The notes below the pieces were generated by a model. The model was not told the DNA's origin. It ran no database searches and saw only the letters and a program-made list of their open reading frames with translations. A DNA stretch of 63,428 bases, the filler included, from Nitrospinota bacterium (GTDB lineage: Bacteria > JAUXIQ01): assembly GCA_030620925.1 (NCBI GenBank). It is 13 parts of 13 records of this genome, joined end to end, with 100 filler letters (N's around TTAATTAATTAA, not from the genome) between each part and the next. Parts side by side here need not be neighbours in the genome. Positions count along the whole stretch, not along the records: positions 26,245 to 34,461 come from JAUXIQ010000071.1; 12 more parts are not named here. The stretch is one strand, 5' to 3'. The translations under genes were made by a program, and so were the position numbers. Positions 1 to 63,428 of the stretch are shown piece by piece. Every line of letters starts with the position of its first letter. Within the stretch, counting starts at the first letter, position 1.

Positions 1-834
1 ACCTGCTCCCCGAGTTTGGATCAGAGAGCTCACATAATGGGCTATGCTCCATCGTTCTTCCTCTGCAAGAGTTTCTTCATATCCTGGCATAGGGGTGCCG
101 TTCAACCCCGAGGAGAGCGTTTGGAAGATATCCGTTGGAGTTTTTCCGTTCTTATACCTCCATGGGTTGGTCAGGTCGGCCGGCATTATGGGGTAGCCCC
201 AATCGTCTTTCTGTATGCCGGCCTCCTTCCCATTGCCTCTTCCTGCCTTGCCATGACATTTAACGCACCCCCCTTTCTTCTTATCTTGAAAAAGGTCTTT
301 GCCACGAAGGATGCTCTCCTGTGAAGTGGGGATTTCCTCTTTGAGGTCTAAGAGGAATTCGTAGGGATTAAAATCAAGATCATCAAAATCGGGGGAAAAG
401 GTCTTTATATAGTAGGCCAGCTGCCACCTTTGCTTCTCGCTCAGCCTGAATTCGCCCTCCCCCCAGGCGGGCATGGCTGTGCCGGGCAATCCCCTGGAAA
501 TCACCCTGAACAGGTCTTCGTCGGTGGGCAGCTCGCCCGTCTGGGTTTCACGAAACTTGAACAGGCTGCTGGTGAAATCTCGGGGCCTGGGGGCCAGGTA
601 GTCCGCAATGGGGCCTTTCCCGTCGCCTTCTGAGCCATGGCAGAAGCCGCACCTTTCCTTGTATAGATCTTTTCCAGAGGCCACATTCTCAGGTGTTTCA
701 GAAATTTTGCTCTTCTTCAGGGTTACGTCATCGTAGGCCCGCCCCCACGCGGATGTCATCAAAGTTACACCGAATGCCAGACAGAGGCAGGCCTTAATTA
801 CTGATCCAAATACCTTTTTCCCCTTCAGTATCAT
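1..834 (-). CDS. Diheme c-type cytochrome, exported, 3'-truncated by the window start (absent from the ORF track)
   Basis: Manual translation from ATG 834 is open to position 1: MILKGKKVFGSVIKACLCLAFGVTLMTSAWG (signal-like), CGFCH, PRPRDFT, GLPGTAMPAW, CVKCH, GLNGTPMP. It starts 10 nt downstream of the 844..1695 gene. Confidence 0.9.
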   Translation of the reverse strand, partial: MILKGKKVFGSVIKACLCLAFGVTLMTSAWGRAYDDVTLKKSKISETPENVASGKDLYKERCGFCHGSEGDGKGPIADYLAPRPRDFTSSLFKFRETQTGELPTDEDLFRVISRGLPGTAMPAWGEGEFRLSEKQRWQLAYYIKTFSPDFDDLDFNPYEFLLDLKEEIPTSQESILRGKDLFQDKKKGGCVKCHGKAGRGNGKEAGIQKDDWGYPIMPADLTNPWRYKNGKTPTDIFQTLSSGLNGTPMPGYEETLAEEERWSIAHYVSSLIQTRGAG

Positions 835-843
835 CACCACCTT

Positions 844-1695
844 TTACTCACGTTCCTCGTGCTTTTCAGGAAGGCGTGGTTCCATTCCTGCTATGTGATA
901 CTCGGCCAGAATTATTTTCCAGATGTCCAGATCAGATAAATCTTCCATCCACCTGGGCATGGAAGAATCCCAGGGGCTGGCGTCATTGGGCAGTCCTATT
1001 CCCCCCTCACGCACTCGCCAGAGGGCATAGGCTTCTACGACGGTTGCTATGGTGCCGGGGTCGGTGAAGTTGGCGGGTCTTAACCTGAAGCCCCTGGCCA
1101 TGGGCCCTGTGCCGTCGGCTTTGGTGCCATGACAGGGCCGGCAGTTCTTCTGATACAGGATGGTCCCTTCTTCTATATAGTTTGCCACCAGAGCTGCTCT
1201 GGCCTCCTCTTTGCTCATGTTTCCGGGACTGTTTTCCAGAAACTGCTTTATCAACTCACTGCCGGGGTTGCGGAATGGGTTGACCTTGCGTTCATACTTG
1301 CCGGGCATGGTGGGATGCTGAATGCGAAGCCCCAGAGGGGGCTCGGCGCTGGGAACCAATACCCTGAACATGGACACGGCCATCAGCAAAGGGAGGGCTA
1401 TCAGGAAAACGGTCCTCCCGGCCCTCAACCCTTTAGCGCCCCTGCCAATGAGCAGAACGAGCAAGGGACGCAAAAACCGTCTCAACCTTCTATCATCGAA
1501 GGATATGTAGACCACCGCTCCTAAAATAGTCAGAAACATATACATCAGGAGAGCCATGCTGGGCATGGGCAGGGGGTTGGGCTTGTCCGCAATGACCATG
1601 GCCAGATAAGGAAAGACAGATTTCAAAAAAATATAAACAGCGGCTACGGTGATCACCGTGGCCCAAAATATCCATGAAGTGTCGTCTTTACTCAT
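844..1695 (-). CDS. Membrane-anchored monoheme cytochrome c of the bd-like oxidase cluster
   Basis: Three N-terminal hydrophobic segments, CRPCH heme motif, PANFTDPGTIA and GGIGLP..SPWDSSMPRW. ATGA overlap with the upstream gene. Confidence 0.88.
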   Translation of the reverse strand: MSKDDTSWIFWATVITVAAVYIFLKSVFPYLAMVIADKPNPLPMPSMALLMYMFLTILGAVVYISFDDRRLRRFLRPLLVLLIGRGAKGLRAGRTVFLIALPLLMAVSMFRVLVPSAEPPLGLRIQHPTMPGKYERKVNPFRNPGSELIKQFLENSPGNMSKEEARAALVANYIEEGTILYQKNCRPCHGTKADGTGPMARGFRLRPANFTDPGTIATVVEAYALWRVREGGIGLPNDASPWDSSMPRWMEDLSDLDIWKIILAEYHIAGMEPRLPEKHEERE

Positions 1696-2861
1696 TCTTC
1701 CCCTCTCAGCTCTTTGTCTCCAGCTGCTTCTCCGCCCGGATCGAGGGCAGGCAAACTTTGCCCCACCTCACCGGCATGGGCCACCTTCTCTTCCTTCCCC
1801 GCCAGGCCGCTGAGCCAGAAGACGAACGTCACCAAGCCCAAAAAGGTTCCGGTTATTATCGCCACCATCTTGGCCATGTAGGCCATGGTAGGCGTGTAAG
1901 CCCCTAGGGAGGTATCCCGCATAACTCCATATATGTGCCAATCCTCCCGGAGCCCGGAGCGTATGAAGCCCATCAATCCCATCAGTATCACTATGGTCAA
2001 GCAGAGCAGGATGAGCACGTACTGGGACCTGGCGGGCATCCTGCCCCACGAGATACCTCCCACTACCTCGGCGCCCCGGAATAGAAATATATCTATGGCT
2101 GTATTCAGAAGCAGACAGGTGACCACCATCATCACCTGCACCACGGCGATCTGCCTTAAGAAGGGGTTGGCCTTTTCCATTACCACGAAGCCGTAAACCC
2201 CCAAAATCAGCACCGCGAACAGAACGGTGCTGCCGAAGTAGAGCCACTGGGCCTGTTTCCCCCGGTCGTAAAAAGTCAGCAGCACGACACCCACCACCGC
2301 CGCCATCTGACCCATGAGAAGGTAGGCGGGGAAGAGGAAATACTGGCGCCTGTCCGGCCCCAGGTTCATGGAAGCGGGGTCCAGGGCGAAGAGTGAATAG
2401 ACCAGCCAACCCAATAAGAGGATGCAGATACCGCCCACAACCCCCACTATCAACCTGGCTTCCGGGCCCTGCTGGGAGAAAGGAACCGTTTTACCCTTGT
2501 TCCCCCGCCGGTAGAGCAGGAAACTGAAGAAGGTGGTGAGGATTATGAAGTTGACCACCGCGTTCTTGGCGGACATCAGGCCCAGGTATTTGATCACCGG
2601 ATGGTACTGCCCTCCCACCAGCGCCTGCTCGCGGGGGCTCAGGGGCAGGTTATGCGGGGTAAGCCAGATGGCGAAACAGACGATGAGGATGACGGTGAGG
2701 TATTTTATGTAGCCCTGATATCTCTCCGCTCCGGATATCCTCTGCATCCCCGACCAGAGATAGTAGTTTGCCCCTATAAAAAGAACCCCTATCAGCATGG
2801 CCTGTATGATAAAAGTCCAGGAAAAGGCGCCGCCCATCATGATGTTGCCCATTACCGGGCT
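1692..2861 (-). CDS. Cytochrome bd-like (CydA-related) oxidase subunit of the Nitrospira/Nitrospina type, 5'-truncated
   Basis: Polytopic membrane protein with WLTPH, GLMSAKNAVVN and LMGLMGFIRSGLREDWHIYGVMRD, recognised as bd-like oxidase C-terminal motifs. The frame is open to the linker and two cytochrome c genes follow. Confidence 0.75.
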   Translation of the reverse strand, partial: SPVMGNIMMGGAFSWTFIIQAMLIGVLFIGANYYLWSGMQRISGAERYQGYIKYLTVILIVCFAIWLTPHNLPLSPREQALVGGQYHPVIKYLGLMSAKNAVVNFIILTTFFSFLLYRRGNKGKTVPFSQQGPEARLIVGVVGGICILLLGWLVYSLFALDPASMNLGPDRRQYFLFPAYLLMGQMAAVVGVVLLTFYDRGKQAQWLYFGSTVLFAVLILGVYGFVVMEKANPFLRQIAVVQVMMVVTCLLLNTAIDIFLFRGAEVVGGISWGRMPARSQYVLILLCLTIVILMGLMGFIRSGLREDWHIYGVMRDTSLGAYTPTMAYMAKMVAIITGTFLGLVTFVFWLSGLAGKEEKVAHAGEVGQSLPALDPGGEAAGDKELRGEE

Positions 2862-2863
2862 CG

Positions 2864-2963
2864 NNNNNNNNNNNNNNNNNNNNNNNNNNNNNNNNNNNNN
2901 NNNNNNNTTAATTAATTAANNNNNNNNNNNNNNNNNNNNNNNNNNNNNNNNNNNNNNNNNNNN
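2864..2963. other. Artificial contig linker
   Basis: N44-TTAATTAATTAA-N44, stops in all six frames. Confidence 0.99.
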
Positions 2964-3045
2964 CCTGTGTTCAAAGGCCGCTGAGAATCAGAGGTATATT
3001 CAAAGCAGGGTGTATCGCAATACGTTCATATCTGAAGGGAACCTG

Positions 3046-3450
3046 ATGAAACGGTTGATTTCGACAACAGGGTTAATTCTTCTATGCGCCGCACTGATAA
3101 CGGGCTGTGCCAACCGCGTGTCTTTCATCCAGAAGGGCAAGAAGGTAGACGAATACAGGTGGAAGGTTGAGAAGCTGAAGTATTCCAGGCTCTCCGCCGA
3201 TCAACAGGCTCTCATCTCTGAAAAAGGGAAGCCCGATTATATAAAATTTTATCGCCCGATGCGTAAAAGAGGAGGAGGCATCTTTGTGAGAATGTTCAAA
3301 TATGTCGGGCGCGGGTTTATAAACCTCTTTATCAACACTTTTCGGCCGATGAATTCCCAGCGGAGAATAGAGGCCTGGGTCTACGAAAAAGAGGGCGTAC
3401 TGGTCTGGTTTAAGGAAGGGAAACGCGTGGATTACGCGGCCGTGGAATAG
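3046..3450 (+). CDS. Hypothetical lipoprotein, possibly BamE/SmpA-like fold
   Basis: ATG 3046 after GAAGGGA. Signal MKRLISTTGLILLCAALITG-C (lipobox), then GKPD...EAWVY...VWFKEGK. Confidence 0.65.
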   Translation: MKRLISTTGLILLCAALITGCANRVSFIQKGKKVDEYRWKVEKLKYSRLSADQQALISEKGKPDYIKFYRPMRKRGGGIFVRMFKYVGRGFINLFINTFRPMNSQRRIEAWVYEKEGVLVWFKEGKRVDYAAVE

Positions 3451-3483
3451 TGTCTGACACCGGTTTTTAAAGAGAGCCGGGCC

Positions 3484-4566
3484 TCAGATGTCGAAGCTCA
3501 CCCCCAGCTCGCCTGCTATCCTCTCCAGGTCGTTCACTACCTTCTGGTTGAGAGGTATACCGTTTTTCAGCCTCTCCTGCTCGCACTCGTATTCGATCTC
3601 ACCGGCCACATAGATTCGATCGTGGCCTTCCGCCCTGGGGGAATTCTTGAGGGCTCTAAGCATGTCGTCCATGGCGGCCTTGAATTCATCGAGCGGTCTG
3701 AAACTGTCCACGCGGATGGCCCCGAAGAAGTGGCCCACGTTGGCGGGGTTTGTCCCCAACGTGCCCTCCCTCTCCATAAGATCGCCGTATGCCGCCCCGG
3801 AGAGGACACCCGACAACACATCTACCATCACCGCCAGTCCATAACCCTTATGGCTGCCCAATTCCCTGGTGCCCCCCAAAGGGGTGAGCCTTCGCGAGTC
3901 GAGGCCCACCCGGGGGTCGGTTGTGGGCTCCCCGCTGGAGTCCATGGCCCAGCCCTCGGGGATGGGCTCCTCCTTGCGCATGGCGATGGCCAGCTTACCC
4001 ACCGCTACCGTGCTGGTAGCCATGTCCAATACGAAGGGGGGTTCTTTGTCCGCCGGAATGGCTATGCCAATGGGGTTGGTGGCGAACATGGGTTTGCTTC
4101 CGAAAGTGGGGACCACGAAGGGCACTGAATAATTGGTCATGCAAATACCTATCATGTCTCGGGGCAGGGCCATCATGGGGTAATAACCTGCGGGGCCGAA
4201 GTGATTGCTGTTTCGCGCGGTAACGAATGCGGCCCCCATCCTTTCCGCCTTTTCCATGCAGATTTCCATGCAGAACCCGCTCACCGGATGGCCCAACCCG
4301 TTCCCGCCGTCCACCAGAGCGGTTGTCTGCGATTCGCGCACCACGCTGATCTGCGGCCGGGGCTCTATTAATTTTCCGGTAAAACCCTCGTAGTAGCGCG
4401 CCAGCATCGCCACACCGTGAGAATCCACGCCGCGCAGGTCGGTGCGCACCTGCACCTCGGCAGTGAACTCGGCGTTATCCTCACTCATGCCCAAAGCCTT
4501 GTAGATGTTTATGGTCAAAGTTTTAAGCCTGTCGTTATTAACCGACCTCGTCCCCACCTCTGACAT
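3484..4566 (-). CDS. Ldh_2 family oxidoreductase (malate/L-lactate/sulfolactate/ureidoglycolate dehydrogenase type)
   Basis: DLRGVDSHG, NSNHFG, FATNPI, LDMATS and HKGYGL motifs. The ATG at 4566 has a GGAGGAG RBS. Confidence 0.92.
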   Translation of the reverse strand: MSEVGTRSVNNDRLKTLTINIYKALGMSEDNAEFTAEVQVRTDLRGVDSHGVAMLARYYEGFTGKLIEPRPQISVVRESQTTALVDGGNGLGHPVSGFCMEICMEKAERMGAAFVTARNSNHFGPAGYYPMMALPRDMIGICMTNYSVPFVVPTFGSKPMFATNPIGIAIPADKEPPFVLDMATSTVAVGKLAIAMRKEEPIPEGWAMDSSGEPTTDPRVGLDSRRLTPLGGTRELGSHKGYGLAVMVDVLSGVLSGAAYGDLMEREGTLGTNPANVGHFFGAIRVDSFRPLDEFKAAMDDMLRALKNSPRAEGHDRIYVAGEIEYECEQERLKNGIPLNQKVVNDLERIAGELGVSFDI

Positions 4567-4786
4567 CCCCGCTCCTCCCTGAATCACTACTGCTCGATCT
4601 CAAGAATACCGCCTGTACATATCATCGGGGAATTATAACCTCTAAGGAACCGATTTGTAAAAAAAGTTTCTCCGGACTCCTTCGAAAATATTATGAAATT
4701 CTCCCGGCCGCACCTGGAAAGGGCTCCATCCTGCGGTACTCGGCCCGCGATCGACTTCAAAACGGCTAATACAGGAGTGTTATAAG

Positions 4787-4818
4787 AAAAAGGCCTCGCT
4801 TAACAGGCGAGGCCTTTT
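4787..4818 (-). terminator. Intrinsic terminator downstream of meaB
   Basis: AAAAAGGCCTCGC-TTAACAG-GCGAGGCCTTTT inverted repeat with A/T tails. Confidence 0.8.
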
Positions 4819-4846
4819 GATGCTTGAAAATTTTTATGCTTCGTGT

Positions 4847-5794
4847 TTATTTCTTCTTGAGGACCTTTTCCAGAATCTGTTCGACAGCCGTATAGGGGTC
4901 CAGCTTTCTCTCCGCTACCGAGTGGATAAGTTTTTCGAACTCCTCTTCACCACCCAACGCTTTGAACACCCGCTGTATGGTCTCTTCCCTGAGGACGTCC
5001 TTCATATGGGTCTCTATCTGGATTCTATTTTTGTCAACTATATTCTTGGATTCCTCCAGATATTCCTTATGCTCAAACACTTTATCCACGAGCTCTTTTA
5101 TCCCCTCGTCCTTGGTGGCCACTGTCTTTATTATGGGCGGCTTCCAGTCCAGTTTTTCCTGGGACATGCTGAGCATAATCTCAAGCTCGCGGGCGGTCTC
5201 ATCGGCTCCTTCCTTATCGGCCTTGTTGACCACGAACAGGTCCCCGATCTCAAGTATACCGGCCTTGATGGCCTGTATCTCATCCCCCAGGCCGGGCACC
5301 GTCACCACTATGGTGCTATGGGCGGTTTTAACGATCTCTACCTCGTCCTGACCCACGCCTACGGTCTCTATAAGCACTATGTCCTTGCCGTAGGCGTCCA
5401 TCACGTTGACCACGCCGTTGGTGGAAGCTGTGAGCCCCCCCAACGTCCCCCGGGTGGCCATGCTGCGGATGAAAACGCCGTCATCGGTGCTGTGTTGCTG
5501 CATCCTGATCCGGTCTCCGAGTATGGCTCCACCGGTGAAGGGACTTGTGGGGTCCACGGCGATTATGCCCACGGTTAATTCTCTGGCGCGAAGCTCGGCG
5601 GTAAACTTGTCCACCAGCGTGCTCTTGCCCGCCCCCGGTGCACCGGTCATACCTATTATAAAGGCCTTCCCCGTATGAGCGAAAAGGCTCTTCATATCAT
5701 CGGTAGCTTCGGATGAATTGTTCTCCAGAAGGGTTATCAGTCTTGCCACCCCCCGTATCTCTTTGTTCAATACCCTCTCAGCTAATGTCGACAT
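4847..5794 (-). CDS. meaB: Methylmalonyl-CoA mutase-associated GTPase MeaB/ArgK
   Basis: GAPGAGKST, AVDPTSPFTGGAILGDRIRM, ETVGVGQ, NKAD. Confidence 0.95.
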   Translation of the reverse strand: MSTLAERVLNKEIRGVARLITLLENNSSEATDDMKSLFAHTGKAFIIGMTGAPGAGKSTLVDKFTAELRARELTVGIIAVDPTSPFTGGAILGDRIRMQQHSTDDGVFIRSMATRGTLGGLTASTNGVVNVMDAYGKDIVLIETVGVGQDEVEIVKTAHSTIVVTVPGLGDEIQAIKAGILEIGDLFVVNKADKEGADETARELEIMLSMSQEKLDWKPPIIKTVATKDEGIKELVDKVFEHKEYLEESKNIVDKNRIQIETHMKDVLREETIQRVFKALGGEEEFEKLIHSVAERKLDPYTAVEQILEKVLKKK

Positions 5795-5949
5795 ATATCC
5801 TCCACTTAAATCTCAATCACCCTCAAGGGAAAATTTATTTACGATAACATTTGTTGTTTAAAATATTACACGAACATTCTGAATATTCAAGAAATTTGTA
5901 TACGGTCCTCTATTAATCTATCGATTTTCCCGGCTCGTTACGCCTTCAG

Positions 5950-6078
5950 CTACCCCGCTCCGCCCAAGTAGCGGCGCACCTCTGCTTCAGTAAGAGATTC
6001 CTCTCTGAAGGCTCTCTCACTCAGGTCCACGAAGAGTATCTTTCCAGCATATCCGCCTTTTATGTCTCCCTCTCCCAT
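5950..6078 (-). pseudogene. Truncated N-terminal remnant of an aldehyde:ferredoxin oxidoreductase (AOR family)
   Basis: MGEGDIKGGYAGKILFVDLSERAFREESLTEAEVRRYLGGAG* (42 aa) matches the AOR N-terminus G-Y-x-G-K-I-L-x-V-D-L-S...Y-L-G-G-x-G. No continuation in any frame. Confidence 0.7.
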
Positions 6079-6096
6079 CACTTCTTCGTTACCTGC

Positions 6097-6196
6097 NNNN
6101 NNNNNNNNNNNNNNNNNNNNNNNNNNNNNNNNNNNNNNNNTTAATTAATTAANNNNNNNNNNNNNNNNNNNNNNNNNNNNNNNNNNNNNNNNNNNN
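6097..6196. other. Artificial contig linker
   Basis: N44-TTAATTAATTAA-N44. Confidence 0.99.
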
Positions 6197-6298
6197 CATG
6201 GCGCGCAGGGACGAGAAAGATTTCGCCGTGCCTAAAAAAACGTGGGCCGAGACCATTGCTTCCATAGCCGAGGAGAAAGGCCGCATCTGATCCGTTTC

Positions 6299-6334
6299 GG
6301 GCGATCCCGCCTTCCGCGGGACGGTAGCCCCTAC
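6299..6334. repeat. GTAG-type REP carrying a 17-bp TCCCGC-N5-GCGGGA insert (6305..6321)
   Basis: GGGCGA-TCCCGCCTTCCGCGGGA-CGGTAGCCCCTAC. The insert is identical to 30939..30955. Confidence 0.75.
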
Positions 6335-8829
6335 CGGTTCATTATGCGGCGGATATCGGTAGGTCGCAGGGTTTCCATGAAGGTGTTTATGCTGTATGTG
6401 CGGCCGTCGGAGACGATGGTTACTGCGCCGTCCTTATACGTGAGGAATATTTCGATGTCCATCATATCGTAGGTGGAGATCACTTTGGGGTGTGGATGTT
6501 TTGAGCGGTTATACTTGCTGGCGCTTATGACCGCCACCTCCGGGCTGACAGCCGAGAGGAAGGGGAAGTATAAGGCGTTTCCGGCCCCGTGATGAGGTGC
6601 TTTGAGCACCGTGGCTTTGAGGTCCGCTCCCCCTTTGACGAGTTTCTTTTGCACCTGTCGCTCGATATCCCCCGGAAAAAGCACGCTGAAGTTCCCGTAG
6701 GTGAGCCGGATAACGACGGATGAGTTATTTTCGGATAGCCGATTTCCGATAAGTTGATGGCGGGCCGGCGGGTGGAGGACATCGATTTTAACGCCGTCTA
6801 TGAAACGGGTAGACATGCTGTCTTCTGCGGACAAACGCCTCATCAGCGGCGGAGCGGCGTGGTCTAAATCCCACCGGTCGAGGTACTTTTGCATTCCGTC
6901 TCCGTTATGCCACAGGTGTTCTACGCCGAAATCCCTGATCAGGGAGGGGGCTCCTCCGGCGTGATCCCGCTGGGCATGGGAGATGAGGAGGTAGTCGATA
7001 CGCCGGACGCCATGACTTCTCAAGTAGGGTGATACCACGATTTGCCCCGTGTCGCGTCCGCTCCTGAATGAAGGCCCGGTGTCGATGACCATGGTCCTGC
7101 CTCCGGGGAAGAACACCACCGCGGCGTCTCCTTCGCCCACGTCGAGAAAGGTGATCCGCAGCTTGCCGTCAGCGTGTGAGACGAGATAGGGTGCGCAGAA
7201 AGAGAGAATCAGGGCCGCGGAGGTAGCTGCCAAAAGCACATGAAAGCGGCCCCTTCTCCAGAAGTTAATGGTCAACGCCAGCAGGAAATAATAGGCCGCC
7301 GCCGCCGGCATCCAGGGGGTGAGGACTTTGAAGGAGAGAGGAGAGGCTTCCGCCACCAGGGAGGAGTTCTCCCTCAAGATGTAGCTCAGGAGGGATGAAA
7401 GGGCAAACAGGGGTCGGGCGGCGGTCTCGGAGACCATGTTCACCATGCTGGCCAGAAGCCCTGCCGGAACGAGCAGGGAGGAGGTAGGTATGGCCAGCAC
7501 GTTTACCGCCGGGGCGTTCAGGGATACTTCGTTAAAGCTTCGGGCGATTATGGGAGCTGTGGCCAGCGAGGCCACCACCGAAATCAGAACATAGGCCATG
7601 ATCTTTTGTTTCCAGACAGAGGGTTTAAGCAGTTTATCGGCCAGGCTGCCCTCAATGGCGAATTCAATCCTGGTTTTCTGTATATAGTGGATTATGAAGA
7701 AGGCAGCCAGGAAGGAGAGCTGAAACCCCATATCCAGTATGGAGAGCGGTTTCCAGACAAGTATTATCATTGCAGCGAGGGCAAGGGCGTTATACAGGTT
7801 TTTTTCCCGGTCGAGAAATCGGGCGCCCATATATGTGCAGACCATGATGGCGGCCCTGGTGGCCGATGGCCTGTCGCCGACCATGGCGGCGAAGGAAACT
7901 ACGGGGAAGATAGAGGCCAGGGCCGCCCATCTCCTGGCGTGGAAGGTGGTTCCCCGCAGTCTGATGGTTAACAGCATGACTCCCTTAAGCAGGAAGAGGA
8001 TGATGTAATATGAGGCGAGTGCGGCGAAACCCACGTGCAGGCCCGATATCGCCAGCAGGTGGGCGGTGCCGCTTCGGGAAAAATTTATGCGGTCAGATAG
8101 GTCAACCGCCCACGTTTCTCCGAGGATCATTGCCTTCAGTATTCCCGCCTCTCGTCCGGGGAGGTTTGTGTCTATGGCCGAGCTGCTCTGTTCCTTGAAA
8201 GAGTAGAGTGCGGAGAGGAAACCGCTGCCTTCTCCTCGGGCGATGATCTTCATCCCGCCGTCCTTCCAGAGGGTACCTGAGGCATAAATACCCCTCCTGG
8301 CCATGAAAGCCTGGTAATTGAACCCGCCCGGGTTCAGGTATCCGCGCAGCAAGCGCAACCTGAGGTTTTTGAAAATTATCCTGTCCCCGTATTGCAGGTC
8401 GAGCTCTGCCTTGTTTGTGATGATCCGGATATTACCTTCCGCGGGCATCCAGCGATTTTTCCGCTGAAGGGACACGGACTTGATGTATAGAGTGCTGTAA
8501 TGCCGTCTCTTCTCCACCGGCCTGGTTACGATCCCCTCAAGGGTTACCGGTTCCATGGGATGTTCTTTCGCCTGATTTACAATGTGCCGGGGCGGAAAGA
8601 AAGGGTGGGCGTGAAAGTTGAACATCACCGTTCCACACAACAACGGGACGGCATAAATCAACATAGTCCCCAGCTTCACTTTTCCCAGGCGCGCTAATGC
8701 TAGGGAAATGGCGGAAAAAGCTATAATAAAAATAAAGAAGGGTGCTAGAGAAGGGAGGAGGAAATATCCCAGGATGAGCCCTGTGAGGTATAGGAGGGCT
8801 GTTTTGCAAAGTCTATTTTTCACGGGCAT
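6331..8829 (-). CDS. comEC: DNA internalization competence protein ComEC/Rec2
   Basis: NPGGFNY, HLLAISGLHVG, GFQLSF, and a C-terminal metallo-beta-lactamase domain (FLDVGEGD, SHAQRDHAGG, PHHG). Confidence 0.95.
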   Translation of the reverse strand: MPVKNRLCKTALLYLTGLILGYFLLPSLAPFFIFIIAFSAISLALARLGKVKLGTMLIYAVPLLCGTVMFNFHAHPFFPPRHIVNQAKEHPMEPVTLEGIVTRPVEKRRHYSTLYIKSVSLQRKNRWMPAEGNIRIITNKAELDLQYGDRIIFKNLRLRLLRGYLNPGGFNYQAFMARRGIYASGTLWKDGGMKIIARGEGSGFLSALYSFKEQSSSAIDTNLPGREAGILKAMILGETWAVDLSDRINFSRSGTAHLLAISGLHVGFAALASYYIILFLLKGVMLLTIRLRGTTFHARRWAALASIFPVVSFAAMVGDRPSATRAAIMVCTYMGARFLDREKNLYNALALAAMIILVWKPLSILDMGFQLSFLAAFFIIHYIQKTRIEFAIEGSLADKLLKPSVWKQKIMAYVLISVVASLATAPIIARSFNEVSLNAPAVNVLAIPTSSLLVPAGLLASMVNMVSETAARPLFALSSLLSYILRENSSLVAEASPLSFKVLTPWMPAAAAYYFLLALTINFWRRGRFHVLLAATSAALILSFCAPYLVSHADGKLRITFLDVGEGDAAVVFFPGGRTMVIDTGPSFRSGRDTGQIVVSPYLRSHGVRRIDYLLISHAQRDHAGGAPSLIRDFGVEHLWHNGDGMQKYLDRWDLDHAAPPLMRRLSAEDSMSTRFIDGVKIDVLHPPARHQLIGNRLSENNSSVVIRLTYGNFSVLFPGDIERQVQKKLVKGGADLKATVLKAPHHGAGNALYFPFLSAVSPEVAVISASKYNRSKHPHPKVISTYDMMDIEIFLTYKDGAVTIVSDGRTYSINTFMETLRPTDIRRIMNR

Positions 8830-9120
8830 CTTAACCGTAGTTTTCCGGCGAGGTCTTTCCGGCCCGATTGATTATGAAATATCATGAACTTTGGCGGAAT
8901 TAGCTAATTAGAGGGCCTATATTATCATGAATATCGAATGAAAAACATAGTGTATATTATCTCAATTCGCTTATATTCCAATAATGGCGGTAGAACGCTG
9001 TGCATTAAGGGGTTTTTGTGTTATTATCCACTGGGAAACGGATAAAATGAGCTAATTCATCTGCCCTCTCTTATTTATGGAGAACGATGATACAGGAGTG
9101 ACCTGGAGGGTTATCGCTTT

Positions 9121-10893
9121 ATGACGCAACGGGAACTATGGCAGAGGACGCACTACTGCGGCGAGCTCAGAAAAGAGCATATAGAGCAAGAAGTAGTACT
9201 CAAGGGCTGGGTTCACAGCCGCAGGGACCATGGAGGAGTGATTTTTGTGGACCTGCGGGACAGGGAGGGTCTGGTGCAGGTGGTATTTAACCCCGAAATC
9301 CACGAGGCACCTCACGGCGAGGTGCGAAAGGTCAGGGATGAGTACGTGCTTGAGGTTAAAGGAAAGGTCAGGGCAAGGCCGGATGATGCGGCAAACCCTA
9401 ACCTGGCCACCGGCGAGGTGGAAGTGGTGGGAGCCGAACTGCGCATCCTGAACGAGTCCAAAGCTCTCCCCTTTTCCCTTAACAAGGAGATAGACGTCGG
9501 GGAGGATGTGCGCCTCAAATACCGCTATCTGGACCTGCGTCGTGAAGAGATGCAGAGCTATTTTCGTCTGCGTCATAACGTGTGCCTCTCGGTGAGAAAT
9601 TTTTTAAGCGGTCAGGGTTTCCTCGAGGTGGAAACCCCCATGCTTACCAAAAGCACGCCGGAGGGGGCAAGGGATTACCTGGTGCCCAGCAGGGTAAGCC
9701 CCAAAAAGTTTTACGCCCTGCCCCAATCCCCGCAACTGTTCAAGCAGATTCTCATGGTGTCCGGGTACGATCGCTATTTTCAGATAGTCAAATGTTTCAG
9801 GGACGAAGACTTGAGGGCCGACCGACAGCCGGAGTTCACGCAGATAGATATTGAGATGTCTTTCATCGAACAGGATGATCTGCTCCAGGTAATGGAGCAG
9901 ATGGTGGCCGAAATTTTCAGGGAGACCAAAGGGATTGAGCTTTCCTTGCCCTTCCCAAAGATGAGTTACCGGGAAGCAATGGATAAATACGGGGTGGATA
10001 ACCCCGATACCAGGTTCGGCCTGGAGATCAACGACGCCACGAAGCTCCTCTCGGAAGTGGAGTTCCCCCCCTTTAAGAAAGCGGTTGAAAACGGCGGCTC
10101 CATCAGAGGAATAAACATTGCGGGGTGTGCCTCCTTTTCCCGCAGAGAGCTGGATGAGCTGGCGGATTACGTCCAGGGGGAAGGCGGTGGGGGCCTCTAC
10201 TGGGTGAAGTGTACCGATCAGGGAGCCCAGTCACCCATAGGCAAGCATCTCCCCGAAGGCGCCATGGATGCCCTGCTGGCCCATTTCAAGGCCGGAGCCG
10301 GAGACCTGATTCTGATGGTGGCCGAGGGCGGGGATAAGGCCCTTCCCATCCTGGGGAAGCTGCGGCTCAAAATGGCGGATAGAGCGGGAATCATAGACCC
10401 GAAGGCTTACGCGTTCGTCTGGATCACAGAGTTCCCCCTGCTGGAGTACGACCAACAGGAAAAGCGGTACACAGCCGTCCACCATCCGTTCACCGCCCCC
10501 ATGGACGAGGACCTGGAACTGCTCGCCGGCGATCCGGGGGCGGCGAGGGCCAAGGCGCATGACCTTGTCCTAAACGGGAACGAGATAGGGGGAGGCAGTA
10601 TCAGAATACACCGCAGAGACGTGCAAAACAGGATATTCGAGATGCTGGGCATCGGCCCCGAGGAGAGCCTGATCAAATTCGGCTTCCTTCTTGAGGCCCT
10701 GGAATATGGCGCACCGCCGCACGGGGGCATCGCCTTCGGCCTGGATAGAATAGTAATGCTCTTAAGCGGTGCGAAATCCATCCGGGACATAATAGCCTTC
10801 CCCAAGACAAACCGCGCTATCTGCCTCATGACAGACGCCCCCTCTGAAGTCGATGAAGGCCAGTTGCGAGAGCTGAGCATAAAACTGATCTGA
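9121..10893 (+). CDS. aspS: Aspartate--tRNA ligase (probably the non-discriminating type)
   Basis: RTHYCG, RRDHGG (His typical of ND-AspRS), [45 protein letters not shown]. Confidence 0.97.
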
Positions 10894-10980
10894 TAAGTGA
10901 GGGATAAGCAGGCGGCTGGCGGCGCCTTCGACTGAGGACTAGAACCGAGCGGTTATAGCTCTATCCTTGCGGTGGTATCC

Positions 10981-11877
10981 ATGGGAGAAGACAAGCATAA
11001 ATCCGGTTTCCTGGCCATTATCGGCAGGCCCAACGTGGGGAAGTCGACCCTGATGAACAGGGTCATGGGGCGTAAAGTGTCCATAATTACGGATAAGCCC
11101 CAGACCACCAGGAACAGGATAGCGGGCGTCAAGAACTATAAAAACGGACAGATGGTGTTTCTGGATACGCCCGGAATCCACAGGGCCAAATCGCTCATAA
11201 ACCGGTACATGGTGAAAACGGCGCTGGATACTCTCAAAGAAGTCGACCTCTTGCTCTATATGACCGACGACAGGGCCGACGTTGAGGAAGACCGAAAGTA
11301 CGTTTTCCCCAGGCTGAAGGAGGCCGGTACCCCCGTTTTTCTGTTGATAAACAAGATAGACCTGATGAAAAAGGACGAGCTGCTCCCCCTCATGAACGCT
11401 TACAGCAAAGTCATGGATTTCAAGGAGCTTATACCGGTTTCCGCGCTCACGGGGGAAAACATGGAGCTGCTCCTTGACCTCTCCCTAAAGATGATGCTCG
11501 AAGGCCCGGCCTACTTTCCCGAGGATATGTACACCGATCAGCCCGAGGATTTCCTCATGTCCGAGCTGGTTAGGGAAAAAGCCATTAAACTGTGCAGGCA
11601 GGAGGTCCCTTATGCGGTGGCAGTGGTGGTGGAGAGAGTAGACCGCGCGGAGGGAGACCTCACCAGGGTCGAAGCCACCATCTATGTCGAGCGCGATTCA
11701 CAGAAGATGATCGTAATAGGTAAGGGGGGGGCCATGCTGAAGGAGATAGGAACCCGGGCCCGCAAGGAGATGGAGTGGATATTCGGGGAGAGGATGCACC
11801 TCAGCCTGTGGGTGAAGACGAAGAAACATTGGACAGATATTGACAGGTATATCAAAGAGTTCGGGCATTATCAATGA
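10981..11877 (+). CDS. era: GTPase Era
   Basis: GRPNVGKST, PQTTR, DTPG, NKID, and KH domain VIGKGG. Confidence 0.96.
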   Translation: MGEDKHKSGFLAIIGRPNVGKSTLMNRVMGRKVSIITDKPQTTRNRIAGVKNYKNGQMVFLDTPGIHRAKSLINRYMVKTALDTLKEVDLLLYMTDDRADVEEDRKYVFPRLKEAGTPVFLLINKIDLMKKDELLPLMNAYSKVMDFKELIPVSALTGENMELLLDLSLKMMLEGPAYFPEDMYTDQPEDFLMSELVREKAIKLCRQEVPYAVAVVVERVDRAEGDLTRVEATIYVERDSQKMIVIGKGGAMLKEIGTRARKEMEWIFGERMHLSLWVKTKKHWTDIDRYIKEFGHYQ

Positions 11878-11968
11878 AGCATCAGTTTAAGCTGACCCGG
11901 TCTTTTTGCGGGCGAATCCGTCCTCTGTGGCCCATAACCTGAAGCCGATCCGGCAAAGCCGAGCTATC

Positions 11969-12709
11969 ATGGCCCTGTATGATACTGAATCCATAGTGGT
12001 GAATACGATAGACCTTGGGGAAGCCGATCTCCTGGTAACCCTTTTCACCCGGGAATACGGCAAGATAAAGGCTGTCGCCAGGGGTGCTCGCATTTTGAAG
12101 AGCAGGTACAGCGGGTTCTTCCAGCCCCTCCTGGTTCTCAACACACTCTATTTCGGCAACGAGAGGCAGGAGCTCTACCGGATGGCCTCTATCGATCCGG
12201 TGAAAGTTTACGATATATCCTCCAGCATGGATAAGATGTTTACGGCCTTTTGCATGATGGAGGTGCTGGAACATTGCTGCGGACCGGGCGAAATCAACCT
12301 GCCTATGTACAGGCTGGCTCTGGAGGGAATAGAGCTGCTGGATAGCGGCGATCAGGGCCCGAATCTGGCGCTCTGCTTCGCCATGAGGGGGCTGTCTGTA
12401 GCCGGATATATGCCGCATCTCAAAGATTGCATAGCATGCGGGGGAGATTTGAGCGGCGATAAACTCAGGTTCAGCCCTTCCAGAGGGGGAGTGTTGTGCA
12501 ACCGATGTCTATCGGGGGCCGGGGAGCATTTCCCCATCTCCATGGGATGCCTGAAGTTCCTTGTCGCCACACTTGGGTTGGATTTAAAAAGGTCTAGCCG
12601 TATAAAGTTGAACCAAAACTTGAAGGAAGAAACCGGGAACATAATTTTCAACCATATTGCTTATAATCTGGGCAGGGAGATGAAGTCCCTGCGCTTCCTG
12701 GAATTGTAA
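11969..12709 (+). CDS. recO: DNA repair protein RecO
   Basis: GEADLLVTLFTREYGKIKAVARG, zinc motifs CIAC and CNRC. Follows era. Confidence 0.93.
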   Translation: MALYDTESIVVNTIDLGEADLLVTLFTREYGKIKAVARGARILKSRYSGFFQPLLVLNTLYFGNERQELYRMASIDPVKVYDISSSMDKMFTAFCMMEVLEHCCGPGEINLPMYRLALEGIELLDSGDQGPNLALCFAMRGLSVAGYMPHLKDCIACGGDLSGDKLRFSPSRGGVLCNRCLSGAGEHFPISMGCLKFLVATLGLDLKRSSRIKLNQNLKEETGNIIFNHIAYNLGREMKSLRFLEL

Positions 12710-12788
12710 TCAAACAGGTTTAATTATTTGTATGTCCGACAGAACTTAATCAAACTATATATTAATAAAAGACGTTTAATTTTTTTCG

Positions 12789-12816
12789 TTGACATTGAAG
12801 ACCAATAAGGTATACT
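12789..12816 (+). promoter_or_regulatory. Sigma70-like promoter for argS
   Basis: TTGACA-16nt-TATACT, 33 nt upstream of the GTG start. Confidence 0.65.
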
Positions 12817-12849
12817 TAAATTTCAGAAATAAAACAATGAGGGTGGGAG

Positions 12850-13358
12850 GTGAAAAAAGAGTTAAAACAGTTACTTAACGCCTCACTGAAAAGAGCCGCC
12901 GAAAGAGGACAAATCTCTCCTTCAAACAGGTTGCGGGGCATAATAGACGGTGAGGAAGAAGTAGTTTCTCGCCCCGCTAACACCGATCACGGAGATTATA
13001 CCTCCAACGCGGCCATGATACTGGCGTCTGACCAGGGCAAACCCCCCAGAGCGGTAGCGGAAACGATCCTCAGTAACCTGGAAAACTCCACTGATTTGTT
13101 GAAAGAAGTGGAGATCGCCGGACCGGGGTTTATCAACTTCTTCATCAAGCCCGAGCGCTGGTTGGAATCGCTGAGGCGCATAGTCAAAGAGGGGGAAGAT
13201 TTCGGGTCTTCAACAGCGGGCAAGGGCCTCAAGGTCCAGATCGAGTTCGTTAGCGCCAACCCCACCGGGCCGCTTCACGTGGGACACGGCCGCGGAGCCG
13301 CCGTTGGCGATGCGCTGGCCAACCTGCTTCAGAAGACGGGCTTCGACGTCCATAAAGA
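12850..13358 (+). CDS. argS: Arginine--tRNA ligase, 3'-truncated
   Basis: HGDYTSN, AGPGFINF, EFVSANPTGPLHVGHGRGA. Confidence 0.95.
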
Positions 13359-13458
13359 NNNNNNNNNNNNNNNNNNNNNNNNNNNNNNNNNNNNNNNNNN
13401 NNTTAATTAATTAANNNNNNNNNNNNNNNNNNNNNNNNNNNNNNNNNNNNNNNNNNNN
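13359..13458. other. Artificial contig linker
   Basis: N44-TTAATTAATTAA-N44. Confidence 0.99.
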
Positions 13459-13868
13459 GGTATGATCTTTTTTATTCCCTGGTAAAGGGTGTCCAGTGAG
13501 ATCAGGGTTTCGGCTCCGGAATCGTTAAGCTGGTTCAGCGCCTCACGCGGTGAAAACAGAGGGCTTAGAGGCGTGAATATCGCCCCCGTTTTCAGGATGC
13601 CGTAATATGCTATAGCGAATTGCGGGCAGTTGGTCATATGGATAGATACACGCTTCCCTTTTTTCACGCCCATCGCCCACAGGGCTGCGGCAAAACGGTC
13701 GCTCAACTCTTTTAATTCCCCGAAGGTAAGCTCCATGCCTTCGAATATCAGGGCGGTCCTGTCAGGGACGCGCGCAGCCGTTTGGTCCAGTATGGAATAG
13801 ACCGGCATCTGCGGGTAGTCGATGCTCCTGGGCCACCCTTCGGGCCAGGCTTTGAAGTTTTTGCTCAT
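13459..13868 (-). CDS. Long-chain acyl-CoA synthetase (AMP-binding family), 3'-truncated
   Basis: GVKKGKRVSIHMTNCPQFAIAYYG...QLNDSGAE, a typical FadD N-terminus. Confidence 0.88.
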
Positions 13869-13887
13869 GAGGTCGATTCCTCCAGGA

Positions 13888-15273
13888 TCAGAGCGGCGGC
13901 GTTTTCATCCAGTCGGTTGCCGATTCGTAGGCATGAGCCAGCCTGAAAATGGTGCTTTCGTCGAAGGCGCGGCCCGCAATCTGCAGCCCTATGGGCAGTC
14001 CGTCTGAGTCGAAACCACAGGGTAGGGTTATGGCGGGAAGCCCGGTAAGGTTGTAGGGCACCATGTTTCTGGTGAGAAGGCGAGTGATTTGCAAATCCTC
14101 TTCTCCTACCTTTATAAAATCTTCGCCCGCTTTGGGGGCGGTAACCGGCAGGGTAGGGGTCACGATGGCGTCGACATTTTTGAAAGCGGCCTCGAAGTCG
14201 CCGCGCAGCAGCTTCCGGTAGCGCTGGGCCTTGACGTGGTGCACGCCCAGCATGAGGTAGCCCATTTTCAGGTATGCCAGAACGTCCGGGGTGTAGTCCC
14301 CTTCATGCTCAGGCAGATATTTGTCGTGGTAAGAGCTGGCCTCAGGGCACAGCACGAAGAGTTCGGCCACAGGTGCAGCCTGGATATGCGGAAAGGAGAC
14401 CTCTTCCACGGAGGCCACCATCCCTCTCAGCACGTCCACGGCCTTTTCCACCGCCGCCCCTACCTGGGGGTCGACGGGCTCGGAAAAATAGTCGGTGGGG
14501 ACGCCCAGGCGCAGTCCGGCCGTGCCCTCTTCCAGCCCTCCTGCGTAATGGGGAACGGGAAGGTCGACGGTGTAAGGGTCTTTGGCGTCGAAACCGGCCA
14601 TGGCCTCCAGCATAAAGGCTGCGTCCCGCACGCTCCTGCACATGGGGCCGGTGTGGTCCAGGGACCAGCTAAGGGGGATAACGCCGTATTTGCTCGTCCG
14701 GCCGAAGGTCGGCTTTATGCCCACGATGCCGTTAAGCGAGGAGGGGATGCGGATGGAGCCGCCGGTGTCGCTGCCCGTGCCGCCCATGCACATGGCGGTG
14801 GCCACCGCTGCGCCCGTGCCGCCGCTCGACCCGCCGGGTATCCGCTCCAGGTCCCACGGATTGCGGGTGGGTGGCGTGATCACACCGAAGGCGAACTCGT
14901 GGGTGTTGGTCTTGCCCAGTATGATGGCCCCGGCCTCCTTGAGCTTTTTCACCGTGGTGGCGTCGTAGTCGGGGACGAAGTCTTTGAAGACTTTGGAGCT
15001 TCCGGTGGTGAGAACGCCCTCGGTGTAGTAGATGTCTTTTATTCCTAAGGGGATGCCGTGGAGGGGGCCTTTATGGTTCCCGGCGGCTATATCTTTCTCC
15101 GCCTGTTGGGCGGCCTGCCGGGCCTCTTTTTCGCACAGGGTGACGAAGGCTTTGGTGCGCCCGTCGATCTCTTCTACACGGTTAAGCGCCGCTTCCACCA
15201 CCTCCACGGGGGATACTTCTTTTTTGCCCATGAGCTCCGACAGTGTTGAAATAGTGTGTTTGGTCAGGTCCAT
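13888..15273 (-). CDS. Amidase signature family enzyme (GatA/AtzE-like)
   Basis: Catalytic Lys in GIKD, GGSSGG, GSDTGGSIRIP, GLPIGLQI. The ATG at 15273 has a GAGGAGG RBS. Confidence 0.93.
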   Translation of the reverse strand: MDLTKHTISTLSELMGKKEVSPVEVVEAALNRVEEIDGRTKAFVTLCEKEARQAAQQAEKDIAAGNHKGPLHGIPLGIKDIYYTEGVLTTGSSKVFKDFVPDYDATTVKKLKEAGAIILGKTNTHEFAFGVITPPTRNPWDLERIPGGSSGGTGAAVATAMCMGGTGSDTGGSIRIPSSLNGIVGIKPTFGRTSKYGVIPLSWSLDHTGPMCRSVRDAAFMLEAMAGFDAKDPYTVDLPVPHYAGGLEEGTAGLRLGVPTDYFSEPVDPQVGAAVEKAVDVLRGMVASVEEVSFPHIQAAPVAELFVLCPEASSYHDKYLPEHEGDYTPDVLAYLKMGYLMLGVHHVKAQRYRKLLRGDFEAAFKNVDAIVTPTLPVTAPKAGEDFIKVGEEDLQITRLLTRNMVPYNLTGLPAITLPCGFDSDGLPIGLQIAGRAFDESTIFRLAHAYESATDWMKTPPL

Positions 15274-15274
15274 G

Positions 15275-15493
15275 TCAGTCCTCCTCTCGAATGAGGATGG
15301 TGTAGAGGGGTTCGAGCTCACCCAGGTCGAGCTTCTCCAGTTCGTGGAGGGAAGAAAGCAGCCCGCCCAGCCGGTTTGCGCAGAGCTTCAGCTCTTCCTC
15401 GCCCATCTTGATACCCGCGACATCTTCGGCTATCCTTTTCAGCGCCTCTGGCGAGAGCGCGCTCTGTTCCTCGGGATTGTCTGACCGGTTCAT
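15275..15493 (-). CDS. Small acidic GatC/AtzG-like amidase partner protein
   Basis: 72 aa, helical, ends ELEKLDLGELEP. Its stop lies 1 nt before the amidase ATG and it has a GGGAAG RBS. Confidence 0.65.
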   Translation of the reverse strand: MNRSDNPEEQSALSPEALKRIAEDVAGIKMGEEELKLCANRLGGLLSSLHELEKLDLGELEPLYTILIREED

Positions 15494-15760
15494 GTCTCTT
15501 CCCTCCCATTATCAGGCGTTTGTTTTATTATGAAAGTCTTGTTAATCCTTTTCAAGAAAAAGATAGACGATGTCCCCGTCTGGAAGCAAGGCTTTTTTGC
15601 ACCTGGATGGGACATTAGTCTTGACACCAGAGATGCCCTTAGCCTGCTTTTACGCTATTCCAATCTTTCAGCTACCGAAAAATTCCCCTCCCCAGGCGGG
15701 AAGGGCTAGGGGGTACAACAAACCTTATGACAAGTGGGTTTCGTGCGGGTAAGCTCCTAT

Positions 15761-15989
15761 AGGGCAGGCACAGGGGCCTGCCCCTACATGTCCCGCGGAA
15801 TGCGGTACTCAGAATGACAGAATGCGCAGTTAGGGGCATCCCGCATGCCGCGGGACCGTGCCCTTAATTAAAAAAATATCGTGTTTCTAATTAAACCCTA
15901 TTTCCCTACCACAAAAGCACTACGTAGGGGCGGTCCCGCGTGTGGCGGGATTAAACCCGGCCTATTGAGGCGTATCGCAATACGCTCCT
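15761..15989. repeat. Cluster of GTAG-type REP-like hairpins with three 17-bp inserts (15791, 15839, 15934)
   Basis: AGGGCAGGCACAGGGGCCTGCCCCTAC; AGGGGCA-insert-CCGTGCCCT; GTAGGGGCGG-insert-TTAAACCCG; GGCGTATCGCAATACGCTCC. Confidence 0.8.
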
Positions 15990-16208
15990 GAAATCGGACG
16001 CGTCCTGAAGGCGTTCCTGCGAAATATTGGCACGGTTAATGCGGGGATAGCGTGCCTTGTCCTTTTCCTGGGTATCATAAGGGTCTCCTTCTGTTCTTCG
16101 GCCGGTTTTGGTGTTTGAAATCTAAGGCGGAAAATAGTAGTATGTGCGTGGAATGTCGAATCCCTGCCATCGTAATAAACTGAAGATTTCCCATGAGGAG
16201 GGGACAAA

Positions 16209-16620
16209 ATGAGCGGAAAAGATTCTTACGGCGTTCTAATGAAGAATTTAGGTTTCCCAGAGTCAGGCACGCTCAGGGCGCTGCTCGAATATCTCATCTC
16301 GCCGCGGCAAGCAGACCTGGCGGCGGCCATGCCCGGGCACCCGGATGATCTGGCGGAAAAGTTGGGTATGGACAAGGCGGCGGCTATGAGCGACATCCAT
16401 GACATGTATCGCAGAGGAATAATATTTCCCAAAAACAGGTATACCATGGAGAAGTGCCGCTTCGCAAAGAGTGCCGGTGAATTTCACGACGCCATAGGTT
16501 CACGCCTCACCACCGACCCTGAGGCGGAACCCATGCTCTATAAGCTGATCTGGGATTTCCGGCGTTCCGACATGGACAAGGATATGGCCGAAAGGTCCGC
16601 TAAGTATGAGGCCCCTATAA
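16209..16620 (+). CDS. Probable 4Fe-4S-binding protein with N-terminal winged-helix-like region, 3'-truncated
   Basis: GAGGAGGG RBS. The sequence L...LG.P.S..LR.LLEYL...DLAEKLG...MYRRGIIF...FHDA resembles this family, but the Cys motifs would lie past the contig end. Confidence 0.55.
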
Positions 16621-16720
16621 NNNNNNNNNNNNNNNNNNNNNNNNNNNNNNNNNNNNNNNNNNNNTTAATTAATTAANNNNNNNNNNNNNNNNNNNNNNNN
16701 NNNNNNNNNNNNNNNNNNNN
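16621..16720. other. Artificial contig linker
   Basis: N44-TTAATTAATTAA-N44. Confidence 0.99.
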
Positions 16721-16857
16721 TGCATCTTCACCGCAACCAGCCAGCCTTCTTCTATGAAACGGGAGAACCCCGCCGCCCCGAACAGGCCCGCCAGCTTGTC
16801 CGGCATGCTCCGCCCGTAACCGGTCTTTGCGTCCGTATAATATACTTTAGATACCAT
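16721..16857 (-). CDS. DUF362-type Fe-S centre protein, N-terminal fragment
   Basis: MVSKVYYTDAKT...DKLAGLFGAAG...LVAVKM, the typical start of this family. Confidence 0.7.
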
Positions 16858-16937
16858 GCTCGAGCCTATCCTTAATCACAACCGGATGCCTGCAAACTCG
16901 ATGAAGTCTTTTCCCAACATAGCCTTCGCAGCCATAG

Positions 16938-17044
16938 TCGCGCCTGAAGGCGCTCCTACAGCGGGTAGACAACATAGGCATCCCGCGGCACGCGGGTCGG
17001 AACAACGGCCGAAACAGTGTGTAGGAGCGGCATCCTGCCGCGAT
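16938..17044. repeat. Two REP copies flanking a 17-bp palindrome (16981..16997)
   Basis: TCGCGCCTGAAGGCGCTCCTAC ... TCCCGCGGCACGCGGGT ... GTAGGAGCGGCATCCTGCCGCGAT. Confidence 0.75.
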
Positions 17045-17287
17045 CAAATCATTTTGCATTATAGTCCCATCCATCATGATTTTCCCCGCATACCGCCGTA
17101 GAATAACCGCTCCTCACCGCTTATAACAAGAGGAAAATTGTGTGCATACGCTACCACGCTCCATAATCTTCCATTTCAAACGGCAGAATAGGGCTGCTTT
17201 GACATAAAACATCAGCAGATAGGAAATGAGGGGGCGCGGCAAGCAGCGCCACTACGTCAGCGATGACACAAAGTAAGTGCTTTGATT

Positions 17288-18151
17288 TCAGTTAGAGATG
17301 GGCATGCGGGGGTCGAGGGCGTCTCGCAGGCCGTCTCCCAGGAGGTTGAAGGCCAGCACCGTCCCCGTGATGCTCACGCCGGGGAAGACAGCCATCCACC
17401 AGGCGGTGGTGAAGTATGAGTAACCCGTCCTCAGCATCGAGCCCCAGCTCGCTTCGGGCGGCTGCACGCCGAGACCCAGGAAACTGAGGCCGGCTTCGGC
17501 CACGATGGCGGCGGCGAAACCGAGGGTGACCACCACGATTATGGGGGCCAGGCTGTTGGGCAGAAGGTGGCGGAAAATTATTCGTGCGTCCCCCGCCCCC
17601 AGAGACCTGGCGGCGAGGATGTACTCCGTCTCCCGAAGGGTGAAGAACTGACCCCGCACTATGCGCGCCACGCCCACCCAGCTCACCAGTGCCACGGCCA
17701 CGTAGACGGTGTTTATCCCCGGCCCCAGGGCGATGGTTACGGCGATGACGAAGAGCAGCGCGGGGAAGGACCAGACCACGTTTATCAGCCACATGATTAC
17801 GTCGTCCACCCAACCCCGGTAGTAGCCGCCCAGGGAGCCCAGGAGAACCCCTATGGCCATGGAGACCGATTGTGAAATGAGGCCCACTTTGAGGGATACC
17901 CGGGCTCCGTGCACCAACCGGCTGAAGATATCCCGGCCGAATCGGTCCGTCCCCAGCGGGTGTTTGAGGCCCGGCTTCTGGGTAGCTTCCACCAACGACT
18001 GCTTGTCAGGCTCATAGGGTGAGATCACGCCCGCCAGGACGGCGGCGGCGGCAATTGCAACTATAACTACCAGTCCGGCCATGGCCCGCCTGTTTTTCTT
18101 GAGCCTGCGCCATGCCTGCCGGCTGAAACCGGTCTGTTCCGCTCCGGGCAT
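17288..18151 (-). CDS. dppC: Peptide/nickel ABC transporter permease (DppC/OppC type)
   Basis: HPLGTDRFGRD, EYILAARSLGA, EAGLSFLGLG, NLLGDGLRDALDP. Confidence 0.93.
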   Translation of the reverse strand: MPGAEQTGFSRQAWRRLKKNRRAMAGLVVIVAIAAAAVLAGVISPYEPDKQSLVEATQKPGLKHPLGTDRFGRDIFSRLVHGARVSLKVGLISQSVSMAIGVLLGSLGGYYRGWVDDVIMWLINVVWSFPALLFVIAVTIALGPGINTVYVAVALVSWVGVARIVRGQFFTLRETEYILAARSLGAGDARIIFRHLLPNSLAPIIVVVTLGFAAAIVAEAGLSFLGLGVQPPEASWGSMLRTGYSYFTTAWWMAVFPGVSITGTVLAFNLLGDGLRDALDPRMPISN

Positions 18152-18176
18152 CTTATCCTTCTTTCTCCTCTACTTT

Positions 18177-19106
18177 TCAGTAAGTTATCCTGGGATCGAG
18201 AAAAGCGTAGATAATATCAACCATTATGTTTACGAGGACGAAGACCAGCGCGGCGAACATTACCGTGCCCTGGATCACGGTCAGGTCGTAACTTGTGATG
18301 GCGTCCACCGCAAGCAGCCCCACGCCCGGCCAGCCGAAAATATACTCTATGAAAAAAGTTCCGCTCAGCAGGGCGGCCATGGAGCCGCCGATGGCTGTGA
18401 CTACGGGTATCATGGCGTTCTTGAGAGCGTGTTTCAGAATGACCGTCCGCTCAAGGAGCCCTTTGGCCCTGGCCGTGGTGAGGTAGTCCTGCCCCATGAC
18501 CTCCAGCATGCTTGAACGTGTGAGCCTGGCTATGATGGCAAGGGGTCCGGTGCCCAGGGCTGCTGCGGGCAGGATCAGATATTTAACGCCGGACCAGCCC
18601 TCCTGATACCCTGAGATGGGGGTCCATCCCAGGATGTATCCGAAGGTCCAGGCCAGCAGAATACCCAGGAAGAAGGTGGGCATTGATACGCCCAGCAGGG
18701 ACAGGGACATAAGAGCGTCGTCCAGCTTTGAATAGGGTCTTACGGCGGAAATCACGCCCACCGGCACCCCCACCAGGACCGCCAAAAGCAACGCCGCCAG
18801 CCCCAGCTCGGCTGTAGCAGGCAGTCGATGGAGGAGGCTGTCCAGCACCTTCTCGTTAGTAGCCATGGAGCGCCCCAGGTCACCATGGGAGACGCGCCAG
18901 AGGAAGCGTCCGTATTGAACGTACCAGGGGTCATCGAGCCTCCACTCCTGGCGAAAGGACTCAACGGTCTCTACGTCGCTGCGTATGCCCAGCGCCAGCC
19001 TGGCCTGGTCTCCGGGCACGGCGAAGATGAGCAAGTAGGTAACCAGCGTCACCCCCAGCAACACTGGAACGGCCTGCAGCAACCTCTTAACGACGTATCC
19101 GGCCAA
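18177..19106 (-). CDS. dppB: Peptide/nickel ABC transporter permease (DppB/OppB type)
   Basis: GDLGRS, LPAT, RSSMLEV...TARAKGL...HALKNA, YAFLDPRI. Confidence 0.93.
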   Translation of the reverse strand: MAGYVVKRLLQAVPVLLGVTLVTYLLIFAVPGDQARLALGIRSDVETVESFRQEWRLDDPWYVQYGRFLWRVSHGDLGRSMATNEKVLDSLLHRLPATAELGLAALLLAVLVGVPVGVISAVRPYSKLDDALMSLSLLGVSMPTFFLGILLAWTFGYILGWTPISGYQEGWSGVKYLILPAAALGTGPLAIIARLTRSSMLEVMGQDYLTTARAKGLLERTVILKHALKNAMIPVVTAIGGSMAALLSGTFFIEYIFGWPGVGLLAVDAITSYDLTVIQGTVMFAALVFVLVNIMVDIIYAFLDPRITY

Positions 19107-19342
19107 AAGGGCTACCTCTCCCGCATTATCAGGTTGAACATATTATGGGCACAAATATCTCGGTCTGATAAAGCAAAGAATAACACGAAACAGCCTCCAC
19201 AAAGAGGTTTATGCCGCCAAAAACCGTGAACAAAAGGGCTTGATTTCAGAAAATTGTGGCTTTGAGAGAGAAATACTACGCAAACCTTCTGTTGACAAGT
19301 TGCCCGAAGAAAATGTAGATTATCAAAAAAGGGGGAAACATA

Positions 19343-19555
19343 ATGAACTTCCTCAAAGATTACATACGATACGTCCGACAATACCGCCAGGGATTCCTGG
19401 ATTCCAAGATTTTCGCCGAAGAACTCTTCACCTGCCCCAAATGCGGGAAGGCGAAGCCCTTCGGGGCGGATGATGCGGTGGGTTATTATAACGACGCCCG
19501 GGGCTGCATCATCGTCTGCAACGACTGTCTGCTGGAGTTTGAGTCACGCCTTTGA
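19343..19555 (+). CDS. Small hypothetical zinc-ribbon protein
   Basis: 70 aa with CPKC and CNDC. Purine-rich RBS and TTGACA-18nt-TAGATT at 19292..19321. Confidence 0.65.
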   Translation: MNFLKDYIRYVRQYRQGFLDSKIFAEELFTCPKCGKAKPFGADDAVGYYNDARGCIIVCNDCLLEFESRL

Positions 19556-19662
19556 TACCGTTTGAACACCCCCTTATAATAGCGGTATTACCGGATAATC
19601 CGCTGCCGCATATCATGAATATTCAAACGCCTTCAACCAGAAATAATCCGAGGAATCCTTGA

Positions 19663-19785
19663 ATGAGTATTTTTGCCGAAAGCATGCTCCTGGGAATCTC
19701 CCTTCTGATCATGATCGTGGCTGCGGTGCTCACCTGCGGTTTTCTGAGTGCGTGGGCCGCCGGGCGCAAGTATCGAAACCGGAAA
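19663..19785 (+). CDS. Hypothetical membrane protein, 3'-truncated
   Basis: MSIFAESMLLGISLLIMIVAAVLTCGFLSAWAAGRKYRNRK, open to the linker, with GAGGA upstream. Confidence 0.5.
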
Positions 19786-19885
19786 NNNNNNNNNNNNNNN
19801 NNNNNNNNNNNNNNNNNNNNNNNNNNNNNTTAATTAATTAANNNNNNNNNNNNNNNNNNNNNNNNNNNNNNNNNNNNNNNNNNNN
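19786..19885. other. Artificial contig linker
   Basis: N44-TTAATTAATTAA-N44. Confidence 0.99.
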
Positions 19886-19887
19886 GG

Positions 19888-20580
19888 GACAGGTTTATTA
19901 AATCTCCCGACTACTTTCGGTCAGGAAAAATCATCGAAGGTTATACTCCGGAACGGTCCGATACGATGGCGGAAGCGTCAAAAAAAATTACTCTGGCTTT
20001 CCTTAACATAATTTTTCCTCAAAATGAGCATCTGAAGCAGATGCTGGAGCGGGGCGTCAGGTTTCTGGATATCGGCTGCGGGCAGGCGGGTCTTATCATC
20101 CAGTTGGCTCAAACGTTTGAAAAGAGCACCTTCGTCGGTGCGGAGCCGGTCACCTACAGTACCGAAAAGGTGAAAAAGAGAATCTCGGAGCTGGGATTGG
20201 AGGAGCGAGTCTCCGTGGAAAATATGGGAGGCGAAGCCCTGCCTTTCAATGATGAATTCGATATGATCAACATGAGCGTCACTTTCCACGAGATCGTTCC
20301 CGATATCCGGGTAAAGGTCATGGAAAATGCCTACCGGGCTTTGAAAACCGGCGGAAAGATGCTGATTTTCGATTTCAAGTATCCGGATAAAATAGAGGAT
20401 TTCAGAAAACCGGAATACATGCCGGGCGTTGTCGACGCCTTTGATGAAATTGTCCTGGGTGTCGTCCATCTCAACCGCCAGGAACAAAATGAATTTTTCA
20501 CTGGGCTGGGTTTCAAAGACATCCAGCGCATGGATATTGAAGGATTTACCGGGCTGGAGATCATCACCGCCACAATATAG
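19888..20580 (+). CDS. Class I SAM-dependent methyltransferase, 5'-truncated
   Basis: FLDIGCGQAG, FHE...YRALKTGG. The frame is open from the linker. Confidence 0.88.
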   Translation, partial: DRFIKSPDYFRSGKIIEGYTPERSDTMAEASKKITLAFLNIIFPQNEHLKQMLERGVRFLDIGCGQAGLIIQLAQTFEKSTFVGAEPVTYSTEKVKKRISELGLEERVSVENMGGEALPFNDEFDMINMSVTFHEIVPDIRVKVMENAYRALKTGGKMLIFDFKYPDKIEDFRKPEYMPGVVDAFDEIVLGVVHLNRQEQNEFFTGLGFKDIQRMDIEGFTGLEIITATI

Positions 20581-20593
20581 AAGCTCAAATTAG

Positions 20594-21580
20594 ATGACTG
20601 ACACGGACAAAACAATCGATCAAGTCTCAGATGCGCTCATAAAGTATCTCAGGGCCGAGCTCAACGATCCCGCTGTAGGCTATGAAACGACTCTCACTCA
20701 GATTGAAGGAGGCTACGAAACCCGCACGTTTAGCTTCAAGCTGAGCGGTGTCCGGGAAGAATTATCTAAACCGCTGGTCCTGCGCCTGTTCCCCTCATTT
20801 CAGGTAACTGATAAGGCCGTCTGGGAGAGCGCAGTCCAGAACGTGCTGGCGGAGGCGGGATACCCGGTGCCCCGGGTCTACTTCACCTGCACGGATAAGT
20901 TCATCCTCGGCGGCGCCTTCTTGATAATGGAGTTCCTGCAGGGCGAAAACATGCTGGACGCCTCCTCTGAGACGTTCCCCGACATGCTGGGCAAAATTCA
21001 TGCAGCCCTCCACGGCATCGATCCCGGGCCACTAGTCAAGGCATTGAAGGATCAGGGGATTGAGGAGAATCGATACCGGCTCGATGGAAAACTAGACCGG
21101 TTGAATGACAAGATAGAAAGTGCCCATCCCTGGCTGCGTGAAGGGATTAACTGGCTTCTTGAAACCCGACCTCCTGAACCGGAAACCCTCTCAATATGCC
21201 ACGGCGACTTCCACCCCATGAATATCCTTGTAAAAGACGGAAAAGTAACGGGAGTCCTCGACTGGCCCGGTTTCATCATCGCCGATCCAGTACTGGATGT
21301 AGCATTCACAATTGTGTTATCTACGGTAATCGCTAAACAATTCATGCCACAAATAGAATGGGGAAAAATAGTAAAAAAATACATAGACTCGTATAAAGAA
21401 GCAAGACCCCTCGACTTCAAACACCTTGAATACTACCGGGCGATGAGATGCGTCATGGCCCTTATGGACGGCGCAGAGGGACAAGCAGTATGGAGGCACC
21501 CACTTACCATAAAAGAGCTGACCGACCAAATTCACGAAATCACCAAAATCCGTATAACCCCGCCGAACCAGGCACAATAA
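20594..21580 (+). CDS. Phosphotransferase of the APH/acyl-CoA dehydrogenase 10-like kinase family
   Basis: LVLR, GYPVPRV, CHGDFHPMN, VLDW. Confidence 0.88.
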   Translation: MTDTDKTIDQVSDALIKYLRAELNDPAVGYETTLTQIEGGYETRTFSFKLSGVREELSKPLVLRLFPSFQVTDKAVWESAVQNVLAEAGYPVPRVYFTCTDKFILGGAFLIMEFLQGENMLDASSETFPDMLGKIHAALHGIDPGPLVKALKDQGIEENRYRLDGKLDRLNDKIESAHPWLREGINWLLETRPPEPETLSICHGDFHPMNILVKDGKVTGVLDWPGFIIADPVLDVAFTIVLSTVIAKQFMPQIEWGKIVKKYIDSYKEARPLDFKHLEYYRAMRCVMALMDGAEGQAVWRHPLTIKELTDQIHEITKIRITPPNQAQ

Positions 21581-21655
21581 AGATAAATTTCCCATCACAT
21601 TTTCGGGTACATAACTGTTAATAGTTGTACCAATATCAACAGGGGAGACATCAAA

Positions 21656-22417
21656 ATGGGGGGACAGTTGGAAGGCAGAGTCGCTCTGGTAACCGGTGGA
21701 GGCTCCGGCATCGGGCAGGCTACGGCGCTGGCGTTCGCCAGGGAAAGAGCAAGGGTCATCGCAGCCGATGTTAACGCTGAAGGTGGCGAGGAGACGGTGA
21801 GCATGATCGAGGAAGCGGGCGGCGAAGCTATCTTCATCAAAACTGACGTATCCAGCTCGGCCGAGGTAGAGGCTTTGGTCAATGCAACCGTAGAGACCCA
21901 CGGCCGATTGGATTGCGCTTTCAACAACGCGGGTATCGGGGGCTCCATGGCCCTGACGCATAAACGCAATGAAGAAGAGTGGGATAGCACCATCAACATA
22001 AACCTCAAGGGCGTCTGGCTGTGCATGAAGTACGAGATTCTACAGATGCTTAAACAGGGAGGCGGGACCATCGTCAATACGTCCTCTGCGGCGGGTTTGG
22101 TCGGCACAATTGCTGCTTCAGCTTACTCAGCCAGCAAGCACGGCGTGGTGGGTTTGACCAAATCAGCCGCCCTCGAATACGCACAAAGGGGCATCAGAAT
22201 CAACGCCGTGTGCCCCGGCGCAGTCCGCACGCCGATGCTGGAAAACGGCATTACTCTCCTACCCGAAGGTGAACAGCAAATACTCGCAATGGAACCGATA
22301 GGACGAATAGCATCCCCGGAGGAGATCGCAGAGGCCGTTGTCTGGCTCTGTTCGGACGCCGCCTCTTTCGTCACGGGGCATGCCATGGCCGTCGACGGAG
22401 GCTGGACCGCCCAATAA
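21656..22417 (+). CDS. Short-chain dehydrogenase/reductase
   Basis: TGGGSGIG, NNAG, YSASK, VDGG. Confidence 0.95.
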   Translation: MGGQLEGRVALVTGGGSGIGQATALAFARERARVIAADVNAEGGEETVSMIEEAGGEAIFIKTDVSSSAEVEALVNATVETHGRLDCAFNNAGIGGSMALTHKRNEEEWDSTININLKGVWLCMKYEILQMLKQGGGTIVNTSSAAGLVGTIAASAYSASKHGVVGLTKSAALEYAQRGIRINAVCPGAVRTPMLENGITLLPEGEQQILAMEPIGRIASPEEIAEAVVWLCSDAASFVTGHAMAVDGGWTAQ

Positions 22418-22449
22418 TAACCGGACATACCCTCCTGATAACCTTCTTT

Positions 22450-22667
22450 CTCGGGATGTCGCTCCTACCCACCAACGTAGTCCCGCGGAACGCGGGACAG
22501 GCGCGATAAGAGAAAAACGCATAAATAAACATCTGTAGAGACAATTCATGAATGGTCTCTACGCAACACGTTTTTTTCTTCAGAGGGCAGGCCTGCGGTC
22601 CGCGGGACAGGCGCGACCGTAGGGGCAGGTCTTGTGCCTGCCCAGGCGACCGACCGGTCACCCCTAC
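22450..22667. repeat. REP cluster with two 17-bp inserts (22481, 22591) and a near-perfect 28-bp palindrome (22535..22562)
   Basis: GTAG-TCCCGCGGAACGCGGGA-CAGGCGCGA; GTAGAGACAATTCATGAATGGTCTCTAC; GTAGGGGCAGGTCTTGTGCCTGCCC; GGCGACCGACCGGTCACCCCTAC. The contig ends inside the cluster. Confidence 0.8.
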
Positions 22668-22767
22668 NNNNNNNNNNNNNNNNNNNNNNNNNNNNNNNNN
22701 NNNNNNNNNNNTTAATTAATTAANNNNNNNNNNNNNNNNNNNNNNNNNNNNNNNNNNNNNNNNNNNN
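22668..22767. other. Artificial contig linker
   Basis: N44-TTAATTAATTAA-N44. Confidence 0.99.
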
Positions 22768-23839
22768 ACACGGTGCAGGTACTGTTGATGCGCACGGTCC
22801 TGGTCGAGTTCAACGACAGGGGGCCAAGCTCGTGCAGACCGATGTTCAGCTCATCGGCGATATATCCCAGGTATCGACCGCAGCCTGCAGCGCAACGGTC
22901 GTTCATCTGAAAACTCTTGACTATTCCGTGTTCGTCCACCTGGATGGCCTTGGTGTCCTGGCCCCCGATATCCAGCACAGTCCTGGTGTCGGGGAACATG
23001 TAGTGTGCTCCCAGACCGTGGCAGAGAATCTCTGAGCGAATCTGGTCTTTCCTGAAGGGAAGCCGCTGACGCCCGTAGCCGGTACCTACGGTGTTCTCCA
23101 AGGGAAGACCCTCGGGGGATATTTCGCCAACATGGTTATCATGAGAAGATTCCCCTGAACCGTTGTCCAGGTTATTCATCAGTTCTTTCACCTTTTCCGC
23201 CGCCCCGTCGCCCGCCAGCTCAGGCTCTCGACTCAAGGTAAATTCCAGGGTGTCTATGACGCGCTCCTGGAAGCCGCTCTCCCTTATCTGGTTCTCCACT
23301 TTTATGATTGACTTGTCGTAGATGCCCATTAACTCCTCGAAACTGGGCCCCTCTGCTCTGCCTTCGCTATCAGCCAATCGCAGGAACTCCGAGCCGACGA
23401 TATCCCTGAAAAACTGAGAACGCTCCATGCTCTCTGTGGAGAAGAGCTGTAAGGAGCGTTCCTCCAGCGCCTGGAAAATGGACTCCAGCGCGGCGCGGGT
23501 TTCATCCAGGCGAGGGCCTGTTTTGGTTCCTTCAGATAGCTGGAAGCAGTTTTCTTTGAGGCTCTTCAGTTTATCCACCTGCTGCAGGTAGCCGAAATCG
23601 GCTTCGAGAGCATCGAAGAGCTCTCCCAAACCGGCGGAAGAACCGTCCTCCGTTCCCGCCTGCCTGCGCAGGAGATAGAAGCGAGCGTTGTTCATGGCCT
23701 CATCGCCCGCCACTCTGGTGGCTACCTTGTAGTTGCTTCGGGTGTTTGTTATGCCCCGGCCGATCATCTGCTCGCGGTCGTCCATGACCACCGCTTTGGT
23801 GGTCGTGGAGCCCAGGTCTATACCAAGATAGTAACCCAT
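22768..23839 (-). CDS. bcrA: Benzoyl-CoA reductase ATPase subunit A (BcrA/BadF), 3'-truncated
   Basis: GIDLGSTTTKAV, GRGITNTRSNY, GTGYGR, SEILCHGLGA, LDIGGQDTK, MNDRCAAGCGRYL. Confidence 0.92.
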
Positions 23840-25122
23840 CAGTGCGCTCCTAATTTGCGTTTCTGGTCTATCATCTGAAGATAAGATTCCAGACGGTTCT
23901 TTATGTTGGCGTGGGAAAAATAGCGGGAGTCTACCAGGTCGGACTCGATGAAACCGCCCGGAATGCCCGTCCTCTGTTCCAGCTCCCTCATCATCAGGAG
24001 CTGCCCGGCCGAGAAGGAGTTGCAGCTCTTGATGGAATTGATTATGAACCCGTCAGCGCTGTATTCGTTTATATATTTCTCGATGAGGTTTATCCTCTCG
24101 GGAATGCTCAGGTTGGTGTATACGCCCAGACAGTACCGGGCCAGGGACTCCAGCGGCTTATCCGGATCGTGCCGGAAACCCAGATCGTATACTCCGCCCA
24201 CTTTTGTGTAGGTGGAGACGACGGGGACGGCACCTTCGTCGTAGAACATCTTCCAGAAATCCCTGAAACTGGTCCAGTTGGGGGGACCTTCCACCACCAG
24301 GCGGTATTTTTCCAGGGCCAGCATGCCTTCGGGCGTCGTGGGCCCCTCTTTCCTTTCTATCCTGCCCTCTATCTCACGGCGAAGCTCCTGATAGTATTCG
24401 ACGCACTCTCTGGTGCCCCTGAACGCGGTGAATATGGGGCCTATGTAATAGACGCCCGCGAAGTAGCCGTCTATGGGCGAGGGGATGTTCTTCCCGGCTT
24501 CCAGGGCATACACGAAATCTTCCTCAGCCTCGGCGGATCGGGCCAGGTATTCTCTGAGTTTCCCCTCGTCGTACTTGTTCCCGGAAACTCTCTCCAACAG
24601 CGGAATGACTTCCCGCTCCATCTGGCCCACCATATATTCCACCATCTGCGTAGTGATGTGTCCGTCACCCTGATAAGGGGTGTGCAGCATGGCCACGGGA
24701 GCCTCGTAAAGATTGCCCAGGTTCTCGAACCACTTCATGAAGGTGAAGCACCCCGTGTAGCTCAACAGGAGCAGGTCGGGCGGAGGCACCTTTTCGCCTG
24801 TGGGACCCTCGTTACCGGCGAGCATCATCCCGATGTCGCACTTCACGTAGGTGCAAACGTCCTCGGAGTGGCCGATCTTTTCTGATTCACGGATGAACTC
24901 GTCCGACCTCTTGCGCATGCCCGACTGGAGGGCGTTGATCTCGGGGTAGACGGGTATCATGCCCATGGAGAGGATGAGTTCGGTAAGGTTCCCGGGGACA
25001 AAGGTATAGACCACCTTCTTCCCTTCCTGTCCGGCGCAGCTCAGTCGTTGGAAATAATCCCCCAGCATCTCTTTCTGTTTAACCATACTGGGTTCTTTCT
25101 GTACGTCTTGCCCGGTGCTCAT
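23839..25122 (-). CDS. bcrB: Benzoyl-CoA reductase subunit B (BcrB/BadE)
   Basis: YTFVPGNLTEL, EINALQSGMRK, HSEDVCTYVK, YTGCFTFMKWFE, NSIKSCNSFSAGQ. Confidence 0.92.
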   Translation of the reverse strand: MSTGQDVQKEPSMVKQKEMLGDYFQRLSCAGQEGKKVVYTFVPGNLTELILSMGMIPVYPEINALQSGMRKRSDEFIRESEKIGHSEDVCTYVKCDIGMMLAGNEGPTGEKVPPPDLLLLSYTGCFTFMKWFENLGNLYEAPVAMLHTPYQGDGHITTQMVEYMVGQMEREVIPLLERVSGNKYDEGKLREYLARSAEAEEDFVYALEAGKNIPSPIDGYFAGVYYIGPIFTAFRGTRECVEYYQELRREIEGRIERKEGPTTPEGMLALEKYRLVVEGPPNWTSFRDFWKMFYDEGAVPVVSTYTKVGGVYDLGFRHDPDKPLESLARYCLGVYTNLSIPERINLIEKYINEYSADGFIINSIKSCNSFSAGQLLMMRELEQRTGIPGGFIESDLVDSRYFSHANIKNRLESYLQMIDQKRKLGAH

Positions 25123-26144
25123 GTTGCGCTCCAGAGTTTGATGGAATCTGAGAAGGTGCCCGTCTGCTCCCGGATGACCTGGAACTGCCCCAGGTTCTCG
25201 GCGTACTGAAAGCCGGTATGGGGGATGCCTTCCTCATCGAGGGTCTTGATGAATTCCGGCCGGTCGAGCAGCGTGGGGTCGCAGAAACTTGGGCAGGCGA
25301 AGATAACACCGTCCGCACGGCGGTGGTGCACGGTCTCCAACAGCAGCTTCCCCTTGGGATTCCCCGCTTCATATTTAGCGGAGGAATATGTGCTGTTCTC
25401 AATGAAGGCACCGGCCAGGGCGGATATGGGGTCTCCTTCAGTATCAACGTCCTGGAGTAGCCAGCGATGGCCCAGCATGAAATCATCATCCACTATATAG
25501 CAGCCTGCATTCTCCAACGTCTTGATAAGGCCCAGGGGAGGCTGTTCGCAGAAGGCGCCCACCAGCACCACCCGCACGTTATCCATCTCCTTGCGGTCCA
25601 TGCCTTCGATCCCTTCCAGATAATCCTCCAGGAGGGCGTTGTGGTCTTCGACGCTCAGGATGTTGCCTGCCCTGGCCAATAGATAGGTTTCGTAAGTAGG
25701 CACCAGCCAGGGCTTTTGGCTGCGCAGGTCGTACAGCGTGTTCATCAGGCGCCGGTTTACGTTGTATACTTCGATGGCGGCGCGCATGGAGTCGTCGCTT
25801 ATTGCGCCGCCGCCCATTTTCTCCAAATCTTCCTTGAAGCTGTGCAGCTCCTTGATGTAAAACTCGCCGCCCACAGCGGGGTCGAAATTCTGTGGAAAAT
25901 CAAAGTACTTGGCATACTTGCCGGGGAACATCACCTGCCACATCCCGGAAAGGTTGCGGATGACATCGCAGATGGAGGGGAAGAGCATTCCGTCCAGGCA
26001 GTCGAGCCTGCCTGCCAGCCCCAACTCGATCACGCTGCGAGGGATATGACAGATATAGGACTGGTAATAGGCGTCCCCTTTTATTATCTCCACCAGGTCT
26101 CCGCCGCCCATGACGCCCACGGGAAGCATGCCCCCGGCATGGAT
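25119..26144 (-). CDS. bcrC: Benzoyl-CoA reductase subunit C (BcrC/BadD), 5'-truncated
   Basis: GDAYYQSYICHIPRS, FPSICDVIRNLSGMW, FCEQPP, PSFCDP, EQTGTFSDSIKLW. Confidence 0.92.
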   Translation of the reverse strand: MHAGGMLPVGVMGGGDLVEIIKGDAYYQSYICHIPRSVIELGLAGRLDCLDGMLFPSICDVIRNLSGMWQVMFPGKYAKYFDFPQNFDPAVGGEFYIKELHSFKEDLEKMGGGAISDDSMRAAIEVYNVNRRLMNTLYDLRSQKPWLVPTYETYLLARAGNILSVEDHNALLEDYLEGIEGMDRKEMDNVRVVLVGAFCEQPPLGLIKTLENAGCYIVDDDFMLGHRWLLQDVDTEGDPISALAGAFIENSTYSSAKYEAGNPKGKLLLETVHHRRADGVIFACPSFCDPTLLDRPEFIKTLDEEGIPHTGFQYAENLGQFQVIREQTGTFSDSIKLWSAT

Positions 26145-26244
26145 NNNNNNNNNNNNNNNNNNNNNNNNNNNNNNNNNNNNNNNNNNNNTTAATTAATTAA
26201 NNNNNNNNNNNNNNNNNNNNNNNNNNNNNNNNNNNNNNNNNNNN
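26145..26244. other. Artificial contig linker
   Basis: N44-TTAATTAATTAA-N44. Confidence 0.99.
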
Positions 26245-26376
26245 GTTGGACAGGTTTGACCTTTGTATGTCCCGGTGGTTGGACAGGTTTGACCTTTGTA
26301 TGTCCCGGTGGTTGGACAGGTTTAGCCTTTGCGTGTCCCGGTGGTTGGGCAGGTTTGACCACTGCGTGTCCTAGCG
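26245..26376. repeat. 33-bp coding tandem repeat, at least 4 copies
   Basis: GTTGGACAGGTTTGACCTTTGTATGTCCCGGTG identical at 26245 and 26278, diverged at 26311 and 26344. The contig breaks inside the array. Confidence 0.9.
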
Positions 26377-26509
26377 GTTGGACAACTTTCGGATGTGGGT
26401 TCCGGCGTGCAAATATGCCTCCTCTTGTGACAGTACACGATGTGAGGGTGAAGATAAAAAGCAGGCAACTCAACAAAATCAACTGCTTTGTCATTCGGAG
26501 GCGGATCAT
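26245..26509 (-). CDS. Pro/His-rich repeat lipoprotein, 3'-truncated, paralogue of 27172..27612
   Basis: Signal with LTS-C lipobox nearly identical to the neighbouring paralogue, then 11-aa repeats VQPPGHTKVKP. Confidence 0.75.
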
Positions 26510-26607
26510 CTCGATTCTCCTTAGAGTTGAATTAATATTTTTGCATGGCTTTTCGCTTTAGCTTATTAAAATCGAAGATAAATGCTGGAGTCATAGCTCA
26601 TAATGTA

Positions 26608-26634
26608 GTATCGGAACGCTCTTAACTTTCTTGA
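26608..26634 (-). promoter_or_regulatory. Sigma28(FliA)-like promoter, copy 1
   Basis: Minus strand TCAAG-14nt-TCCGATAC, conserved upstream of both lipoprotein paralogues. Confidence 0.4.
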
Positions 26635-26833
26635 TAGGTTTTATAACACCCTCGAAATGAGTATCTCCAATGCATGTTTACATTTACTGATATACGCTGG
26701 AATAGTGGAATTTCTTCCATAGAGCACTTTGAAAAAGAGGCGTGTCTGCAATAATTCTGGCTGATTGTCCGGGGAGTGTTTGACCAACGTCGCGCCTGTT
26801 CCGCGTTCCGCGGGATTGTCCAAGGGTTTTTTT

Positions 26834-26950
26834 GTAGAGACAATTCATGAATTGTCTCTACAAGTGGTTGTACTTTAACATGTTGCTCTGGTTACTAGAG
26901 TCTCCCTCCCTTGACGGGAGGGTGATCAAGGGCGACCGCCAGTCGCCCCT
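26834..26950 (+). repeat. Composite repeat, left copy (inverted partner at 30929..31069)
   Basis: Perfect palindrome GTAGAGACAATTCATGAATTGTCTCTAC, shared non-palindromic spacer, CCCTCCC hairpin, then GGGCGACCGCCAGTCGCCCCT. Confidence 0.85.
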
Positions 26951-27105
26951 GCCCTGGCTCTTGTAGGATCGGCTTCCAGCCGCGATCCAAATCCGGATAC
27001 CCACCCTTAAAAGTGTGGGTATGTATCTATCGAGCTCAAGAGTGGCGGGCGAGCTTGTTGGCGAAGATGCTTATCAGCTCGCCGAGCATGATGCAATCCA
27101 TAATT

Positions 27106-27137
27106 AAAAAGGCAGGGCCATTTCGGCCCTGCCTTTT
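27106..27137 (-). terminator. Intrinsic terminator of the 27172..27612 gene
   Basis: AAAAAGGCAGGGCC-ATTTC-GGCCCTGCCTTTT. Confidence 0.8.
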
Positions 27138-27171
27138 GGATATTTCTTTTCGGTGTCGATTGTCGTTCAGA

Positions 27172-27612
27172 CTATTTTCTCTTCTTTTTCTTGCCCTTTT
27201 TCTTGAGCTGACCCGGGGGGTATTTGGTCTTGTGGTTTTTGAAATGGGTGTACGGCTTTTCGGTTTCCAGCTCGAGGCTTACGCGGCTCCCCAGGTTTGC
27301 CCTTAAGTTCTGCGGCAGGGAAACGGAGACCAGCCAGTTATCCCCTTTAAGGTAAAAGTATACCTTTCTCGTTACATCGTAGTAAACGAAGGCGGAAGGA
27401 TAGTAGTAATAGCGATGTTTCGCCCTTCGTCCGTAGGCTTTGGCGTGGGGCGGCGGGCCCGGTTTGGTATGGCCGGGCGGTGGAGCGACTCTGGGTTTCG
27501 GCCGACTGCCTATGTATACGCCTCCGCCTGTGGCGGTACATGATGTGAGGGTGAAGATGAAAAGTAGACTACTCAACAAAATCAATTGCTTTGTCCTTCG
27601 GGGGCGGATCAT
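27172..27612 (-). CDS. Basic Pro/Tyr-rich lipoprotein (PPPHAxAxG...YYYYP...PPGQxKK type)
   Basis: LTS-C lipobox, PPPHAKAYGRRAKHRYYYYP, YPPGQLKKK. AAGGAG RBS. Confidence 0.8.
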   Translation of the reverse strand: MIRPRRTKQLILLSSLLFIFTLTSCTATGGGVYIGSRPKPRVAPPPGHTKPGPPPHAKAYGRRAKHRYYYYPSAFVYYDVTRKVYFYLKGDNWLVSVSLPQNLRANLGSRVSLELETEKPYTHFKNHKTKYPPGQLKKKGKKKKRK

Positions 27613-27710
27613 CTCGTTTCTCCTTAAAGTTGAATTAATATTTTTTCATGCCTTTTTGTTTCCGGCTATTTTATTCAAGATAGATGGCATAAGCCGTCAC
27701 TTATAATTTC

Positions 27711-27738
27711 GTATCGGGAGCGGCATCGACTTTCTTGA
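27711..27738 (-). promoter_or_regulatory. Sigma28(FliA)-like promoter, copy 2
   Basis: Minus strand TCAAG-15nt-CCCGATAC. Confidence 0.4.
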
Positions 27739-27937
27739 GGAGTTTTATACCATATCCGGAATGAGCATCTCCATAAATATTATAGACGTTCAACTGGTGA
27801 AATTTCTTTAACAGAATACTTTAAAATCGCTGCGCTCATGCTATAATTCTGGCTGATTGTCCAGGGGGAAGTTCATCTGCTGTGGTATGGCAACGGCTGA
27901 AAAGCTTCATCGAATATCACGTTAAGGGAAGGGAAAG

Positions 27938-30139
27938 ATGATTGAGAGAAATTCTCCACAGGGGGAGGTCGAGATAATCAACACCGGCTGATCGCACGAC
28001 TGCGGAGGGCGGTGCGTCCTCAGGGTGCATATTAGAGACGGAGTAATCGAGCGCATTGAAACCGATGCCGACGACGAGGAGCAGTTTCGGGCCTGTCTGC
28101 GGGGCCGCTCCTACCGGCAGCGGCTCTACCATCGCGACAGGCTCATCTACCCCTTGCGCCGCACGGGAGAGCGGGGCGAGGGCAAGTTCGAGCGCATCTC
28201 CTGGGATGAAGCCCTGGGCGCCATCGCCTCGGAGTTGAAGCGGGTAAAAGAGACTTATGGCAACCAGTCCATCTTCTACATAGGTTATTCCGGCGGGCAC
28301 GGCCAGCTCCACGGCATGCGCGCGGCTTACCGCCTGCTCAACAAGTTCGGCGGCTGCACTAAAACCTGGGGCGGCGCATCGCATGAAGGGGGCATCTTCG
28401 CTTCCATGGCTACCTACGGCACCTTGAGCACGGGCAACACCCGCGACGACCTGCCCAACTCAAAGCTCATCATCATGTGGGGGTGGAACCCGGCGGAGAC
28501 CATCTGGGACACCAACACCTCCCTCCGTCTCGCAGAAGCCAAAGAGAAAGGGACGCGCATAGTTTCCGTAGACCCCAGGCTCACCTCTTCCACGGCCACT
28601 TTCGCCCATAAGTGGATACCCATAAAACCCTGCACCGATACGGCGGCCCTCATCGCCATGACCTACGTAATAATAGATGGAGGTCTCTACGATGAGAAGT
28701 TCCTCGATCGATACACTGTGGGCTTCGATAGATACAGGGCCTACGTCATGGGCGAGGAGGACGGCCTGCCCAAAACCCCCCGCTGGGCGGAGGAAATCTG
28801 CGGCGTGCCCGCCGGTACATTCGAGCAGCTGGCTCGAGATTACGCAACCGCCAAACCAGCGGCGTTAATAGCCGGCTGGGGACCCGGGCGCACCGCATAC
28901 GGCGAGCAGTACCACCGGGCGGCCATGGTCCTGGCGGCCATGACCGGCAACATAGGTATCCACGGCGGGAACGCCGCCGGCTTCGAGCGCAGCTACGGCA
29001 GCCGCAACATGCACGGTTTCTCGGCGGGCAAGAACCCGCTGGAAGTGGACGGCCCGGTGCGTAAAGACGCCCTCATGCTACGCGGAGGGACGACCTCAAC
29101 GGCGGTTCGTGTGCACGTATCCAGAATCTGGGATGCCATGCTTAAGGGCCGAAGCGGGGGCTATCCGGCGGACTACAAGCTCCTCTATGTAACCAACGCC
29201 AACCCCCTTAACCAGTTCCCGCATACCAACAAGGGCGTGGAAGCGATCAGGAAGATGGAATTCGTGGTGGTACACGAGCAGTTCATGACCGCCACCGCAA
29301 GGTATGCCGACATCCTCTTGCCGGTGAACACCATCATGGAACGCAACGACATCGCCCAGCCCTGGCTCTCGGCTCCTTACTATATATATCTGAACAAGGT
29401 GGTGGAATCCGTGGGGGAATCCAAGACCGATTTTCAGATTTCCTCGGAGCTGGCCCCTCACCTGGGAGTGGACGATTACAGCGACCTGGACGAGGAGGGC
29501 TGGCTCAGGAAATCGGTTGAAAGTTCGGAGGATATCGAGGACTACGATGAGTTTAAAAAAGCGGGTAAACATGTCGTCAAACTTCCCGAACCCTACGTCT
29601 CTTTCGAGGCCCAGATAGAGGACCCGGAGAAAAATCCGTTTTCCACCCCTTCGGGCAAGATAGAGATATACTCCGAGCTGCTGGCGGATATGGAGAACCC
29701 CCTCATACCTCCCGTGCCCAAGTATATAGAGCCGGAGGAGGGGCCTGATGATCCCCTCCGGGGGGAGTTCCCATTGCAGCTCATCACCACCCATTTCAGA
29801 CGGCGCGTTCATTCCGTCTTCGAAAACGTCCCCTGGCTGGCGGAGCTTGAGCCGGACGCGATGTGGATCAATCCAGTCGACGCCGAGCCCAGGGGGATAA
29901 AGGAAGGCGACCCGGTGAAGATATTCAACCAGCGGGGTACGGTGGTGATGCCGGCAAGGGTCACCGAGAGGATAATCCCCGGCGTGGTGAACATACACGA
30001 GGGCGCCTGGTTCAGCCCGGACAGCGAGGGGGTGGACAGGGGCGGCTGCGCAAACGTGCTCACCGCTGATAAACACTCCCCCGGCGGAGCATTCATCAGC
30101 AATACCAGCCTGGTGCAGGTAGAGAAGGAAGAAACTTGA
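27938..30139 (+). CDS. Molybdopterin oxidoreductase catalytic subunit (DmsA-like) with in-frame TGA at codon 18, candidate selenoprotein
   Basis: ATG 27938 after AAGGGAAGGGAAAG is in frame with ORF 28025 and gives MIERNSPQGEVEIINTG-[TGA]-SHDCGGRC...RACLRG. Also WG.NP.ET, VDPR, TATARYADILLP, TPSGKIEIYSE. No Tat signal. Confidence 0.9.
27989..28022 (+). promoter_or_regulatory. Candidate bacterial SECIS hairpin after the in-frame UGA
   Basis: UGA-U-CGCAC-GAC-UGC-GGAGG-GCG-GUGCG-UCC-UCA: a stem with a bulge and a G-led apical loop, folded by eye only. Confidence 0.45.
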
Positions 30140-30230
30140 CTCGGGGAGCGGGCCCCCTTTCTTCCCGGAAAAACGTATTAGATATTAAAGGCTTTTACCG
30201 CAGCGGTTTACATGATAAGGAGATTTCACT

Positions 30231-30767
30231 ATGCAGATGACCTTCCACTTCAACCAGCAGCGATGCACTTCTTGTTACACCTGCGTGGTGGCCTGCAAAG
30301 ACTGGTTCGATATCCCGCCGGGACCCCGCACGCGGCGCTGGGTGAGCACACTGGAAGAGGGCAAGTTCCCCGACGTGGAGGTCAGCCACCTCTCGCTTTC
30401 CTGTCTCCACTGCGAAAACCCTTCCTGCATCAGCGTCTGCCCGTCAGGCGCCATTAAGAAGAGGGAAAGCGACGGCATCGTTTACGCCGATAGAGATGAA
30501 TGCCTCGCCGACTGCGGCCTCTGCAAGGAAGCCTGTCCCTACGATGCCCCCCGCTTCGATGAAGAGGGCGACACAACAATCGAGTTGTGCGATTTCTGCG
30601 TGGAGCGTATAGATGAAGGTAAAAAGCCCATCTGCGTGGAAGCCTGCCCCATGCGCGCCCTGGATTGCGGGCCCAGGGAAGAGATGGAGTCGGAATACGG
30701 CGAAAAGAAAGATGCCAGAGGCTTCTCCTACGTGGAGGAGAACCGCCCGTCCATAGTATTCAAGTAG
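30231..30767 (+). CDS. Four-cluster iron-sulfur subunit (DmsB-like)
   Basis: CTSCYTCVVAC, CLHCENPSCISVCP, CLADCGLCKEACP, CDFC...PICVEACP. AAGGAG RBS. Confidence 0.93.
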   Translation: MQMTFHFNQQRCTSCYTCVVACKDWFDIPPGPRTRRWVSTLEEGKFPDVEVSHLSLSCLHCENPSCISVCPSGAIKKRESDGIVYADRDECLADCGLCKEACPYDAPRFDEEGDTTIELCDFCVERIDEGKKPICVEACPMRALDCGPREEMESEYGEKKDARGFSYVEENRPSIVFK

Positions 30768-31160
30768 GGGCGTATTGCCATGCGCCCCAATAGGGCGGGT
30801 TTGATCCCGCCACATGCGGGGTTGCCCTTTCATTCCAGAATCGTAGGGGCAGGGCTTGCCTTGCCCAGGGCGCAGTCTAACGGCACGCTGTGCCCCCCTA
30901 CGCGAAATTGCTGGGGGCGTTGGGTGTCGTAGGGGCGATCCCGCCTTCCGCGGGACTCGCCCTTAATCACCCTCCCTTTTTCCCTCCCATCGAGGGAGGG
31001 AGACTCCAGTAACCTGAGTAACATGTAAAGTACAACCACTCGTAGAGACAATTCATGAATTGTCTCTACTTACGCGATGGTCTTTTGTTAGCGGCACGGC
31101 TCGTCGTATCGCTACACCGCGTCCTGTCATTCTGAATCCCGCCACACGCGGGGTCGCCCT
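30764..31160. repeat. Dense REP cluster including the right copy of the composite repeat (30929..31069) and three 17-bp inserts (30805, 30939, 31137)
   Basis: Several GTAGGGGC...GCCC hairpins, and a perfect 28-bp palindrome at 31042..31069. Confidence 0.85.
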
Positions 31161-31266
31161 TTTTTCGCTTCAGGGCGTTTTCTGTTGAAAAGTAAGAGCG
31201 TAATCTGTATAAATAGACACTGTCCCTGCTATGGATTCCTCAATATAAAAGGAGAGGAGTGAAGAA

Positions 31267-32478
31267 ATGGATTTCAATTTGTCGCCTGAAGAAGAGGCAT
31301 TCAGACAAGAGTTTGTACCCTGGCTGGAGGGTGTTATTGCCGAAAAAGGCAAGATACCAACATTCAAAGATGCAGAGGCCCTCGATGAGAGAGTGGCCTG
31401 GTACAGGGAGATGCAGAAGAAACTGTTCGATGCAGGCTATGCGGGCATCACCTGGCCCAAGGAATACGGTGGCCGGGGGGGCACCCTCATCGAAAGCTTC
31501 ATATTGGACGAGGAGATTCAGAAGCGGGCTGCTGTTGAGAATTTCAACGGCATCGGGTTCGGGATGGCGGGCGGCGTTATTCTTGCCTTCGGCACGGATG
31601 AGCAGAAAGATCGCTATATCCCGGCCATGCTTAACGGGAGCGAGATATGGTGTCAGGGTTTTTCAGAGCCCAACGCCGGCTCGGACCTCGCTGCGCTCAG
31701 CACTCGCGCCGTGAAAGACGGGGACGATTACGTCATCAACGGCCAGAAAGTTTGGACCAGCATGGCGCAAATGGCCGACCAGTGCATCCTGGTGGTGAGG
31801 ACGGACCCCGACGTGCCCAAGCACAAAGGGTTGAGCTTTTTCATAATCGACATGAAAACCCCGGGCATAGACGTCAGGCCGCTGGTCCAGATAACCGGCG
31901 ACGCCGAGTTCAATGAAGTCTATTTCGATGATATGCGCGTTCCCCGGACTCAGATGCTGGGCGAGGAGGGGGACGGCTGGAAGATTTCCATCGCCACCCT
32001 CATGTTCGAGCGTTACGCAGTGAGCCAGTACGGGAGCTTCAGGCGCAGCATCGACGGGCTTTTCGAGTTAGCCAAAAATGTGACACGCAACGGGCGGCCC
32101 GCCATCGAGGACCCGGTCATCCGCCAGAAATTGGGGCAGTTTCACATCGAAGTGGAGATTCTTAAGCACAACACCATGAGGAGTCGCAGCAAACTGTTGA
32201 AGGGCGAGGTGCCCGGTCCGGAGGGTTCCATAGAAAAGCTTTACTGGAGCGAAATGAACAAGGCCATGCAGGAGTTCGCCATGGAGCTGGAAGGCCCCTA
32301 TCACCAGCTTATGAGCGGTTCTAAATGGGCGCTGCAGGATGGAATGTACCAGTTCGCCTTCCTCAGATCGCGTGGGAACACTATAGAAGCGGGAACCTCC
32401 GAGATACAGAAGAACATCATCGGAGAAAGAGTTTTGGGCCTGCCCAAAGACGCCGCCAGAGCTGCTGTTAAAAAGTAG
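31267..32478 (+). CDS. Acyl-CoA dehydrogenase family protein, first of a pair
   Basis: WCQGFSEPNAGSDLA, NGQKVWTS, FNEVYFDD, TIEAGTSEIQKNII. Confidence 0.94.
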   Translation: MDFNLSPEEEAFRQEFVPWLEGVIAEKGKIPTFKDAEALDERVAWYREMQKKLFDAGYAGITWPKEYGGRGGTLIESFILDEEIQKRAAVENFNGIGFGMAGGVILAFGTDEQKDRYIPAMLNGSEIWCQGFSEPNAGSDLAALSTRAVKDGDDYVINGQKVWTSMAQMADQCILVVRTDPDVPKHKGLSFFIIDMKTPGIDVRPLVQITGDAEFNEVYFDDMRVPRTQMLGEEGDGWKISIATLMFERYAVSQYGSFRRSIDGLFELAKNVTRNGRPAIEDPVIRQKLGQFHIEVEILKHNTMRSRSKLLKGEVPGPEGSIEKLYWSEMNKAMQEFAMELEGPYHQLMSGSKWALQDGMYQFAFLRSRGNTIEAGTSEIQKNIIGERVLGLPKDAARAAVKK

Positions 32479-32509
32479 CCAGGGATATTTGGAATAGGGA
32501 GAGCTGACA

Positions 32510-33658
32510 ATGGTAGATACGGCTTTTACAGAAGAACAAGATATGCTCAAGCGCTCAGCGCGCAACTTTGTTGAGAACGAGTGTCCGCCCGAGTACGTGC
32601 GTGAAATGTGGGAAAACGATGAGGGCATCACCCAGGAGGTCTGGAACAAGATGGCCGAGCTGGGCTGGATGGGCCTGCTGGTTCCGGAAGAGTATGACGG
32701 CATCGGCATGTCCTTCCAGGACCTGGCGGTGGTTTTTGAAGAAATGGGCCGGGTGCCGATGCCTGGCCCCTTCTTCTCATCGGTGGTCCTGGGCGGCGAG
32801 ACCATAAGACTGGCGGGCACCGAAGAACAGAAAAAGGCTGTCCTGCCCGGTATTGCCATGGGCGAAACGAGAGCCACTTTAGCCCTCATGGAGTGCGACC
32901 CGCTGCTCTCGCCGGCGGGAATCGAATCCGTTAAGGCCGAACCCGCCGCCGACGGCTACGCCATCAACGGCATCAAGCTCTTCGTGCCCGATGCCCACAC
33001 AGCGGATTATATCATCTGCGCCGCAAGGACGGATGAGGGGGCGGATCCCGCTAAAGGGATATCGCTGTTTCTGGTCGATTCCAAGACAAGCGGCCTGTCC
33101 ATCGAGCTTCTCAAGACGATGGACGGGGGCAGGAAGCAGTGTGAGGTGAATTTTGAGAACGTGGCCGTTCCCGAAAGCGCTCTCATGGGGCAGAAGGGAG
33201 AGGCATGGCCCATTATCTCCAAGGTGGCGGATATCGCCAACGCCGCCCTCTGTATGGAGATGGTGGGCGGGATGGAAAAATCTCTGGAGCTGACCGTGGA
33301 CTATGCCAAGACTCGCATCGCCTTCGATCAGCCCATCGGGAGCTACCAGGCCATAAAGCATATGTGCGCCGATATGATGCTCATTACTGAGAGCGCCAAG
33401 TCCGTCGCTTATTACGCCGCCTGGGCGGTGAGCGAAGATACGCCCGATGCACCAGAGGCCGTTTCCATGGCCAAAGCATACTGTAGTGACACTTACCGCA
33501 AAGCCACGGGCGATTGCATTCAGATTATGGGCGGTATCGGATTCACCTGGGAACACGATGCGCATCTCTACTTCAAGCGAGCAAGATGCAACGAGCACCT
33601 CTTCGGAGACGCCGCCTTTCACAAGGACCGACTGGTTACGATGAAAACGAGCGCCTGA
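32510..33658 (+). CDS. Acyl-CoA dehydrogenase family protein, second of a pair
   Basis: MAELGWMGL, GIKLFVPD, FDQPIGSYQAIKH, GGIGFTWEHDAHLYFKRA. Confidence 0.94.
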   Translation: MVDTAFTEEQDMLKRSARNFVENECPPEYVREMWENDEGITQEVWNKMAELGWMGLLVPEEYDGIGMSFQDLAVVFEEMGRVPMPGPFFSSVVLGGETIRLAGTEEQKKAVLPGIAMGETRATLALMECDPLLSPAGIESVKAEPAADGYAINGIKLFVPDAHTADYIICAARTDEGADPAKGISLFLVDSKTSGLSIELLKTMDGGRKQCEVNFENVAVPESALMGQKGEAWPIISKVADIANAALCMEMVGGMEKSLELTVDYAKTRIAFDQPIGSYQAIKHMCADMMLITESAKSVAYYAAWAVSEDTPDAPEAVSMAKAYCSDTYRKATGDCIQIMGGIGFTWEHDAHLYFKRARCNEHLFGDAAFHKDRLVTMKTSA

Positions 33659-33776
33659 AACTTTCTGACTATAGCTGCACCTTGTTATGGGGGGAGCCAT
33701 CCTTTTTTATGAAGAAGGAGCTCCCCCCAAGCATTTTGTCGGCCCGTGAAGAGCTCGGGGGCCATCTGCTTTCGCT

Positions 33777-34054
33777 GTAGGGGCGGTCCCGCGGTATGCG
33801 GGATTAAACCCGCCCTGTAATGATGATTATATGTAAAGGGCAGGTTTGAAACCTGCCCCTACGAGATGGGTATATGCGTTCATTGGTTTTCGTGCGTGGA
33901 AGGTGAAAAGGAACGGGGTGTAGGAGCGCCTTCCAGGCGCGATCCCGCGTTTCGGGGGATTTGTAGAGGCGAATCTCGTATTCGCCCAGGGCGATCACAA
34001 GGATCGCCCCTACTTGTAGAGACAATTCATGTCCCGCCCTGCTGGACGTCTCTA
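33777..34054. repeat. REP cluster with inserts at 33787, 33943 and a degenerate one at 34032
   Basis: GTAGGGGCGG-insert-TTAAACCCGCCCT; AGGGCAGGTTTGAAACCTGCCCCTAC; GTAGGAGCGCCTTCCAGGCGCGA; GGGCGATCACAAGGATCGCCCCTAC. Confidence 0.85.
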
Positions 34055-34090
34055 AGTGCTCTGAGGGACAGCCAGGGTGTTTTGAAGCTG

Positions 34091-34459
34091 TTATGCGGTC
34101 CGGTTGTTCAGGGAGACGATCTGAGCGATAACCTCTTTGACTCTGACCAGCTCTTCCTCGGTGTTAAAAAAGTTTACCGACAGCCGCACCACTTTGGGGT
34201 CGGGGACCCAGCGGCCGGCGATGTTCCCCCGACTCCAGAGCTCTTTTACCACTTCTTCCGCGTCCATCCCCGTTACGCTGAAAGAGACGAGGCCCGATTG
34301 CGCTCTGCCCCCCTCAGCCTCAGGTGAGTAAAGGGTGATTCCGTCCATGCCTGAGATGTGATTAAGCATCACCGCGGCATTTTTCCTGATGGCGGCCTCT
34401 ATTTCGCCCATTCCGAGGCTGGTCAAGAAATCCATGGCCGCTCCCAGGCCAGTCAAAAG
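34091..34459 (-). CDS. Class V PLP enzyme (cysteine desulfurase/selenocysteine lyase-like), C-terminal fragment
   Basis: GLGAAMDFL..LG...SGLVSF...VRLSVNFFNTEEE. Confidence 0.8.
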   Translation of the reverse strand, partial: LLTGLGAAMDFLTSLGMGEIEAAIRKNAAVMLNHISGMDGITLYSPEAEGGRAQSGLVSFSVTGMDAEEVVKELWSRGNIAGRWVPDPKVVRLSVNFFNTEEELVRVKEVIAQIVSLNNRTA

Positions 34460-34461
34460 CA

Positions 34462-34561
34462 NNNNNNNNNNNNNNNNNNNNNNNNNNNNNNNNNNNNNNN
34501 NNNNNTTAATTAATTAANNNNNNNNNNNNNNNNNNNNNNNNNNNNNNNNNNNNNNNNNNNN
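34462..34561. other. Artificial contig linker
   Basis: N44-TTAATTAATTAA-N44. Confidence 0.99.
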
Positions 34562-34562
34562 C

Positions 34563-35216
34563 CTTTTGTATGAGACACCCTTCCTGATTTGGTTCAAGAA
34601 CACGATAATGGTCAGCCTGCTCACCACTTCGCTTGCTCTGTTCATAGCTCTTCTGGCGGCATACAGCCTGGCGCGGATGAAGTTCAGGGGCGTGGAGTTC
34701 TTCGGGGTGGGCATATTCGTGACCTACCTGGTGCCCCCCTCTCTGATGTTCCTGCCCATGAACCAGGTGATCAATATGCTGGGGCTGTCGGACTCCATCT
34801 GGTCTCTGGTAGTTACTTACCCCACCTTCCTGATACCGTTTCTCACCTGGCTGATGATGGGATACTTCAGGACCATCCCCAAAGAGATAGAAGAGTGCGC
34901 CATGATAGACGGCTGCACCAGGCTGCAGACCTTCGTCAGAATCGTCATTCCCGTGGCCAAACCGGCCATCATAACCTCCGCCCTCTTCGCCTTCACCATG
35001 GGCTGGCATGAGTTCCTTTACGCCTTGACCTTCTTATCCTCCACCACCTCCAAGGTGGTTACCGTGGGTGTGGTGGGCGAGTTGATCAGGGGAGACATAT
35101 ATTATTGGGGCTCGCTCATGGCCGGTGCGATTTTTGGGGCCGTACCGGTGGTGCTGCTCTACGTCTTTCTTATGGAATACTACGTTTCAGGCCTGACCGC
35201 GGGAGCAATAAAATAG
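34563..35216 (+). CDS. Carbohydrate ABC transporter permease (MalG type), 5'-truncated
   Basis: AAYSLARMKF, IPKEIEECAMIDG, WHEFLYAL, SGLTAGAIK. Confidence 0.92.
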   Translation, partial: LLYETPFLIWFKNTIMVSLLTTSLALFIALLAAYSLARMKFRGVEFFGVGIFVTYLVPPSLMFLPMNQVINMLGLSDSIWSLVVTYPTFLIPFLTWLMMGYFRTIPKEIEECAMIDGCTRLQTFVRIVIPVAKPAIITSALFAFTMGWHEFLYALTFLSSTTSKVVTVGVVGELIRGDIYYWGSLMAGAIFGAVPVVLLYVFLMEYYVSGLTAGAIK

Positions 35217-35480
35217 CAGCGTTTATTGCTATTTGATATAGATGGATTGTGAAGCATGCCCATATCACTTCGGTGGTGAAAATATATCGATAAACTGAGT
35301 GATCCATACCCGCTGAGCATCCTGCCCTTTCCATCAGATTCTCTTATTTTTCTCCATAGTCATAATTCCGGATGGTTTTCCGGGGAAAATCTGATTACCT
35401 GTCCTTCTCGATTTATAGCATCAGGAAGCTCTCGAATTTAAAATCTTCAGGCTCCGATTGCTCGGAAGGAAAGAAATTGT

Positions 35481-36326
35481 ATGAAAAAAAAGGGGAGGAA
35501 CATATTAAAGGCCTTCGATCTATACCTCCCGATGGTTCCTTTTTTCATTTTCGCCCTGTTCCCCTTATATTTTATGCTCATCACTTCCTTCAAGAAGGAC
35601 GCCGAGCTCTACGATCTGGAAGCCGTTCCCTTCCTCATCAAGCAGGGCATTACGCTCGAACATTATAGGCTCCTCCTGTTCGATACCCCGTTCATCGTAT
35701 GGTTCAAGAACACGGTAATTGTCAGCGTGCTTACCACTGTGATAGCCCTGGTCATAGCTTTGCTCTCCGCCTACGCACTGGCACGGATGAAGTTCAGAGG
35801 AGTGGAATTTTTCGGGGTGGGCATATTCGTGACCTACCTGGTGCCCCCTTCGCTGATGTTTTTGCCTTTGAACCAGGTAGTCGTTAAATTCGGTCTCTCG
35901 GATTCCATCTGGTCCCTGGTGGTTACCTACCCGACGTTCCTGGTGCCCTTCCTCACCTGGCTGATGATGGGCTATTTCAGGTCCATCCCCAAAGAGATAG
36001 AAGAGTGCGCAATGATAGACGGCTGCACCAGACTGCAGACCTTTATCAGGATCGTCATCCCCGTTGCTAAACCCTCCATCATAACCTCCGCCCTGTTCGC
36101 CTTCACCATGGGCTGGCACGAGTTCCTCTACGCCCTGGTTTTTATATCTTCCACGGCGAATAAAGTGGTCACCGTAGGTATTTCCGGCGAGTTAATCAGG
36201 GGGGACATTTTTTACTGGGGCTCGCTCATGGCCGGCGCCGTGTTAGGTGCCATACCCGTGGTGCTGGTCTACGTCTTTTTCATGGAATACTTCGTTTCGG
36301 GCCTCACCGCGGGAGCGATAAAATAG
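35481..36326 (+). CDS. Carbohydrate ABC transporter permease (MalG type), tandem paralogue
   Basis: Same motifs, with long peptides identical to the upstream copy. Confidence 0.93.
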   Translation: MKKKGRNILKAFDLYLPMVPFFIFALFPLYFMLITSFKKDAELYDLEAVPFLIKQGITLEHYRLLLFDTPFIVWFKNTVIVSVLTTVIALVIALLSAYALARMKFRGVEFFGVGIFVTYLVPPSLMFLPLNQVVVKFGLSDSIWSLVVTYPTFLVPFLTWLMMGYFRSIPKEIEECAMIDGCTRLQTFIRIVIPVAKPSIITSALFAFTMGWHEFLYALVFISSTANKVVTVGISGELIRGDIFYWGSLMAGAVLGAIPVVLVYVFFMEYFVSGLTAGAIK

Positions 36327-36467
36327 ACCTCTGTCCCTTGTTTCCTCCTTCCCTCAAAGTTAATCTCGCCGCTGGTTGAAAGTAGGGCTTAAAAATGTTA
36401 AATTATTTCCCTGCGCGTTAACGTGATGGAGAACCAGAATCTTAAATTCACTTAAGGCAGGTGCACC

Positions 36468-37856
36468 ATGACGCAGAACAGCAAACCATCAGGACCGGGT
36501 AAGCTCACTAAACGATTCGCTGAGACTTTTCCCCGCTCGGCCGAACTCTGGGAGAGGGCCAGGGCCGTCTTCCCCTCAGGCATCACTCATGATGCCAGGA
36601 TCATGCTCCCCTTCCCCATTTATATTGAAAAGGCCAAAGGAGCCCATAAATGGGACGGAGAGGGGCATCAATTTATCGACTACTGGGTGGGGCACGGCGG
36701 CCTCATCCTGGGCCACGGCCATCCCAAGGTCGAAGCGGCGGTGAATCATCAGTTGGGCAGGGGCACGCACTACGGCGCCTGCCACGAGCTGGAGATAGCC
36801 TGGGGCGAGATGGTGCTCGATCTGGTGCCCAGTGCGCAGAGAGTGAGGTTCACCAGCTCCGGCACTGAAGCCACCCTCATGGCCCTCCGGCTGGCGAGGT
36901 CGTTCACCGGCAGGGAAAAGATGATCAAGTTCGAGGGGCATTTCCACGGCTGGCACGATAACGTGCTCATGGGCGTGTTTCCTCCTTACGAAACGCCCAT
37001 ATCGCCCGGCCTACTGGAGGGCGTGGTGGATAGCTGTCTGCTCGCCCCGCCCAACGACATCGAGACGGTGGAAAGGTTATTGACGGAGAATAACGATATA
37101 GCCTGCGTCATCCTGGAGCCTTCCGGGGCGGCATACGGCACCATCCCCGGCAGGGAAGGGTTTCTTCAGGAGCTAAGGGAGCTTACGCTGAAGCACGGCG
37201 TGCTGCTGGTTTTCGACGAGGTGGTCACCGGCTTTCGCCTGGCCCGGGGCGGCGCACAGGAACTCTACGGCGTCATACCGGATATTACCAGCCTGGCCAA
37301 GATACTCGCCGGGGGGCTGCCGGGCGGGGCGGTCTGCGGCCGGCAGGACATAATGGAGCTCCTGGAGTTCAAGCTCGAATCCGATTGGAACCGGTTTAAA
37401 AAAATCTATCACCCCGGCACCTTTAACGCTAATCCGCTCTCAGCAAGCGCCGGGGTGGCGGCACTGACCGAGGTGAAGGAGGGAGACCACATAGAGAAGG
37501 CCGCCGAAACGGGGCATTCGCTCCGGCGGAAACTGAACGAGGTAATAGACGACCAGGGAGTGAGCTGGTGCGTCTACGGCCAATCCTCGATATTCCATGT
37601 ATTGATGAACCATCAATGTCCAAAGCGGGGGAAATGCGATTACTCCGACTGCGATTACGATTACAAAGCGCTCAAGAACAGCGCCGGGCTCGACCTTATT
37701 TTTGAGTTGCGCTGCGGCATGATGCTGGGCGGCGTGGACATGCCGGGGCCCGGAGGGTGGATTTCGTCCGCCCACGAGGACGCCGACATGGAGAAGACGG
37801 CCAGAGCCTTCGGGGAGACCCTCTCCGTGCTAAAGGAAGAAGGCAAGGCCGTCTGA
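36468..37856 (+). CDS. Class III aminotransferase, glutamate-1-semialdehyde aminomutase-like
   Basis: SGTEAT, FEGHFHGWHD, FDEVVTGFR, LAKILAGGLP, HPGTFNANP. Confidence 0.9.
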   Translation: MTQNSKPSGPGKLTKRFAETFPRSAELWERARAVFPSGITHDARIMLPFPIYIEKAKGAHKWDGEGHQFIDYWVGHGGLILGHGHPKVEAAVNHQLGRGTHYGACHELEIAWGEMVLDLVPSAQRVRFTSSGTEATLMALRLARSFTGREKMIKFEGHFHGWHDNVLMGVFPPYETPISPGLLEGVVDSCLLAPPNDIETVERLLTENNDIACVILEPSGAAYGTIPGREGFLQELRELTLKHGVLLVFDEVVTGFRLARGGAQELYGVIPDITSLAKILAGGLPGGAVCGRQDIMELLEFKLESDWNRFKKIYHPGTFNANPLSASAGVAALTEVKEGDHIEKAAETGHSLRRKLNEVIDDQGVSWCVYGQSSIFHVLMNHQCPKRGKCDYSDCDYDYKALKNSAGLDLIFELRCGMMLGGVDMPGPGGWISSAHEDADMEKTARAFGETLSVLKEEGKAV

Positions 37857-37909
37857 AGCATGCGCTTGATGTTTGACCCGTTAGGAGTGTTTGTGAGGAG
37901 GCAAAAAAT

Positions 37910-38472
37910 ATGAAGATGAACATAGGCCGGTTTCTCGCCAGGAGAGCGCACCTGAACCCCGATAAGCTGGGCGTGGTTTGCGATGATAAGAGACTGACCT
38001 TCCGAGAGCTTAACGATCGCGCCAACCGTGTTGCCAATGCCCTCGTAGGCATGGGTGTGCAGAAGGGTGAACGGGTGGGCGTGCTGATGATGAACTCAGT
38101 CGAGTATTACGAAACATATTTCGGCATAGCCAAAACCGGCGCGGTAATGGTTCCCCTCAACTGGCGGTTGGTGGCCTCTGAGCTGGAATATATCGTAAAA
38201 GACAGCGGAGCCTTGTACCTCGTCTACGGCTCGGAGTTCGCCGGAACGGTGGAGGAGATGACGCCCAATTTAGAGCTTAAAAGCTATGTTCATCAGGGAG
38301 TGAAAACGCCCACCGGACATCTCGACTATGAAGACTGGCTGGCTAAATCCTCTAAGGATGAGCCGGAGATCGAGGCCGAAGGGGACGACGTTCAGTTCAT
38401 CATGTACACCTCGGGCACTACCGGGCTCCCCAAAGGGGCGGTCATCTCACATCGAAACATGTTCATGGCCGC
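37910..38472 (+). CDS. Long-chain acyl-CoA synthetase, 3'-truncated
   Basis: PLNWRL, MYTSGTTGLPKG AMP-binding motif. Confidence 0.92.
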
Positions 38473-38572
38473 NNNNNNNNNNNNNNNNNNNNNNNNNNNN
38501 NNNNNNNNNNNNNNNNTTAATTAATTAANNNNNNNNNNNNNNNNNNNNNNNNNNNNNNNNNNNNNNNNNNNN
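38473..38572. other. Artificial contig linker
   Basis: N44-TTAATTAATTAA-N44. Confidence 0.99.
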
Positions 38573-39997
38573 CTGGCGGTGCCCCGCATCATGTCCAGCC
38601 TCAGCACCAGCCTGGAGACGGCCCAATGGGTGGTCATCTCCAATATGGTCACTTCCACAGTGCTCATACCCACCACCGCATGGTTGGGGGGACGCCTGGG
38701 CAGCCGTAAGCTCTATATAGGCGCGATGATCATTTTCCTTATATCCCAGGTATTGTGCGCAATAGCGTGGAACGTTGAATCCCTCATCGTGTTCCGAATT
38801 CTGGCCGGTATCGGCGGCGGGCCTCTCTTGCCCGTTGCCCTGGTGATACTGTATCAATCGTTTCCCCCTGAGCGTCAAGGCACCGCCGTTGGGCTCTCCG
38901 TCCTGGCCCCTTCATGGGGCGCTGCGCTCGGGTTTTCGTTCGGAGGATACCTTATAGATAGCTTTGGCTGGCGCTACGTGTTCTATTTCAATACCGGCTT
39001 CGCCTTCCTTGCGCTCATGATGGCTATATCCGTCTTGAAGGATGTTGGTCTTCGGCACAAGAGACCGCTCGACCTCTTCGGTCTGGTGACGATGGCCCTC
39101 TTTCTCCTCACTTTTCTCCTGGGAATCAGCCAGGGGCAGCGGGAGGGTTGGTTTCGCTCCAATTATATAACCGGCTTATTCGCCATAGCTTTAATCTCTT
39201 TCGTGCTCTTCCTCATAGTGGAGCTCAAGGGGAAAAACCCCTTCCTTGACTTGCGTCTGTTTAAAATAGGGGACTTCACCAAAGTTATGCTCACGTCCTT
39301 CGTAAACGACATGGACTCCATGGGTATCTTCTTTCTTTTCTCCCTCTACCTACAGACCTTCATGGATTTCACTCCCTTGAAGGCCGGCCTCATCATTTTC
39401 CCCACCGCCACGCTGCACGGCGCAACCGCCCTTTTCATGGGCAGATTGTCGGACAGGGTCAGCCTTAAGAAACTGATAATAGGAGGGGTGAGTTTGAGGA
39501 CGCTGGCTATCTACCGGTACACTTTTCTCACTTCTCTTAGCACCATACCCACTATCTTTTCCATCACCTTTATGCGCAGCTTCTGCGGAGGCTGGATTAT
39601 GCCCTGCAACACAAAGGCCGCTCTGCGCGCGCTGCCCCCGGAAAAACTGAGGGACGGCTCGGCTTTCATAAATCTGGTAAGGGGTATCGGGCAGGTAACC
39701 GGGATGACCATGCTCATAGCTATTTTCAGCAATCGCACCGATTACCACGTCGCCAAGATTTCAGGAACTCTGGAGGCTGCTTCCATCGGAGTGAAGCATA
39801 CTCTCTCGGAATTCTCCAACTATCTGCACCTCGCCGGTGTGCCCGACGGACTGGTTCGCATCAAATCGTTGTCTATGGTCTACAAAGTTGTATTGGAAGA
39901 GGCGGTGGTCGACGCCTATCATGATACGTTCCTGTTCATGGCATTTCTTTTGGTTATTTCCATCATCCCCGCCATATTAATCAAGAAGATCCGTTAA
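38573..39997 (+). CDS. DHA2 family MFS efflux permease (EmrB-like), 5'-truncated
   Basis: WLGGRLGSRK, LIVFRILAGIGGG, GWRYVF, PFLDLRLFK, many transmembrane segments. Confidence 0.9.
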   Translation: MAVPRIMSSLSTSLETAQWVVISNMVTSTVLIPTTAWLGGRLGSRKLYIGAMIIFLISQVLCAIAWNVESLIVFRILAGIGGGPLLPVALVILYQSFPPERQGTAVGLSVLAPSWGAALGFSFGGYLIDSFGWRYVFYFNTGFAFLALMMAISVLKDVGLRHKRPLDLFGLVTMALFLLTFLLGISQGQREGWFRSNYITGLFAIALISFVLFLIVELKGKNPFLDLRLFKIGDFTKVMLTSFVNDMDSMGIFFLFSLYLQTFMDFTPLKAGLIIFPTATLHGATALFMGRLSDRVSLKKLIIGGVSLRTLAIYRYTFLTSLSTIPTIFSITFMRSFCGGWIMPCNTKAALRALPPEKLRDGSAFINLVRGIGQVTGMTMLIAIFSNRTDYHVAKISGTLEAASIGVKHTLSEFSNYLHLAGVPDGLVRIKSLSMVYKVVLEEAVVDAYHDTFLFMAFLLVISIIPAILIKKIR

Positions 39998-40563
39998 TGG
40001 TGCCGAATGAAGACAAAATATTGAAGCTCATAGTCCGGCTCCGCAGCATGGGGGACGGGGGCGGGAAGAACAGCTTCCTGCGCAGGGAAGAGATAATGAA
40101 CCGGCTGGTAACTATGGGCCCCGAAGCCGTGCCCCATCTGATACCCATGCTCAAGGATGAAAATATCTCCGTGCGGGAACACGTCGCTCGCGCCCTCGGT
40201 TATATAGGTGACGCATCGGCGCTTCCAGCGCTTATAGACGCCGTGGAAGATGTTTATATACGCGGCGCATCCATTCGTGCCCTCGAAGGAATCGGTGAGG
40301 CGTCTATTCCCGTCCTTATCGAACTTGCCGCAAACACTGAAGAATCCATCAGCGGCCCCGCACTATCCGTTCTGTCCATGCTCGGTGAACGGTCGCTACC
40401 CGCGCTGAAAGATATACTCATGGACGGCGAAGCTGACCCTAGTAAAAGGGAGGTCGCCGGCCGGGCCATGTCAGTAATACGCATGGATAGGAGATGTCCT
40501 TTCGGGGGCAGCCGCACCATGGGTAAGGACTGCAAATACTGCGACCGAAAACATAAAGAATGA
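39997..40563 (+). CDS. HEAT/PBS-lyase repeat protein with Cys-rich C-terminus
   Basis: AVPHLIPMLKDE...VREHVARALG.IGD..ALPALI repeats. C-terminal CPFG-x8-CKYC. TAATG overlap with the MFS gene. Confidence 0.78.
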   Translation: MVPNEDKILKLIVRLRSMGDGGGKNSFLRREEIMNRLVTMGPEAVPHLIPMLKDENISVREHVARALGYIGDASALPALIDAVEDVYIRGASIRALEGIGEASIPVLIELAANTEESISGPALSVLSMLGERSLPALKDILMDGEADPSKREVAGRAMSVIRMDRRCPFGGSRTMGKDCKYCDRKHKE

Positions 40564-40564
40564 G

Positions 40565-40686
40565 GGAACCTTTTTTGGAAAAAGGGTTTCCCAAAATCAT
40601 TCTTCCAAAGACTTTTATGTATGCTCTAGTAAAAAAAGTTTTTGGGGGGAGTTTGAGGGGGTATTTTTACAAAAATACCCCCTCAA
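40565..40686. repeat. A/T-tract hairpin pair between convergent genes (second repeat family or terminator)
   Basis: GGGAACCTTTTTTGGAAAAGGGTTTCCC and TTGAGGGGGTATTTTTACAAAAATACCCCCTCAA. Confidence 0.55.
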
Positions 40687-40689
40687 TTC

Positions 40690-41841
40690 TTATTTGAACA
40701 ATTTTTTCAAGCTTTCTACGTCGGTTTTCACTGGGGTGGTAAGGCCCAGTTTTTTTCGCTGCGATTCGTTGGGCCGCACCAGCACGCCGGTCTTCTTGAA
40801 AGAGTCTATACCTTTTTTGATGGCGTCCGGGTGGAGACCTTTATCTATGGAGAGGTTTTTGAGTTTACCGAAAGTCTCCCACAGTGAAGACCTCTGGGGA
40901 CACATTTCGTAGCAGGCGTTGCACTCGAGACATTTCCAGAACTTGCCCTCTTCGATAACCTCATCAAGCCGTCCCTCCAGTAATTTACCTATTATCTCGT
41001 AGGGGACGTAATCCGGGTCGCTCTTTGCCACGGGGCATACGTCGAAACTGCACGCCCGGCACTCGTTGCAGCGCTCCAGCACCTCCAGGTCGAAATGTTC
41101 CTCGATGATTGCGAACCTCTGAATCGCCCGATCCCATTTTTCGAAGAAAGAGGAGGTATCGGATCGGTGCATGGTGACACCCAACTCCTCCGCTGAGAAA
41201 CCCAGGGCCAGCCCGATAAGCTCCGAGAGATAGATGATGGGCACCGCCACGTCGATGCCTTGACGCTGGGCGATGTTCTGTCCGTAGTCGAACTGGATGA
41301 AGCAGGCCGGACAGCAGACCACCAGGGCGTCGGCTCCCAGGTCCTGCACCTCCTTGAGCTTTTTCCACATCATCTCCATGGAAATTTCTTCTTCGTCTAC
41401 AGCGCCCAGGGCCTGGCCGCAGCAATCCATCTTGGAGGGGTACTGAAGGCTTTTTGCTTTCAGGGCTTCCACTAATTTGTCCATCTTAACGGGCAGGATG
41501 GGGTTATCGAAATGGACACCGCTGCTGGGCCGCATCATGTGGCAGCCGTAATGCAGGGCGAGAGTGAGTCCCCGTAACGATTTCGTTGATTTTTCGGAGA
41601 TGGTCCTGGGGCTGACCTCGTCGTGCAACACTTCCAGGAATTGTTTAACTTTCGCCGCACCATTGTATTCCAGGCCAAGCGTTTCCAGCTTGGTTACGGT
41701 CTGTTCCCGCTCCCGGGGGTTCTGGTTGAGCTGTGCGGCGGCGTTATTGAGGGAGGAGTTGCACCCCGTGCAGGGGGTGATGATGTCCAGCCCCTCTTTT
41801 TCTGCTATGCTCATGTTTCGGGCCGCGGTTAGGAGCCACAG
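40690..41841 (-). CDS. hdrB: Heterodisulfide reductase subunit B-like protein with a fused C-terminal HdrC-like 2x[4Fe-4S] domain, 5'-truncated
   Basis: AARN, TPCTGC, HYGCH..RP, DCCG, CPACFIQFD, ELIGLALG (HdrB), then CNECRACSFDVCP and WKCLECNACYEMCP (HdrC-like). Confidence 0.88.
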   Translation of the reverse strand: MWLLTAARNMSIAEKEGLDIITPCTGCNSSLNNAAAQLNQNPREREQTVTKLETLGLEYNGAAKVKQFLEVLHDEVSPRTISEKSTKSLRGLTLALHYGCHMMRPSSGVHFDNPILPVKMDKLVEALKAKSLQYPSKMDCCGQALGAVDEEEISMEMMWKKLKEVQDLGADALVVCCPACFIQFDYGQNIAQRQGIDVAVPIIYLSELIGLALGFSAEELGVTMHRSDTSSFFEKWDRAIQRFAIIEEHFDLEVLERCNECRACSFDVCPVAKSDPDYVPYEIIGKLLEGRLDEVIEEGKFWKCLECNACYEMCPQRSSLWETFGKLKNLSIDKGLHPDAIKKGIDSFKKTGVLVRPNESQRKKLGLTTPVKTDVESLKKLFK

Positions 41842-41842
41842 C

Positions 41843-41942
41843 NNNNNNNNNNNNNNNNNNNNNNNNNNNNNNNNNNNNNNNNNNNNTTAATTAATTAANN
41901 NNNNNNNNNNNNNNNNNNNNNNNNNNNNNNNNNNNNNNNNNN
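41843..41942. other. Artificial contig linker
   Basis: N44-TTAATTAATTAA-N44. Confidence 0.99.
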
Positions 41943-41944
41943 TA

Positions 41945-43096
41945 GCTATTCTGGTGGAAACCTTCCCGCACGATGAGAGGGGGACGGGACTGGGCGTTTT
42001 CAGCGTGGGCGCCACGCTCATCCCTTACGCCCTCGGGCCAAGCATCGGCGGGTACCTGCTTGAGCACCTTAACTGGCGCATCATGTTCTTCGTCAACCTG
42101 CCCATAGGGGTTGCCGGTTTATTGCTGGTCAGCTTTATAATGCGGGATATCAGGTCAGGCGTAAAGATGTCCTTCGATTTCCTCGGTTTCGCTACCCTGA
42201 CACTCTCACTGCTCTCCCTGCTGCTCGCACTGAGCCAGGTAAACAAGGAAGGGTGGGATTCGAACTACATAATCTCGTTGGTCTTTATCTGTATTGTCGC
42301 TTTTGTCGCCTTCGTCATCATAGAGTTGAAGACCAAGAAGCCCTTCATGGACCTGCAGCTTTTCAAGCACTATAACTTCAGCCTCAGCATGCTCACCATG
42401 ATTCTATACGGCGTTACCTTCTACGCTGCTGCGTTCCTGCTCCCGATACTGCTGGTTAACATCATGGACTATACGGTGTTCCAGCTGGGCCTCATGATGG
42501 TTCCGGGCTCCATAATCTCTTCAATTCTTTTACTGACATCCGGCTGGATAGCCGATCGGTGGGATTCCAGGGTTTTGATTGGATTGGGCCTGGTGATGGG
42601 CTTTCTGGGCATGCTTATGTACTCCTCGGTTAATTTTCAGACTTCCGCCGGCACCATAGTGTTCATGCAGATGCTCAGGGGAGCGGGGGCTGGATTGCTG
42701 TTCATACCTCTGACCAAAGTGGCCATGAGAGGCATACCCCAGGGTAAAGTGGGCATGGCATCCGGCTATCTGATGCTGTTGCTGGTCATAGGCGGTTCCT
42801 TCGGCATCGCCATGTTCAACACTTTCCTCCAAACGCGGATAGCTTTTCACGGCTCAATGGGCAGCGACATGGTGAACCTCTCTTCGACGGGGTTTTATCT
42901 CTCGTTCGCCAGGGTGAAGGGATTCCTGTTGCACAGCGGTTTCTTTTCTGATGTACAGGCCTCGGCCTATTCGCTGTCGATGATAAAAGGGATGGTCGCC
43001 CAGGCGACCCTGGTCAGGGCATACAACGATGTGTTCCTGCTCATCGCACTGTTCGCCTTGCTGGTGTTGGTCCCTGTGATCATAATGAAGAAATAA
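41945..43096 (+). CDS. DHA2 family MFS efflux permease, 5'-truncated
   Basis: ALGPSIGGYL, WRIMFFVNLPIG, PFMDLQLFK, GGSFGIA. Confidence 0.9.
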   Translation, partial: AILVETFPHDERGTGLGVFSVGATLIPYALGPSIGGYLLEHLNWRIMFFVNLPIGVAGLLLVSFIMRDIRSGVKMSFDFLGFATLTLSLLSLLLALSQVNKEGWDSNYIISLVFICIVAFVAFVIIELKTKKPFMDLQLFKHYNFSLSMLTMILYGVTFYAAAFLLPILLVNIMDYTVFQLGLMMVPGSIISSILLLTSGWIADRWDSRVLIGLGLVMGFLGMLMYSSVNFQTSAGTIVFMQMLRGAGAGLLFIPLTKVAMRGIPQGKVGMASGYLMLLLVIGGSFGIAMFNTFLQTRIAFHGSMGSDMVNLSSTGFYLSFARVKGFLLHSGFFSDVQASAYSLSMIKGMVAQATLVRAYNDVFLLIALFALLVLVPVIIMKK

Positions 43097-43119
43097 GGAG
43101 CTTTCAAGGGGAGTGAAAA

Positions 43120-43587
43120 TTGGGATCGGGCTCGAAAGTTATACAGTTATTGGATTCGATGGAGCTGAAATACAGGCTGCTTCCACACGCAAAGCCCGCT
43201 TATACCTGCGAGGCGGCGGCGGAGGAGAGAAATGTCCCTCTGGATGAAATGATAAAATGTATCCTCTTGGTGGATAGAAAGAAAAATTACTATCTGGTGT
43301 GCATGACGGCGGATGAAATGTTGGATACGGCCAAAGTACGAAGCTTGATGGATTCATCGAGATTAAGTTTTGCATCGGAGCGGGAAATAGAGGAAATATC
43401 GGGTTACGAGATGGGGGCTTTGCCGCCGCTGCTGTTGAAAGAAGATATTCCGGTTATTTTTGATGGCGGGATTATGAGAAAAGAGAAGGTTAATATCAGC
43501 TCTGGAGACCCCCGAATGGGCCTGGAGCTAAACTCTGAGGCGCTAATTTCTATAATAAAACCGAAATTCGGGGATGTGACGAAATAG
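43120..43587 (+). CDS. YbaK/EbsC (aminoacyl-tRNA deacylase-like) family protein
   Basis: MIKCILL, RLSFASERE...GYEMGALPP, ISSG. The TTG start is uncertain. Confidence 0.85.
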   Translation: MGSGSKVIQLLDSMELKYRLLPHAKPAYTCEAAAEERNVPLDEMIKCILLVDRKKNYYLVCMTADEMLDTAKVRSLMDSSRLSFASEREIEEISGYEMGALPPLLLKEDIPVIFDGGIMRKEKVNISSGDPRMGLELNSEALISIIKPKFGDVTK

Positions 43588-43643
43588 AAGGGGAGGGCGA
43601 TAACAGAATCCGAAAAGATTGGAACGGATACTGGTCGTTGATT

Positions 43644-44483
43644 TTATGGGCTTCGCCAGAATAGAAAATTGTGCTGCCGATACATGAAAAGGTCGACCCC
43701 CAGGTAGGTTACCATCACCGCCAGGAACCCTATCACCGCCACCAGGGCGGCCTTTCGACCCCGCCACCCCCTGTGGTAGCGAGTATGGATGTAGGCGGCG
43801 AAAATGAGCCAGGTTATGAGCGACCAGGTCTCCTTCGGGTCCCACGACCAGAACCGGCCCCATACGTATTCCGCCCAGATGCCGCCGCTGATTATCCCCA
43901 CCGTTAGAAAGCAAAATCCGACTATTGCGGCCCTGCGCGCCACGTCGTCGAGCAGCTTTTCGCCTGCCTGGCTTTCAGCGGCGGGAGCCTCGTCGCTTCC
44001 CTTTCTGATCAGGTAAAGAAGGGAGGCCCCGAAAGTGGCTGCAAACGCCGAGTAGGCGACGAGAGCGGTAAGAATATGGATTTTGAGCCAGAAACCCCTG
44101 AATATGGGAATAACCGGCTCTACCGCCCTGGAGAGAGTCCAGGCATAGACGAGAATGGCCAGGGCTACGGGAAGAAGGGCAACGCCCAGGTCTTTGCGCC
44201 GGGAGAGCCGCTCGAAAATTATATGGGCCAGGACGACTCCGGCTGAAAAGAGGGACAGGAATTCGAAAGCGTTGAAAATGGGGAGGTGCCCCGCCCTGTA
44301 TCCCCTCACGCTTAAAGAGACGACGTGAAACGCCCAGGCAATTAAAGTGATAACCGGAGCGGCGCTCCGGTTCGCTTCTCCGTCTGACCGCAGCGAAAAC
44401 AGGTAGATTAACCAGGCGGCCACATACCCCCCCGTGGCTACGCCCATGGTAAGTAATTCAATCTTTGCCGCTGTGATGGGCAT
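43644..44483 (-). CDS. resC: System II cytochrome c synthase subunit ResC (CcsA/CcsB)
   Basis: GHLP, WLKIH, GGIWAEYVWGRFWSWDPKETW (WWD domain), YIH, TYLGV. Confidence 0.93.
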   Translation of the reverse strand: MPITAAKIELLTMGVATGGYVAAWLIYLFSLRSDGEANRSAAPVITLIAWAFHVVSLSVRGYRAGHLPIFNAFEFLSLFSAGVVLAHIIFERLSRRKDLGVALLPVALAILVYAWTLSRAVEPVIPIFRGFWLKIHILTALVAYSAFAATFGASLLYLIRKGSDEAPAAESQAGEKLLDDVARRAAIVGFCFLTVGIISGGIWAEYVWGRFWSWDPKETWSLITWLIFAAYIHTRYHRGWRGRKAALVAVIGFLAVMVTYLGVDLFMYRQHNFLFWRSP

Positions 44484-44496
44484 CTACGATTTACTC

Positions 44497-45570
44497 CTAT
44501 TGAAGGCCGGTCGAATTCCCTGAGCTTTGAGAGGTGCGCCGGTAGAAGGTGAAAACCAGTCCGGCCAGCAGGGCTATGAAACCCGTGATGAAAAAGGGTT
44601 TTTCGGGCCTTACGTATACGTGAATCCCTGTATAGGGGCGGATGGACTCGATGGCCATGGTAAACGCGCCTACTTGCAGGGGTTCCTTATCCGTGGCGAA
44701 ACCCATGGAATCAACGGTGCCGTCACTTTGTAGTTTGAATATTTCCGTTGTAGCGCGGGGGGAGTTTCCCTCGTTTTCCCGTGCAGAACCCCAATCGTAA
44801 TTTAAGCTGTGGGCCATATATCTCTGCTGGCCGCCGTAAAAGCTGATCAACGGCGGCGCCCAGGGCCAGATGGGGACAACCTTCTCCCGGCCATTGAGGT
44901 CCGTTATCACAAGATCGAAGACCCAACCGATGTCTTTGTGCGCCGGTAGAAGAGTAACACCTTTAGCGATTATGGGTTGGCCGGGCGCGATTGCAGCTTT
45001 CATAAAAGGATTGCCGTGGTGGAAAAGGGTTATCATGCTTTCCTGCTTTTCGGGGAATCGGGCGTCGGGTCCCCAGTGTTTGAAGGTCTCCTCCGGGTAA
45101 TATTTCAGCTTAAACTCATCGAGCTTTATGACGAAGGGGAGGGGGGGCAAGACGGTTACATCACCCTCTACGAGACGGGTATAATACCGAAAACCTGAGA
45201 ACCCGCTGTAGACCATTCCTCCCAGGATAGTGAGTATCCCCAGGTGGGCAAGGAGGATGCCCAGGGCTGCTCCTCTGCCTCGCTGCTGATAGACCCTGGG
45301 AAAGCGCTTAATGGCGACGGTGAGCAAACTGAAGCCCAGGAGCCCTAAAAGTATAATGTACCACCAGGAATGGAATATATCGTTGAGCTGAAGATAACGG
45401 TTGAGGCTTGCTATCCATTCGGGTATGTCTGAAGCCAGCTTGACGTTGCGTCCCTGGGGAATGAGGCTTCCTATAATGGAGGCCGCGGCTATGGCTATCA
45501 GCAAAGGTATGGCGAACTTGACCGAGGCGATGAAACTGATTAAATTTTTTGATACGTTTCGCCAGGCCAT
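44497..45570 (-). CDS. resB: System II cytochrome c biogenesis protein ResB
   Basis: SVKFAIPLL...IGSLIPQ, DIFHSWWY, LAHLG, C-terminal transmembrane segment. Adjacent to resC. Confidence 0.87.
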   Translation of the reverse strand: MAWRNVSKNLISFIASVKFAIPLLIAIAAASIIGSLIPQGRNVKLASDIPEWIASLNRYLQLNDIFHSWWYIILLGLLGFSLLTVAIKRFPRVYQQRGRGAALGILLAHLGILTILGGMVYSGFSGFRYYTRLVEGDVTVLPPLPFVIKLDEFKLKYYPEETFKHWGPDARFPEKQESMITLFHHGNPFMKAAIAPGQPIIAKGVTLLPAHKDIGWVFDLVITDLNGREKVVPIWPWAPPLISFYGGQQRYMAHSLNYDWGSARENEGNSPRATTEIFKLQSDGTVDSMGFATDKEPLQVGAFTMAIESIRPYTGIHVYVRPEKPFFITGFIALLAGLVFTFYRRTSQSSGNSTGLQ

Positions 45571-45573
45571 TTT

Positions 45574-46065
45574 TTACTTTTCTCCTGAAGCTGCTTTCTG
45601 CGCCGAGCGCCGCTGCAGCTTGGCCATAGTTTCCATAAAATCCTTGGCCTGGCGGTTGGTTGGAGCAATGCTCAATGCGGCGGTGAAATAGCCCTTGGCC
45701 ATATCCAGTCTTTCCAACTTGAAATATACCACACCGAAGGCGTTCAATATTTTGATTTCTCCGGGATTAAGGGTGAGAGCCCGCTCCAGGTAGAGGACGG
45801 CAAAGCCGTATCTTTTCGTCTGGACCATGACCGAGGCCATGTAAAAAGGTGCATTCCATTCCCTGGGGTTGGTCCTCAGGGCTTTACGGAGCTCGAGTTC
45901 GGCGTGAAGATAGTCTTTCTTGTTATAAAGGTCGATGCCTTTTTGGAGATGGACTTGCGCCTGTCGCAGAGTTTGATTATGGGGACGGACGTAGAGGGTG
46001 AAAATTAAAATAGCCGCGACAACCACTGCCACGGCCACAAGACCGATTACTTTTCTTAAATTCAT
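45574..46065 (-). CDS. Membrane-anchored TPR protein
   Basis: N-terminal transmembrane segment and three TPR-like units (ALRTNP, ALTLNP, ALSIAP). Confidence 0.85.
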   Translation of the reverse strand: MNLRKVIGLVAVAVVVAAILIFTLYVRPHNQTLRQAQVHLQKGIDLYNKKDYLHAELELRKALRTNPREWNAPFYMASVMVQTKRYGFAVLYLERALTLNPGEIKILNAFGVVYFKLERLDMAKGYFTAALSIAPTNRQAKDFMETMAKLQRRSAQKAASGEK

Positions 46066-46099
46066 CGCCTGCCCTATAAGGCGTTACTCGACATTTCTT

Positions 46100-47218
46100 C
46101 TACTTCTCTGTCTTGCTGAGAGGTTCGAACTGGATGAAAAGGCGTCCCGATTCGCTGGATTTGTCCAGCCCTTCAACGTGGTCAAAGACATGAATTGAGA
46201 ATTGGGTTACTCTCTCAAAAACTGAGTCGGTTATTGTTCTGGAAGGGGTAATCAGTACCCTGCGAAACTCCACTGTCCAACGACCATCTTCCCAGCGCCC
46301 CTTTGCCGCCACTTCTCCCGCATCACCGGTGAGTTTGGCGGGCTTATATTGAGGTGCTATAAGTAGTGGGGTCTGAGCAGCGTGAGCGGTCTGCGGGCTC
46401 AGGATGTTTGAACCCTGCTTATTATCCGGGGCAGGATGTTTAGTAGTAAACTCGGGCCTCCGCTTTCTATTAATAGGATCCGGTTGGTACCTGACGTAAA
46501 CTTCCCTTTCCAGGGGAGTTCTCTTGTACATCCTTTTGAGTTCTTGCCAGGGTTTTGTCAGAATATCCGGCCTGCGGTCTATGAACTTTAGATCCCAGAG
46601 GATGTTTTTATTCCTGCTGGTGTACTTGGTAAAACCCAGACCTGGAACCGATCGGTTCAGGACGCTACCGTCGACATCTACTGCCTGACCCAGAGGATCG
46701 CTGCGTGCCGCCAGCCAAAGCCAGCCGTCGAAATCGTAAGTGTATCCGGAGAGCAGTGAGGGGGTCCAATCACAGCCGCCCTCTATGCTCACAAAAAGAG
46801 AGTCTTCCACTTGTTTGCCTTCAACGTAGCGTCCGAGCTTTTGGTTCCAGACCCAGGGTCGGTGTTGATCGTCTTTGGTTGCGTCGGGCCAGCTCACCAG
46901 GAGAAAAACCTCCTTGTCAGTGTAGACCGCCTTAATGGTGGCTTCACGCACCGAGCCGTATGTCAGGGGCACGGTAAGGCTTTCCGCCTGGGACCAAACA
47001 GGGTCACTCCCTTTACCGTCAATAGTCGGCACGGCCTTTACGCGGGCGGCTTTAAGTATGAGAGCTTCATCGAAGCCCTCAGGCTGCCAGGGTTCGTTTT
47101 CCACTTCAATGAGCAGGACCTCATCATTGATTTGGCGCTGGCTCACATCCCCGCGAGCCGTGATGGCCCAGTTAAGAATAATAAGCGTGGCAACCAGAAT
47201 AAAAGCTATCACTCTCAT
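46100..47218 (-). CDS. Exported ethylbenzene dehydrogenase gamma-like (DOMON, heme b-binding) domain protein
   Basis: Signal peptide, PTIDG..DPVW, KAVYT...FLLVSWPDAT, DGWLW.AARS, AKGRWEDGRWTVEFRR. Confidence 0.8.
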   Translation of the reverse strand: MRVIAFILVATLIILNWAITARGDVSQRQINDEVLLIEVENEPWQPEGFDEALILKAARVKAVPTIDGKGSDPVWSQAESLTVPLTYGSVREATIKAVYTDKEVFLLVSWPDATKDDQHRPWVWNQKLGRYVEGKQVEDSLFVSIEGGCDWTPSLLSGYTYDFDGWLWLAARSDPLGQAVDVDGSVLNRSVPGLGFTKYTSRNKNILWDLKFIDRRPDILTKPWQELKRMYKRTPLEREVYVRYQPDPINRKRRPEFTTKHPAPDNKQGSNILSPQTAHAAQTPLLIAPQYKPAKLTGDAGEVAAKGRWEDGRWTVEFRRVLITPSRTITDSVFERVTQFSIHVFDHVEGLDKSSESGRLFIQFEPLSKTEK

Positions 47219-47233
47219 GATTCCATCCTCTTA

Positions 47234-47920
47234 TTAGAAAGCTCCACCGCCGTGCATATGCCCGACTCGGCAGCCAGTTTGATCTTCTGATTGCCCATGG
47301 CCAGCCATAGTGTGACAGAAGGTGCACCAGGCGCCCCATCTATGGTCCCCCTGGGTTCCAGTGCTGCAGTCTCCGCCGGTATTCATGGTGGTGCCCACAA
47401 AGCAGGGAAGCGTGTATGTAGTGGAGCCGTACCTGGTAAAATCACCCGATTCAAATCCTGAACCTGCCCCGCCACCAACCGCCATGGTAACTCCGGCAAC
47501 AGTAACTTCCGCCTTGAGGTGATAGATGTTGTCAGAGCCGTGTGGGTCGTGGCAAGTAGTGCATGGAAATGCTGCATAAGCTCCTGTTGCCGGTAACTCT
47601 GAGCCGGGATTATCATTCCAGGGTGTCTTCACCGTGCCTCTTGTAGTTGAAAGGCTTCCTTGTACGCTACCATGATAATCGGCGACGCCCCAAGCATCAG
47701 CTATGTTTTCCATGACTATATTTCCGGTAGGGGTCCCATCATCAGTGGACATTGTCACTCCAGCAGGTGTAGTACCGTCGTGGCAGGTCAGGCAGAAGTC
47801 CACCATGTCAGGCTCTTGCGGGCAAGAGGGGCTGCAAGTAGAGGGGTTAGCTGTGTCCCGGGGATTTGTGGGATCGTACGTTTCCGCAAGGGCAGTATCA
47901 TTGTAAGTAAAGTTATAGCC
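47234..47920 (-). CDS. Multiheme c-type cytochrome, C-terminal part
   Basis: CLTCH, CTTCHDPHGS and CTFCH, plus terminal CRVGHMH. The frame is open to the linker. Confidence 0.88.
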   Translation of the reverse strand, partial: GYNFTYNDTALAETYDPTNPRDTANPSTCSPSCPQEPDMVDFCLTCHDGTTPAGVTMSTDDGTPTGNIVMENIADAWGVADYHGSVQGSLSTTRGTVKTPWNDNPGSELPATGAYAAFPCTTCHDPHGSDNIYHLKAEVTVAGVTMAVGGGAGSGFESGDFTRYGSTTYTLPCFVGTTMNTGGDCSTGTQGDHRWGAWCTFCHTMAGHGQSEDQTGCRVGHMHGGGAF

Positions 47921-47921
47921 A

Positions 47922-48021
47922 NNNNNNNNNNNNNNNNNNNNNNNNNNNNNNNNNNNNNNNNNNNNTTAATTAATTAANNNNNNNNNNNNNNNNNNNNNNN
48001 NNNNNNNNNNNNNNNNNNNNN
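47922..48021. other. Artificial contig linker
   Basis: N44-TTAATTAATTAA-N44. Confidence 0.99.
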
Positions 48022-49134
48022 ATAGATTATCCCGCAGCCTGCATCGACCAGTGTGCAGCTCCGGGTAGAACTCTCTGGTTTCCAGAGCGGTTGAGCGAAG
48101 GCTTCCGCCAGCCTGGAGGAGGGGAGGCCGATCTTGAGAATTACGGCATGTTCGTCGTCGGCGCTCTGCTTGATCGCCCTTATTCTCTCCCAGAGCCTGC
48201 GGTCGTTTTCCCTGCTTTCTATATCGATGGCGCCCTGTTCCGCACAGGTTTGGTGCGTATCTTTTAGCTGTCGGCGGACGCTGTCTTCAAAACCGTGAAA
48301 GGAGGTGAGCAGAGTGCAGCAACCCTCACGGTGGGGTATGATATCTTCGATTTCCGTGAGAGCGACCGTTTCATGATCCAGGAGCACGATCCTCGCCGGG
48401 GATAGCTGTGATGAGCGCAGTCGGTCGGCGGCAGCCAGGGCGGGGCCGGGTGCCTTGAACAGAGCCGCACAGGTGGCTTCCCGTTCGGGCAGCGGAAACA
48501 GCTTCATCGTGGCCTCCTCCAGGAGGCACAGCGTACCCCTGGAGCCGATGAGGAATCGGCTGATGTCGTAGCCGGCAACATTTTTAACCACCTTGCCTCC
48601 GAAGTTTCCTCTTCGGCCGTCGGTGGCGATTATCCCGGCCCCCAGTATCAGATCGCGCAGACCGCCGTACAGCAGGCGGAGGGGCCCGTTGCTGTTGCTG
48701 CAAAGCGTGCCGCCCAGGGTGGTCTTGCCGCAGGGTGGGTCCAGAGGCAGATATTGCTTTTCCCGGGCCAGTGCGTCGTTCAGCGAAGTCAGTAATATCC
48801 CTGCCTGGGCGGTGACGGTGAAGTTGGGGACGTCGTGGTCGGATATCCGGTCGAGCTTCCGGGTGGAAAGAGCCAGGTATTCGTCGCCGGGGGGAAGGCC
48901 GGTGTTGAGCTTGGTGCCCGAGCCGGCTATGACCAGTTTCCCTCCGCATTGTGCGGCCGCCTCCATTATTTCAGGCAGAACGCGCGCTTCACCGGTGTTC
49001 ACCACTGCTGCCGGGGGCGCCCCCGAAACGGAATACCGCCCGAGGGATGCGGGTTCGCTGTCCAGGGCTTCCGAGCCTGCGATTTCTTTCACTCTAAAGA
49101 GAAACGCCTCTCTTTCCGACATGGTTTCAAACAC
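48022..49134 (-). CDS. glcE: Glycolate oxidase FAD-binding subunit GlcE-like, 3'-truncated
   Basis: GSGTK, LPLDPP, TLGG...GPLRLLYG..RD, GGKVVKNVAGYD, GSRGTL. Confidence 0.88.
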
Positions 49135-50581
49135 CTCGTACCAGGAGGGGGAATATTTTGCGCGGGTTGCAGATGTCTTTTGGGTCCATGGCCTCTTTGG
49201 GCATCCTCATGATCGCCAGGTCGTCCGGTGAGAAGAGCATGGCCATCTCATTCTGTTTTTCGATCCCTACGCCGTGTTCGCCGGTGATGCTTCCCCCGAC
49301 CCGTATGCACACCTCCAGAATCTCTATTCCCGCTCGCAATACCCGGCCTTTTTCGTCCTCATCGGAAGAGTCGAAGACGATGAGTGGGTGAAGGTTCCCG
49401 TCACCGGCATGGAACACGTTGCACACGGTAAGGCGGTGTCGGCTGCAAATATCGTTAACCTCGGCCAGAACCTCAGGGAGTTTCTGGCGGGGCACGGTGC
49501 CGTCCATTATGTAACAATCCGGTTTCAGCCTGGCCACTGCGCCGAAGGCGCCTCGCCGGCCCGCCCACAGGAGGGCGCTTTCTTCTTGGGTGGCGGCCGT
49601 TTTTATGTCCAGAGCGCGGTGTGATCTGCACACTTCCACCACCCCGGGGGATGTCCTGTTCAGCTCTTCTTTAAGGCCGTCCAGCTCTATCATCAGGACC
49701 GCTTCCGCGCGTGAAGGATAACCGAAGCTGTGTTTGGCCTCCACCACCATGATGGTGTTGCGGTCCATGATTTCCAGGGTGGCGGGAATTATGCCTGCGG
49801 CGATTATGGAGGAGACGGCGGATGCTGCGTCCACTATTGAATCGAATACGGCCAGCATCGTCCTGGTCTCTTCCGGCAGCCGGGTAATACGCACGGTTAA
49901 CCTGGTGGCCAGCCCCAGCGTCCCTTCAGCACCCACACATAGCGCGGTAAGATCGTACCCGGGGTAATCGTTGGCTTCGCCACCCAGGTGGGCGATTTCC
50001 CCTGAAGGGAGAACCAGCTCCAGCCCCAGGACGTGATTGGTGGTGATGCCGTATTTGAGGCAGTGGGGCCCGCCTGCGTTTTCTGCGGCGTTTCCGCCGA
50101 TGGTTGAGACCTGGTGGCTTGCAGGGTCGGGGACGAAGGTATAGCCCAGCGGCTCCAGCGCATTCTTCAAATCGAGGTTTATGACTCCCGGCTCCACGAC
50201 CGCCCGCTGCCCCGCGGTATCTATTTCCAGGATGCGGTTCATCCTGGAAAAGGCCACTACCACACCGCTTTCGGGGGGTATGGCCCCACCGCTGATGTTT
50301 GTGCCTGAGCCCCTGCCCACGAAGGGGATGCCCTGTTTGTTGCAGAGCTTCACCACCGCTGAGACCTGGGCGCTGCTGTCGGGAAGCACCACGCAGCATG
50401 GCGGTACGCCGGGGAAGATGGAGGCGTCGGAGGAGTAAAGCATGATGTCCGCTTCGGAGTGGAGGACGTGTTCCGCCCCCACTATTTTTTCGAGCTCTGC
50501 GATGAGTCCGCCTTCCGGCAAATCGCTGTCCTCCCTGAACCGGGCTTTTCCCAAGAACTGCGGCAAATTGTTACCTGACAC
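49127..50581 (-). CDS. glcD: Glycolate oxidase subunit GlcD-like
   Basis: RGSGTNISGG, PDPAS, NAGGPHCLKYG, FHAGDGNLHP, GEHGVGIEK. Confidence 0.92.
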   Translation of the reverse strand: MSGNNLPQFLGKARFREDSDLPEGGLIAELEKIVGAEHVLHSEADIMLYSSDASIFPGVPPCCVVLPDSSAQVSAVVKLCNKQGIPFVGRGSGTNISGGAIPPESGVVVAFSRMNRILEIDTAGQRAVVEPGVINLDLKNALEPLGYTFVPDPASHQVSTIGGNAAENAGGPHCLKYGITTNHVLGLELVLPSGEIAHLGGEANDYPGYDLTALCVGAEGTLGLATRLTVRITRLPEETRTMLAVFDSIVDAASAVSSIIAAGIIPATLEIMDRNTIMVVEAKHSFGYPSRAEAVLMIELDGLKEELNRTSPGVVEVCRSHRALDIKTAATQEESALLWAGRRGAFGAVARLKPDCYIMDGTVPRQKLPEVLAEVNDICSRHRLTVCNVFHAGDGNLHPLIVFDSSDEDEKGRVLRAGIEILEVCIRVGGSITGEHGVGIEKQNEMAMLFSPDDLAIMRMPKEAMDPKDICNPRKIFPLLVRGV

Positions 50582-50752
50582 CCATGAAATTCATCATAGC
50601 ACCTGAAAATTGGAAGCGGCAAGGGTTAATGACCGACAGGATCGGCTCGAAATGTCGGTTGTCAAAAAGCGAGGTATCGGATATTGTGTGATTAGGATTA
50701 TATATAACGAGCGATGAGGTTTGATCGCACCAATTCTGAGGAGGACTCACTG

Positions 50753-50968
50753 ATGGAGGAATCACGGGTCGAGCTCGAAAAAGTCTTGAAAGAGGATTTC
50801 TACTGCCAGTGCGGGACGTGGGTTTACACTCCGCAGATGAACCAGAAGGTCAGGGACGATAAGGGAGAAGAAATTGAGGCCATAGGCGAGGGGTGTCTGC
50901 TGAACGACGATGGGGGCGATTATCTGGAATGCCCCGACTGCAAACATAAGTACTATCTCCTGAAATGA
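50753..50968 (+). CDS. Small acidic zinc-finger-like hypothetical protein
   Basis: GAGGAGG RBS, CQCG and CPDC motifs, 71 aa. Confidence 0.65.
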   Translation: MEESRVELEKVLKEDFYCQCGTWVYTPQMNQKVRDDKGEEIEAIGEGCLLNDDGGDYLECPDCKHKYYLLK

Positions 50969-51077
50969 GTCTTACTCGCCGTCACCACATCTTCGAAACT
51001 TTCTTGTATAATCAGGGATGGCTTAAAAACGATTAATCGGGTTATAAGACCACTCATCTTGTGAATTGGGAATCGAT

Positions 51078-51701
51078 ATGGGCGTGGGTCCGGAAACATT
51101 GAGCGAGGAAAGCATCGTTAAACTCCTTCAGGGGAGGAAGCGGAAGACCATAAGCGATAAGCGCCTGAAGCTCGCCGCCGTGTTCGTACCCATGTTCATC
51201 AAAGACGGGGAATACCTCGTCCTCCTCACCCGCCGGACTTACAAGGTCAGGACTCATAAGGGGCAGATAAGCTTCCCGGGGGGCGGGTTCCATTCCGGTG
51301 AGGACTCCGATATGCTGGACACCGCCCTGCGGGAGACGGAGGAAGAGGTGGGCATACTGAAGGGCGACCTGAGTGTTCTCGGCCCACTGGACGATATCAG
51401 GACCCACAGCAGCGGATTCATCATAACCCCTTACGTGGGGATTTTCCCTTATCCTTACGATTTCAACGTCAACGACTTCGAGATAAATGAGCTTATCGAA
51501 GTTCCGCTGTCCACCCTGCTGGATGAGAGGAATTTCAAGGAGGAATCGTGGGTCATAGAGGGGCAGCCCTACCATGCTAATTTGTACCGATGCGGTGATG
51601 TTATAATATGGGGCGCCACGGCCCGCATCCTTAATCATTTCCTGGGCCTTTTGCGGGAAATACTTCCCGATGAAGAGGAGAAACGGGAGGGGACGGTTTG
51701 A
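51078..51701 (+). CDS. Nudix hydrolase, CoA pyrophosphatase type
   Basis: LLTRR...HKGQISFPGG, TALRETEEEVG, IIWGATARIL. Confidence 0.92.
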   Translation: MGVGPETLSEESIVKLLQGRKRKTISDKRLKLAAVFVPMFIKDGEYLVLLTRRTYKVRTHKGQISFPGGGFHSGEDSDMLDTALRETEEEVGILKGDLSVLGPLDDIRTHSSGFIITPYVGIFPYPYDFNVNDFEINELIEVPLSTLLDERNFKEESWVIEGQPYHANLYRCGDVIIWGATARILNHFLGLLREILPDEEEKREGTV

Positions 51702-52264
51702 AATGGGTTGAGCTGAGGCGGCACAGCCTTGTTGATAAAGAGAAAAATTTAACGCCTGATGGGATAGACCTCGCTAAATGGGTGAGAGCGCAGCTGAGCC
51801 TCAACTACGACGTTTACATCTGCAGCCCGCTGGTCCGCTGCCACCAGACTATGGAAGCCTTCGGCTTCAAAAAGTATGAGGTCGATGAAGCGTTTATCGT
51901 ATTGTCGGGAGAGAGGCTCAAGCCGATCATGCCCCGGGTGAATGAGATAATTGCAGAAAAGGGTGTGGGCCTGCTGGAGGCTTTTTTTCAGGTCCCGGAG
52001 GCATTGGCGGTGATCGGGGAGTGGGGTGGGGAATGCCTGGAGGGGATAAGGAGAGTGGCCCGTGATCTGCCGGAGGGGGGATCGGCCCTGGTCGTTTCCC
52101 ACGGCGGAACAATTGAGCCGGCGGCGCTTCTGGCCAAAGGGACGTGGGATTTGGAGGCCATCGGCGGGCCGTTAAAAGAGTGTGAGGGGATCATCTTCAA
52201 GTTTGAAGGGGATGAGATTATCGATATTTACACAGCTCGAATCAAGAGGTGGAAAAATGGCTGA
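51698..52264 (+). CDS. Histidine phosphatase (phosphoglycerate mutase) family protein
   Basis: RRHS, SPLVRCHQT, LVVSHGG. The TTG start overlaps the Nudix stop. Confidence 0.8.
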   Translation: MKWVELRRHSLVDKEKNLTPDGIDLAKWVRAQLSLNYDVYICSPLVRCHQTMEAFGFKKYEVDEAFIVLSGERLKPIMPRVNEIIAEKGVGLLEAFFQVPEALAVIGEWGGECLEGIRRVARDLPEGGSALVVSHGGTIEPAALLAKGTWDLEAIGGPLKECEGIIFKFEGDEIIDIYTARIKRWKNG

Positions 52265-52640
52265 TCTGGCGGAAAAGAAGGCTTATCTGAAAGAGATGAT
52301 GGAGAGCAGGGGCTATATTTTTGATCTGCACAAGATTCTGGCTGCCGAGGATTTCGATTTTCTGCAAAAATACCAGGAGATTTCTCAAATCGCATACACC
52401 GATGAGAGGCTGCTGGACAGGAAGACCAAGGAGCTGATATTCATCGCCATACTGACCATCAAGGGAGCATCGTTGAACCATATCAAGACGCACATGGAGG
52501 CTGTCATTAAGGCCGGTGGCAGCAAGGAGGAGATACTTCAGGTGCTGGAGCTGACGTTCCTCCCCGGGGGGGCGGTTAGCTTCCTGCACGCTTTCGATGC
52601 CTTCAAAGAGTTCTGCTCACCGGACATGATCGAGCCTTAG
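52257..52640 (+). CDS. Carboxymuconolactone decarboxylase/AhpD-like family protein
   Basis: LDRKTKELIFIA...HIKTH...AGGSKEEILQVL. No CxxC. Confidence 0.85.
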   Translation: MADLAEKKAYLKEMMESRGYIFDLHKILAAEDFDFLQKYQEISQIAYTDERLLDRKTKELIFIAILTIKGASLNHIKTHMEAVIKAGGSKEEILQVLELTFLPGGAVSFLHAFDAFKEFCSPDMIEP

Positions 52641-52654
52641 CAGCTACCACCAAT

Positions 52655-52677
52655 GTAGGAGCGCCTTCCAGGCGCGA
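52655..52677 (+). repeat. GTAG-type REP without insert
   Basis: GTAGGAGCGCCTTCCAGGCGCGA, identical to 33920..33942. Confidence 0.8.
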
Positions 52678-52796
52678 ATAGAACGGCGCATAAAGAGGCC
52701 ATTCCCAAAAGTTTTGGGAGGCGAAGCGGGCGGTTAATAGATTCGTAAAAAAAGGTTAATACAGCGAAGCGCCAGAAACTGCTCTATTTTTAAAAC

Positions 52797-52896
52797 NNNN
52801 NNNNNNNNNNNNNNNNNNNNNNNNNNNNNNNNNNNNNNNNTTAATTAATTAANNNNNNNNNNNNNNNNNNNNNNNNNNNNNNNNNNNNNNNNNNNN
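52797..52896. other. Artificial contig linker
   Basis: N44-TTAATTAATTAA-N44. Confidence 0.99.
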
Positions 52897-52954
52897 ATGC
52901 GTTCATTGCTTTGGGGTTGCAAATGGAGAGGTTGGCGGAGACTTTCGGCAGAGC

Positions 52955-54481
52955 TTATCGAGATCTTTTTTTTCTATTTTTATTAACCATTAAGGCTATT
53001 TCTTTCATGGGATTCTTGAGAATATTTGCGCTTATTTGCACCTCTTTTATATCGATAATTTCCAGCAGGCGGTCGCAGCCGTTGAGCCTGTCCCAACAAT
53101 AGCGTACGATATCCAGCCCATCGAGATGCGTTTTTTCGGCCAGGAAGTTTATTGCGCCGTGAGAAAAGCTGAGCTTTATGCCGGAGGTGTTAAAAAACTG
53201 GCCGATGAAATCTTCGAGAGGTTTTATGACCAGTACCCTTTTCAGAGTCTTTTGAGGGTTATTAACAGTATCTTTTGATATTGAGAGCTCGTGGATGTTT
53301 TTACCCGGAAGTTCGTATTTGAAATCCGCCAATGCCTTTTCACAAACGGTCATGAGGCCTCGGGCGCCTGTCTTCTCTTCGTACGCCAGTTGAGCGATGC
53401 GTTTCAGGGCTTCATCGGTGAAATTTAAATCGACGTCTATCAGCGAGAAATCGTGTACGTGCTGTCTTGTGATTGCGCAATGGGAATGCTGGAGGATTGA
53501 GTAGAAGTCTTCCACATCGAGGTCCTCGAGGATGACCCTGACAGGCAGCCGACCCACCAGCTCCTGGATGAGGCCGTATTCCACAAAATCTTCTGTGGTT
53601 ACATGGGGGAGGTAGTCGGTTTTTTCGCTCTCCGAGTGTACTTCACCCTTGAAACCGACCCGCTTGCTGTGCATGCGTTTTTTTATGATATCAGGCAGCC
53701 CCGGGAAGGCCCCTCCTACTATGAACAGTATGTTTCTGGTGTTTATGGTGGGACGTCTGCCTTTTCCGCCGGCCATGATACCCTGCATCATGGAGACGGG
53801 ATCGCTGGTGCTCACCAATTCGACTTCGGTTTCTTCCATGGGTTTAAGGAGCTCGGTCTGGACTCCTGTGCCGGTAATATCACGGCCCATAATGGTGCTG
53901 TCTGTAGCGATTTTGTCGATCTCATCGACAAATATCATGCCGCACTCGGCCAGTTTAATGTTGCCTTCCGCTTCTCGCACCAAGTCCCGGACGAGGTTTT
54001 CCACGTCTTCACCCACGTAACCTGTCTTGCTGAGTTTGGTAGCGTCCCCTAGTACCAGGGGAACACCTAATATCTTGGCCAGGCGCTTGAGGAGGAGGGT
54101 CTTGCCGACACCCGTGTTACCCACCATAATGATGTTGTTCTTCTGATAGTTCTCCTGGCGTATACCGGTCTTGAGCTCCTTTTCGATGTGTCTGTAGTGG
54201 TAAAAAGCTGCATTCGCAAGATACTTCTTGGCGGCATCCTGTTTGATGACATATTTGTCCAGTTCGGCCTTTATATCCCTGGGGGCGAGGTTAAAGTTGA
54301 GCTCGATCTTTTCTTTCGCGGGTTCTTTCTCCACCCCTATTTTGCCCAGTGGCACCTCAGGGCCCGTAACCATTCTGGCGCTGAGCTCCCGTAGGCCGTA
54401 TTTTTCCTGCAATTTCTTGGCGAAATCCTGAATTTCCTTATATATCTCATCCTGGGCATTTTTGTCTTTGTCGTCAGACAT
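52955..54481 (-). CDS. ClpX-like AAA+ ATPase lacking the N-terminal C4 zinc-binding domain
   Basis: GNTGVGKT, GYVGEDVE, FVDEIDK, ILFIVGGAF, VGF loop, ELVGRLP, TGARGL. Confidence 0.88.
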   Translation of the reverse strand: MSDDKDKNAQDEIYKEIQDFAKKLQEKYGLRELSARMVTGPEVPLGKIGVEKEPAKEKIELNFNLAPRDIKAELDKYVIKQDAAKKYLANAAFYHYRHIEKELKTGIRQENYQKNNIIMVGNTGVGKTLLLKRLAKILGVPLVLGDATKLSKTGYVGEDVENLVRDLVREAEGNIKLAECGMIFVDEIDKIATDSTIMGRDITGTGVQTELLKPMEETEVELVSTSDPVSMMQGIMAGGKGRRPTINTRNILFIVGGAFPGLPDIIKKRMHSKRVGFKGEVHSESEKTDYLPHVTTEDFVEYGLIQELVGRLPVRVILEDLDVEDFYSILQHSHCAITRQHVHDFSLIDVDLNFTDEALKRIAQLAYEEKTGARGLMTVCEKALADFKYELPGKNIHELSISKDTVNNPQKTLKRVLVIKPLEDFIGQFFNTSGIKLSFSHGAINFLAEKTHLDGLDIVRYCWDRLNGCDRLLEIIDIKEVQISANILKNPMKEIALMVNKNRKKRSR

Positions 54482-54699
54482 ATTAAATGCTTTCTTTAAA
54501 TATTTTGAGGTAATGGCGGTAGAATTAGAAGAACTGAATAGCTATCTCGTTTAAACGATTCTAATGCGAGATTTTGTCTCTAATAATATATACGGTTATT
54601 AGCGCTTGAAACAAAAGGGGTATTATCGGTTTATTGCAAGGTTATAGGAATTTATTTTGATGCGTTGAGAAGTGTAATTCAAAGGTACCGGTTAAACTT

Positions 54700-55152
54700 C
54701 TAGTCTTCAAGGTAGAGGTAGGTCTCTTCTTTGAGAGAGGAGAGGACGACGTTAGTGAGCGTCCTCGCCACACCTGGTATAGCCCTGATTTTCTTGGAAA
54801 TTATGTTTTCAAGCGTGGCGGTGTTCCTGGTTTTTACCTTGAGGAGGTAGGAGTAGTCGCCGGTGACGTGATGACACTCCAGCACGTCGTCAAGCTTGGT
54901 TACATCCACCACAAAAGCCTCCTCAAAGCTGGGGTTACTTACGTATACGTTAACGAAAGCTGTTAGCTCCTTGCCGATTTTCTTGTCATTAAGGATCGCC
55001 GCGAAACGCTTTACGATGCCTTCGCTGCACAGTTTTTTAACTCTCTCACTGACCGAAGGAGCGGAAAGCCCCACAGTCTTTGCTATATTGGAATGGGCTT
55101 CTCTACCGTTTTCCTGGAGCAAAGTCAAAATTTTAATATCGACGAAATCCAT
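54700..55152 (-). CDS. Lrp/AsnC family transcriptional regulator
   Basis: D.KIL.LLQENGR...VGLSAPSVSERVKKL, ECHHVTGDYSYLLKV. Confidence 0.94.
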   Translation of the reverse strand: MDFVDIKILTLLQENGREAHSNIAKTVGLSAPSVSERVKKLCSEGIVKRFAAILNDKKIGKELTAFVNVYVSNPSFEEAFVVDVTKLDDVLECHHVTGDYSYLLKVKTRNTATLENIISKKIRAIPGVARTLTNVVLSSLKEETYLYLED

Positions 55153-55207
55153 GAAGGTGCCTCCCCCGTATTAAATAATTGAAATAAAAAACACCCTCTC
55201 ATATTTT

Positions 55208-55236
55208 ATAGTAAGGAGAAAAGGATATTTTGTCAA
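55208..55236 (-). promoter_or_regulatory. Sigma70-like promoter of the Lrp gene
   Basis: Minus strand TTGACA-17nt-TACTAT. Confidence 0.55.
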
Positions 55237-55376
55237 ATAATACTTGTATTGCAGGTGAATTTGATTAAAGATTTAAAAATTTTCCAGCTCAAATTGCATG
55301 CAATATCTCCTCTTTAACTTGCCAGAAGGCCGAAAAAAAATTGTAACTTTATCCGCCGAGCTAACATAAGAATAAT

Positions 55377-55405
55377 TTGACAACACACCCATACAACCTT
55401 ATATT
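55377..55405 (+). promoter_or_regulatory. Sigma70-like promoter of the dehydrogenase/aminotransferase genes
   Basis: TTGACA-17nt-TATATT in an AT-rich divergent intergenic region. Confidence 0.6.
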
Positions 55406-55566
55406 ATAAAGGGTATACAGAATATATACTACTATTCTAAGTATGAAATAGTATTATGGTTTATAAAGTAAACCTGTTTGTTTGAGGCTGTCGCCTCTTT
55501 TTTCTTGTGTTCGCTAGGGGCAAAGGTGGTTTTAAAAGTTATCTTTAAAAGTAAAGGAGACCCGAC

Positions 55567-56709
55567 ATGCTACGGACCAAAGAAGTGAAAATAAAAGGAT
55601 ACGAAAGTGTAACGTTCCTGGAAGATAAAAAGATCGGGATGAGAGGATACGTGGCGATTCATGATACTTCGTTGGGTCCGGCGGTGGGTGGATGTCGAAT
55701 GCTGAAATATGATAATCAGAACCTGGCCTTAAAAGATGCCCTCAGACTTTCCCGCGGAATGACTTATAAAAGCGCTGCAGTGGGGCTCAATTATGGCGGG
55801 GGTAAAACGGTTATCATAGCCAATGACGTCGGTTCCAGGCGCGAGATGGTTTTTGAGAGGCTCGGAAGTTTCATTAATGATTTGGGCGGAACGTACATCA
55901 CCGGGGTAGATGCGGGCACCAACCTGTATGATATGAAATTTCTTAAAAGGCACACCGAATATGTCGCTGGAGTCCCGTCTCCAGGGCATGAGATCGGCGA
56001 TCCTTCCATGGCCACGGCCTACGGGGTTTACATGGGTATGAAGGCCTGCATAAAAGAGAAGCTGGGACGCAGGGATTTCCAGGACCTTAGGGTGGCCATA
56101 CAGGGAGCGGGTAAGGTGGGTGGCTACCTCATAGAAAGGCTCACCAAAGAAGGGAGTAAAATTATCCTGGCGGAGCCGCGAGAGGAGATCGCCCAACAGA
56201 TGGCCCAAGAATTCGGCGTGGATTTGGTCAAACCGAATCAAATATACAACGTCGAAGCGGATATATTTGCCCCGTGTGCGCTGGGAGGAATGCTGAACAG
56301 CAGAACCATACCCAGGCTGAAAAGCCCTATAGTAGCAGGAGCGGCGAACAACCAGCTGTTGACAGACAAGGCCGGGGAACTTCTCCATACGCGAAATATA
56401 CTCTACGCTCCCGACTATGTGATTAATGCGGGCGGCCTCATCTGCGTGGTTCTGGATATGGAAGGTTCCAACATGGCAAACATCCTACTGAAGACTTCTC
56501 GCATATACGACACCCTTCTGGATGTCTTCAGAACCTCAAAGAGCGAAGACCTTCCTCCCTATCTGGTAGCCGACAGAATGGCGGAACGGAAAATTATCAA
56601 AGCGAATACGGATAAAGAGATGGAAAAAAAGAAGCCGGAAGACACTCGCACGTCTTACGGTACGGATCAAGAGCAGACTAAGACTACCGCAGCAAGCATG
56701 CATGCTTGA
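55567..56709 (+). CDS. Leu/Phe/Val dehydrogenase family amino-acid dehydrogenase
   Basis: IHDTSLGPAVGGCRM, LRLSRGMTYK, GGGK, QGAGKVG, APCALGG, GAANNQL, APDYVINAGG. Confidence 0.93.
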   Translation: MLRTKEVKIKGYESVTFLEDKKIGMRGYVAIHDTSLGPAVGGCRMLKYDNQNLALKDALRLSRGMTYKSAAVGLNYGGGKTVIIANDVGSRREMVFERLGSFINDLGGTYITGVDAGTNLYDMKFLKRHTEYVAGVPSPGHEIGDPSMATAYGVYMGMKACIKEKLGRRDFQDLRVAIQGAGKVGGYLIERLTKEGSKIILAEPREEIAQQMAQEFGVDLVKPNQIYNVEADIFAPCALGGMLNSRTIPRLKSPIVAGAANNQLLTDKAGELLHTRNILYAPDYVINAGGLICVVLDMEGSNMANILLKTSRIYDTLLDVFRTSKSEDLPPYLVADRMAERKIIKANTDKEMEKKKPEDTRTSYGTDQEQTKTTAASMHA

Positions 56710-56766
56710 ACGTAATTCCCTCATCCAAAGGGAGATTCTTTTAGGTTAGAGGTTTCAAGGCTTCTG

Positions 56767-58242
56767 ATGAACAGGAAAAAAGCAGCGATAGATGTAAAAA
56801 CTGAGATACCCGGGCCCAATTCGCAGAATTGGGTCGAAGCATATATGAAGCATGCTGCTCCCTCAACATACGCCTACCCCTTCGTGTGGGACGTTACCTC
56901 CTGGGCGCAGGGACCTTTCTGCACTGATGCTGACGGAAACGTGTTCATCGATTTTTACGGACACGTGGGCGCTGCACCGCTGGGATACAACAACCCGAAG
57001 ATACTCTCTGACTGCGGTGTGCCTTTCGACCCCGTAAAAACGGCTGAACACGATACCTTCCTCGCTGTGGGCAAGGACCCCTTTGGTTCTCGCAACGTCC
57101 GTTTCAAAAAGCCCCGGGCATCCGACTTCAGGACTGCCACAGATCTTCAGAACCTTCTGGTAAAACTCACCTCCGGGTTCCAGATGGATATGGTTTTCCT
57201 GGTGAATTCGGGGGCCGAAGCGGTCTCCAACGCAATTAAGATAAGCATTCATAGGAAGTTCAGAGAGGTAAAGGCCAGGATAGGGGATGAGCTTTTCGGG
57301 GAAATGTGCAGACAACTGGGTATAGCGTCCAGCGGGCTATTCACAGACCTTTACGCAGACTATCCTTTGTTTGGTCTGGCAGCCGCGGGCGCTTTTCATG
57401 GCCGAACCATGGACGTGCTCTCCCTCACCAACAGCAAGAAAGCACAAAAAGAGGGTTTTCCCACCTTAGGCTGGGTAAAGCATGTGGATGTCGTGGATTC
57501 GGTCTTCGATCCGGCAGAGCTGATGTGTGAGGCCGACCTTAAGACTCTCATCTTGAACAAGCGCCTGGGCAGGGTTGTGCATGAACAGGGAAGGGTGCCC
57601 GGAGAGTTGCTGGCTTATATAATAATCGAGCCCATCCAAGGTGAAGGGGGTTATAAGATACCCCGCACTGAGAACGTCAAGGTGCTCGCCGATGTAGCAC
57701 AGCGTCATAACTCACTGTTGATCTCGGATGAGGTTCAGACCGGCATAGGAAGGACCGGCCACTGGTGGGGCATAGAGCACCACGGCGTCGTGCCCGACGT
57801 GATAGCTGTCGCTAAGGGTCTTCGTGTGGGTGCGGTGATCAGCCGGGGCAACAATTTTCCCGGGGAGTCGGGGGTAATCTCCAGTACATGGTGCGGCGGC
57901 GAGATTTCCATTGCCGTGGGCTACAAGACGTTGCAAATTATAGAAGAGGAGGGCTTGGTGCAGAACGCCGCGCAATCCGGTGACTACTTGATGGACGAGC
58001 TGCGGGGATTAAGGCGAGAGTATTCCTTTATAGAAGAAGTACGCGGTCGCGGGCTGATGGTGGGTATTGAGTTGTCGGACGCTGATAAAAGGGACAGGCT
58101 TGTGGAGATCTGTTTTGAGAAGGGGCTCCTTGTATTGGGTTGCGGCAAAAAGACCATCAGGATGCTGCCGCCACTTGACGTCAGGCCCAGGGAGATGGAT
58201 ATGGCGGTGGCTGTATTCGAACGGGCTCTATCCGAGCTTTGA
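56767..58242 (+). CDS. Class III aminotransferase (4-aminobutyrate/ornithine/lysine-6 type)
   Basis: NSGAEA, AFHGRT, EPIQGEGGY, DEVQTG.GRTG, PLP Lys in VAKG, RGRGLM. Confidence 0.9.
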   Translation: MNRKKAAIDVKTEIPGPNSQNWVEAYMKHAAPSTYAYPFVWDVTSWAQGPFCTDADGNVFIDFYGHVGAAPLGYNNPKILSDCGVPFDPVKTAEHDTFLAVGKDPFGSRNVRFKKPRASDFRTATDLQNLLVKLTSGFQMDMVFLVNSGAEAVSNAIKISIHRKFREVKARIGDELFGEMCRQLGIASSGLFTDLYADYPLFGLAAAGAFHGRTMDVLSLTNSKKAQKEGFPTLGWVKHVDVVDSVFDPAELMCEADLKTLILNKRLGRVVHEQGRVPGELLAYIIIEPIQGEGGYKIPRTENVKVLADVAQRHNSLLISDEVQTGIGRTGHWWGIEHHGVVPDVIAVAKGLRVGAVISRGNNFPGESGVISSTWCGGEISIAVGYKTLQIIEEEGLVQNAAQSGDYLMDELRGLRREYSFIEEVRGRGLMVGIELSDADKRDRLVEICFEKGLLVLGCGKKTIRMLPPLDVRPREMDMAVAVFERALSEL

Positions 58243-58284
58243 GCATGTCAATAAATTTTAAATATCGTATCTCAAAAGGAGTCT

Positions 58285-58311
58285 AAGCCTCGCCTATGCG
58301 GGGCTTTTTTT
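58285..58311 (+). terminator. Intrinsic terminator between the aminotransferase and aldehyde dehydrogenase genes
   Basis: AAGCCTCGC-CTAT-GCGGGGC followed by T7. Confidence 0.7.
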
Positions 58312-58349
58312 CATCGCAATTCCCTCTTATCAGAGAAGGAAAGGCAGTT

Positions 58350-59861
58350 ATGGCTGAACACTCAAAACCAATAGAAGGAAAGAACTACATAGAAGGAGAG
58401 TGGGTGAGCTCCTCTTCAGATGATATTTTCGAGAGCAGAAACCCGGCTGATACCGACCAGGTATTGGGAGTTTTCCCTCGTTCGACGGAGCAAGATGCAA
58501 AAAGAGCTGTTGAAGCCGCCGTCAAAGCTTTCAAGAACTGGAAGAGTCTCTCCCGCATTAAGCGGGGGGAGCTGTTCGACAATTTCGCCCAGATTGTGAA
58601 GAGTGAACAGGAAGAGCTCTCCCGGCTTGTTACCATGGAGTGCGGGAAGGGAATCAATGAGGGCCGGGCCGATGTGGTGGAAGGTATACACATGGTGCAG
58701 TATGTGTTCGGGAGCAGCCGGATGCCTTCGGGACAGGTGGTGGCATCAGAGATTGCGGAGAAGGAATCCTACATGAAGCGTCATCCTAAAGGTCAGGTGG
58801 CGGCCATTTCCCCCTGGAACTTCCCATTTGCAATACCATTGTGGCTGTTGGGCCCATCCCTCCTTGAAGGCAACACCGCGGTATTCAAACCTTCGGAGGA
58901 CACGCCTCTCATAGGCCACAAATTGGCTGAATATTTTCATCGGGCGGGTTTCCCGCCCGGAGTAGTAAACGTCGTCCACGGATACGGGGAGGAGGCGGGC
59001 GCACCGCTGGCGGCTCATCCGGAAATAGACGTGGTCCTCTTTACCGGTTCCTACGAGGTGGGTTCCCGGATAAAGCAGATTTGCTCCAACTACTATAACA
59101 AGATGGCGGTCTGCGAAATGGGCGGCAAGAACGCTCTCCTCATCCTGGAGGATGCAGACATGGACATCGCCGTCAGTTCAGCGGTGCTCAGCGCTTTTAA
59201 GACCAGCGGACAGCGGTGTGTCAGCGCCGGGCGCTTTATAGTTCATGAGAAGATGGCGGACGAGTTTACCGAGAAGTTTCTTGAAATGACCAACCGCATC
59301 GTTATCGGCAACCCCCTGAGGGAAGACGTTTTCATGGGCCCCATCATAAACGAGCAAGGCTTGAAGAAGGTGGAATACCATAACGAGATGGCCGTAAAAG
59401 AGGGGGCGGAAGTTCTCCTGAAAGGAGAGAGGCTTGGCGGAAAAGAGTACGATCGCGGCTTCTTCATTAACCCCTTCGTTTACAAGATGAAACATAATCA
59501 TGAGAGTTTCGTCCTGAGAGAAGAAGCCTTCGGACCTCACGTGGCCATAATCCCCGTGGGGAGCGTAGAGGAAGCCATAGAGGTTTACAACGATACTGAG
59601 TATGGATTGTCGATGGCGGTCATTACCGAGGACTACAGGAAGGCCCGCCTGGTTGAAGAAAACTGCGAATATGGCCTGGGCTATGTAAACCTGCCCAGCA
59701 TAGGCGCGGAGGTGCATCTGCCCTTCGGAGGCGTTAAGAGGAGTGGAACCGGGATGCCGTCGGCGGCCACCCTCATCGACGCTGTCACCCACCGGGTGGC
59801 ATGGACCATAAATCACGGCACCGAGATTAAGATGGCGCAAGGGTTAGGTGTTGAGATATAG
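58350..59861 (+). CDS. NAD(P)-dependent aldehyde dehydrogenase
   Basis: PWNFP, KPSE, FTGS, EMGGKN, SGQRCVS, EEAFGP, PFGGVKRSG. Confidence 0.95.
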   Translation: MAEHSKPIEGKNYIEGEWVSSSSDDIFESRNPADTDQVLGVFPRSTEQDAKRAVEAAVKAFKNWKSLSRIKRGELFDNFAQIVKSEQEELSRLVTMECGKGINEGRADVVEGIHMVQYVFGSSRMPSGQVVASEIAEKESYMKRHPKGQVAAISPWNFPFAIPLWLLGPSLLEGNTAVFKPSEDTPLIGHKLAEYFHRAGFPPGVVNVVHGYGEEAGAPLAAHPEIDVVLFTGSYEVGSRIKQICSNYYNKMAVCEMGGKNALLILEDADMDIAVSSAVLSAFKTSGQRCVSAGRFIVHEKMADEFTEKFLEMTNRIVIGNPLREDVFMGPIINEQGLKKVEYHNEMAVKEGAEVLLKGERLGGKEYDRGFFINPFVYKMKHNHESFVLREEAFGPHVAIIPVGSVEEAIEVYNDTEYGLSMAVITEDYRKARLVEENCEYGLGYVNLPSIGAEVHLPFGGVKRSGTGMPSAATLIDAVTHRVAWTINHGTEIKMAQGLGVEI

Positions 59862-59968
59862 GTTTTCATGCAGAGGTTATGCTGACAAGAAAAAGGGCCG
59901 TGATAGATTACCCGCCACTTTTTTTCTCGAAAACTGAACGAATGGGAAGATTATAAATACCGCCAGGT

Positions 59969-60547
59969 TTATTCTTTTTCTTCTTCATTCTCTTCTTCCT
60001 GCAGGTTTTCCAGATCCTTACCCTCAAACTCGAGGTTTTCCATATTATCATCCAGTTCGTTTATCGCCGGAGGTGACTCTTCGTCATCGCTCCCGCTTTC
60101 CAGGTCGGCCAGTTTTATAGTGTCGGAAAAAAGGTTGACCAAAAGCTCAGAAGAGTTCTGCCGTGTCAATTTATCCTTATTTTCCCTCTCGGACTGGCAG
60201 TCCACGCAGTATTTGGCGAAGGGCAAGGCTTCCAGACGCTTAAAGGAAATTCTGCTATCGCATTCCTCACAAAAGCCGTAGGTCCCTTCTTCGATCCGGG
60301 TAAGGGCATCGTCTATGGCCATGAGCTCCTGCCGCTCATGGTCGCTGAGGAGGAGGTTCAGTTCCTCGTCTCTGGAAGTTGCTGCGAGGTCGGAGCTATC
60401 TCCCTTTCTTTCGGTCTTTTTCCCCTGGTGGGATAGAATACTGAGGCTGCTAATCAGGTTCTCCCGTCTATTGAGGAGAGCCTGTTTCTGTTTTTCAAGG
60501 TCTTTATCTTTCTTAACTTTGTCAGTCTTTGAGATTTTGCGCGTCAT
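59969..60547 (-). CDS. DksA/TraR C4 zinc-finger protein with acidic C-terminal tail
   Basis: DSSDLA coiled-coil tip, ALTRIEEGTYGFCEEC...RLEALP...CVDC. Confidence 0.9.
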   Translation of the reverse strand: MTRKISKTDKVKKDKDLEKQKQALLNRRENLISSLSILSHQGKKTERKGDSSDLAATSRDEELNLLLSDHERQELMAIDDALTRIEEGTYGFCEECDSRISFKRLEALPFAKYCVDCQSERENKDKLTRQNSSELLVNLFSDTIKLADLESGSDDEESPPAINELDDNMENLEFEGKDLENLQEEENEEEKE

Positions 60548-60942
60548 TTCGCGAACCCTTCCAGCTATAAGCAATCGCTATATCTGTTGTAACAATTTGC
60601 ATTAGGACTTAAGTGAACCTTTGCCTCACTTCTCTGTTTGTGTGCACTTCACAGAAAACATGCGCAGGGAGCCACTGACCTTTTCTTTGGAGTAAGTTTA
60701 TAATATAAGATGGCGAGGTGGATTTGGTCAAGAGCTTAATGCTTTTTTATTAATAATTTGATTATTTACCGCCATAATTTATGCCAAGGGGTTATAAACC
60801 GGAATACTTGTCCGATACCTTTCTCCCTTCGGCAGATTCCCCGAAATAGATTGAATTAACCGTCGGCCTATGCTATAAAAAGCCAACCCGAGATAGGTTT
60901 AGAATAAAATATATCACACGAAAAGAGAGGGAGCATTCAGCG

Positions 60943-61704
60943 ATGAGCACTAATTTTTCTCTGGAAGGAAAAGTTGCGATAGTCACCGGCGGCGGGCGTG
61001 GCATCGGGAGAGCCGTCGCGCTGGGCTTGGCCGATACGGGTTGTGAACTGGCCATCTGCAGCAGGACTCCTGCTGAATTGGAAACTACGGCCAAAGACAT
61101 AGAAGCCAAAGGTCGCAAGTGCCTGGCGATGGAGACGGACCTCAGCGATTTCCAACAGATTCAGAAACTGGTGGAAGCCACCAAGGAAAAATTCGGCAAA
61201 ATCGACATACTGGTGAATAACGCCGCCAGGAGCTTCCTTCGCCCTCTCATGGAACTGCGCGAGGACGGTTACGACAAGATCATGGATACCAACGTTAAAG
61301 CCCTCTTCTTTTTGAGCAGGGAATGCGCCCAGATCATGAAGGACCAGGGTGGCGGCCGCATTATAAACATCACCACGGTTGGAGCGGAACGGGCAGGCAA
61401 GGGACTGGGGGTATATCATTCCAGCAAAGCGGCGGTCAAGATGCTCGCCATGTGCATGGCCAACGAATGGGCCGAATATAATATAAACGTAAACTGTGTG
61501 GGGCCCGGATTAACGCGCACCGAATTCAGCCGGCCCATCTGGGAGAACCCGGAAATGGCCAAGCGTGTCGCCAGCGCCATTCCCAAGGGCCGCATCGCGG
61601 AACCGGAGGAGATTGCGGGAGCGGTAGTATACCTGGCTTCCGAAGCTTCCTCTTTCGTTACCGGTCAATCTATTTATGTTGACGGCGGCTCCATGGCCTC
61701 CTGA
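60943..61704 (+). CDS. Short-chain dehydrogenase/reductase
   Basis: TGGGRGIG, NNAA, YHSSK, VDGG. Confidence 0.94.
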   Translation: MSTNFSLEGKVAIVTGGGRGIGRAVALGLADTGCELAICSRTPAELETTAKDIEAKGRKCLAMETDLSDFQQIQKLVEATKEKFGKIDILVNNAARSFLRPLMELREDGYDKIMDTNVKALFFLSRECAQIMKDQGGGRIINITTVGAERAGKGLGVYHSSKAAVKMLAMCMANEWAEYNINVNCVGPGLTRTEFSRPIWENPEMAKRVASAIPKGRIAEPEEIAGAVVYLASEASSFVTGQSIYVDGGSMAS

Positions 61705-61721
61705 GCAATTGGAAAAACATA

Positions 61722-61757
61722 AAGGGGGAGAACCGATTCAACAGGCTGCTCCCCCTT
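61722..61757. terminator. Hairpin between the convergent SDR and nitroreductase genes
   Basis: AAGGGGGAG...CTCCCCCTT. Confidence 0.5.
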
Positions 61758-61788
61758 CTGTTACTTTTCTTAAATCTCCATTTACCTT

Positions 61789-62463
61789 CTAATCCAGGCC
61801 TATCCAGCTGCAGACTGTATCCAGTTCCTCCCTGTATGTATCAGCTTTTGAGACGGGATTATCGTAGTCAGGATAGCCTACGCCTATGCCCACTATGAGG
61901 CGTTTCTCGGGCGGTACCTGAAGAAATTCTTTAACGTCGAGCTCGTAGTTAAGCAGCATACCTATGCTGCAGGTAGCCAACCCCTCTTCCTGGCAGGCCA
62001 GGTGAAGGGCCATGCTGGCCGCACCCACATCGAGCAGGTAGCGGGTGTTGAGTCCCTTGTCTATGAAGAATAGAATGGCCGCGGGCGCCCCGTAGAACCG
62101 GTAGCTTCCTTCCATCATTTCCTGATCGCTCAAGTTTACTTTGTATTTTTCCATTTCAGCGGTCATGAATTGACGGTGTTTGCCCATCCGTTCGGTATAG
62201 GCCGGAGGGATGCTTTTGAAGGGCTGTTTGTTGGGTTCATCCGTGGAGAACTTCTTTTTCTCTCTGCTGAATTCCACCAGCATCTCGCTCAACTGCTGTC
62301 TCTTTTCTCCTGCAACAACCACCAGGTCCCAGGGCTGGACGTTTGAGCTGGATGGCGCTCTGATAGCCGCGTTGAGCACTTTCTTAATCAGATCACTGGA
62401 AACAGGGTCCGGCTTGAATGCCCTTACAGTCTTGCGCTTAGCTATAGCATCATAGACGTTCAT
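61789..62463 (-). CDS. Nitroreductase family protein
   Basis: AIAKRKTVRAF, APSSSNVQPW, FYGAP, GLATC, GVGYP. Confidence 0.92.
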   Translation of the reverse strand: MNVYDAIAKRKTVRAFKPDPVSSDLIKKVLNAAIRAPSSSNVQPWDLVVVAGEKRQQLSEMLVEFSREKKKFSTDEPNKQPFKSIPPAYTERMGKHRQFMTAEMEKYKVNLSDQEMMEGSYRFYGAPAAILFFIDKGLNTRYLLDVGAASMALHLACQEEGLATCSIGMLLNYELDVKEFLQVPPEKRLIVGIGVGYPDYDNPVSKADTYREELDTVCSWIGLD

Positions 62464-62868
62464 CCTTCCTCCTTTGCTATTGGTATAGATTGACGATCAT
62501 AAGCCATTAGAAGGTTCTCCGCCCCTTTCGGTTCCCCGTTGCAAGTATATTATAGATGTCTCTGCTATGAAAGGATATGACGGGTTTCAGCTTGAAAATC
62601 GTTTTTTTTTGAATAAAAGTGAAAAAAATTTCATTAAGGGGTTGATTTTTTCTGTTTTATTATTATATTGTTACTTTTAAATGCTCTGGGCGGGAATCGA
62701 TAATCAAATTTCTCAATCGGCCTCCTAGACGCCTTTCTATATGGGTTCAGTGGGACTCTCCTTCTGAACCGCTATCAAATGTTCCGGTTTGATAATTGGG
62801 AAAAAAGTATGCGGTTCCGCGTTTGGAACCGTCCACAGGGAAAAATTGTCTGAAAAAAAGGAGAAGAA

Positions 62869-63153
62869 ATGCTCTGCACCACGGTTAAAAAGGATATCGA
62901 CTGCAACTTCATGACCTCTCAGGGTTGTACCTTCAACGGCGGGAGCTGTCATACCATAGTGGAAAAGTGTAATGGGTGCGATCACGTGGTTTCCTTTCAG
63001 GGGAATCAGTATTGCAGGGCCTACGCCGACCCCTCTTCCAAATGGGTACTCGGCAGGTGTAACTTTGCCACTAACGTGATTAAGGATGGGTTGAAGGAAA
63101 GCAAGCGGTTGAACCCCCTTAAGGAGTCCAAGAGGAAAAGCAGGGGAAAATAG
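62869..63153 (+). CDS. PxxKW family cysteine-rich small protein
   Basis: C.T...C.FM...GC.FNGG.C..IVEKC.GC...YC..Y.DPSSKW...CNFAT...LNPLK.SKR. AAGGAG RBS. Confidence 0.85.
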   Translation: MLCTTVKKDIDCNFMTSQGCTFNGGSCHTIVEKCNGCDHVVSFQGNQYCRAYADPSSKWVLGRCNFATNVIKDGLKESKRLNPLKESKRKSRGK

Positions 63154-63230
63154 CGGGAAAATTCAAGCTCGCCATCCCACGGTAAAAAGTATACAGCGGG
63201 GCAGCCCTGGTCCTCCCCCCCTTCGTAACT

Positions 63231-63428
63231 TCAAGGCTGCCCCATACCTTCCTTATCAGAAGATATTTCATCTATGATAATCGTGATCCGATTATCGCTC
63301 CATCGCTGAAATATCAGGCGCACCGGCGCATCATCTTTCTTGCGGTGGGCGAGGCAGCCCTCTACGAGGATGTTCTGCCTCGTATCCTGAAAGACCACCT
63401 CTAAATCCTGGTTTTTAAACTCATAAAG
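63231..63428 (-). CDS. Hypothetical protein, C-terminal fragment
   Basis: Open frame from the window end: LYEFKNQDLEVVFQDTRQNILVEG...GMGQP*, 66 codons. Confidence 0.5.
   Translation of the reverse strand, partial: LYEFKNQDLEVVFQDTRQNILVEGCLAHRKKDDAPVRLIFQRWSDNRITIIIDEISSDKEGMGQP

Follow-up and report, generated by a model that had tools for sequence, protein, structure and literature searches.

A 17-bp hairpin, TCCCGC-N5-GCGGGA, is present in many unrelated hairpin repeats of a Nitrospinota bacterium, a sediment organism, and the evidence supports its being a separable module that occupies the apical region of these repeats. The window analysed, a stretch of 63,428 nt made up of 13 contigs joined by N spacers, has six exact copies, with 0.01 expected and with none of 100 shuffles reaching six, and 14 matches with at most one mismatch, with 0.32 expected. 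All six exact and six one-mismatch copies listed in a first-pass annotation of this DNA were recovered by motif search, its two degenerate copies (22591 and 34032) are present, and the copies do lie on five contigs (C210, C211, C212, C213 and C215). That list omits two one-mismatch matches, at 10138 and 58551, which fall within ORFs and seem fortuitous.

The 2.5-Mb genome (G000; 445 contigs with a median of 4.4 kb and none below 2516 bases, 89% complete, 3.55% contamination) has 81 exact copies of the motif and one of the reversed control, and 167 copies of the core CCCGC-N5-GCGGG with four of its reversed control. Among the 6-bp-stem hairpins of this genome, TCCCGC-N5-GCGGGA is the commonest. 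A greedy mask of ORFs of at least 100 aa covers 85% of the genome; 65 of the 81 exact copies fall outside this mask, and 1001 of the 1234 occurrences of the half-site TCCCGC alone fall inside it. The hairpin is thus, as a REP is defined, a short, high-copy palindrome found mainly between genes (81 exact copies, 167 of the core, 65/81 outside the mask), with a length of 17 bp that is a little under the 20-40 bp usual for REPs. The loop varies freely, and what is conserved is the 5-bp core CCCGC/GCGGG plus a closing pair, either T-A or C-G.

Copies along the window have different hosts, designated here by repeat family (F1, F2 and so on). The exact copy at 6305-6321 (loop CTTCC) is in a GGGGCNA..CGGTNGCCCCTAC REP of the F9 type and clusters with C187:1877 and C271:9418. 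At 15791-15807, a one-mismatch copy joins the end of a REP (..GCCCCTACATG) to the right half of F1 (CTCAGAATGACAG), a mosaic that recurs at C154:2040, and it is followed by exact copies at 15839-15855 (loop ATGCC), within TTAGGGGCA..CCGTGCCC, and at 15934-15950 (loop GTGTG), in an F2 host (GTAGGGGCGG-[module]-TTAAACCCGG). The one-mismatch copy at 16981-16997 has a unique context. At 22481-22497 an exact copy with loop GGAAC, directly preceded by GTAG and followed by CAGGCGCGA, is both a filled F5 and a REP in its own right; a degenerate copy with left arm GCCTGC at 22591-22607 is also followed by CAGGCGCGA, and F5 is filled in the opposite orientation by the one-mismatch copy at 26799-26815, which comes after TCGCGCCTG. 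The remaining one-mismatch copies are at 30805-30821 (loop CACAT, F2 host, GGGCGGGTTTGA-[module]), 31137-31153 (behind GTCATTCTGAA, one half of F1, and with loop CACAC) and 33943-33959, the last adjoining the 3′ end of an intact F5 rather than being nested within it. Exact copies are also present at 30939-30955 (loop CTTCC, in GTAGGGGCGA-[module]-CTCGCCC) and 33787-33803 (loop GGTAT, F2 host).

The contrasts between empty and filled sites drawn in the first-pass annotation were read back from the sequence. F5 is intact (GTAGGAGCGCCTTCCAGGCGCGA) at 33920-33942 on the plus strand and again at 52655-52677, and reads GTAG-[module]-CAGGCGCGA at 22477; an empty host of the F9 type (GGGCGACCGCCAGTCGCCCCT) at 26930-26950 contrasts with the filled site at 30939; the 28-bp palindrome of F3 (GTAGAGACAATTCATGAATTGTCTCTAC) is whole at 26834-26861 and 31042-31069 and broken at 34016-34058, where GTAGAGACAATTCATG is followed by the degenerate module (34032-34048) and TCTCTA, with loss of AAT; and the same type of F2 host carries loop GTGTG at 15934 and loop GGTAT at 33787.

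This coexistence extends across the genome, in which at least 10 hairpin-repeat families are mostly empty and less often filled, the filled form having the module in place of 3-10 host bases beside the host loop. Counted with exact flanks, and with the bases lost on filling in brackets, there are 32 empty copies of GGGGCGG[GTT]T.AAACCCGC, 35 of the F3 series ACAATTCATG[AAT]TGTCTCTACA, 26 of TCATTCTGAG[CGAAG]CGAAGAATCT, 10+2 of GCAGGCACGA[GAC]CTGCCCCTAC, 6 of GGCAGGGCAA[GCC]CT.CCCCTAC and 4 of GTAGGGGCGA[ATC]TTGTATTCGC; in further series CAAGA, CCGG/GCCGG and GAGCGCCTTC are replaced by the module. Several classes of GTAG-tagged REP serve as hosts, as do the F1 repeat, repeats of the CCCTCC type and, in one case, a tandem repeat in coding DNA. 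Empty F2, F3 and F9 are perfect palindromes in which the bases lost on filling pair with the other arm, and the empty form is therefore taken to be ancestral. In every case the deleted stretch begins within an arm and ends at the host loop. When the 8+8-nt flanks of 80 module copies are clustered, 33 clusters result, the largest with 17% of the copies, whereas the largest context cluster of other hairpin cores holds 97% (F2), 89% (F3), 86% (F6), 79% (F4), 61% (F5) or 53% (F7). Loop types CTTCC/GGAAG and CTGCC/GGCAG are seen across six or more hosts, and the loop therefore travels with the arms. In a fold test for nesting within a larger hairpin, which required at least 6 enclosing pairs, 79 of 142 copies passed, weakly above the 45.8 and 56 obtained with swapped and shuffled flanks, respectively.

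The many distinct junctions and the 33 context clusters argue against descent of all filled copies from one ancestral variant with a single junction. Within a series there are 1 to about 13 filled copies, and most of these have a common junction, frequently with a common loop type, so that most copies are amplified filled variants and the independent insertions number roughly 10-15, not 80. The view that the element was written in by replacement is supported in part, by its modularity and by the loss of host bases, but is weakened by these mostly single within-family junctions and, in F2, F4 and F11, by the GCGG of the right module arm, which repeats the host bases just left of the module, making replacement and insertion with a short repeat indistinguishable there. 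Target-site duplications, of which the first-pass annotation saw none, are not seen in nine of the ten junction classes; only the sub-class F1-B is flanked by the pentamer direct repeat CTCCG..CTCCG. A MITE, 70-300 bp long with terminal inverted repeats and a target-site duplication, does not match a 17-bp module with a duplication in F1-B only. The junction dinucleotides have no common CT/CA cleavage signature.

Contigs from other studies also have filled sites at 33787, 33943 and 34032, and the events are therefore not recent. The 33787 site is filled in three such studies (records 7, 24 and 32); X1 record 7 and X6 record 24 span it, and X7 record 32 spans 33726-34338, all with 0 gaps. The filled/empty polymorphism that the first-pass annotation suggested looking for was not seen at module sites in these public contigs. 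An origin of the mosaics in metagenome assembly or binning, through contigs made chimeric by short repeats or through contamination, might be suspected in so fragmented and slightly contaminated a bin, in which 19 of the 81 exact copies are within 300 bases of a contig end (10.7% expected), but assembly words are all longer than the module and its flanks together, the independent contigs cross filled sites without a gap, and an F2-filled copy is also present in a second genome, so that we consider such an artefact very improbable.

The same contigs document change in the loop. Loops have been substituted between populations at 33797 (T>C, giving GGTAC in the three records) and at 30815, with the loop of the 30805 copy being CACAC in runs X1 and X6. 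A hand count of F2-filled copies puts the differences per site in the loop at about five times those in the arms or flanks, the 81 exact copies have 43 different loops, and the closing pair co-varies (T-A in 81 copies, C-G in 41). Constant arms around a free loop would be expected if the hairpin were a functional site, either bound by a dimeric protein or acting as a structural signal in RNA or DNA, and if its abundance reflected selection in favour of its carriers and not an insertion process peculiar to the module. Identical 12-base arms in unrelated repeats would, however, still require a copying step, the module has no linked regulator or partner gene in this genome, and no Rfam family was found in the window. 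A role as an intrinsic terminator is rejected, as a T4+ run within 10 bases follows only 1 of 80 T/A-type and 7 of 41 C/G-type copies. Selection of this kind is, in our estimation, an unlikely source of the pattern.

The genome of a sister genus in the same phylum (G001) provides a measure of relative age. F2 and F3 are present there in 27 and 21 copies, as compared with 48 and 22 in G000, whereas the core hairpin is about 8-fold rarer, with 20 copies (control 6) as compared with 167 (control 4), and only one clear F2-filled copy (L022) is present. From these similar host numbers and fewer modules, it follows that the host families predate the expansion of the module. In G001, host REPs are RAYT-associated: F5 and F4 REPs lie on both sides of one RAYT-like gene (L007), and a second (L005) is flanked by a GGGGCGGCATCTTGCCGCCCC REP of the GGGGC type. 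It is these host REPs, and not the module, that were found beside the G001 RAYT-like genes.

In G000 itself, GTAG lies directly 5′ of 15 of 206 module copies, and the module is therefore also the stem-loop of an ordinary-looking REP; in 29 further copies GTAG is 5-7 bases away as part of the host REP, and most copies have no GTAG. Module starts have regular positions relative to GTAG: +0 (15 copies), +5 (10) or +6 (16). Asymmetric loops read on the GTAG strand are G..G in 16 cases and C..C in 4, with copies within a family not being independent. An enzyme gene flanked by or co-occurring with the motif, proposed in the first-pass annotation, was not identified in G000. Neither the PF01797 profile nor a G001 RAYT-like protein used as query detected a Y1/RAYT gene, and searches for a reverse transcriptase, TnpB or IS110 enzyme were likewise negative in the fragmented, 89%-complete assembly, so that, with no contig below 2516 bases, the missing RAYT is weak evidence either way. 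Module copies spaced 250-3500 bases apart have ordinary housekeeping genes between them, and no REPtron-like arrangement surrounds the module.

Accidents of replication or repair could also have produced the mosaics. On a few occasions, a polymerase stalled at a folded REP might copy the GC-rich tip of another hairpin and resume at the host loop, or a broken tip might be repaired through short homology, with the chimeras then amplified as whole REPs or repeats and with no mobility peculiar to the 17-mer. The single junctions and shared loops within hosts (CACAC in 6 of 13 F2-filled copies; the F3 junction of 34016 in 5 other copies) fit such template switching, as do microhomologies of 2-5 bases in F2, F4 and F11 (GCGG) and in F8 and F9, in which the host pair TC follows a module that itself starts with TC. 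Deletions that end at the host loop would be expected if synthesis resumed on exposed loop DNA, the events are old, and no enzyme was found in G000. But the junctions of F3 (CATG|..|TGTC), F1 (TGAG|..|CGAA) and F7 (CGA|..|CTG) have no usable homology, the same tip is present in at least 10-15 host classes with no other hairpin core of G000 comparably promiscuous, and G001, whose hosts and kind of hairpin are the same, has almost no spread of the module. We regard such accidents of switching or repair as possible but less likely than not.

The explanation that we favour, with slightly less than even confidence, is that a minimal REP-type hairpin is copied into the tips of host hairpins and that the filled variants are then amplified, most likely through a RAYT/TnpA_REP-type HUH enzyme. 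Each event would have placed a module of about 15-19 bases, copied as one piece, in the single-stranded tip of an existing hairpin repeat, at the expense of the 3-10 host bases between the host loop and a set position in one arm, and the filled variants would then have multiplied along with their host families. What the sequences show directly is the modularity, the variety of junctions, the lost host bases, the greater age of the hosts, the rapid change of the loop and the RAYT association of host REPs in G001; the single-stranded intermediate, the enzyme and the direction of each event are inferred from these. HUH transposition as known leaves the target bases in place, and replacement of host bases would therefore need two cuts. 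A HUH nuclease-ligase of the kind that processes REPs folded as single strands might make both cuts within or beside the exposed host loop and ligate a module strand into the gap. In vitro, TnpA_REP cuts and rejoins REPs folded as single strands (Corneloup et al. 2021, PMC8266576). So modest a number of independent events might also result from rare accidents; the GCGG repeat in F2, F4 and F11 also fits homology-assisted copying. More tentatively still, and probably not the case, the 15-19-base hairpin may itself be the unit of single-strand cut-and-join, written into hairpin tips at a set distance from GTAG with excision of host bases. If so, it would be the smallest mobile DNA known, and its 'tip replacement' a mode of REP evolution outside every described transposition pathway. 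As it stands, the module ranks with the smallest copy-and-insert units of DNA so far seen, and it gives a natural record of repeat spread.

IS1397 and other insertion sequences target the loop or centre of REPs, carry a transposase gene and make target duplications. The module shares this insertion target but is a 17-base hairpin with no gene and mostly no duplication. The small dispersed repeats (SDRs) reported by Elhai et al. in 2008 are said to be 21-27 bases long, to have diverse contexts and a common secondary structure, and to have been proposed as the smallest mobile elements, reportedly with an RNA intermediate. By that definition, SDRs resemble the module, with its at least 10 host classes, in being very small and precisely embedded in other repeats; the module differs in its 17 bases, its unrelated candidate phylum, its hairpin-tip targets and its loss of host bases. 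The earlier remark that no described mechanism was known is thus too broad, as nested mini-modules and REP-loop insertion are in print. The passages on SDRs in PMC5861425 and PMC4390886 place SDR5 between bases 3 and 4 of HIP1 and report SDRs only from Nostocaceae.

Comparable too are the GTAG-tagged REPs with their RAYT/TnpA_REP enzymes, REPs that are likewise short, GC-rich, intergenic, high-copy hairpins with variable loops; 15 module copies directly follow GTAG, and the hosts are typical GTAG REPs that flank RAYT-like genes in G001. In the sections consulted, Di Nocera et al. (2013, PMC3733652) describe REPs inside small palindromes, and degenerate REP units attached to unrelated stem-loops, in hundreds of copies. 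Unlike such REPs, most module copies have no adjoining GTAG, 80 copies have 33 contexts, the module is inside the stems or loops of other REPs with loss of host bases, and no cognate RAYT or REPtron was found in G000. REPINs are presented by Bertels and Rainey (2011, PMC3116915), in the part consulted, as non-autonomous hairpin repeats that form within-genome populations, with the suggestion that they can be building blocks of more complex repeats. A REPIN is an inverted pair of REPs that moves as a doublet, whereas the module looks like one hairpin lodged inside other elements. The module is a further form among the REP-like and cyanobacterial SDR-like nested mini-repeats.

In a count of every 6-bp stem that closes a 3- to 7-base loop, the most common hairpin in the genome that contains the window is the 17-bp module TCCCGC-N5-GCGGGA, followed by CCCCGC-N5-GCGGGG with 41 copies. 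This genome, G000, is a metagenome bin of 445 contigs (2.50 Mb, 54% GC; shortest contig 2516 bases; completeness 89.5%, contamination 3.55%), and the 63,428-base window consists of 13 of its short contigs, C208 to C220, with N spacers between them. All 14 module copies listed by the first-pass annotation were recovered in place. The window has six exact matches (0.01 expected) and 14 matches at ≤1 mismatch (0.32 expected); two of the latter, at 10138 and 58551, were absent from that list, are intragenic and look like chance matches. The abundance extends genome-wide, with 81 exact copies versus one for the reversed pattern. The conserved unit is the core, CCCGC-N5-GCGGG, present in 167 copies versus four for the reversed control and closed by T-A in 81, C-G in 41 and mixed or other pairs in 45. 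Loop sequence is unconstrained, with 43 distinct loops in the 81 copies, and 3- and 4-base loops are also found. Most copies, 65 of 81, fall outside long ORFs, as judged by a greedy mask (ORFs ≥100 aa, 85% of the genome covered); of the half-sites taken alone, 81% fall inside it. Restriction-site avoidance was considered and dropped, as CCCGC, at 4718 per strand, is not rare. A scan of 2.9 million viral contigs with GTCCCGC-N5-GCGGGAC found at least 119 loci, with one match each, and is uninformative.

The module copy at C15:6737 is in an ORF (C15:6500-7000, locus L026) that has three tandem 33-base units (EVGVLKPRGR-like), the third of which has the module in frame, EVGVPRVAGKPRGR; TCCTG is replaced, with a net gain of 12 bases, and the frame is kept. 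The gene content of the window is ordinary (ComEC, aspartyl-tRNA synthetase, a GatA-like amidase) and no Rfam family was matched in it. Also part of this ordinary content are genes for a DMSO-reductase-family enzyme, subunits A, B and C of a class I (ATP-dependent type) benzoyl-CoA reductase (22712-26129) and pimeloyl-CoA-dehydrogenase-like genes (31267-33658), the latter two pointing to anaerobic aromatic degradation in a little-known phylum.

Empty forms of the hairpin repeats that host the module were sought throughout the genome with the 10 bases on each side of a module copy, with one mismatch allowed in each and ≤45 bases between. Many hosts are mostly module-free. With the bases that the module replaces in brackets, the empty form of family F2 is GGGGCGG[GTT]T.AAACCCGC (32 empty copies), that of F3, a 28-bp palindrome, is ACAATTCATG[AAT]TGTCTCTACA (35), and that of F1 is TCATTCTGAG[CGAAG]CGAAGAATCT (26). 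Fewer empty copies were found for F7a, GCAGGCACGA[GAC]CTGCCCCTAC (10+2), F7b, GGCAGGGCAA[GCC]CT.CCCCTAC (6), F8, GTAGGGGCGA[ATC]TTGTATTCGC (4), and F9, GGGGCGACCG[CCGG or GCCGG]TCGCCCC (5). By such strict flanks, F4, CGCGG[CAAGA]TGCCGCTCCT, has 2-3 empty copies and F5, GTAG[GAGCGCCTTC]CAGGCGCGA, has two, in families of ~33 copies each. Flank clusters add the hosts GGGCGATCA-[module]-CT.GCCCCTAC and CCCAGGGCGCGG-[module]-CGCCCCTAC, and an A/T-rich repeat, TTTGGAAAAA[GGGTTCCC]TCAAACTCC. For two CCCTCC-type repeats, with 11 copies each, no clear empty form was found in G000. The number of filled copies per host ranges from one to ~13.

The loss of host bases described in the first-pass annotation is seen always at the tip of the host hairpin, from in or at the loop to 1-10 bases into one arm. 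In F2, F3 and F9, the empty forms are perfect palindromes in which the bases lost from the filled form pair with the opposite arm, and the empty form is therefore the older state. An integron attC-like insertion at GTT was rejected because the replaced triplets vary by host (GTT, AAT, GAC, GCC and ATC). At 33943-33959 in the window, the F5 REP is intact, core included, and the module adjoins its 3′ end, so that adjacency and nesting both exist. A folding test for an outer helix enclosing the module gave results barely above controls and is not relied on.

Relative to a same-strand GTAG, module starts are at +0 in 15 copies, +5 in 10, +6 in 16, +7 in three and +9 in four; a further seven at +12 are mostly on the far side of symmetric hosts. 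Throughout the GTAGGGGC superfamily (F2, F7, F8, F9 and others) the order is GTAGGGGCNN, module, host loop and complete other arm, the lost part being the inner portion of the GTAG-side arm. For the 35 copies with GTAG on one side only, the loops on the GTAG strand are G..G in 16, C..C in four and G..C, which is uninformative, in 13; as copies of one family are not independent, a fixed polarity of the module relative to GTAG is only suggestive. In F2, F4 and F11 the module is preceded on the left by GCGG, four bases that its right arm also contains, and the event in these families can equally be described as an insertion of 15 bases flanked by a short repeat. The absence of a target-site duplication, as first reported, stands for every class except F1-B, in which something resembling such a duplication, a direct pentamer repeat, CTCCG..CTCCG, perfect or with one mismatch, flanks the module (C187:4267, C260:4430, C41:8607, C271:27 and C127:4132). 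At C187:4267, the right flank is an inverted copy of the left flank, forming a long perfect palindrome. The module joins unrelated left-hand elements to the right half of F1 (YTCAGAATGACAGG) at ~10 sites in the genome, with such joints in the window at 15791-15807 and 31137-31153, which suggests that elements have been exchanged at the module itself. No shared cleavage dinucleotide or target motif was found at the junctions.

Clustering by 8+8-base flanks places 80 module copies in 33 contexts, the largest of which holds 17%; for other hairpin cores, the share of the largest context is 97% (F2), 89% (F3), 86% (F6), 79% (F4), 61% (F5) and 53% (F7). With 14+14-base flanks, 207 core hairpins with loops of 3-5 bases form 141 clusters, 118 of them singletons. 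Some of these singletons, mainly hairpins in genes with short loops and other closing pairs, are probably fortuitous. At least six different hosts have the loop types CTTCC/GGAAG and CTGCC/GGCAG, and the loop thus travels together with the arms. The filled copies of a given host mostly have the same junction and, in many cases, the same loop. Six of the 13 filled F2 copies have the loop CACAC (on the strand displayed), five filled F3 copies have the junction CATG/module/TGTCTC and four of these a 3-base loop, and GTAG-[module]-CAGGCGCGA constitutes a separate family, whose junction 12-mers are found 16 times. Copy number therefore results mostly from amplification of filled variants, and the separate acquisitions number about 10-15, of the order of the junction-class count. 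Descent of all filled copies from one ancestral REP variant with a single junction is contradicted by these ~10-15 junction classes and 33 contexts. Variants of the F6-F2 spacer (AATAG-like and AGTTG) upstream of filled F2 copies also exist among empty copies, which hints that F2 was filled more than once or that copies have exchanged sequence. A purely functional reading of the module, which we consider improbable, would still require a copying step.

The only same-phylum genome available for comparison, G001, is from the same family and a different genus. It has 27 F2 copies at ≤2 mismatches versus 48 in G000, and 21 F3 copies at ≤3 mismatches versus 22; with hosts in such similar numbers in both genera, the hosts are older than the split. 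Core hairpins number 20 in G001 (reversed control 6) versus 167 in G000, and exact module copies seven (control 0) versus 81. One G001 copy is plainly a filled F2, TAGGGGCGA-[TCCCGCGTATCGCGGGA]-TGAAACCCGCCCC. The module was present by the split or was shared afterwards, and it has expanded only in the lineage of the window.

The public runs in which the stretch is found belong to 12 studies and are for the most part marine and sediment metagenomes. For four runs (X1, X5, X6 and X7), Logan contigs were searched for polymorphism, uncovered parts being uninformative, and where there was coverage no clean filled/empty polymorphism was found. After 30804, one X5 contig and a loose end in X7 read AACCCG(CCCCTACG), the empty F2 form; these were not counted, as the matched side is only the repeated F6-F2 unit and they may derive from another locus. 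The site at 33787 is spanned by contigs of other studies in X1, X6 and X7, and an X7 contig spans 33726-34338 whole, with 12 differences and no gaps, so these sites are filled in other populations too. Such independent contigs contradict an artefact, which we regard as very improbable. Differences within the module are loop substitutions only, T>C in both cases, with three runs showing it at 33797 and two at 30815. In both covered modules, the window has T as the final base of the loop where other contigs have C, a pattern that, at two sites only, fits a C-to-T change in an exposed loop. By hand count, the loop of filled F2 copies differs ~5x more per site than the arms and host flanks, and such a fast-changing loop explains loop diversity without many independent origins. 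JGI metagenome contigs searched with the neighbouring acyl-CoA dehydrogenase gene yielded only relatives at ≤44% identity and no close strains.

G000 has no match to Y1_Tnp, RVT_1, the TnpB zinc-ribbon domain or IS110 transposase, nor to a RAYT-like protein of G001 used as query; with 89% completeness and a 2.5-kb contig cut-off, a small REP-bounded gene could easily be absent from this bin. G001 has four PF01797 matches. At locus L007 (1-3001), a RAYT-like ORF (1214-1682, minus strand) has REPs TCGCGCCTGGAAGGCGCTCCTAC and GTAGGAGCGGCATCCTGCCGCGA on both sides, forming a REPtron, and these REPs are the F5 and F4 families of G000; at locus L005, a RAYT-like gene is flanked by the GGGGCGGCATCTTGCCGCCCC REP. 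The host repeats are therefore true RAYT-associated REPs in this family. The module flanks none of the RAYT-like genes of G001. In a further RAYT-like ORF (L006:244-795), the 3′ end reads ..VGATGGSPV... and a GGGGC..GCCCCTAC REP (C449:508-527) is inside the ORF; REP sequence thus seems to be present within this transposase gene and at its end, an arrangement reported for one RAYT subclass (PMC6006769). In G000, pairs of module copies enclose housekeeping genes. One gene so placed, at C129:3759-4763 (L018:1160-2164), encodes a phage capsid protein (PF13252, E 1.2e-57) and may belong to a prophage.

On single-stranded DNA, the folded hairpin tip is the sole single-stranded part of a REP. TnpA_REP enzymes bind REPs folded as single strands, recognise GTAG, and cleave strands and join them again (PMC8266576). 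We tentatively favour, at somewhat less than an even chance, a reading in which the module is a minimal REP-like hairpin which a TnpA_REP-type enzyme, acting on folded single-stranded REPs, would copy whole into other hairpin repeats at their tips, with a few host bases lost at copying and the filled repeats then multiplying together with the module. The main rival is a less likely account in which stalled hairpins are, on rare occasions, sites of template switching or short-homology repair, and ordinary amplification follows. It is consistent with events that are old and modest in number and with the GCGG/TC microhomologies, but not with the junctions that have no homology or with this hairpin alone being promiscuous. 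The fixed GTAG offset and the likely polarity fit copying by a RAYT-type agent.

The repeats form a natural before/after series, with one tiny module, at least 10 host hairpins, base-exact junctions and a fixed GTAG offset, that shows where strands were cut and joined and is directly convertible to oligonucleotide substrates for RAYT cleavage and strand-transfer assays. The module would be smaller than the DNA units so far known to be copied into new sites, and would show hairpin tips as a target in a barely studied candidate phylum from marine sediment. A literature search on hairpin-in-hairpin insertion returned nothing relevant, and in the literature searched no description of the module or of tip replacement was found. 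Insertion sequences that target REP loops are known, and the closest precedent for very small modules precisely nested in other repeats is reportedly provided by the SDR families of Nostocaceae (Elhai et al. 2008). The hosts of the module are typical members of the GTAG REPs (PMC3733652). In the sections consulted, that paper places some REPs inside small palindromes and reports hundreds of copies in which a degenerate REP unit is joined to an unrelated stem-loop, with no explanation offered. Relative to these systems, what is new is that the module has 17 bases, replaces host bases, occupies many different hosts within a single genome and starts at regular distances from GTAG; the lineage is new as well.

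Follow-up and report, generated by a model that had tools for sequence, protein, structure and literature searches.

The DmsA-like locus

The window analysed here, a stretch of 63,428 nucleotides assigned to a Nitrospinota bacterium, contains a gene for a DmsA-like molybdoenzyme whose frame includes an internal TGA, followed by a gene for a DmsB-like ferredoxin subunit. The relevant features are listed below; FS0 stands for the N-terminal [4Fe-4S] cluster and Sec for selenocysteine.

27820..27847, plus strand: promoter-like site upstream of the long frame (TTTAAA, 16-nt spacer, TATAAT, with TG; 10/12 matches)
27924..27937, plus strand: purine-rich ribosome-binding stretch directly 5' of ATG 27938, as read from the sequence
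27938..30139, plus strand: DmsA-like Mo/W-bisPGD subunit, 733 residues including the proposed U18, without Tat leader; Pfam PF04879, PF00384, PF01568
27989..27991, plus strand: in-frame TGA, proposed Sec codon (residue 18), at the column of the first FS0 ligand
28001..28015, plus strand: codons of Cys22 (28001-28003) and Cys26 (28013-28015), predicted second and third FS0 ligands by alignment with NarG
28005..28021, plus strand: 17-nt SECIS-like hairpin with a 7-bp stem (28005-28011 / 28015-28021) and a GUG loop (28012-28014), 13 nt after the UGA
28094..28096, plus strand: codon of Cys53, predicted fourth FS0 ligand by alignment with NarG
28379..28381, plus strand: codon of Ser148 within GGASHEGG, likely Mo/W ligand, aligned with residue 147 of 1eu1_A
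30231..30767, plus strand: DmsB-like four-cluster ferredoxin subunit, 178 aa, intact; Fer4_11; TIGR02951 at 157.7 bits against a cut-off of 214.1

The frame opened by ATG 27938 runs as a single frame over 733 residues to the stop TGA at 30137-30139, with one internal TGA at 27989-27991, and the conventional table-11 ORF, which starts at GTG 28025 and encodes 704 aa, lies in the same frame. The coordinates agree with the earlier note, according to which the GTG call misses the N-terminal cluster motif and the frame extends to an ATG with a purine-rich ribosome-binding site; an orthologue in a related genome (locus L001, genome G001) has a purine-rich stretch at the equivalent place 5' of its own ATG. 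The motif around the TGA likewise reads as had been described, NTG-U-SHD-C-GGR-C-x26-C-LRG, giving the candidate ligand set U18, C22, C26 and C53 (U-x3-C-x3-C-x26-C), and both the remainder of the frame and the Fe-S partner gene are intact, as claimed, with no further internal stop in the former and the latter whole. Since there is no ATG, GTG or TTG in frame between TGA 27989 and GTG 28025, the segment SHDCGGRC can be translated only by read-through. The promoter-like site is weak evidence, two such sites having been found against 1.9 expected in shuffles. Two antisense ORFs (27917-28384 and 29096-30076) and two small plus-strand ORFs (27013-27306 and 27440-27706) gave no Pfam match and were dismissed as shadow frames.

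Enzyme family and metal ligand

The protein carries three Pfam domains in the order typical of MopB, all above cut-offs: PF04879 (Molybdop_Fe4S4, residues 15-65, with the TGA position inside), PF00384 (68-506) and PF01568 (613-715). The best-scoring family is TIGR02166 (DmsA/YnfE), at 709.7 bits and thus below its curated cut-off of 777.7, with an alignment that begins at profile position 41 and runs to the end; TIGR01591 (formate dehydrogenase alpha) scored 273.6 bits, and a PDB match was obtained to 1aa6_A. There is no Tat leader, the FS0 motif being preceded by 17 residues with no RR motif, and a Pfam scan of 51 window ORFs yielded no member of the DmsC family. The motif GGASHEGG begins at residue 145, and its Ser148 occupies the column of residue 147 in 1eu1_A, the Rhodobacter DMSO reductase, in which Ser147 is the Mo ligand. 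The alignment thereby favours the proposal of the earlier note that the Mo ligand is probably Ser (WGGASHEGG), and Ser148 is the likely Mo/W ligand of the enzyme.

The TGA is genuine and inherited

The TGA codon is real and inherited, and is not an assembly error. In sequencing runs from two separate studies, contigs of low depth (3.7 and 4.1) keep it: a 376-nt contig from run X3 spans 27835-28209, differing from the window solely at 27955 and 27958, and a 187-nt contig from run X6 spans 27959-28145 with zero differences (runs X1 and X8 leave the position uncovered). A search for RNA runs carrying this stretch gave none. Both differences in the X3 contig are synonymous third-position changes in the ATG-27938 frame, and because of them this contig can be attributed to a different strain. 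The orthologue L001, whose protein shares 87% of residues with that of the window across 575 codons aligned without gaps (88% by tblastn), has TGA at the equivalent codon, 17 codons after its ATG, and apart from it zero stops in those 575 codons.

The codons flanking the TGA are under coding constraint. Comparison of codons 11-29 between the two genes reveals 8 synonymous and 1 non-synonymous differences and 10 identical codons, with 9 of the 10 base differences falling at third positions; the 11 codons from the TGA to GTG 28025 contribute 4 synonymous and 0 non-synonymous differences, and the 7 codons 5' of the TGA contribute 4 synonymous differences and 1 conservative change. TGA carriers confirmed in DNA number two, the window gene and L001, both of one lineage, and their shared TGA and hairpin may represent a single inherited event. 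As 17 of the 42 long ORFs of the window, including this gene, end in TGA, the codon is a frequent true stop there and hence not a general sense codon. Other frames split by TGA in the window were screened and judged by eye, with no further convincing candidate.

The first-ligand column in homologues

Among 160 homologous loci, the column of the first FS0 ligand is occupied by Cys in 148, by Ser in seven and by TGA in one, the N-terminal stretch examined running past the end of the locus in the remaining four. The earlier note had suggested looking for recurrent alternation of TGA and Cys at this column; TGA occurs there in L001 and Cys in most homologous loci. Cys also stands at this column in P0003, P0004 and P0007, close relatives of full length (78-83% identity) with the sequence TG/SG-C-SHDCGGRC. 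The truncated gene calls P0005, P0006 and P0008 are, at the protein level, compatible with a TGA; the called lengths are 704 aa for P0002 and 698 aa for both P0005 and P0006. Further truncated calls among the relatives are P0016, P0040, P0073 and P0079. A metagenome scan for relatives returned none above 61% identity. In the tree of the close clade, eight rows are grouped at 100/100, with the inner forks left open and no order given for Sec- versus Cys-ancestral states. In an alignment with NarG chain 3ir5_A, the columns of U18-x3-C22-x3-C26 coincide with those of the segment first-ligand-x3-C-x3-C.

A hairpin downstream of the TGA

The 31 nt after the UGA had been described as able to fold into a bulged hairpin with a GGAGG loop. 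A hairpin is predicted there, but not the one drawn: the best fold (-14.2 kcal/mol) consists of the 7-bp stem with the GUG loop and a small 5' hairpin, whereas the GGAGG-loop fold of the same stretch forms only if forced (-9.5 kcal/mol). The hairpin at 28005-28021 alone has -10.2 kcal/mol.

Among the genes compared, this SECIS-like hairpin is confined to those with TGA: all seven stem pairs occur in the window gene and L001 only, and in none of the 65 Cys sites that share the C-x3-C-GxxC motif, although these controls are more distant relatives than P0003, P0004 and P0007, the close forms with Cys. The Cys sites have at most six pairs each (six in two sites, three in most), and random synonymous coding of GGRCVL at the codon usage of the window yields 7/7 pairs in 1.8% of cases. 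The sole stem difference between the window gene and L001 replaces G-U by A-U, so that pairing is retained; third positions are changed in 1/6 hairpin codons and 8/12 flanking codons, a difference that is not significant. Of the 1975 TGA trinucleotides on both strands of the window, seven have such a hairpin downstream by criteria set after the hairpin had been seen, and only that at 27989 is in frame within a homology-supported gene. Folding z-scores are modest and vary with the choice of stretch between +0.64 and -2.4; where the hairpin is best isolated, they lie between -0.9 and -2.4. An Rfam search of 27850-28250 with E-values up to 10 found no SECIS family, its two matches being at chance level.

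Selenium machinery in a related genome

The genome that holds L001, a fragmented 3.1-Mb bin, has the Sec machinery genes selA, selB and selD and many selenoprotein genes. Its selA (614 bits) adjoins selB (392.9 bits), and its selD (213.4 bits) is of the Sec type, with an in-frame TGA that places U in GGGUACK; in-frame TGA codons also occur in five of nine AhpC-TSA matches, which are peroxiredoxin-like genes. The hairpin of the selD gene starts at position 17 and has a 7-bp stem, the same register and geometry as in the window gene, and the triloops GUU and GUC are found at positions 21-25 in two of the peroxiredoxin-like genes. No tRNA-Sec was found in this fragmented bin among the four of six Rfam matches checked with ARAGORN: the sole match above the cut-off is a tRNA-Trp, and three of the five others are tRNA-Ser, -Arg and -Leu. 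The remaining two matches lie on contig C329, and no tRNA of any kind flanks selAB or selD. The window ORFs scanned include no sel genes.

Selenocysteine as a probable cluster ligand, and its alternatives

Taken together, the inherited TGA, the Cys column, the coding flanks, the hairpin and the Sec-rich relative support the central claim of the earlier note, and we consider it probable that UGA 27989 is decoded as Sec, which provides the first ligand of FS0. Translation would begin at ATG 27938, the hairpin at 28005-28021, located 13 nt past the UGA, would recruit SelB carrying Sec-tRNA(Sec), and Sec would be inserted as residue 18. The predicted ligands U18, C22, C26 and C53 would then bind FS0, which would carry electrons between the DmsB-like subunit and the Ser148-ligated Mo/W-bisPGD centre. 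The enzyme would accordingly be pictured as a soluble cytoplasmic oxidoreductase of the DmsAB type, lacking both a Tat leader and a neighbouring DmsC gene. Sec at this place may also affect the properties of FS0. That the selenolate makes one iron site of FS0 labile or tunes it unusually, the cluster being catalytic or gating cofactor insertion in response to redox state or oxygen, is a long shot; such a role would be similar to the FS0-dependent chemistry that has been reported from the DmsA paralogues Xsr.

Were the TGA instead a true stop, the protein would start at GTG 28025 and retain only one of the four FS0 ligands; alternatively, the gene would be a recent pseudogene. This is what gene callers choose (see the 704 aa of P0002 and the 698 aa of P0005 and P0006), the TorA/DorA branch of the superfamily functions without FS0 according to PMC13524816, and tRNA-Sec was not found in the fragmented bin. 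However, a true stop would hardly account for the predominantly synonymous differences from L001 on both sides of the codon, for the ATG with its purine-rich stretch 17 codons upstream in both TGA genes, or for the preservation of the FS0 domain elsewhere, Cys53 included, and no other stop or frameshift interrupts the 733 codons of the window gene or the 575 of L001. Moreover, the GGAGG nearest to GTG 28025 ends 16 nt upstream of that start, and on balance we regard termination at the TGA as unlikely.

Less likely still is that the UGA is read without selenium, for instance by a near-cognate tRNA-Trp or tRNA-Cys or through low-level suppression, to give a protein with Trp or Cys at this position along with a 17-residue peptide. 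Such decoding would need no tRNA-Sec to account for the constrained coding sequence before and after the TGA, but the predominance of Cys at the column (148/160 loci) is the usual signature of a Sec/Cys pair, the hairpin is specific to TGA genes and has its register in common with the selD hairpin of the related genome, that genome combines selA, selB and selD with several other TGA-bearing redox genes, and TGA often serves as a true stop in the window. As for a sequencing or assembly error in place of TGC or TGT, which the earlier note had raised as a caveat, a single base change would suffice and the supporting contigs are of low depth, yet the codon is kept both in contigs from the runs of two studies and in a diverged orthologue from a separate assembly, leaving an error scarcely credible.

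Implications

FS0 is the cluster nearest to the molybdenum cofactor, and its first ligand varies, with Cys in DmsA, His in NarG and Ser in seven of the 160 loci compared here. If the decoding of UGA 27989 as Sec is correct, natural Sec in this place would offer a ready means of probing how cluster potential, spin state and assembly depend on the ligand, and it would constitute a second, chemically distinct use of selenium in the superfamily that yielded the first bacterial selenoprotein. Should the doubtful catalytic role of FS0 prove true as well, the MopB superfamily would gain its first naturally Sec-ligated cluster that takes part in catalysis. Gene callers shorten such genes (P0002 and probably P0005 and P0006), and FS0-bearing enzymes of Sec-rich sediment bacteria may in consequence be annotated as lacking FS0.

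Comparison with known systems

The enzyme resembles DmsA/YnfE (TIGR02166) in its three MopB Pfam domains, the four-ligand FS0 motif, the Ser at the Mo-ligand column and the adjacent DmsB-like gene, but differs in its score below the cut-off, the missing Tat leader, the absence of a DmsC-like ORF among the window ORFs scanned and the encoding of the first FS0 ligand by TGA. It shares the first-ligand-x3-C-x3-C spacing of the FS0 segment with NarG, a membrane-bound nitrate reductase that differs from it in being of type II and in coordinating Mo through Asp. The native first FS0 ligand of NarG is His49, structure 3ir5 being the H49C variant (with Cys in chain 3ir5_A), and this His means that the first FS0 ligand is naturally variable.

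FdhA/FdhH and FwdB, like the window gene, belong to the MopB superfamily and combine an in-frame UGA with a hairpin that follows it immediately within the coding sequence; however, their Sec is the Mo/W ligand, while the window gene has Ser148 there and its TGA lies about 130 residues upstream. In Table 1 of a review (PMC13188914), which lists 119 prokaryotic selenoprotein families, the only MopB members are FdhA and FwdB, both with Sec at the Mo/W site (motif UHxP), and Sec as an FS0 ligand is absent from the MopB selenoproteins of that table. The same table includes HdrA, VhuD/FrhD, HgcB, 2Fe-2S binding proteins and the Fe-S cluster domain protein NF005503 as having Sec at a cluster-binding Cys site, although in most of these Fe-S selenoproteins ligation of the cluster by Sec is described there as predicted only (PMC13188914). 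The use of Sec for a Cys of an Fe-S motif thus links them with the window gene, but they, as well as FDH3 beta, presented as a new selenoprotein in PMC12013277, represent other families, and none is a molybdopterin subunit. Finally, in the Xsr sulfate reductases of Salmonella, which are DmsA paralogues, FS0 and residues near its first two Cys ligands are reported to matter for catalysis (PMC13524816). Xsr differs from the window enzyme in being periplasmic, membrane-bound and selenium-free with an all-Cys FS0, the sole link between the two being that FS0 chemistry can be functionally important.

The dmsA-like gene and its reading frame

Under translation table 11 the dmsA-like gene is called as an ORF of 704 aa starting at GTG 28025. 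The same frame, however, reaches back to an ATG at 27938, immediately 5' of which lies a purine-rich stretch (27924–27937), and it contains a single TGA, at 27989–27991. With this TGA read as U, the product comprises 733 residues and has the N-terminus MIERNSPQGEVEIINTG-U-SHD-C-GGR-C, followed by 26 residues and C-LRG; the predicted ligands of the N-terminal [4Fe-4S] cluster (FS0) are U18, C22, C26 and C53. The sequence indeed bears out the earlier note's description of the ORF, the extended frame, the TGA and the motif. The Pfam domain Molybdop_Fe4S4 covers residues 15–65, spanning the TGA, and is followed by Molybdopterin and then Molydop_binding. The best NCBIfam match, dmsA_ynfE, reaches 709.7 bits and thus misses the cut-off of 777.7; its alignment begins at profile position 41, so the protein lacks a Tat leader. 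The main features of the locus are as follows.

27938–30139 (+), dmsA-like gene, with the TGA at 27989–27991
30231–30767, DmsB-like gene, 3' of the dmsA-like gene
22712–26129, BcrAD/BadFG ATPase gene and two HGD-D genes, on the opposite strand, upstream of the dmsA-like gene
Downstream of the dmsA-like gene, two acyl-CoA dehydrogenase genes

Evidence that the TGA is real and translated

Part of the window is present in 20 public sequencing runs from 12 studies. When runs X1, X3, X6 and X8 were compared over 27700–28500, the TGA site was covered by X3 and X6, not by X1 or X8. The X3 contig (376 nt, 27835–28209) keeps the TGA and differs from the window at two positions (27955, T>C; 27958, A>G), both of them synonymous third positions, in the Ser6 and Pro7 codons of the frame starting at ATG 27938; the X6 contig (187 nt, 27959–28145) keeps the TGA with zero differences. 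X3 and X6 come from two separate studies, and the contig depths are low (3.7 and 4.1).

The corresponding codon is likewise TGA in the locus L001, where an ATG stands 17 codons before it; L001, whose record is titled uncultured Nitrospinota bacterium, is the closest (88% identity, tblastn) among 80 loci from species-representative genomes. Genes neighbouring the dmsA-like locus are common to the window and G001, the genome carrying L001, at 74–80% nucleotide identity. We compared the two genes codon by codon, in an ungapped alignment reaching codon 575. Codons 1–10 vary, a pattern also seen in the Cys-containing relatives. Codons 11–17, just 5' of the TGA, include four synonymous changes, one non-synonymous change (Ile/Leu) and two identical codons; codons 19–29, between the TGA and GTG 28025, include four synonymous, zero non-synonymous and seven identical ones; and codons 30–575 show 207 synonymous and 65 non-synonymous changes. 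Nine of the ten base differences in codons 11–29 fall in third positions. The window sequence has no in-frame start codon between the TGA and GTG 28025, and this, together with the synonymous bias on both flanks, argues that both sides of the TGA are translated and that the TGA must be decoded. TGA is an ordinary stop in the window: of 42 long ORFs, 17 close with TGA (TAA 15, TAG 10), the dmsA-like gene itself being one of the 17.

The first-ligand column in relatives

A tblastn-anchored script classed the first-ligand column in 160 homologous loci.

Residue or codon at the first FS0 ligand column in 160 loci
TGA: 1 (L001)
Cys, C-x3-C spacing: 64
Cys, C-x4-C spacing: 84
Ser: 7
N-terminal stretch beyond the locus edge: 4, including L027, which shows C-x4-C on separate inspection

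The Ser loci (motif TTS-TFD-C-GGR-C) comprise L016–L020, from bins titled Thermodesulfobacteriota, Desulfobacterales, delta proteobacterium and Promethearchaeota, and the untitled metagenome contigs L116 and L121; judged by these sequences, Ser is a further natural variant of the predicted first FS0 ligand. Among database proteins of the close clade, all compared at the protein level, P0003, P0004 and P0007 are full-length with Cys (78–83% identity), and P0005, P0006 and P0008 (82–87% identity) are N-terminally truncated gene calls beginning just past the motif. In the tree, P0003–P0008, the window gene and L001 form one clade with support of 100/100, its inner forks being without resolution.

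The hairpin after the UGA

In E. coli fdhF, a 17-nt upper stem-loop about 11 nt past the UGA is enough, and bSECISearch requires an early G in an apical loop 16–37 nt from the UGA. The window hairpin fits this picture. Its fold is not the one suggested earlier: the hairpin with a GGAGG loop has −9.5 kcal/mol if forced, against −14.2 for the minimum free energy fold of the 31-nt stretch that follows the UGA, and is suboptimal. The latter fold has a different hairpin, a 7-bp stem (28005–28011/28015–28021) closing a GUG loop. The stem begins 13 nt past the UGA in the window and L001 alike, and the sole stem difference between them turns G-U into A-U, so that the pair is kept.

As a control we used homologous Cys sites that share the C-x3-C-GxxC peptide motif, 65 in 64 loci. 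The full seven-pair stem is present in the two TGA genes and in none of these 65 sites, rows not being de-duplicated (six pairs, n=2; five, n=4; four, n=14; three, n=25; two or fewer, n=20). Random synonymous coding of GGRCVL with window codon usage gives the full stem in 1.8% of cases. By criteria chosen after the hairpin had been seen, a hairpin of this type follows 7 of 1975 window TGA trinucleotides, only that at 27989 being in frame within a supported gene, and 3 of 6 TGA sites of recognised selenoprotein families in G001. The G001 selD hairpin starts at position 17, as in the dmsA-like gene, and has a 7-bp stem and a G as the first loop base. Shuffle z-scores of the hairpin region range from +0.64 to −2.4, stem conservation between the two related genes is by itself not significant, and the region has no Rfam match. 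At 39763 (−), a TGA antisense to an MFS transporter gene precedes a 7-bp hairpin whose top, CG-GUG-CG, matches that of the dmsA-like hairpin; since the frame of this TGA is a shadow of a gene with Pfam support, we take that hairpin as chance.

Selenocysteine machinery

Neither a sel gene nor DmsC was found among the 51 window ORFs in a Pfam scan. In the related genome G001, selA (614 bits) adjoins selB (392.9 bits) and selD carries U within GGGUACK; a tRNA-Sec was not found in this fragmented 3.1-Mb bin. Of six Rfam tRNA-Sec matches, four were checked by ARAGORN: the sole one above the cut-off is a tRNA-Trp, and the other five are a tRNA-Ser, a tRNA-Arg, a tRNA-Leu and two unchecked matches on contig C329. 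There is no tRNA near selAB or selD. In-frame TGA occurs in five of nine AhpC-TSA matches in G001, and none was seen in its formate dehydrogenase-like matches. The TGA genes of G001 include five peroxiredoxin-like genes, at UxxC-type motifs, and the Sec-type selD, the sites lying on contigs C55, C340, C152, C2 and C3 (L199, L201, L203–L205) and C25 (L170). According to BSepDB (PMC13326102), Nitrospinota-labelled bins (GTDB UBA8248) rank in the top ten bacterial selenoproteomes by size, at 48–54 genes.

Role of residue 18

In a phmmer comparison of residues 1–80 with PDB chains, U18-x3-C22-x3-C26 and C53 fall in the columns of the FS0 ligands in NarG (chain 3ir5_A, a His49Cys variant). The counterpart of Ser148 in Rhodobacter DMSO reductase (1eu1_A) is residue 147, the Mo ligand, in agreement with the earlier proposal of Ser (in WGGASHEGG) as the probable Mo ligand. 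With U18 in an FS0 column and Ser148 in the Mo-ligand column, Sec would occupy the Fe-S site rather than the metal site; that residue 18 ligates FS0 is what we infer from alignment alone.

Surroundings in the window

Housekeeping genes in the window encode AspRS, Era, RecO and ComEC. Several other features were observed.

26834–26922 and 30982–31069, inverted repeat, each arm about 89 nt long (88–98% complementary), flanking a 4.1-kb segment with a small lipoprotein gene and the dmsA-like and dmsB-like genes
26189–26774 and 27172–27866, tandem duplication about 1.1 kb apart (201 nt at 78% and 85 nt at 73% identity)
40690–41814 (−), CCG and 4Fe-4S dicluster protein, HdrD/GlpC-like, no in-frame TGA seen
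43644–47806 (−), ResB/CcsA-type cytochrome c biogenesis genes, EB_dh haem-subunit-like gene and multihaem protein

Each arm closes with a perfect 28-nt palindrome, found on many G001 contigs at 90–100% identity, and the arms may represent a dispersed REP/MITE-like element. The duplicated unit is a small lipoprotein gene (−; signal peptide with LTSC lipobox, no Pfam match) with its upstream region; the first such gene contains three 33-nt tandem repeats, and the second copy includes a promoter-like site ahead of the dmsA-like gene. GlpC-like Fe-S oxidoreductase is listed as a selenoprotein family in Table 1 of PMC13188914.

Twelve pairs of 44-N runs, 12 bases separating the runs of each pair, occur at 2864–2963, 6097–6196, 13359–13458, 16621–16720, 19786–19885, 22668–22767, 26145–26244, 34462–34561, 38473–38572, 41843–41942, 47922–48021 and 52797–52896. 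Several interrupt genes (ArgRS, 12850–13410; an AMP-binding ORF, 37910–38524; the small lipoprotein ORF, 26189–26509), so some apparent truncations reflect masking.

Comparison with known selenoproteins

By the criteria that the field applies to predicted selenoproteins, the dmsA-like gene is a good candidate: TGA is paired with Cys in relatives and its flanks are conserved, an orthologue carries the TGA as well, a SECIS-like hairpin follows, and the lineage uses Sec. It is likely that UGA 27989 is decoded as Sec, and the full statement, that the UGA is decoded as Sec and that this Sec would ligate FS0, appears probable. The earlier reading of Sec at FS0 is supported by the Cys/TGA pair, the orthologue, the hairpin and the G001 sel genes, ligation itself being predicted from the alignment. 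Table 1 of a 2026 review (PMC13188914) contains 119 prokaryotic selenoprotein families or subfamilies, its only MopB members being FdhA and FwdB, each with UHxP at the Mo/W ligand; the review also places Sec in Fe-S motifs of several other families, metal binding being mostly predicted. FDH3 beta was named a new selenoprotein by deep-Sep (PMC12013277). Sec at FS0 is undescribed in the literature covered, that on selenocysteine with DmsA/FS0 or selenoprotein with dimethyl sulfoxide reductase; an entry in the BSepDB family list may exist. Sec is already known in the MopB superfamily and at Fe-S motifs elsewhere; what would be new here is its FS0 position.
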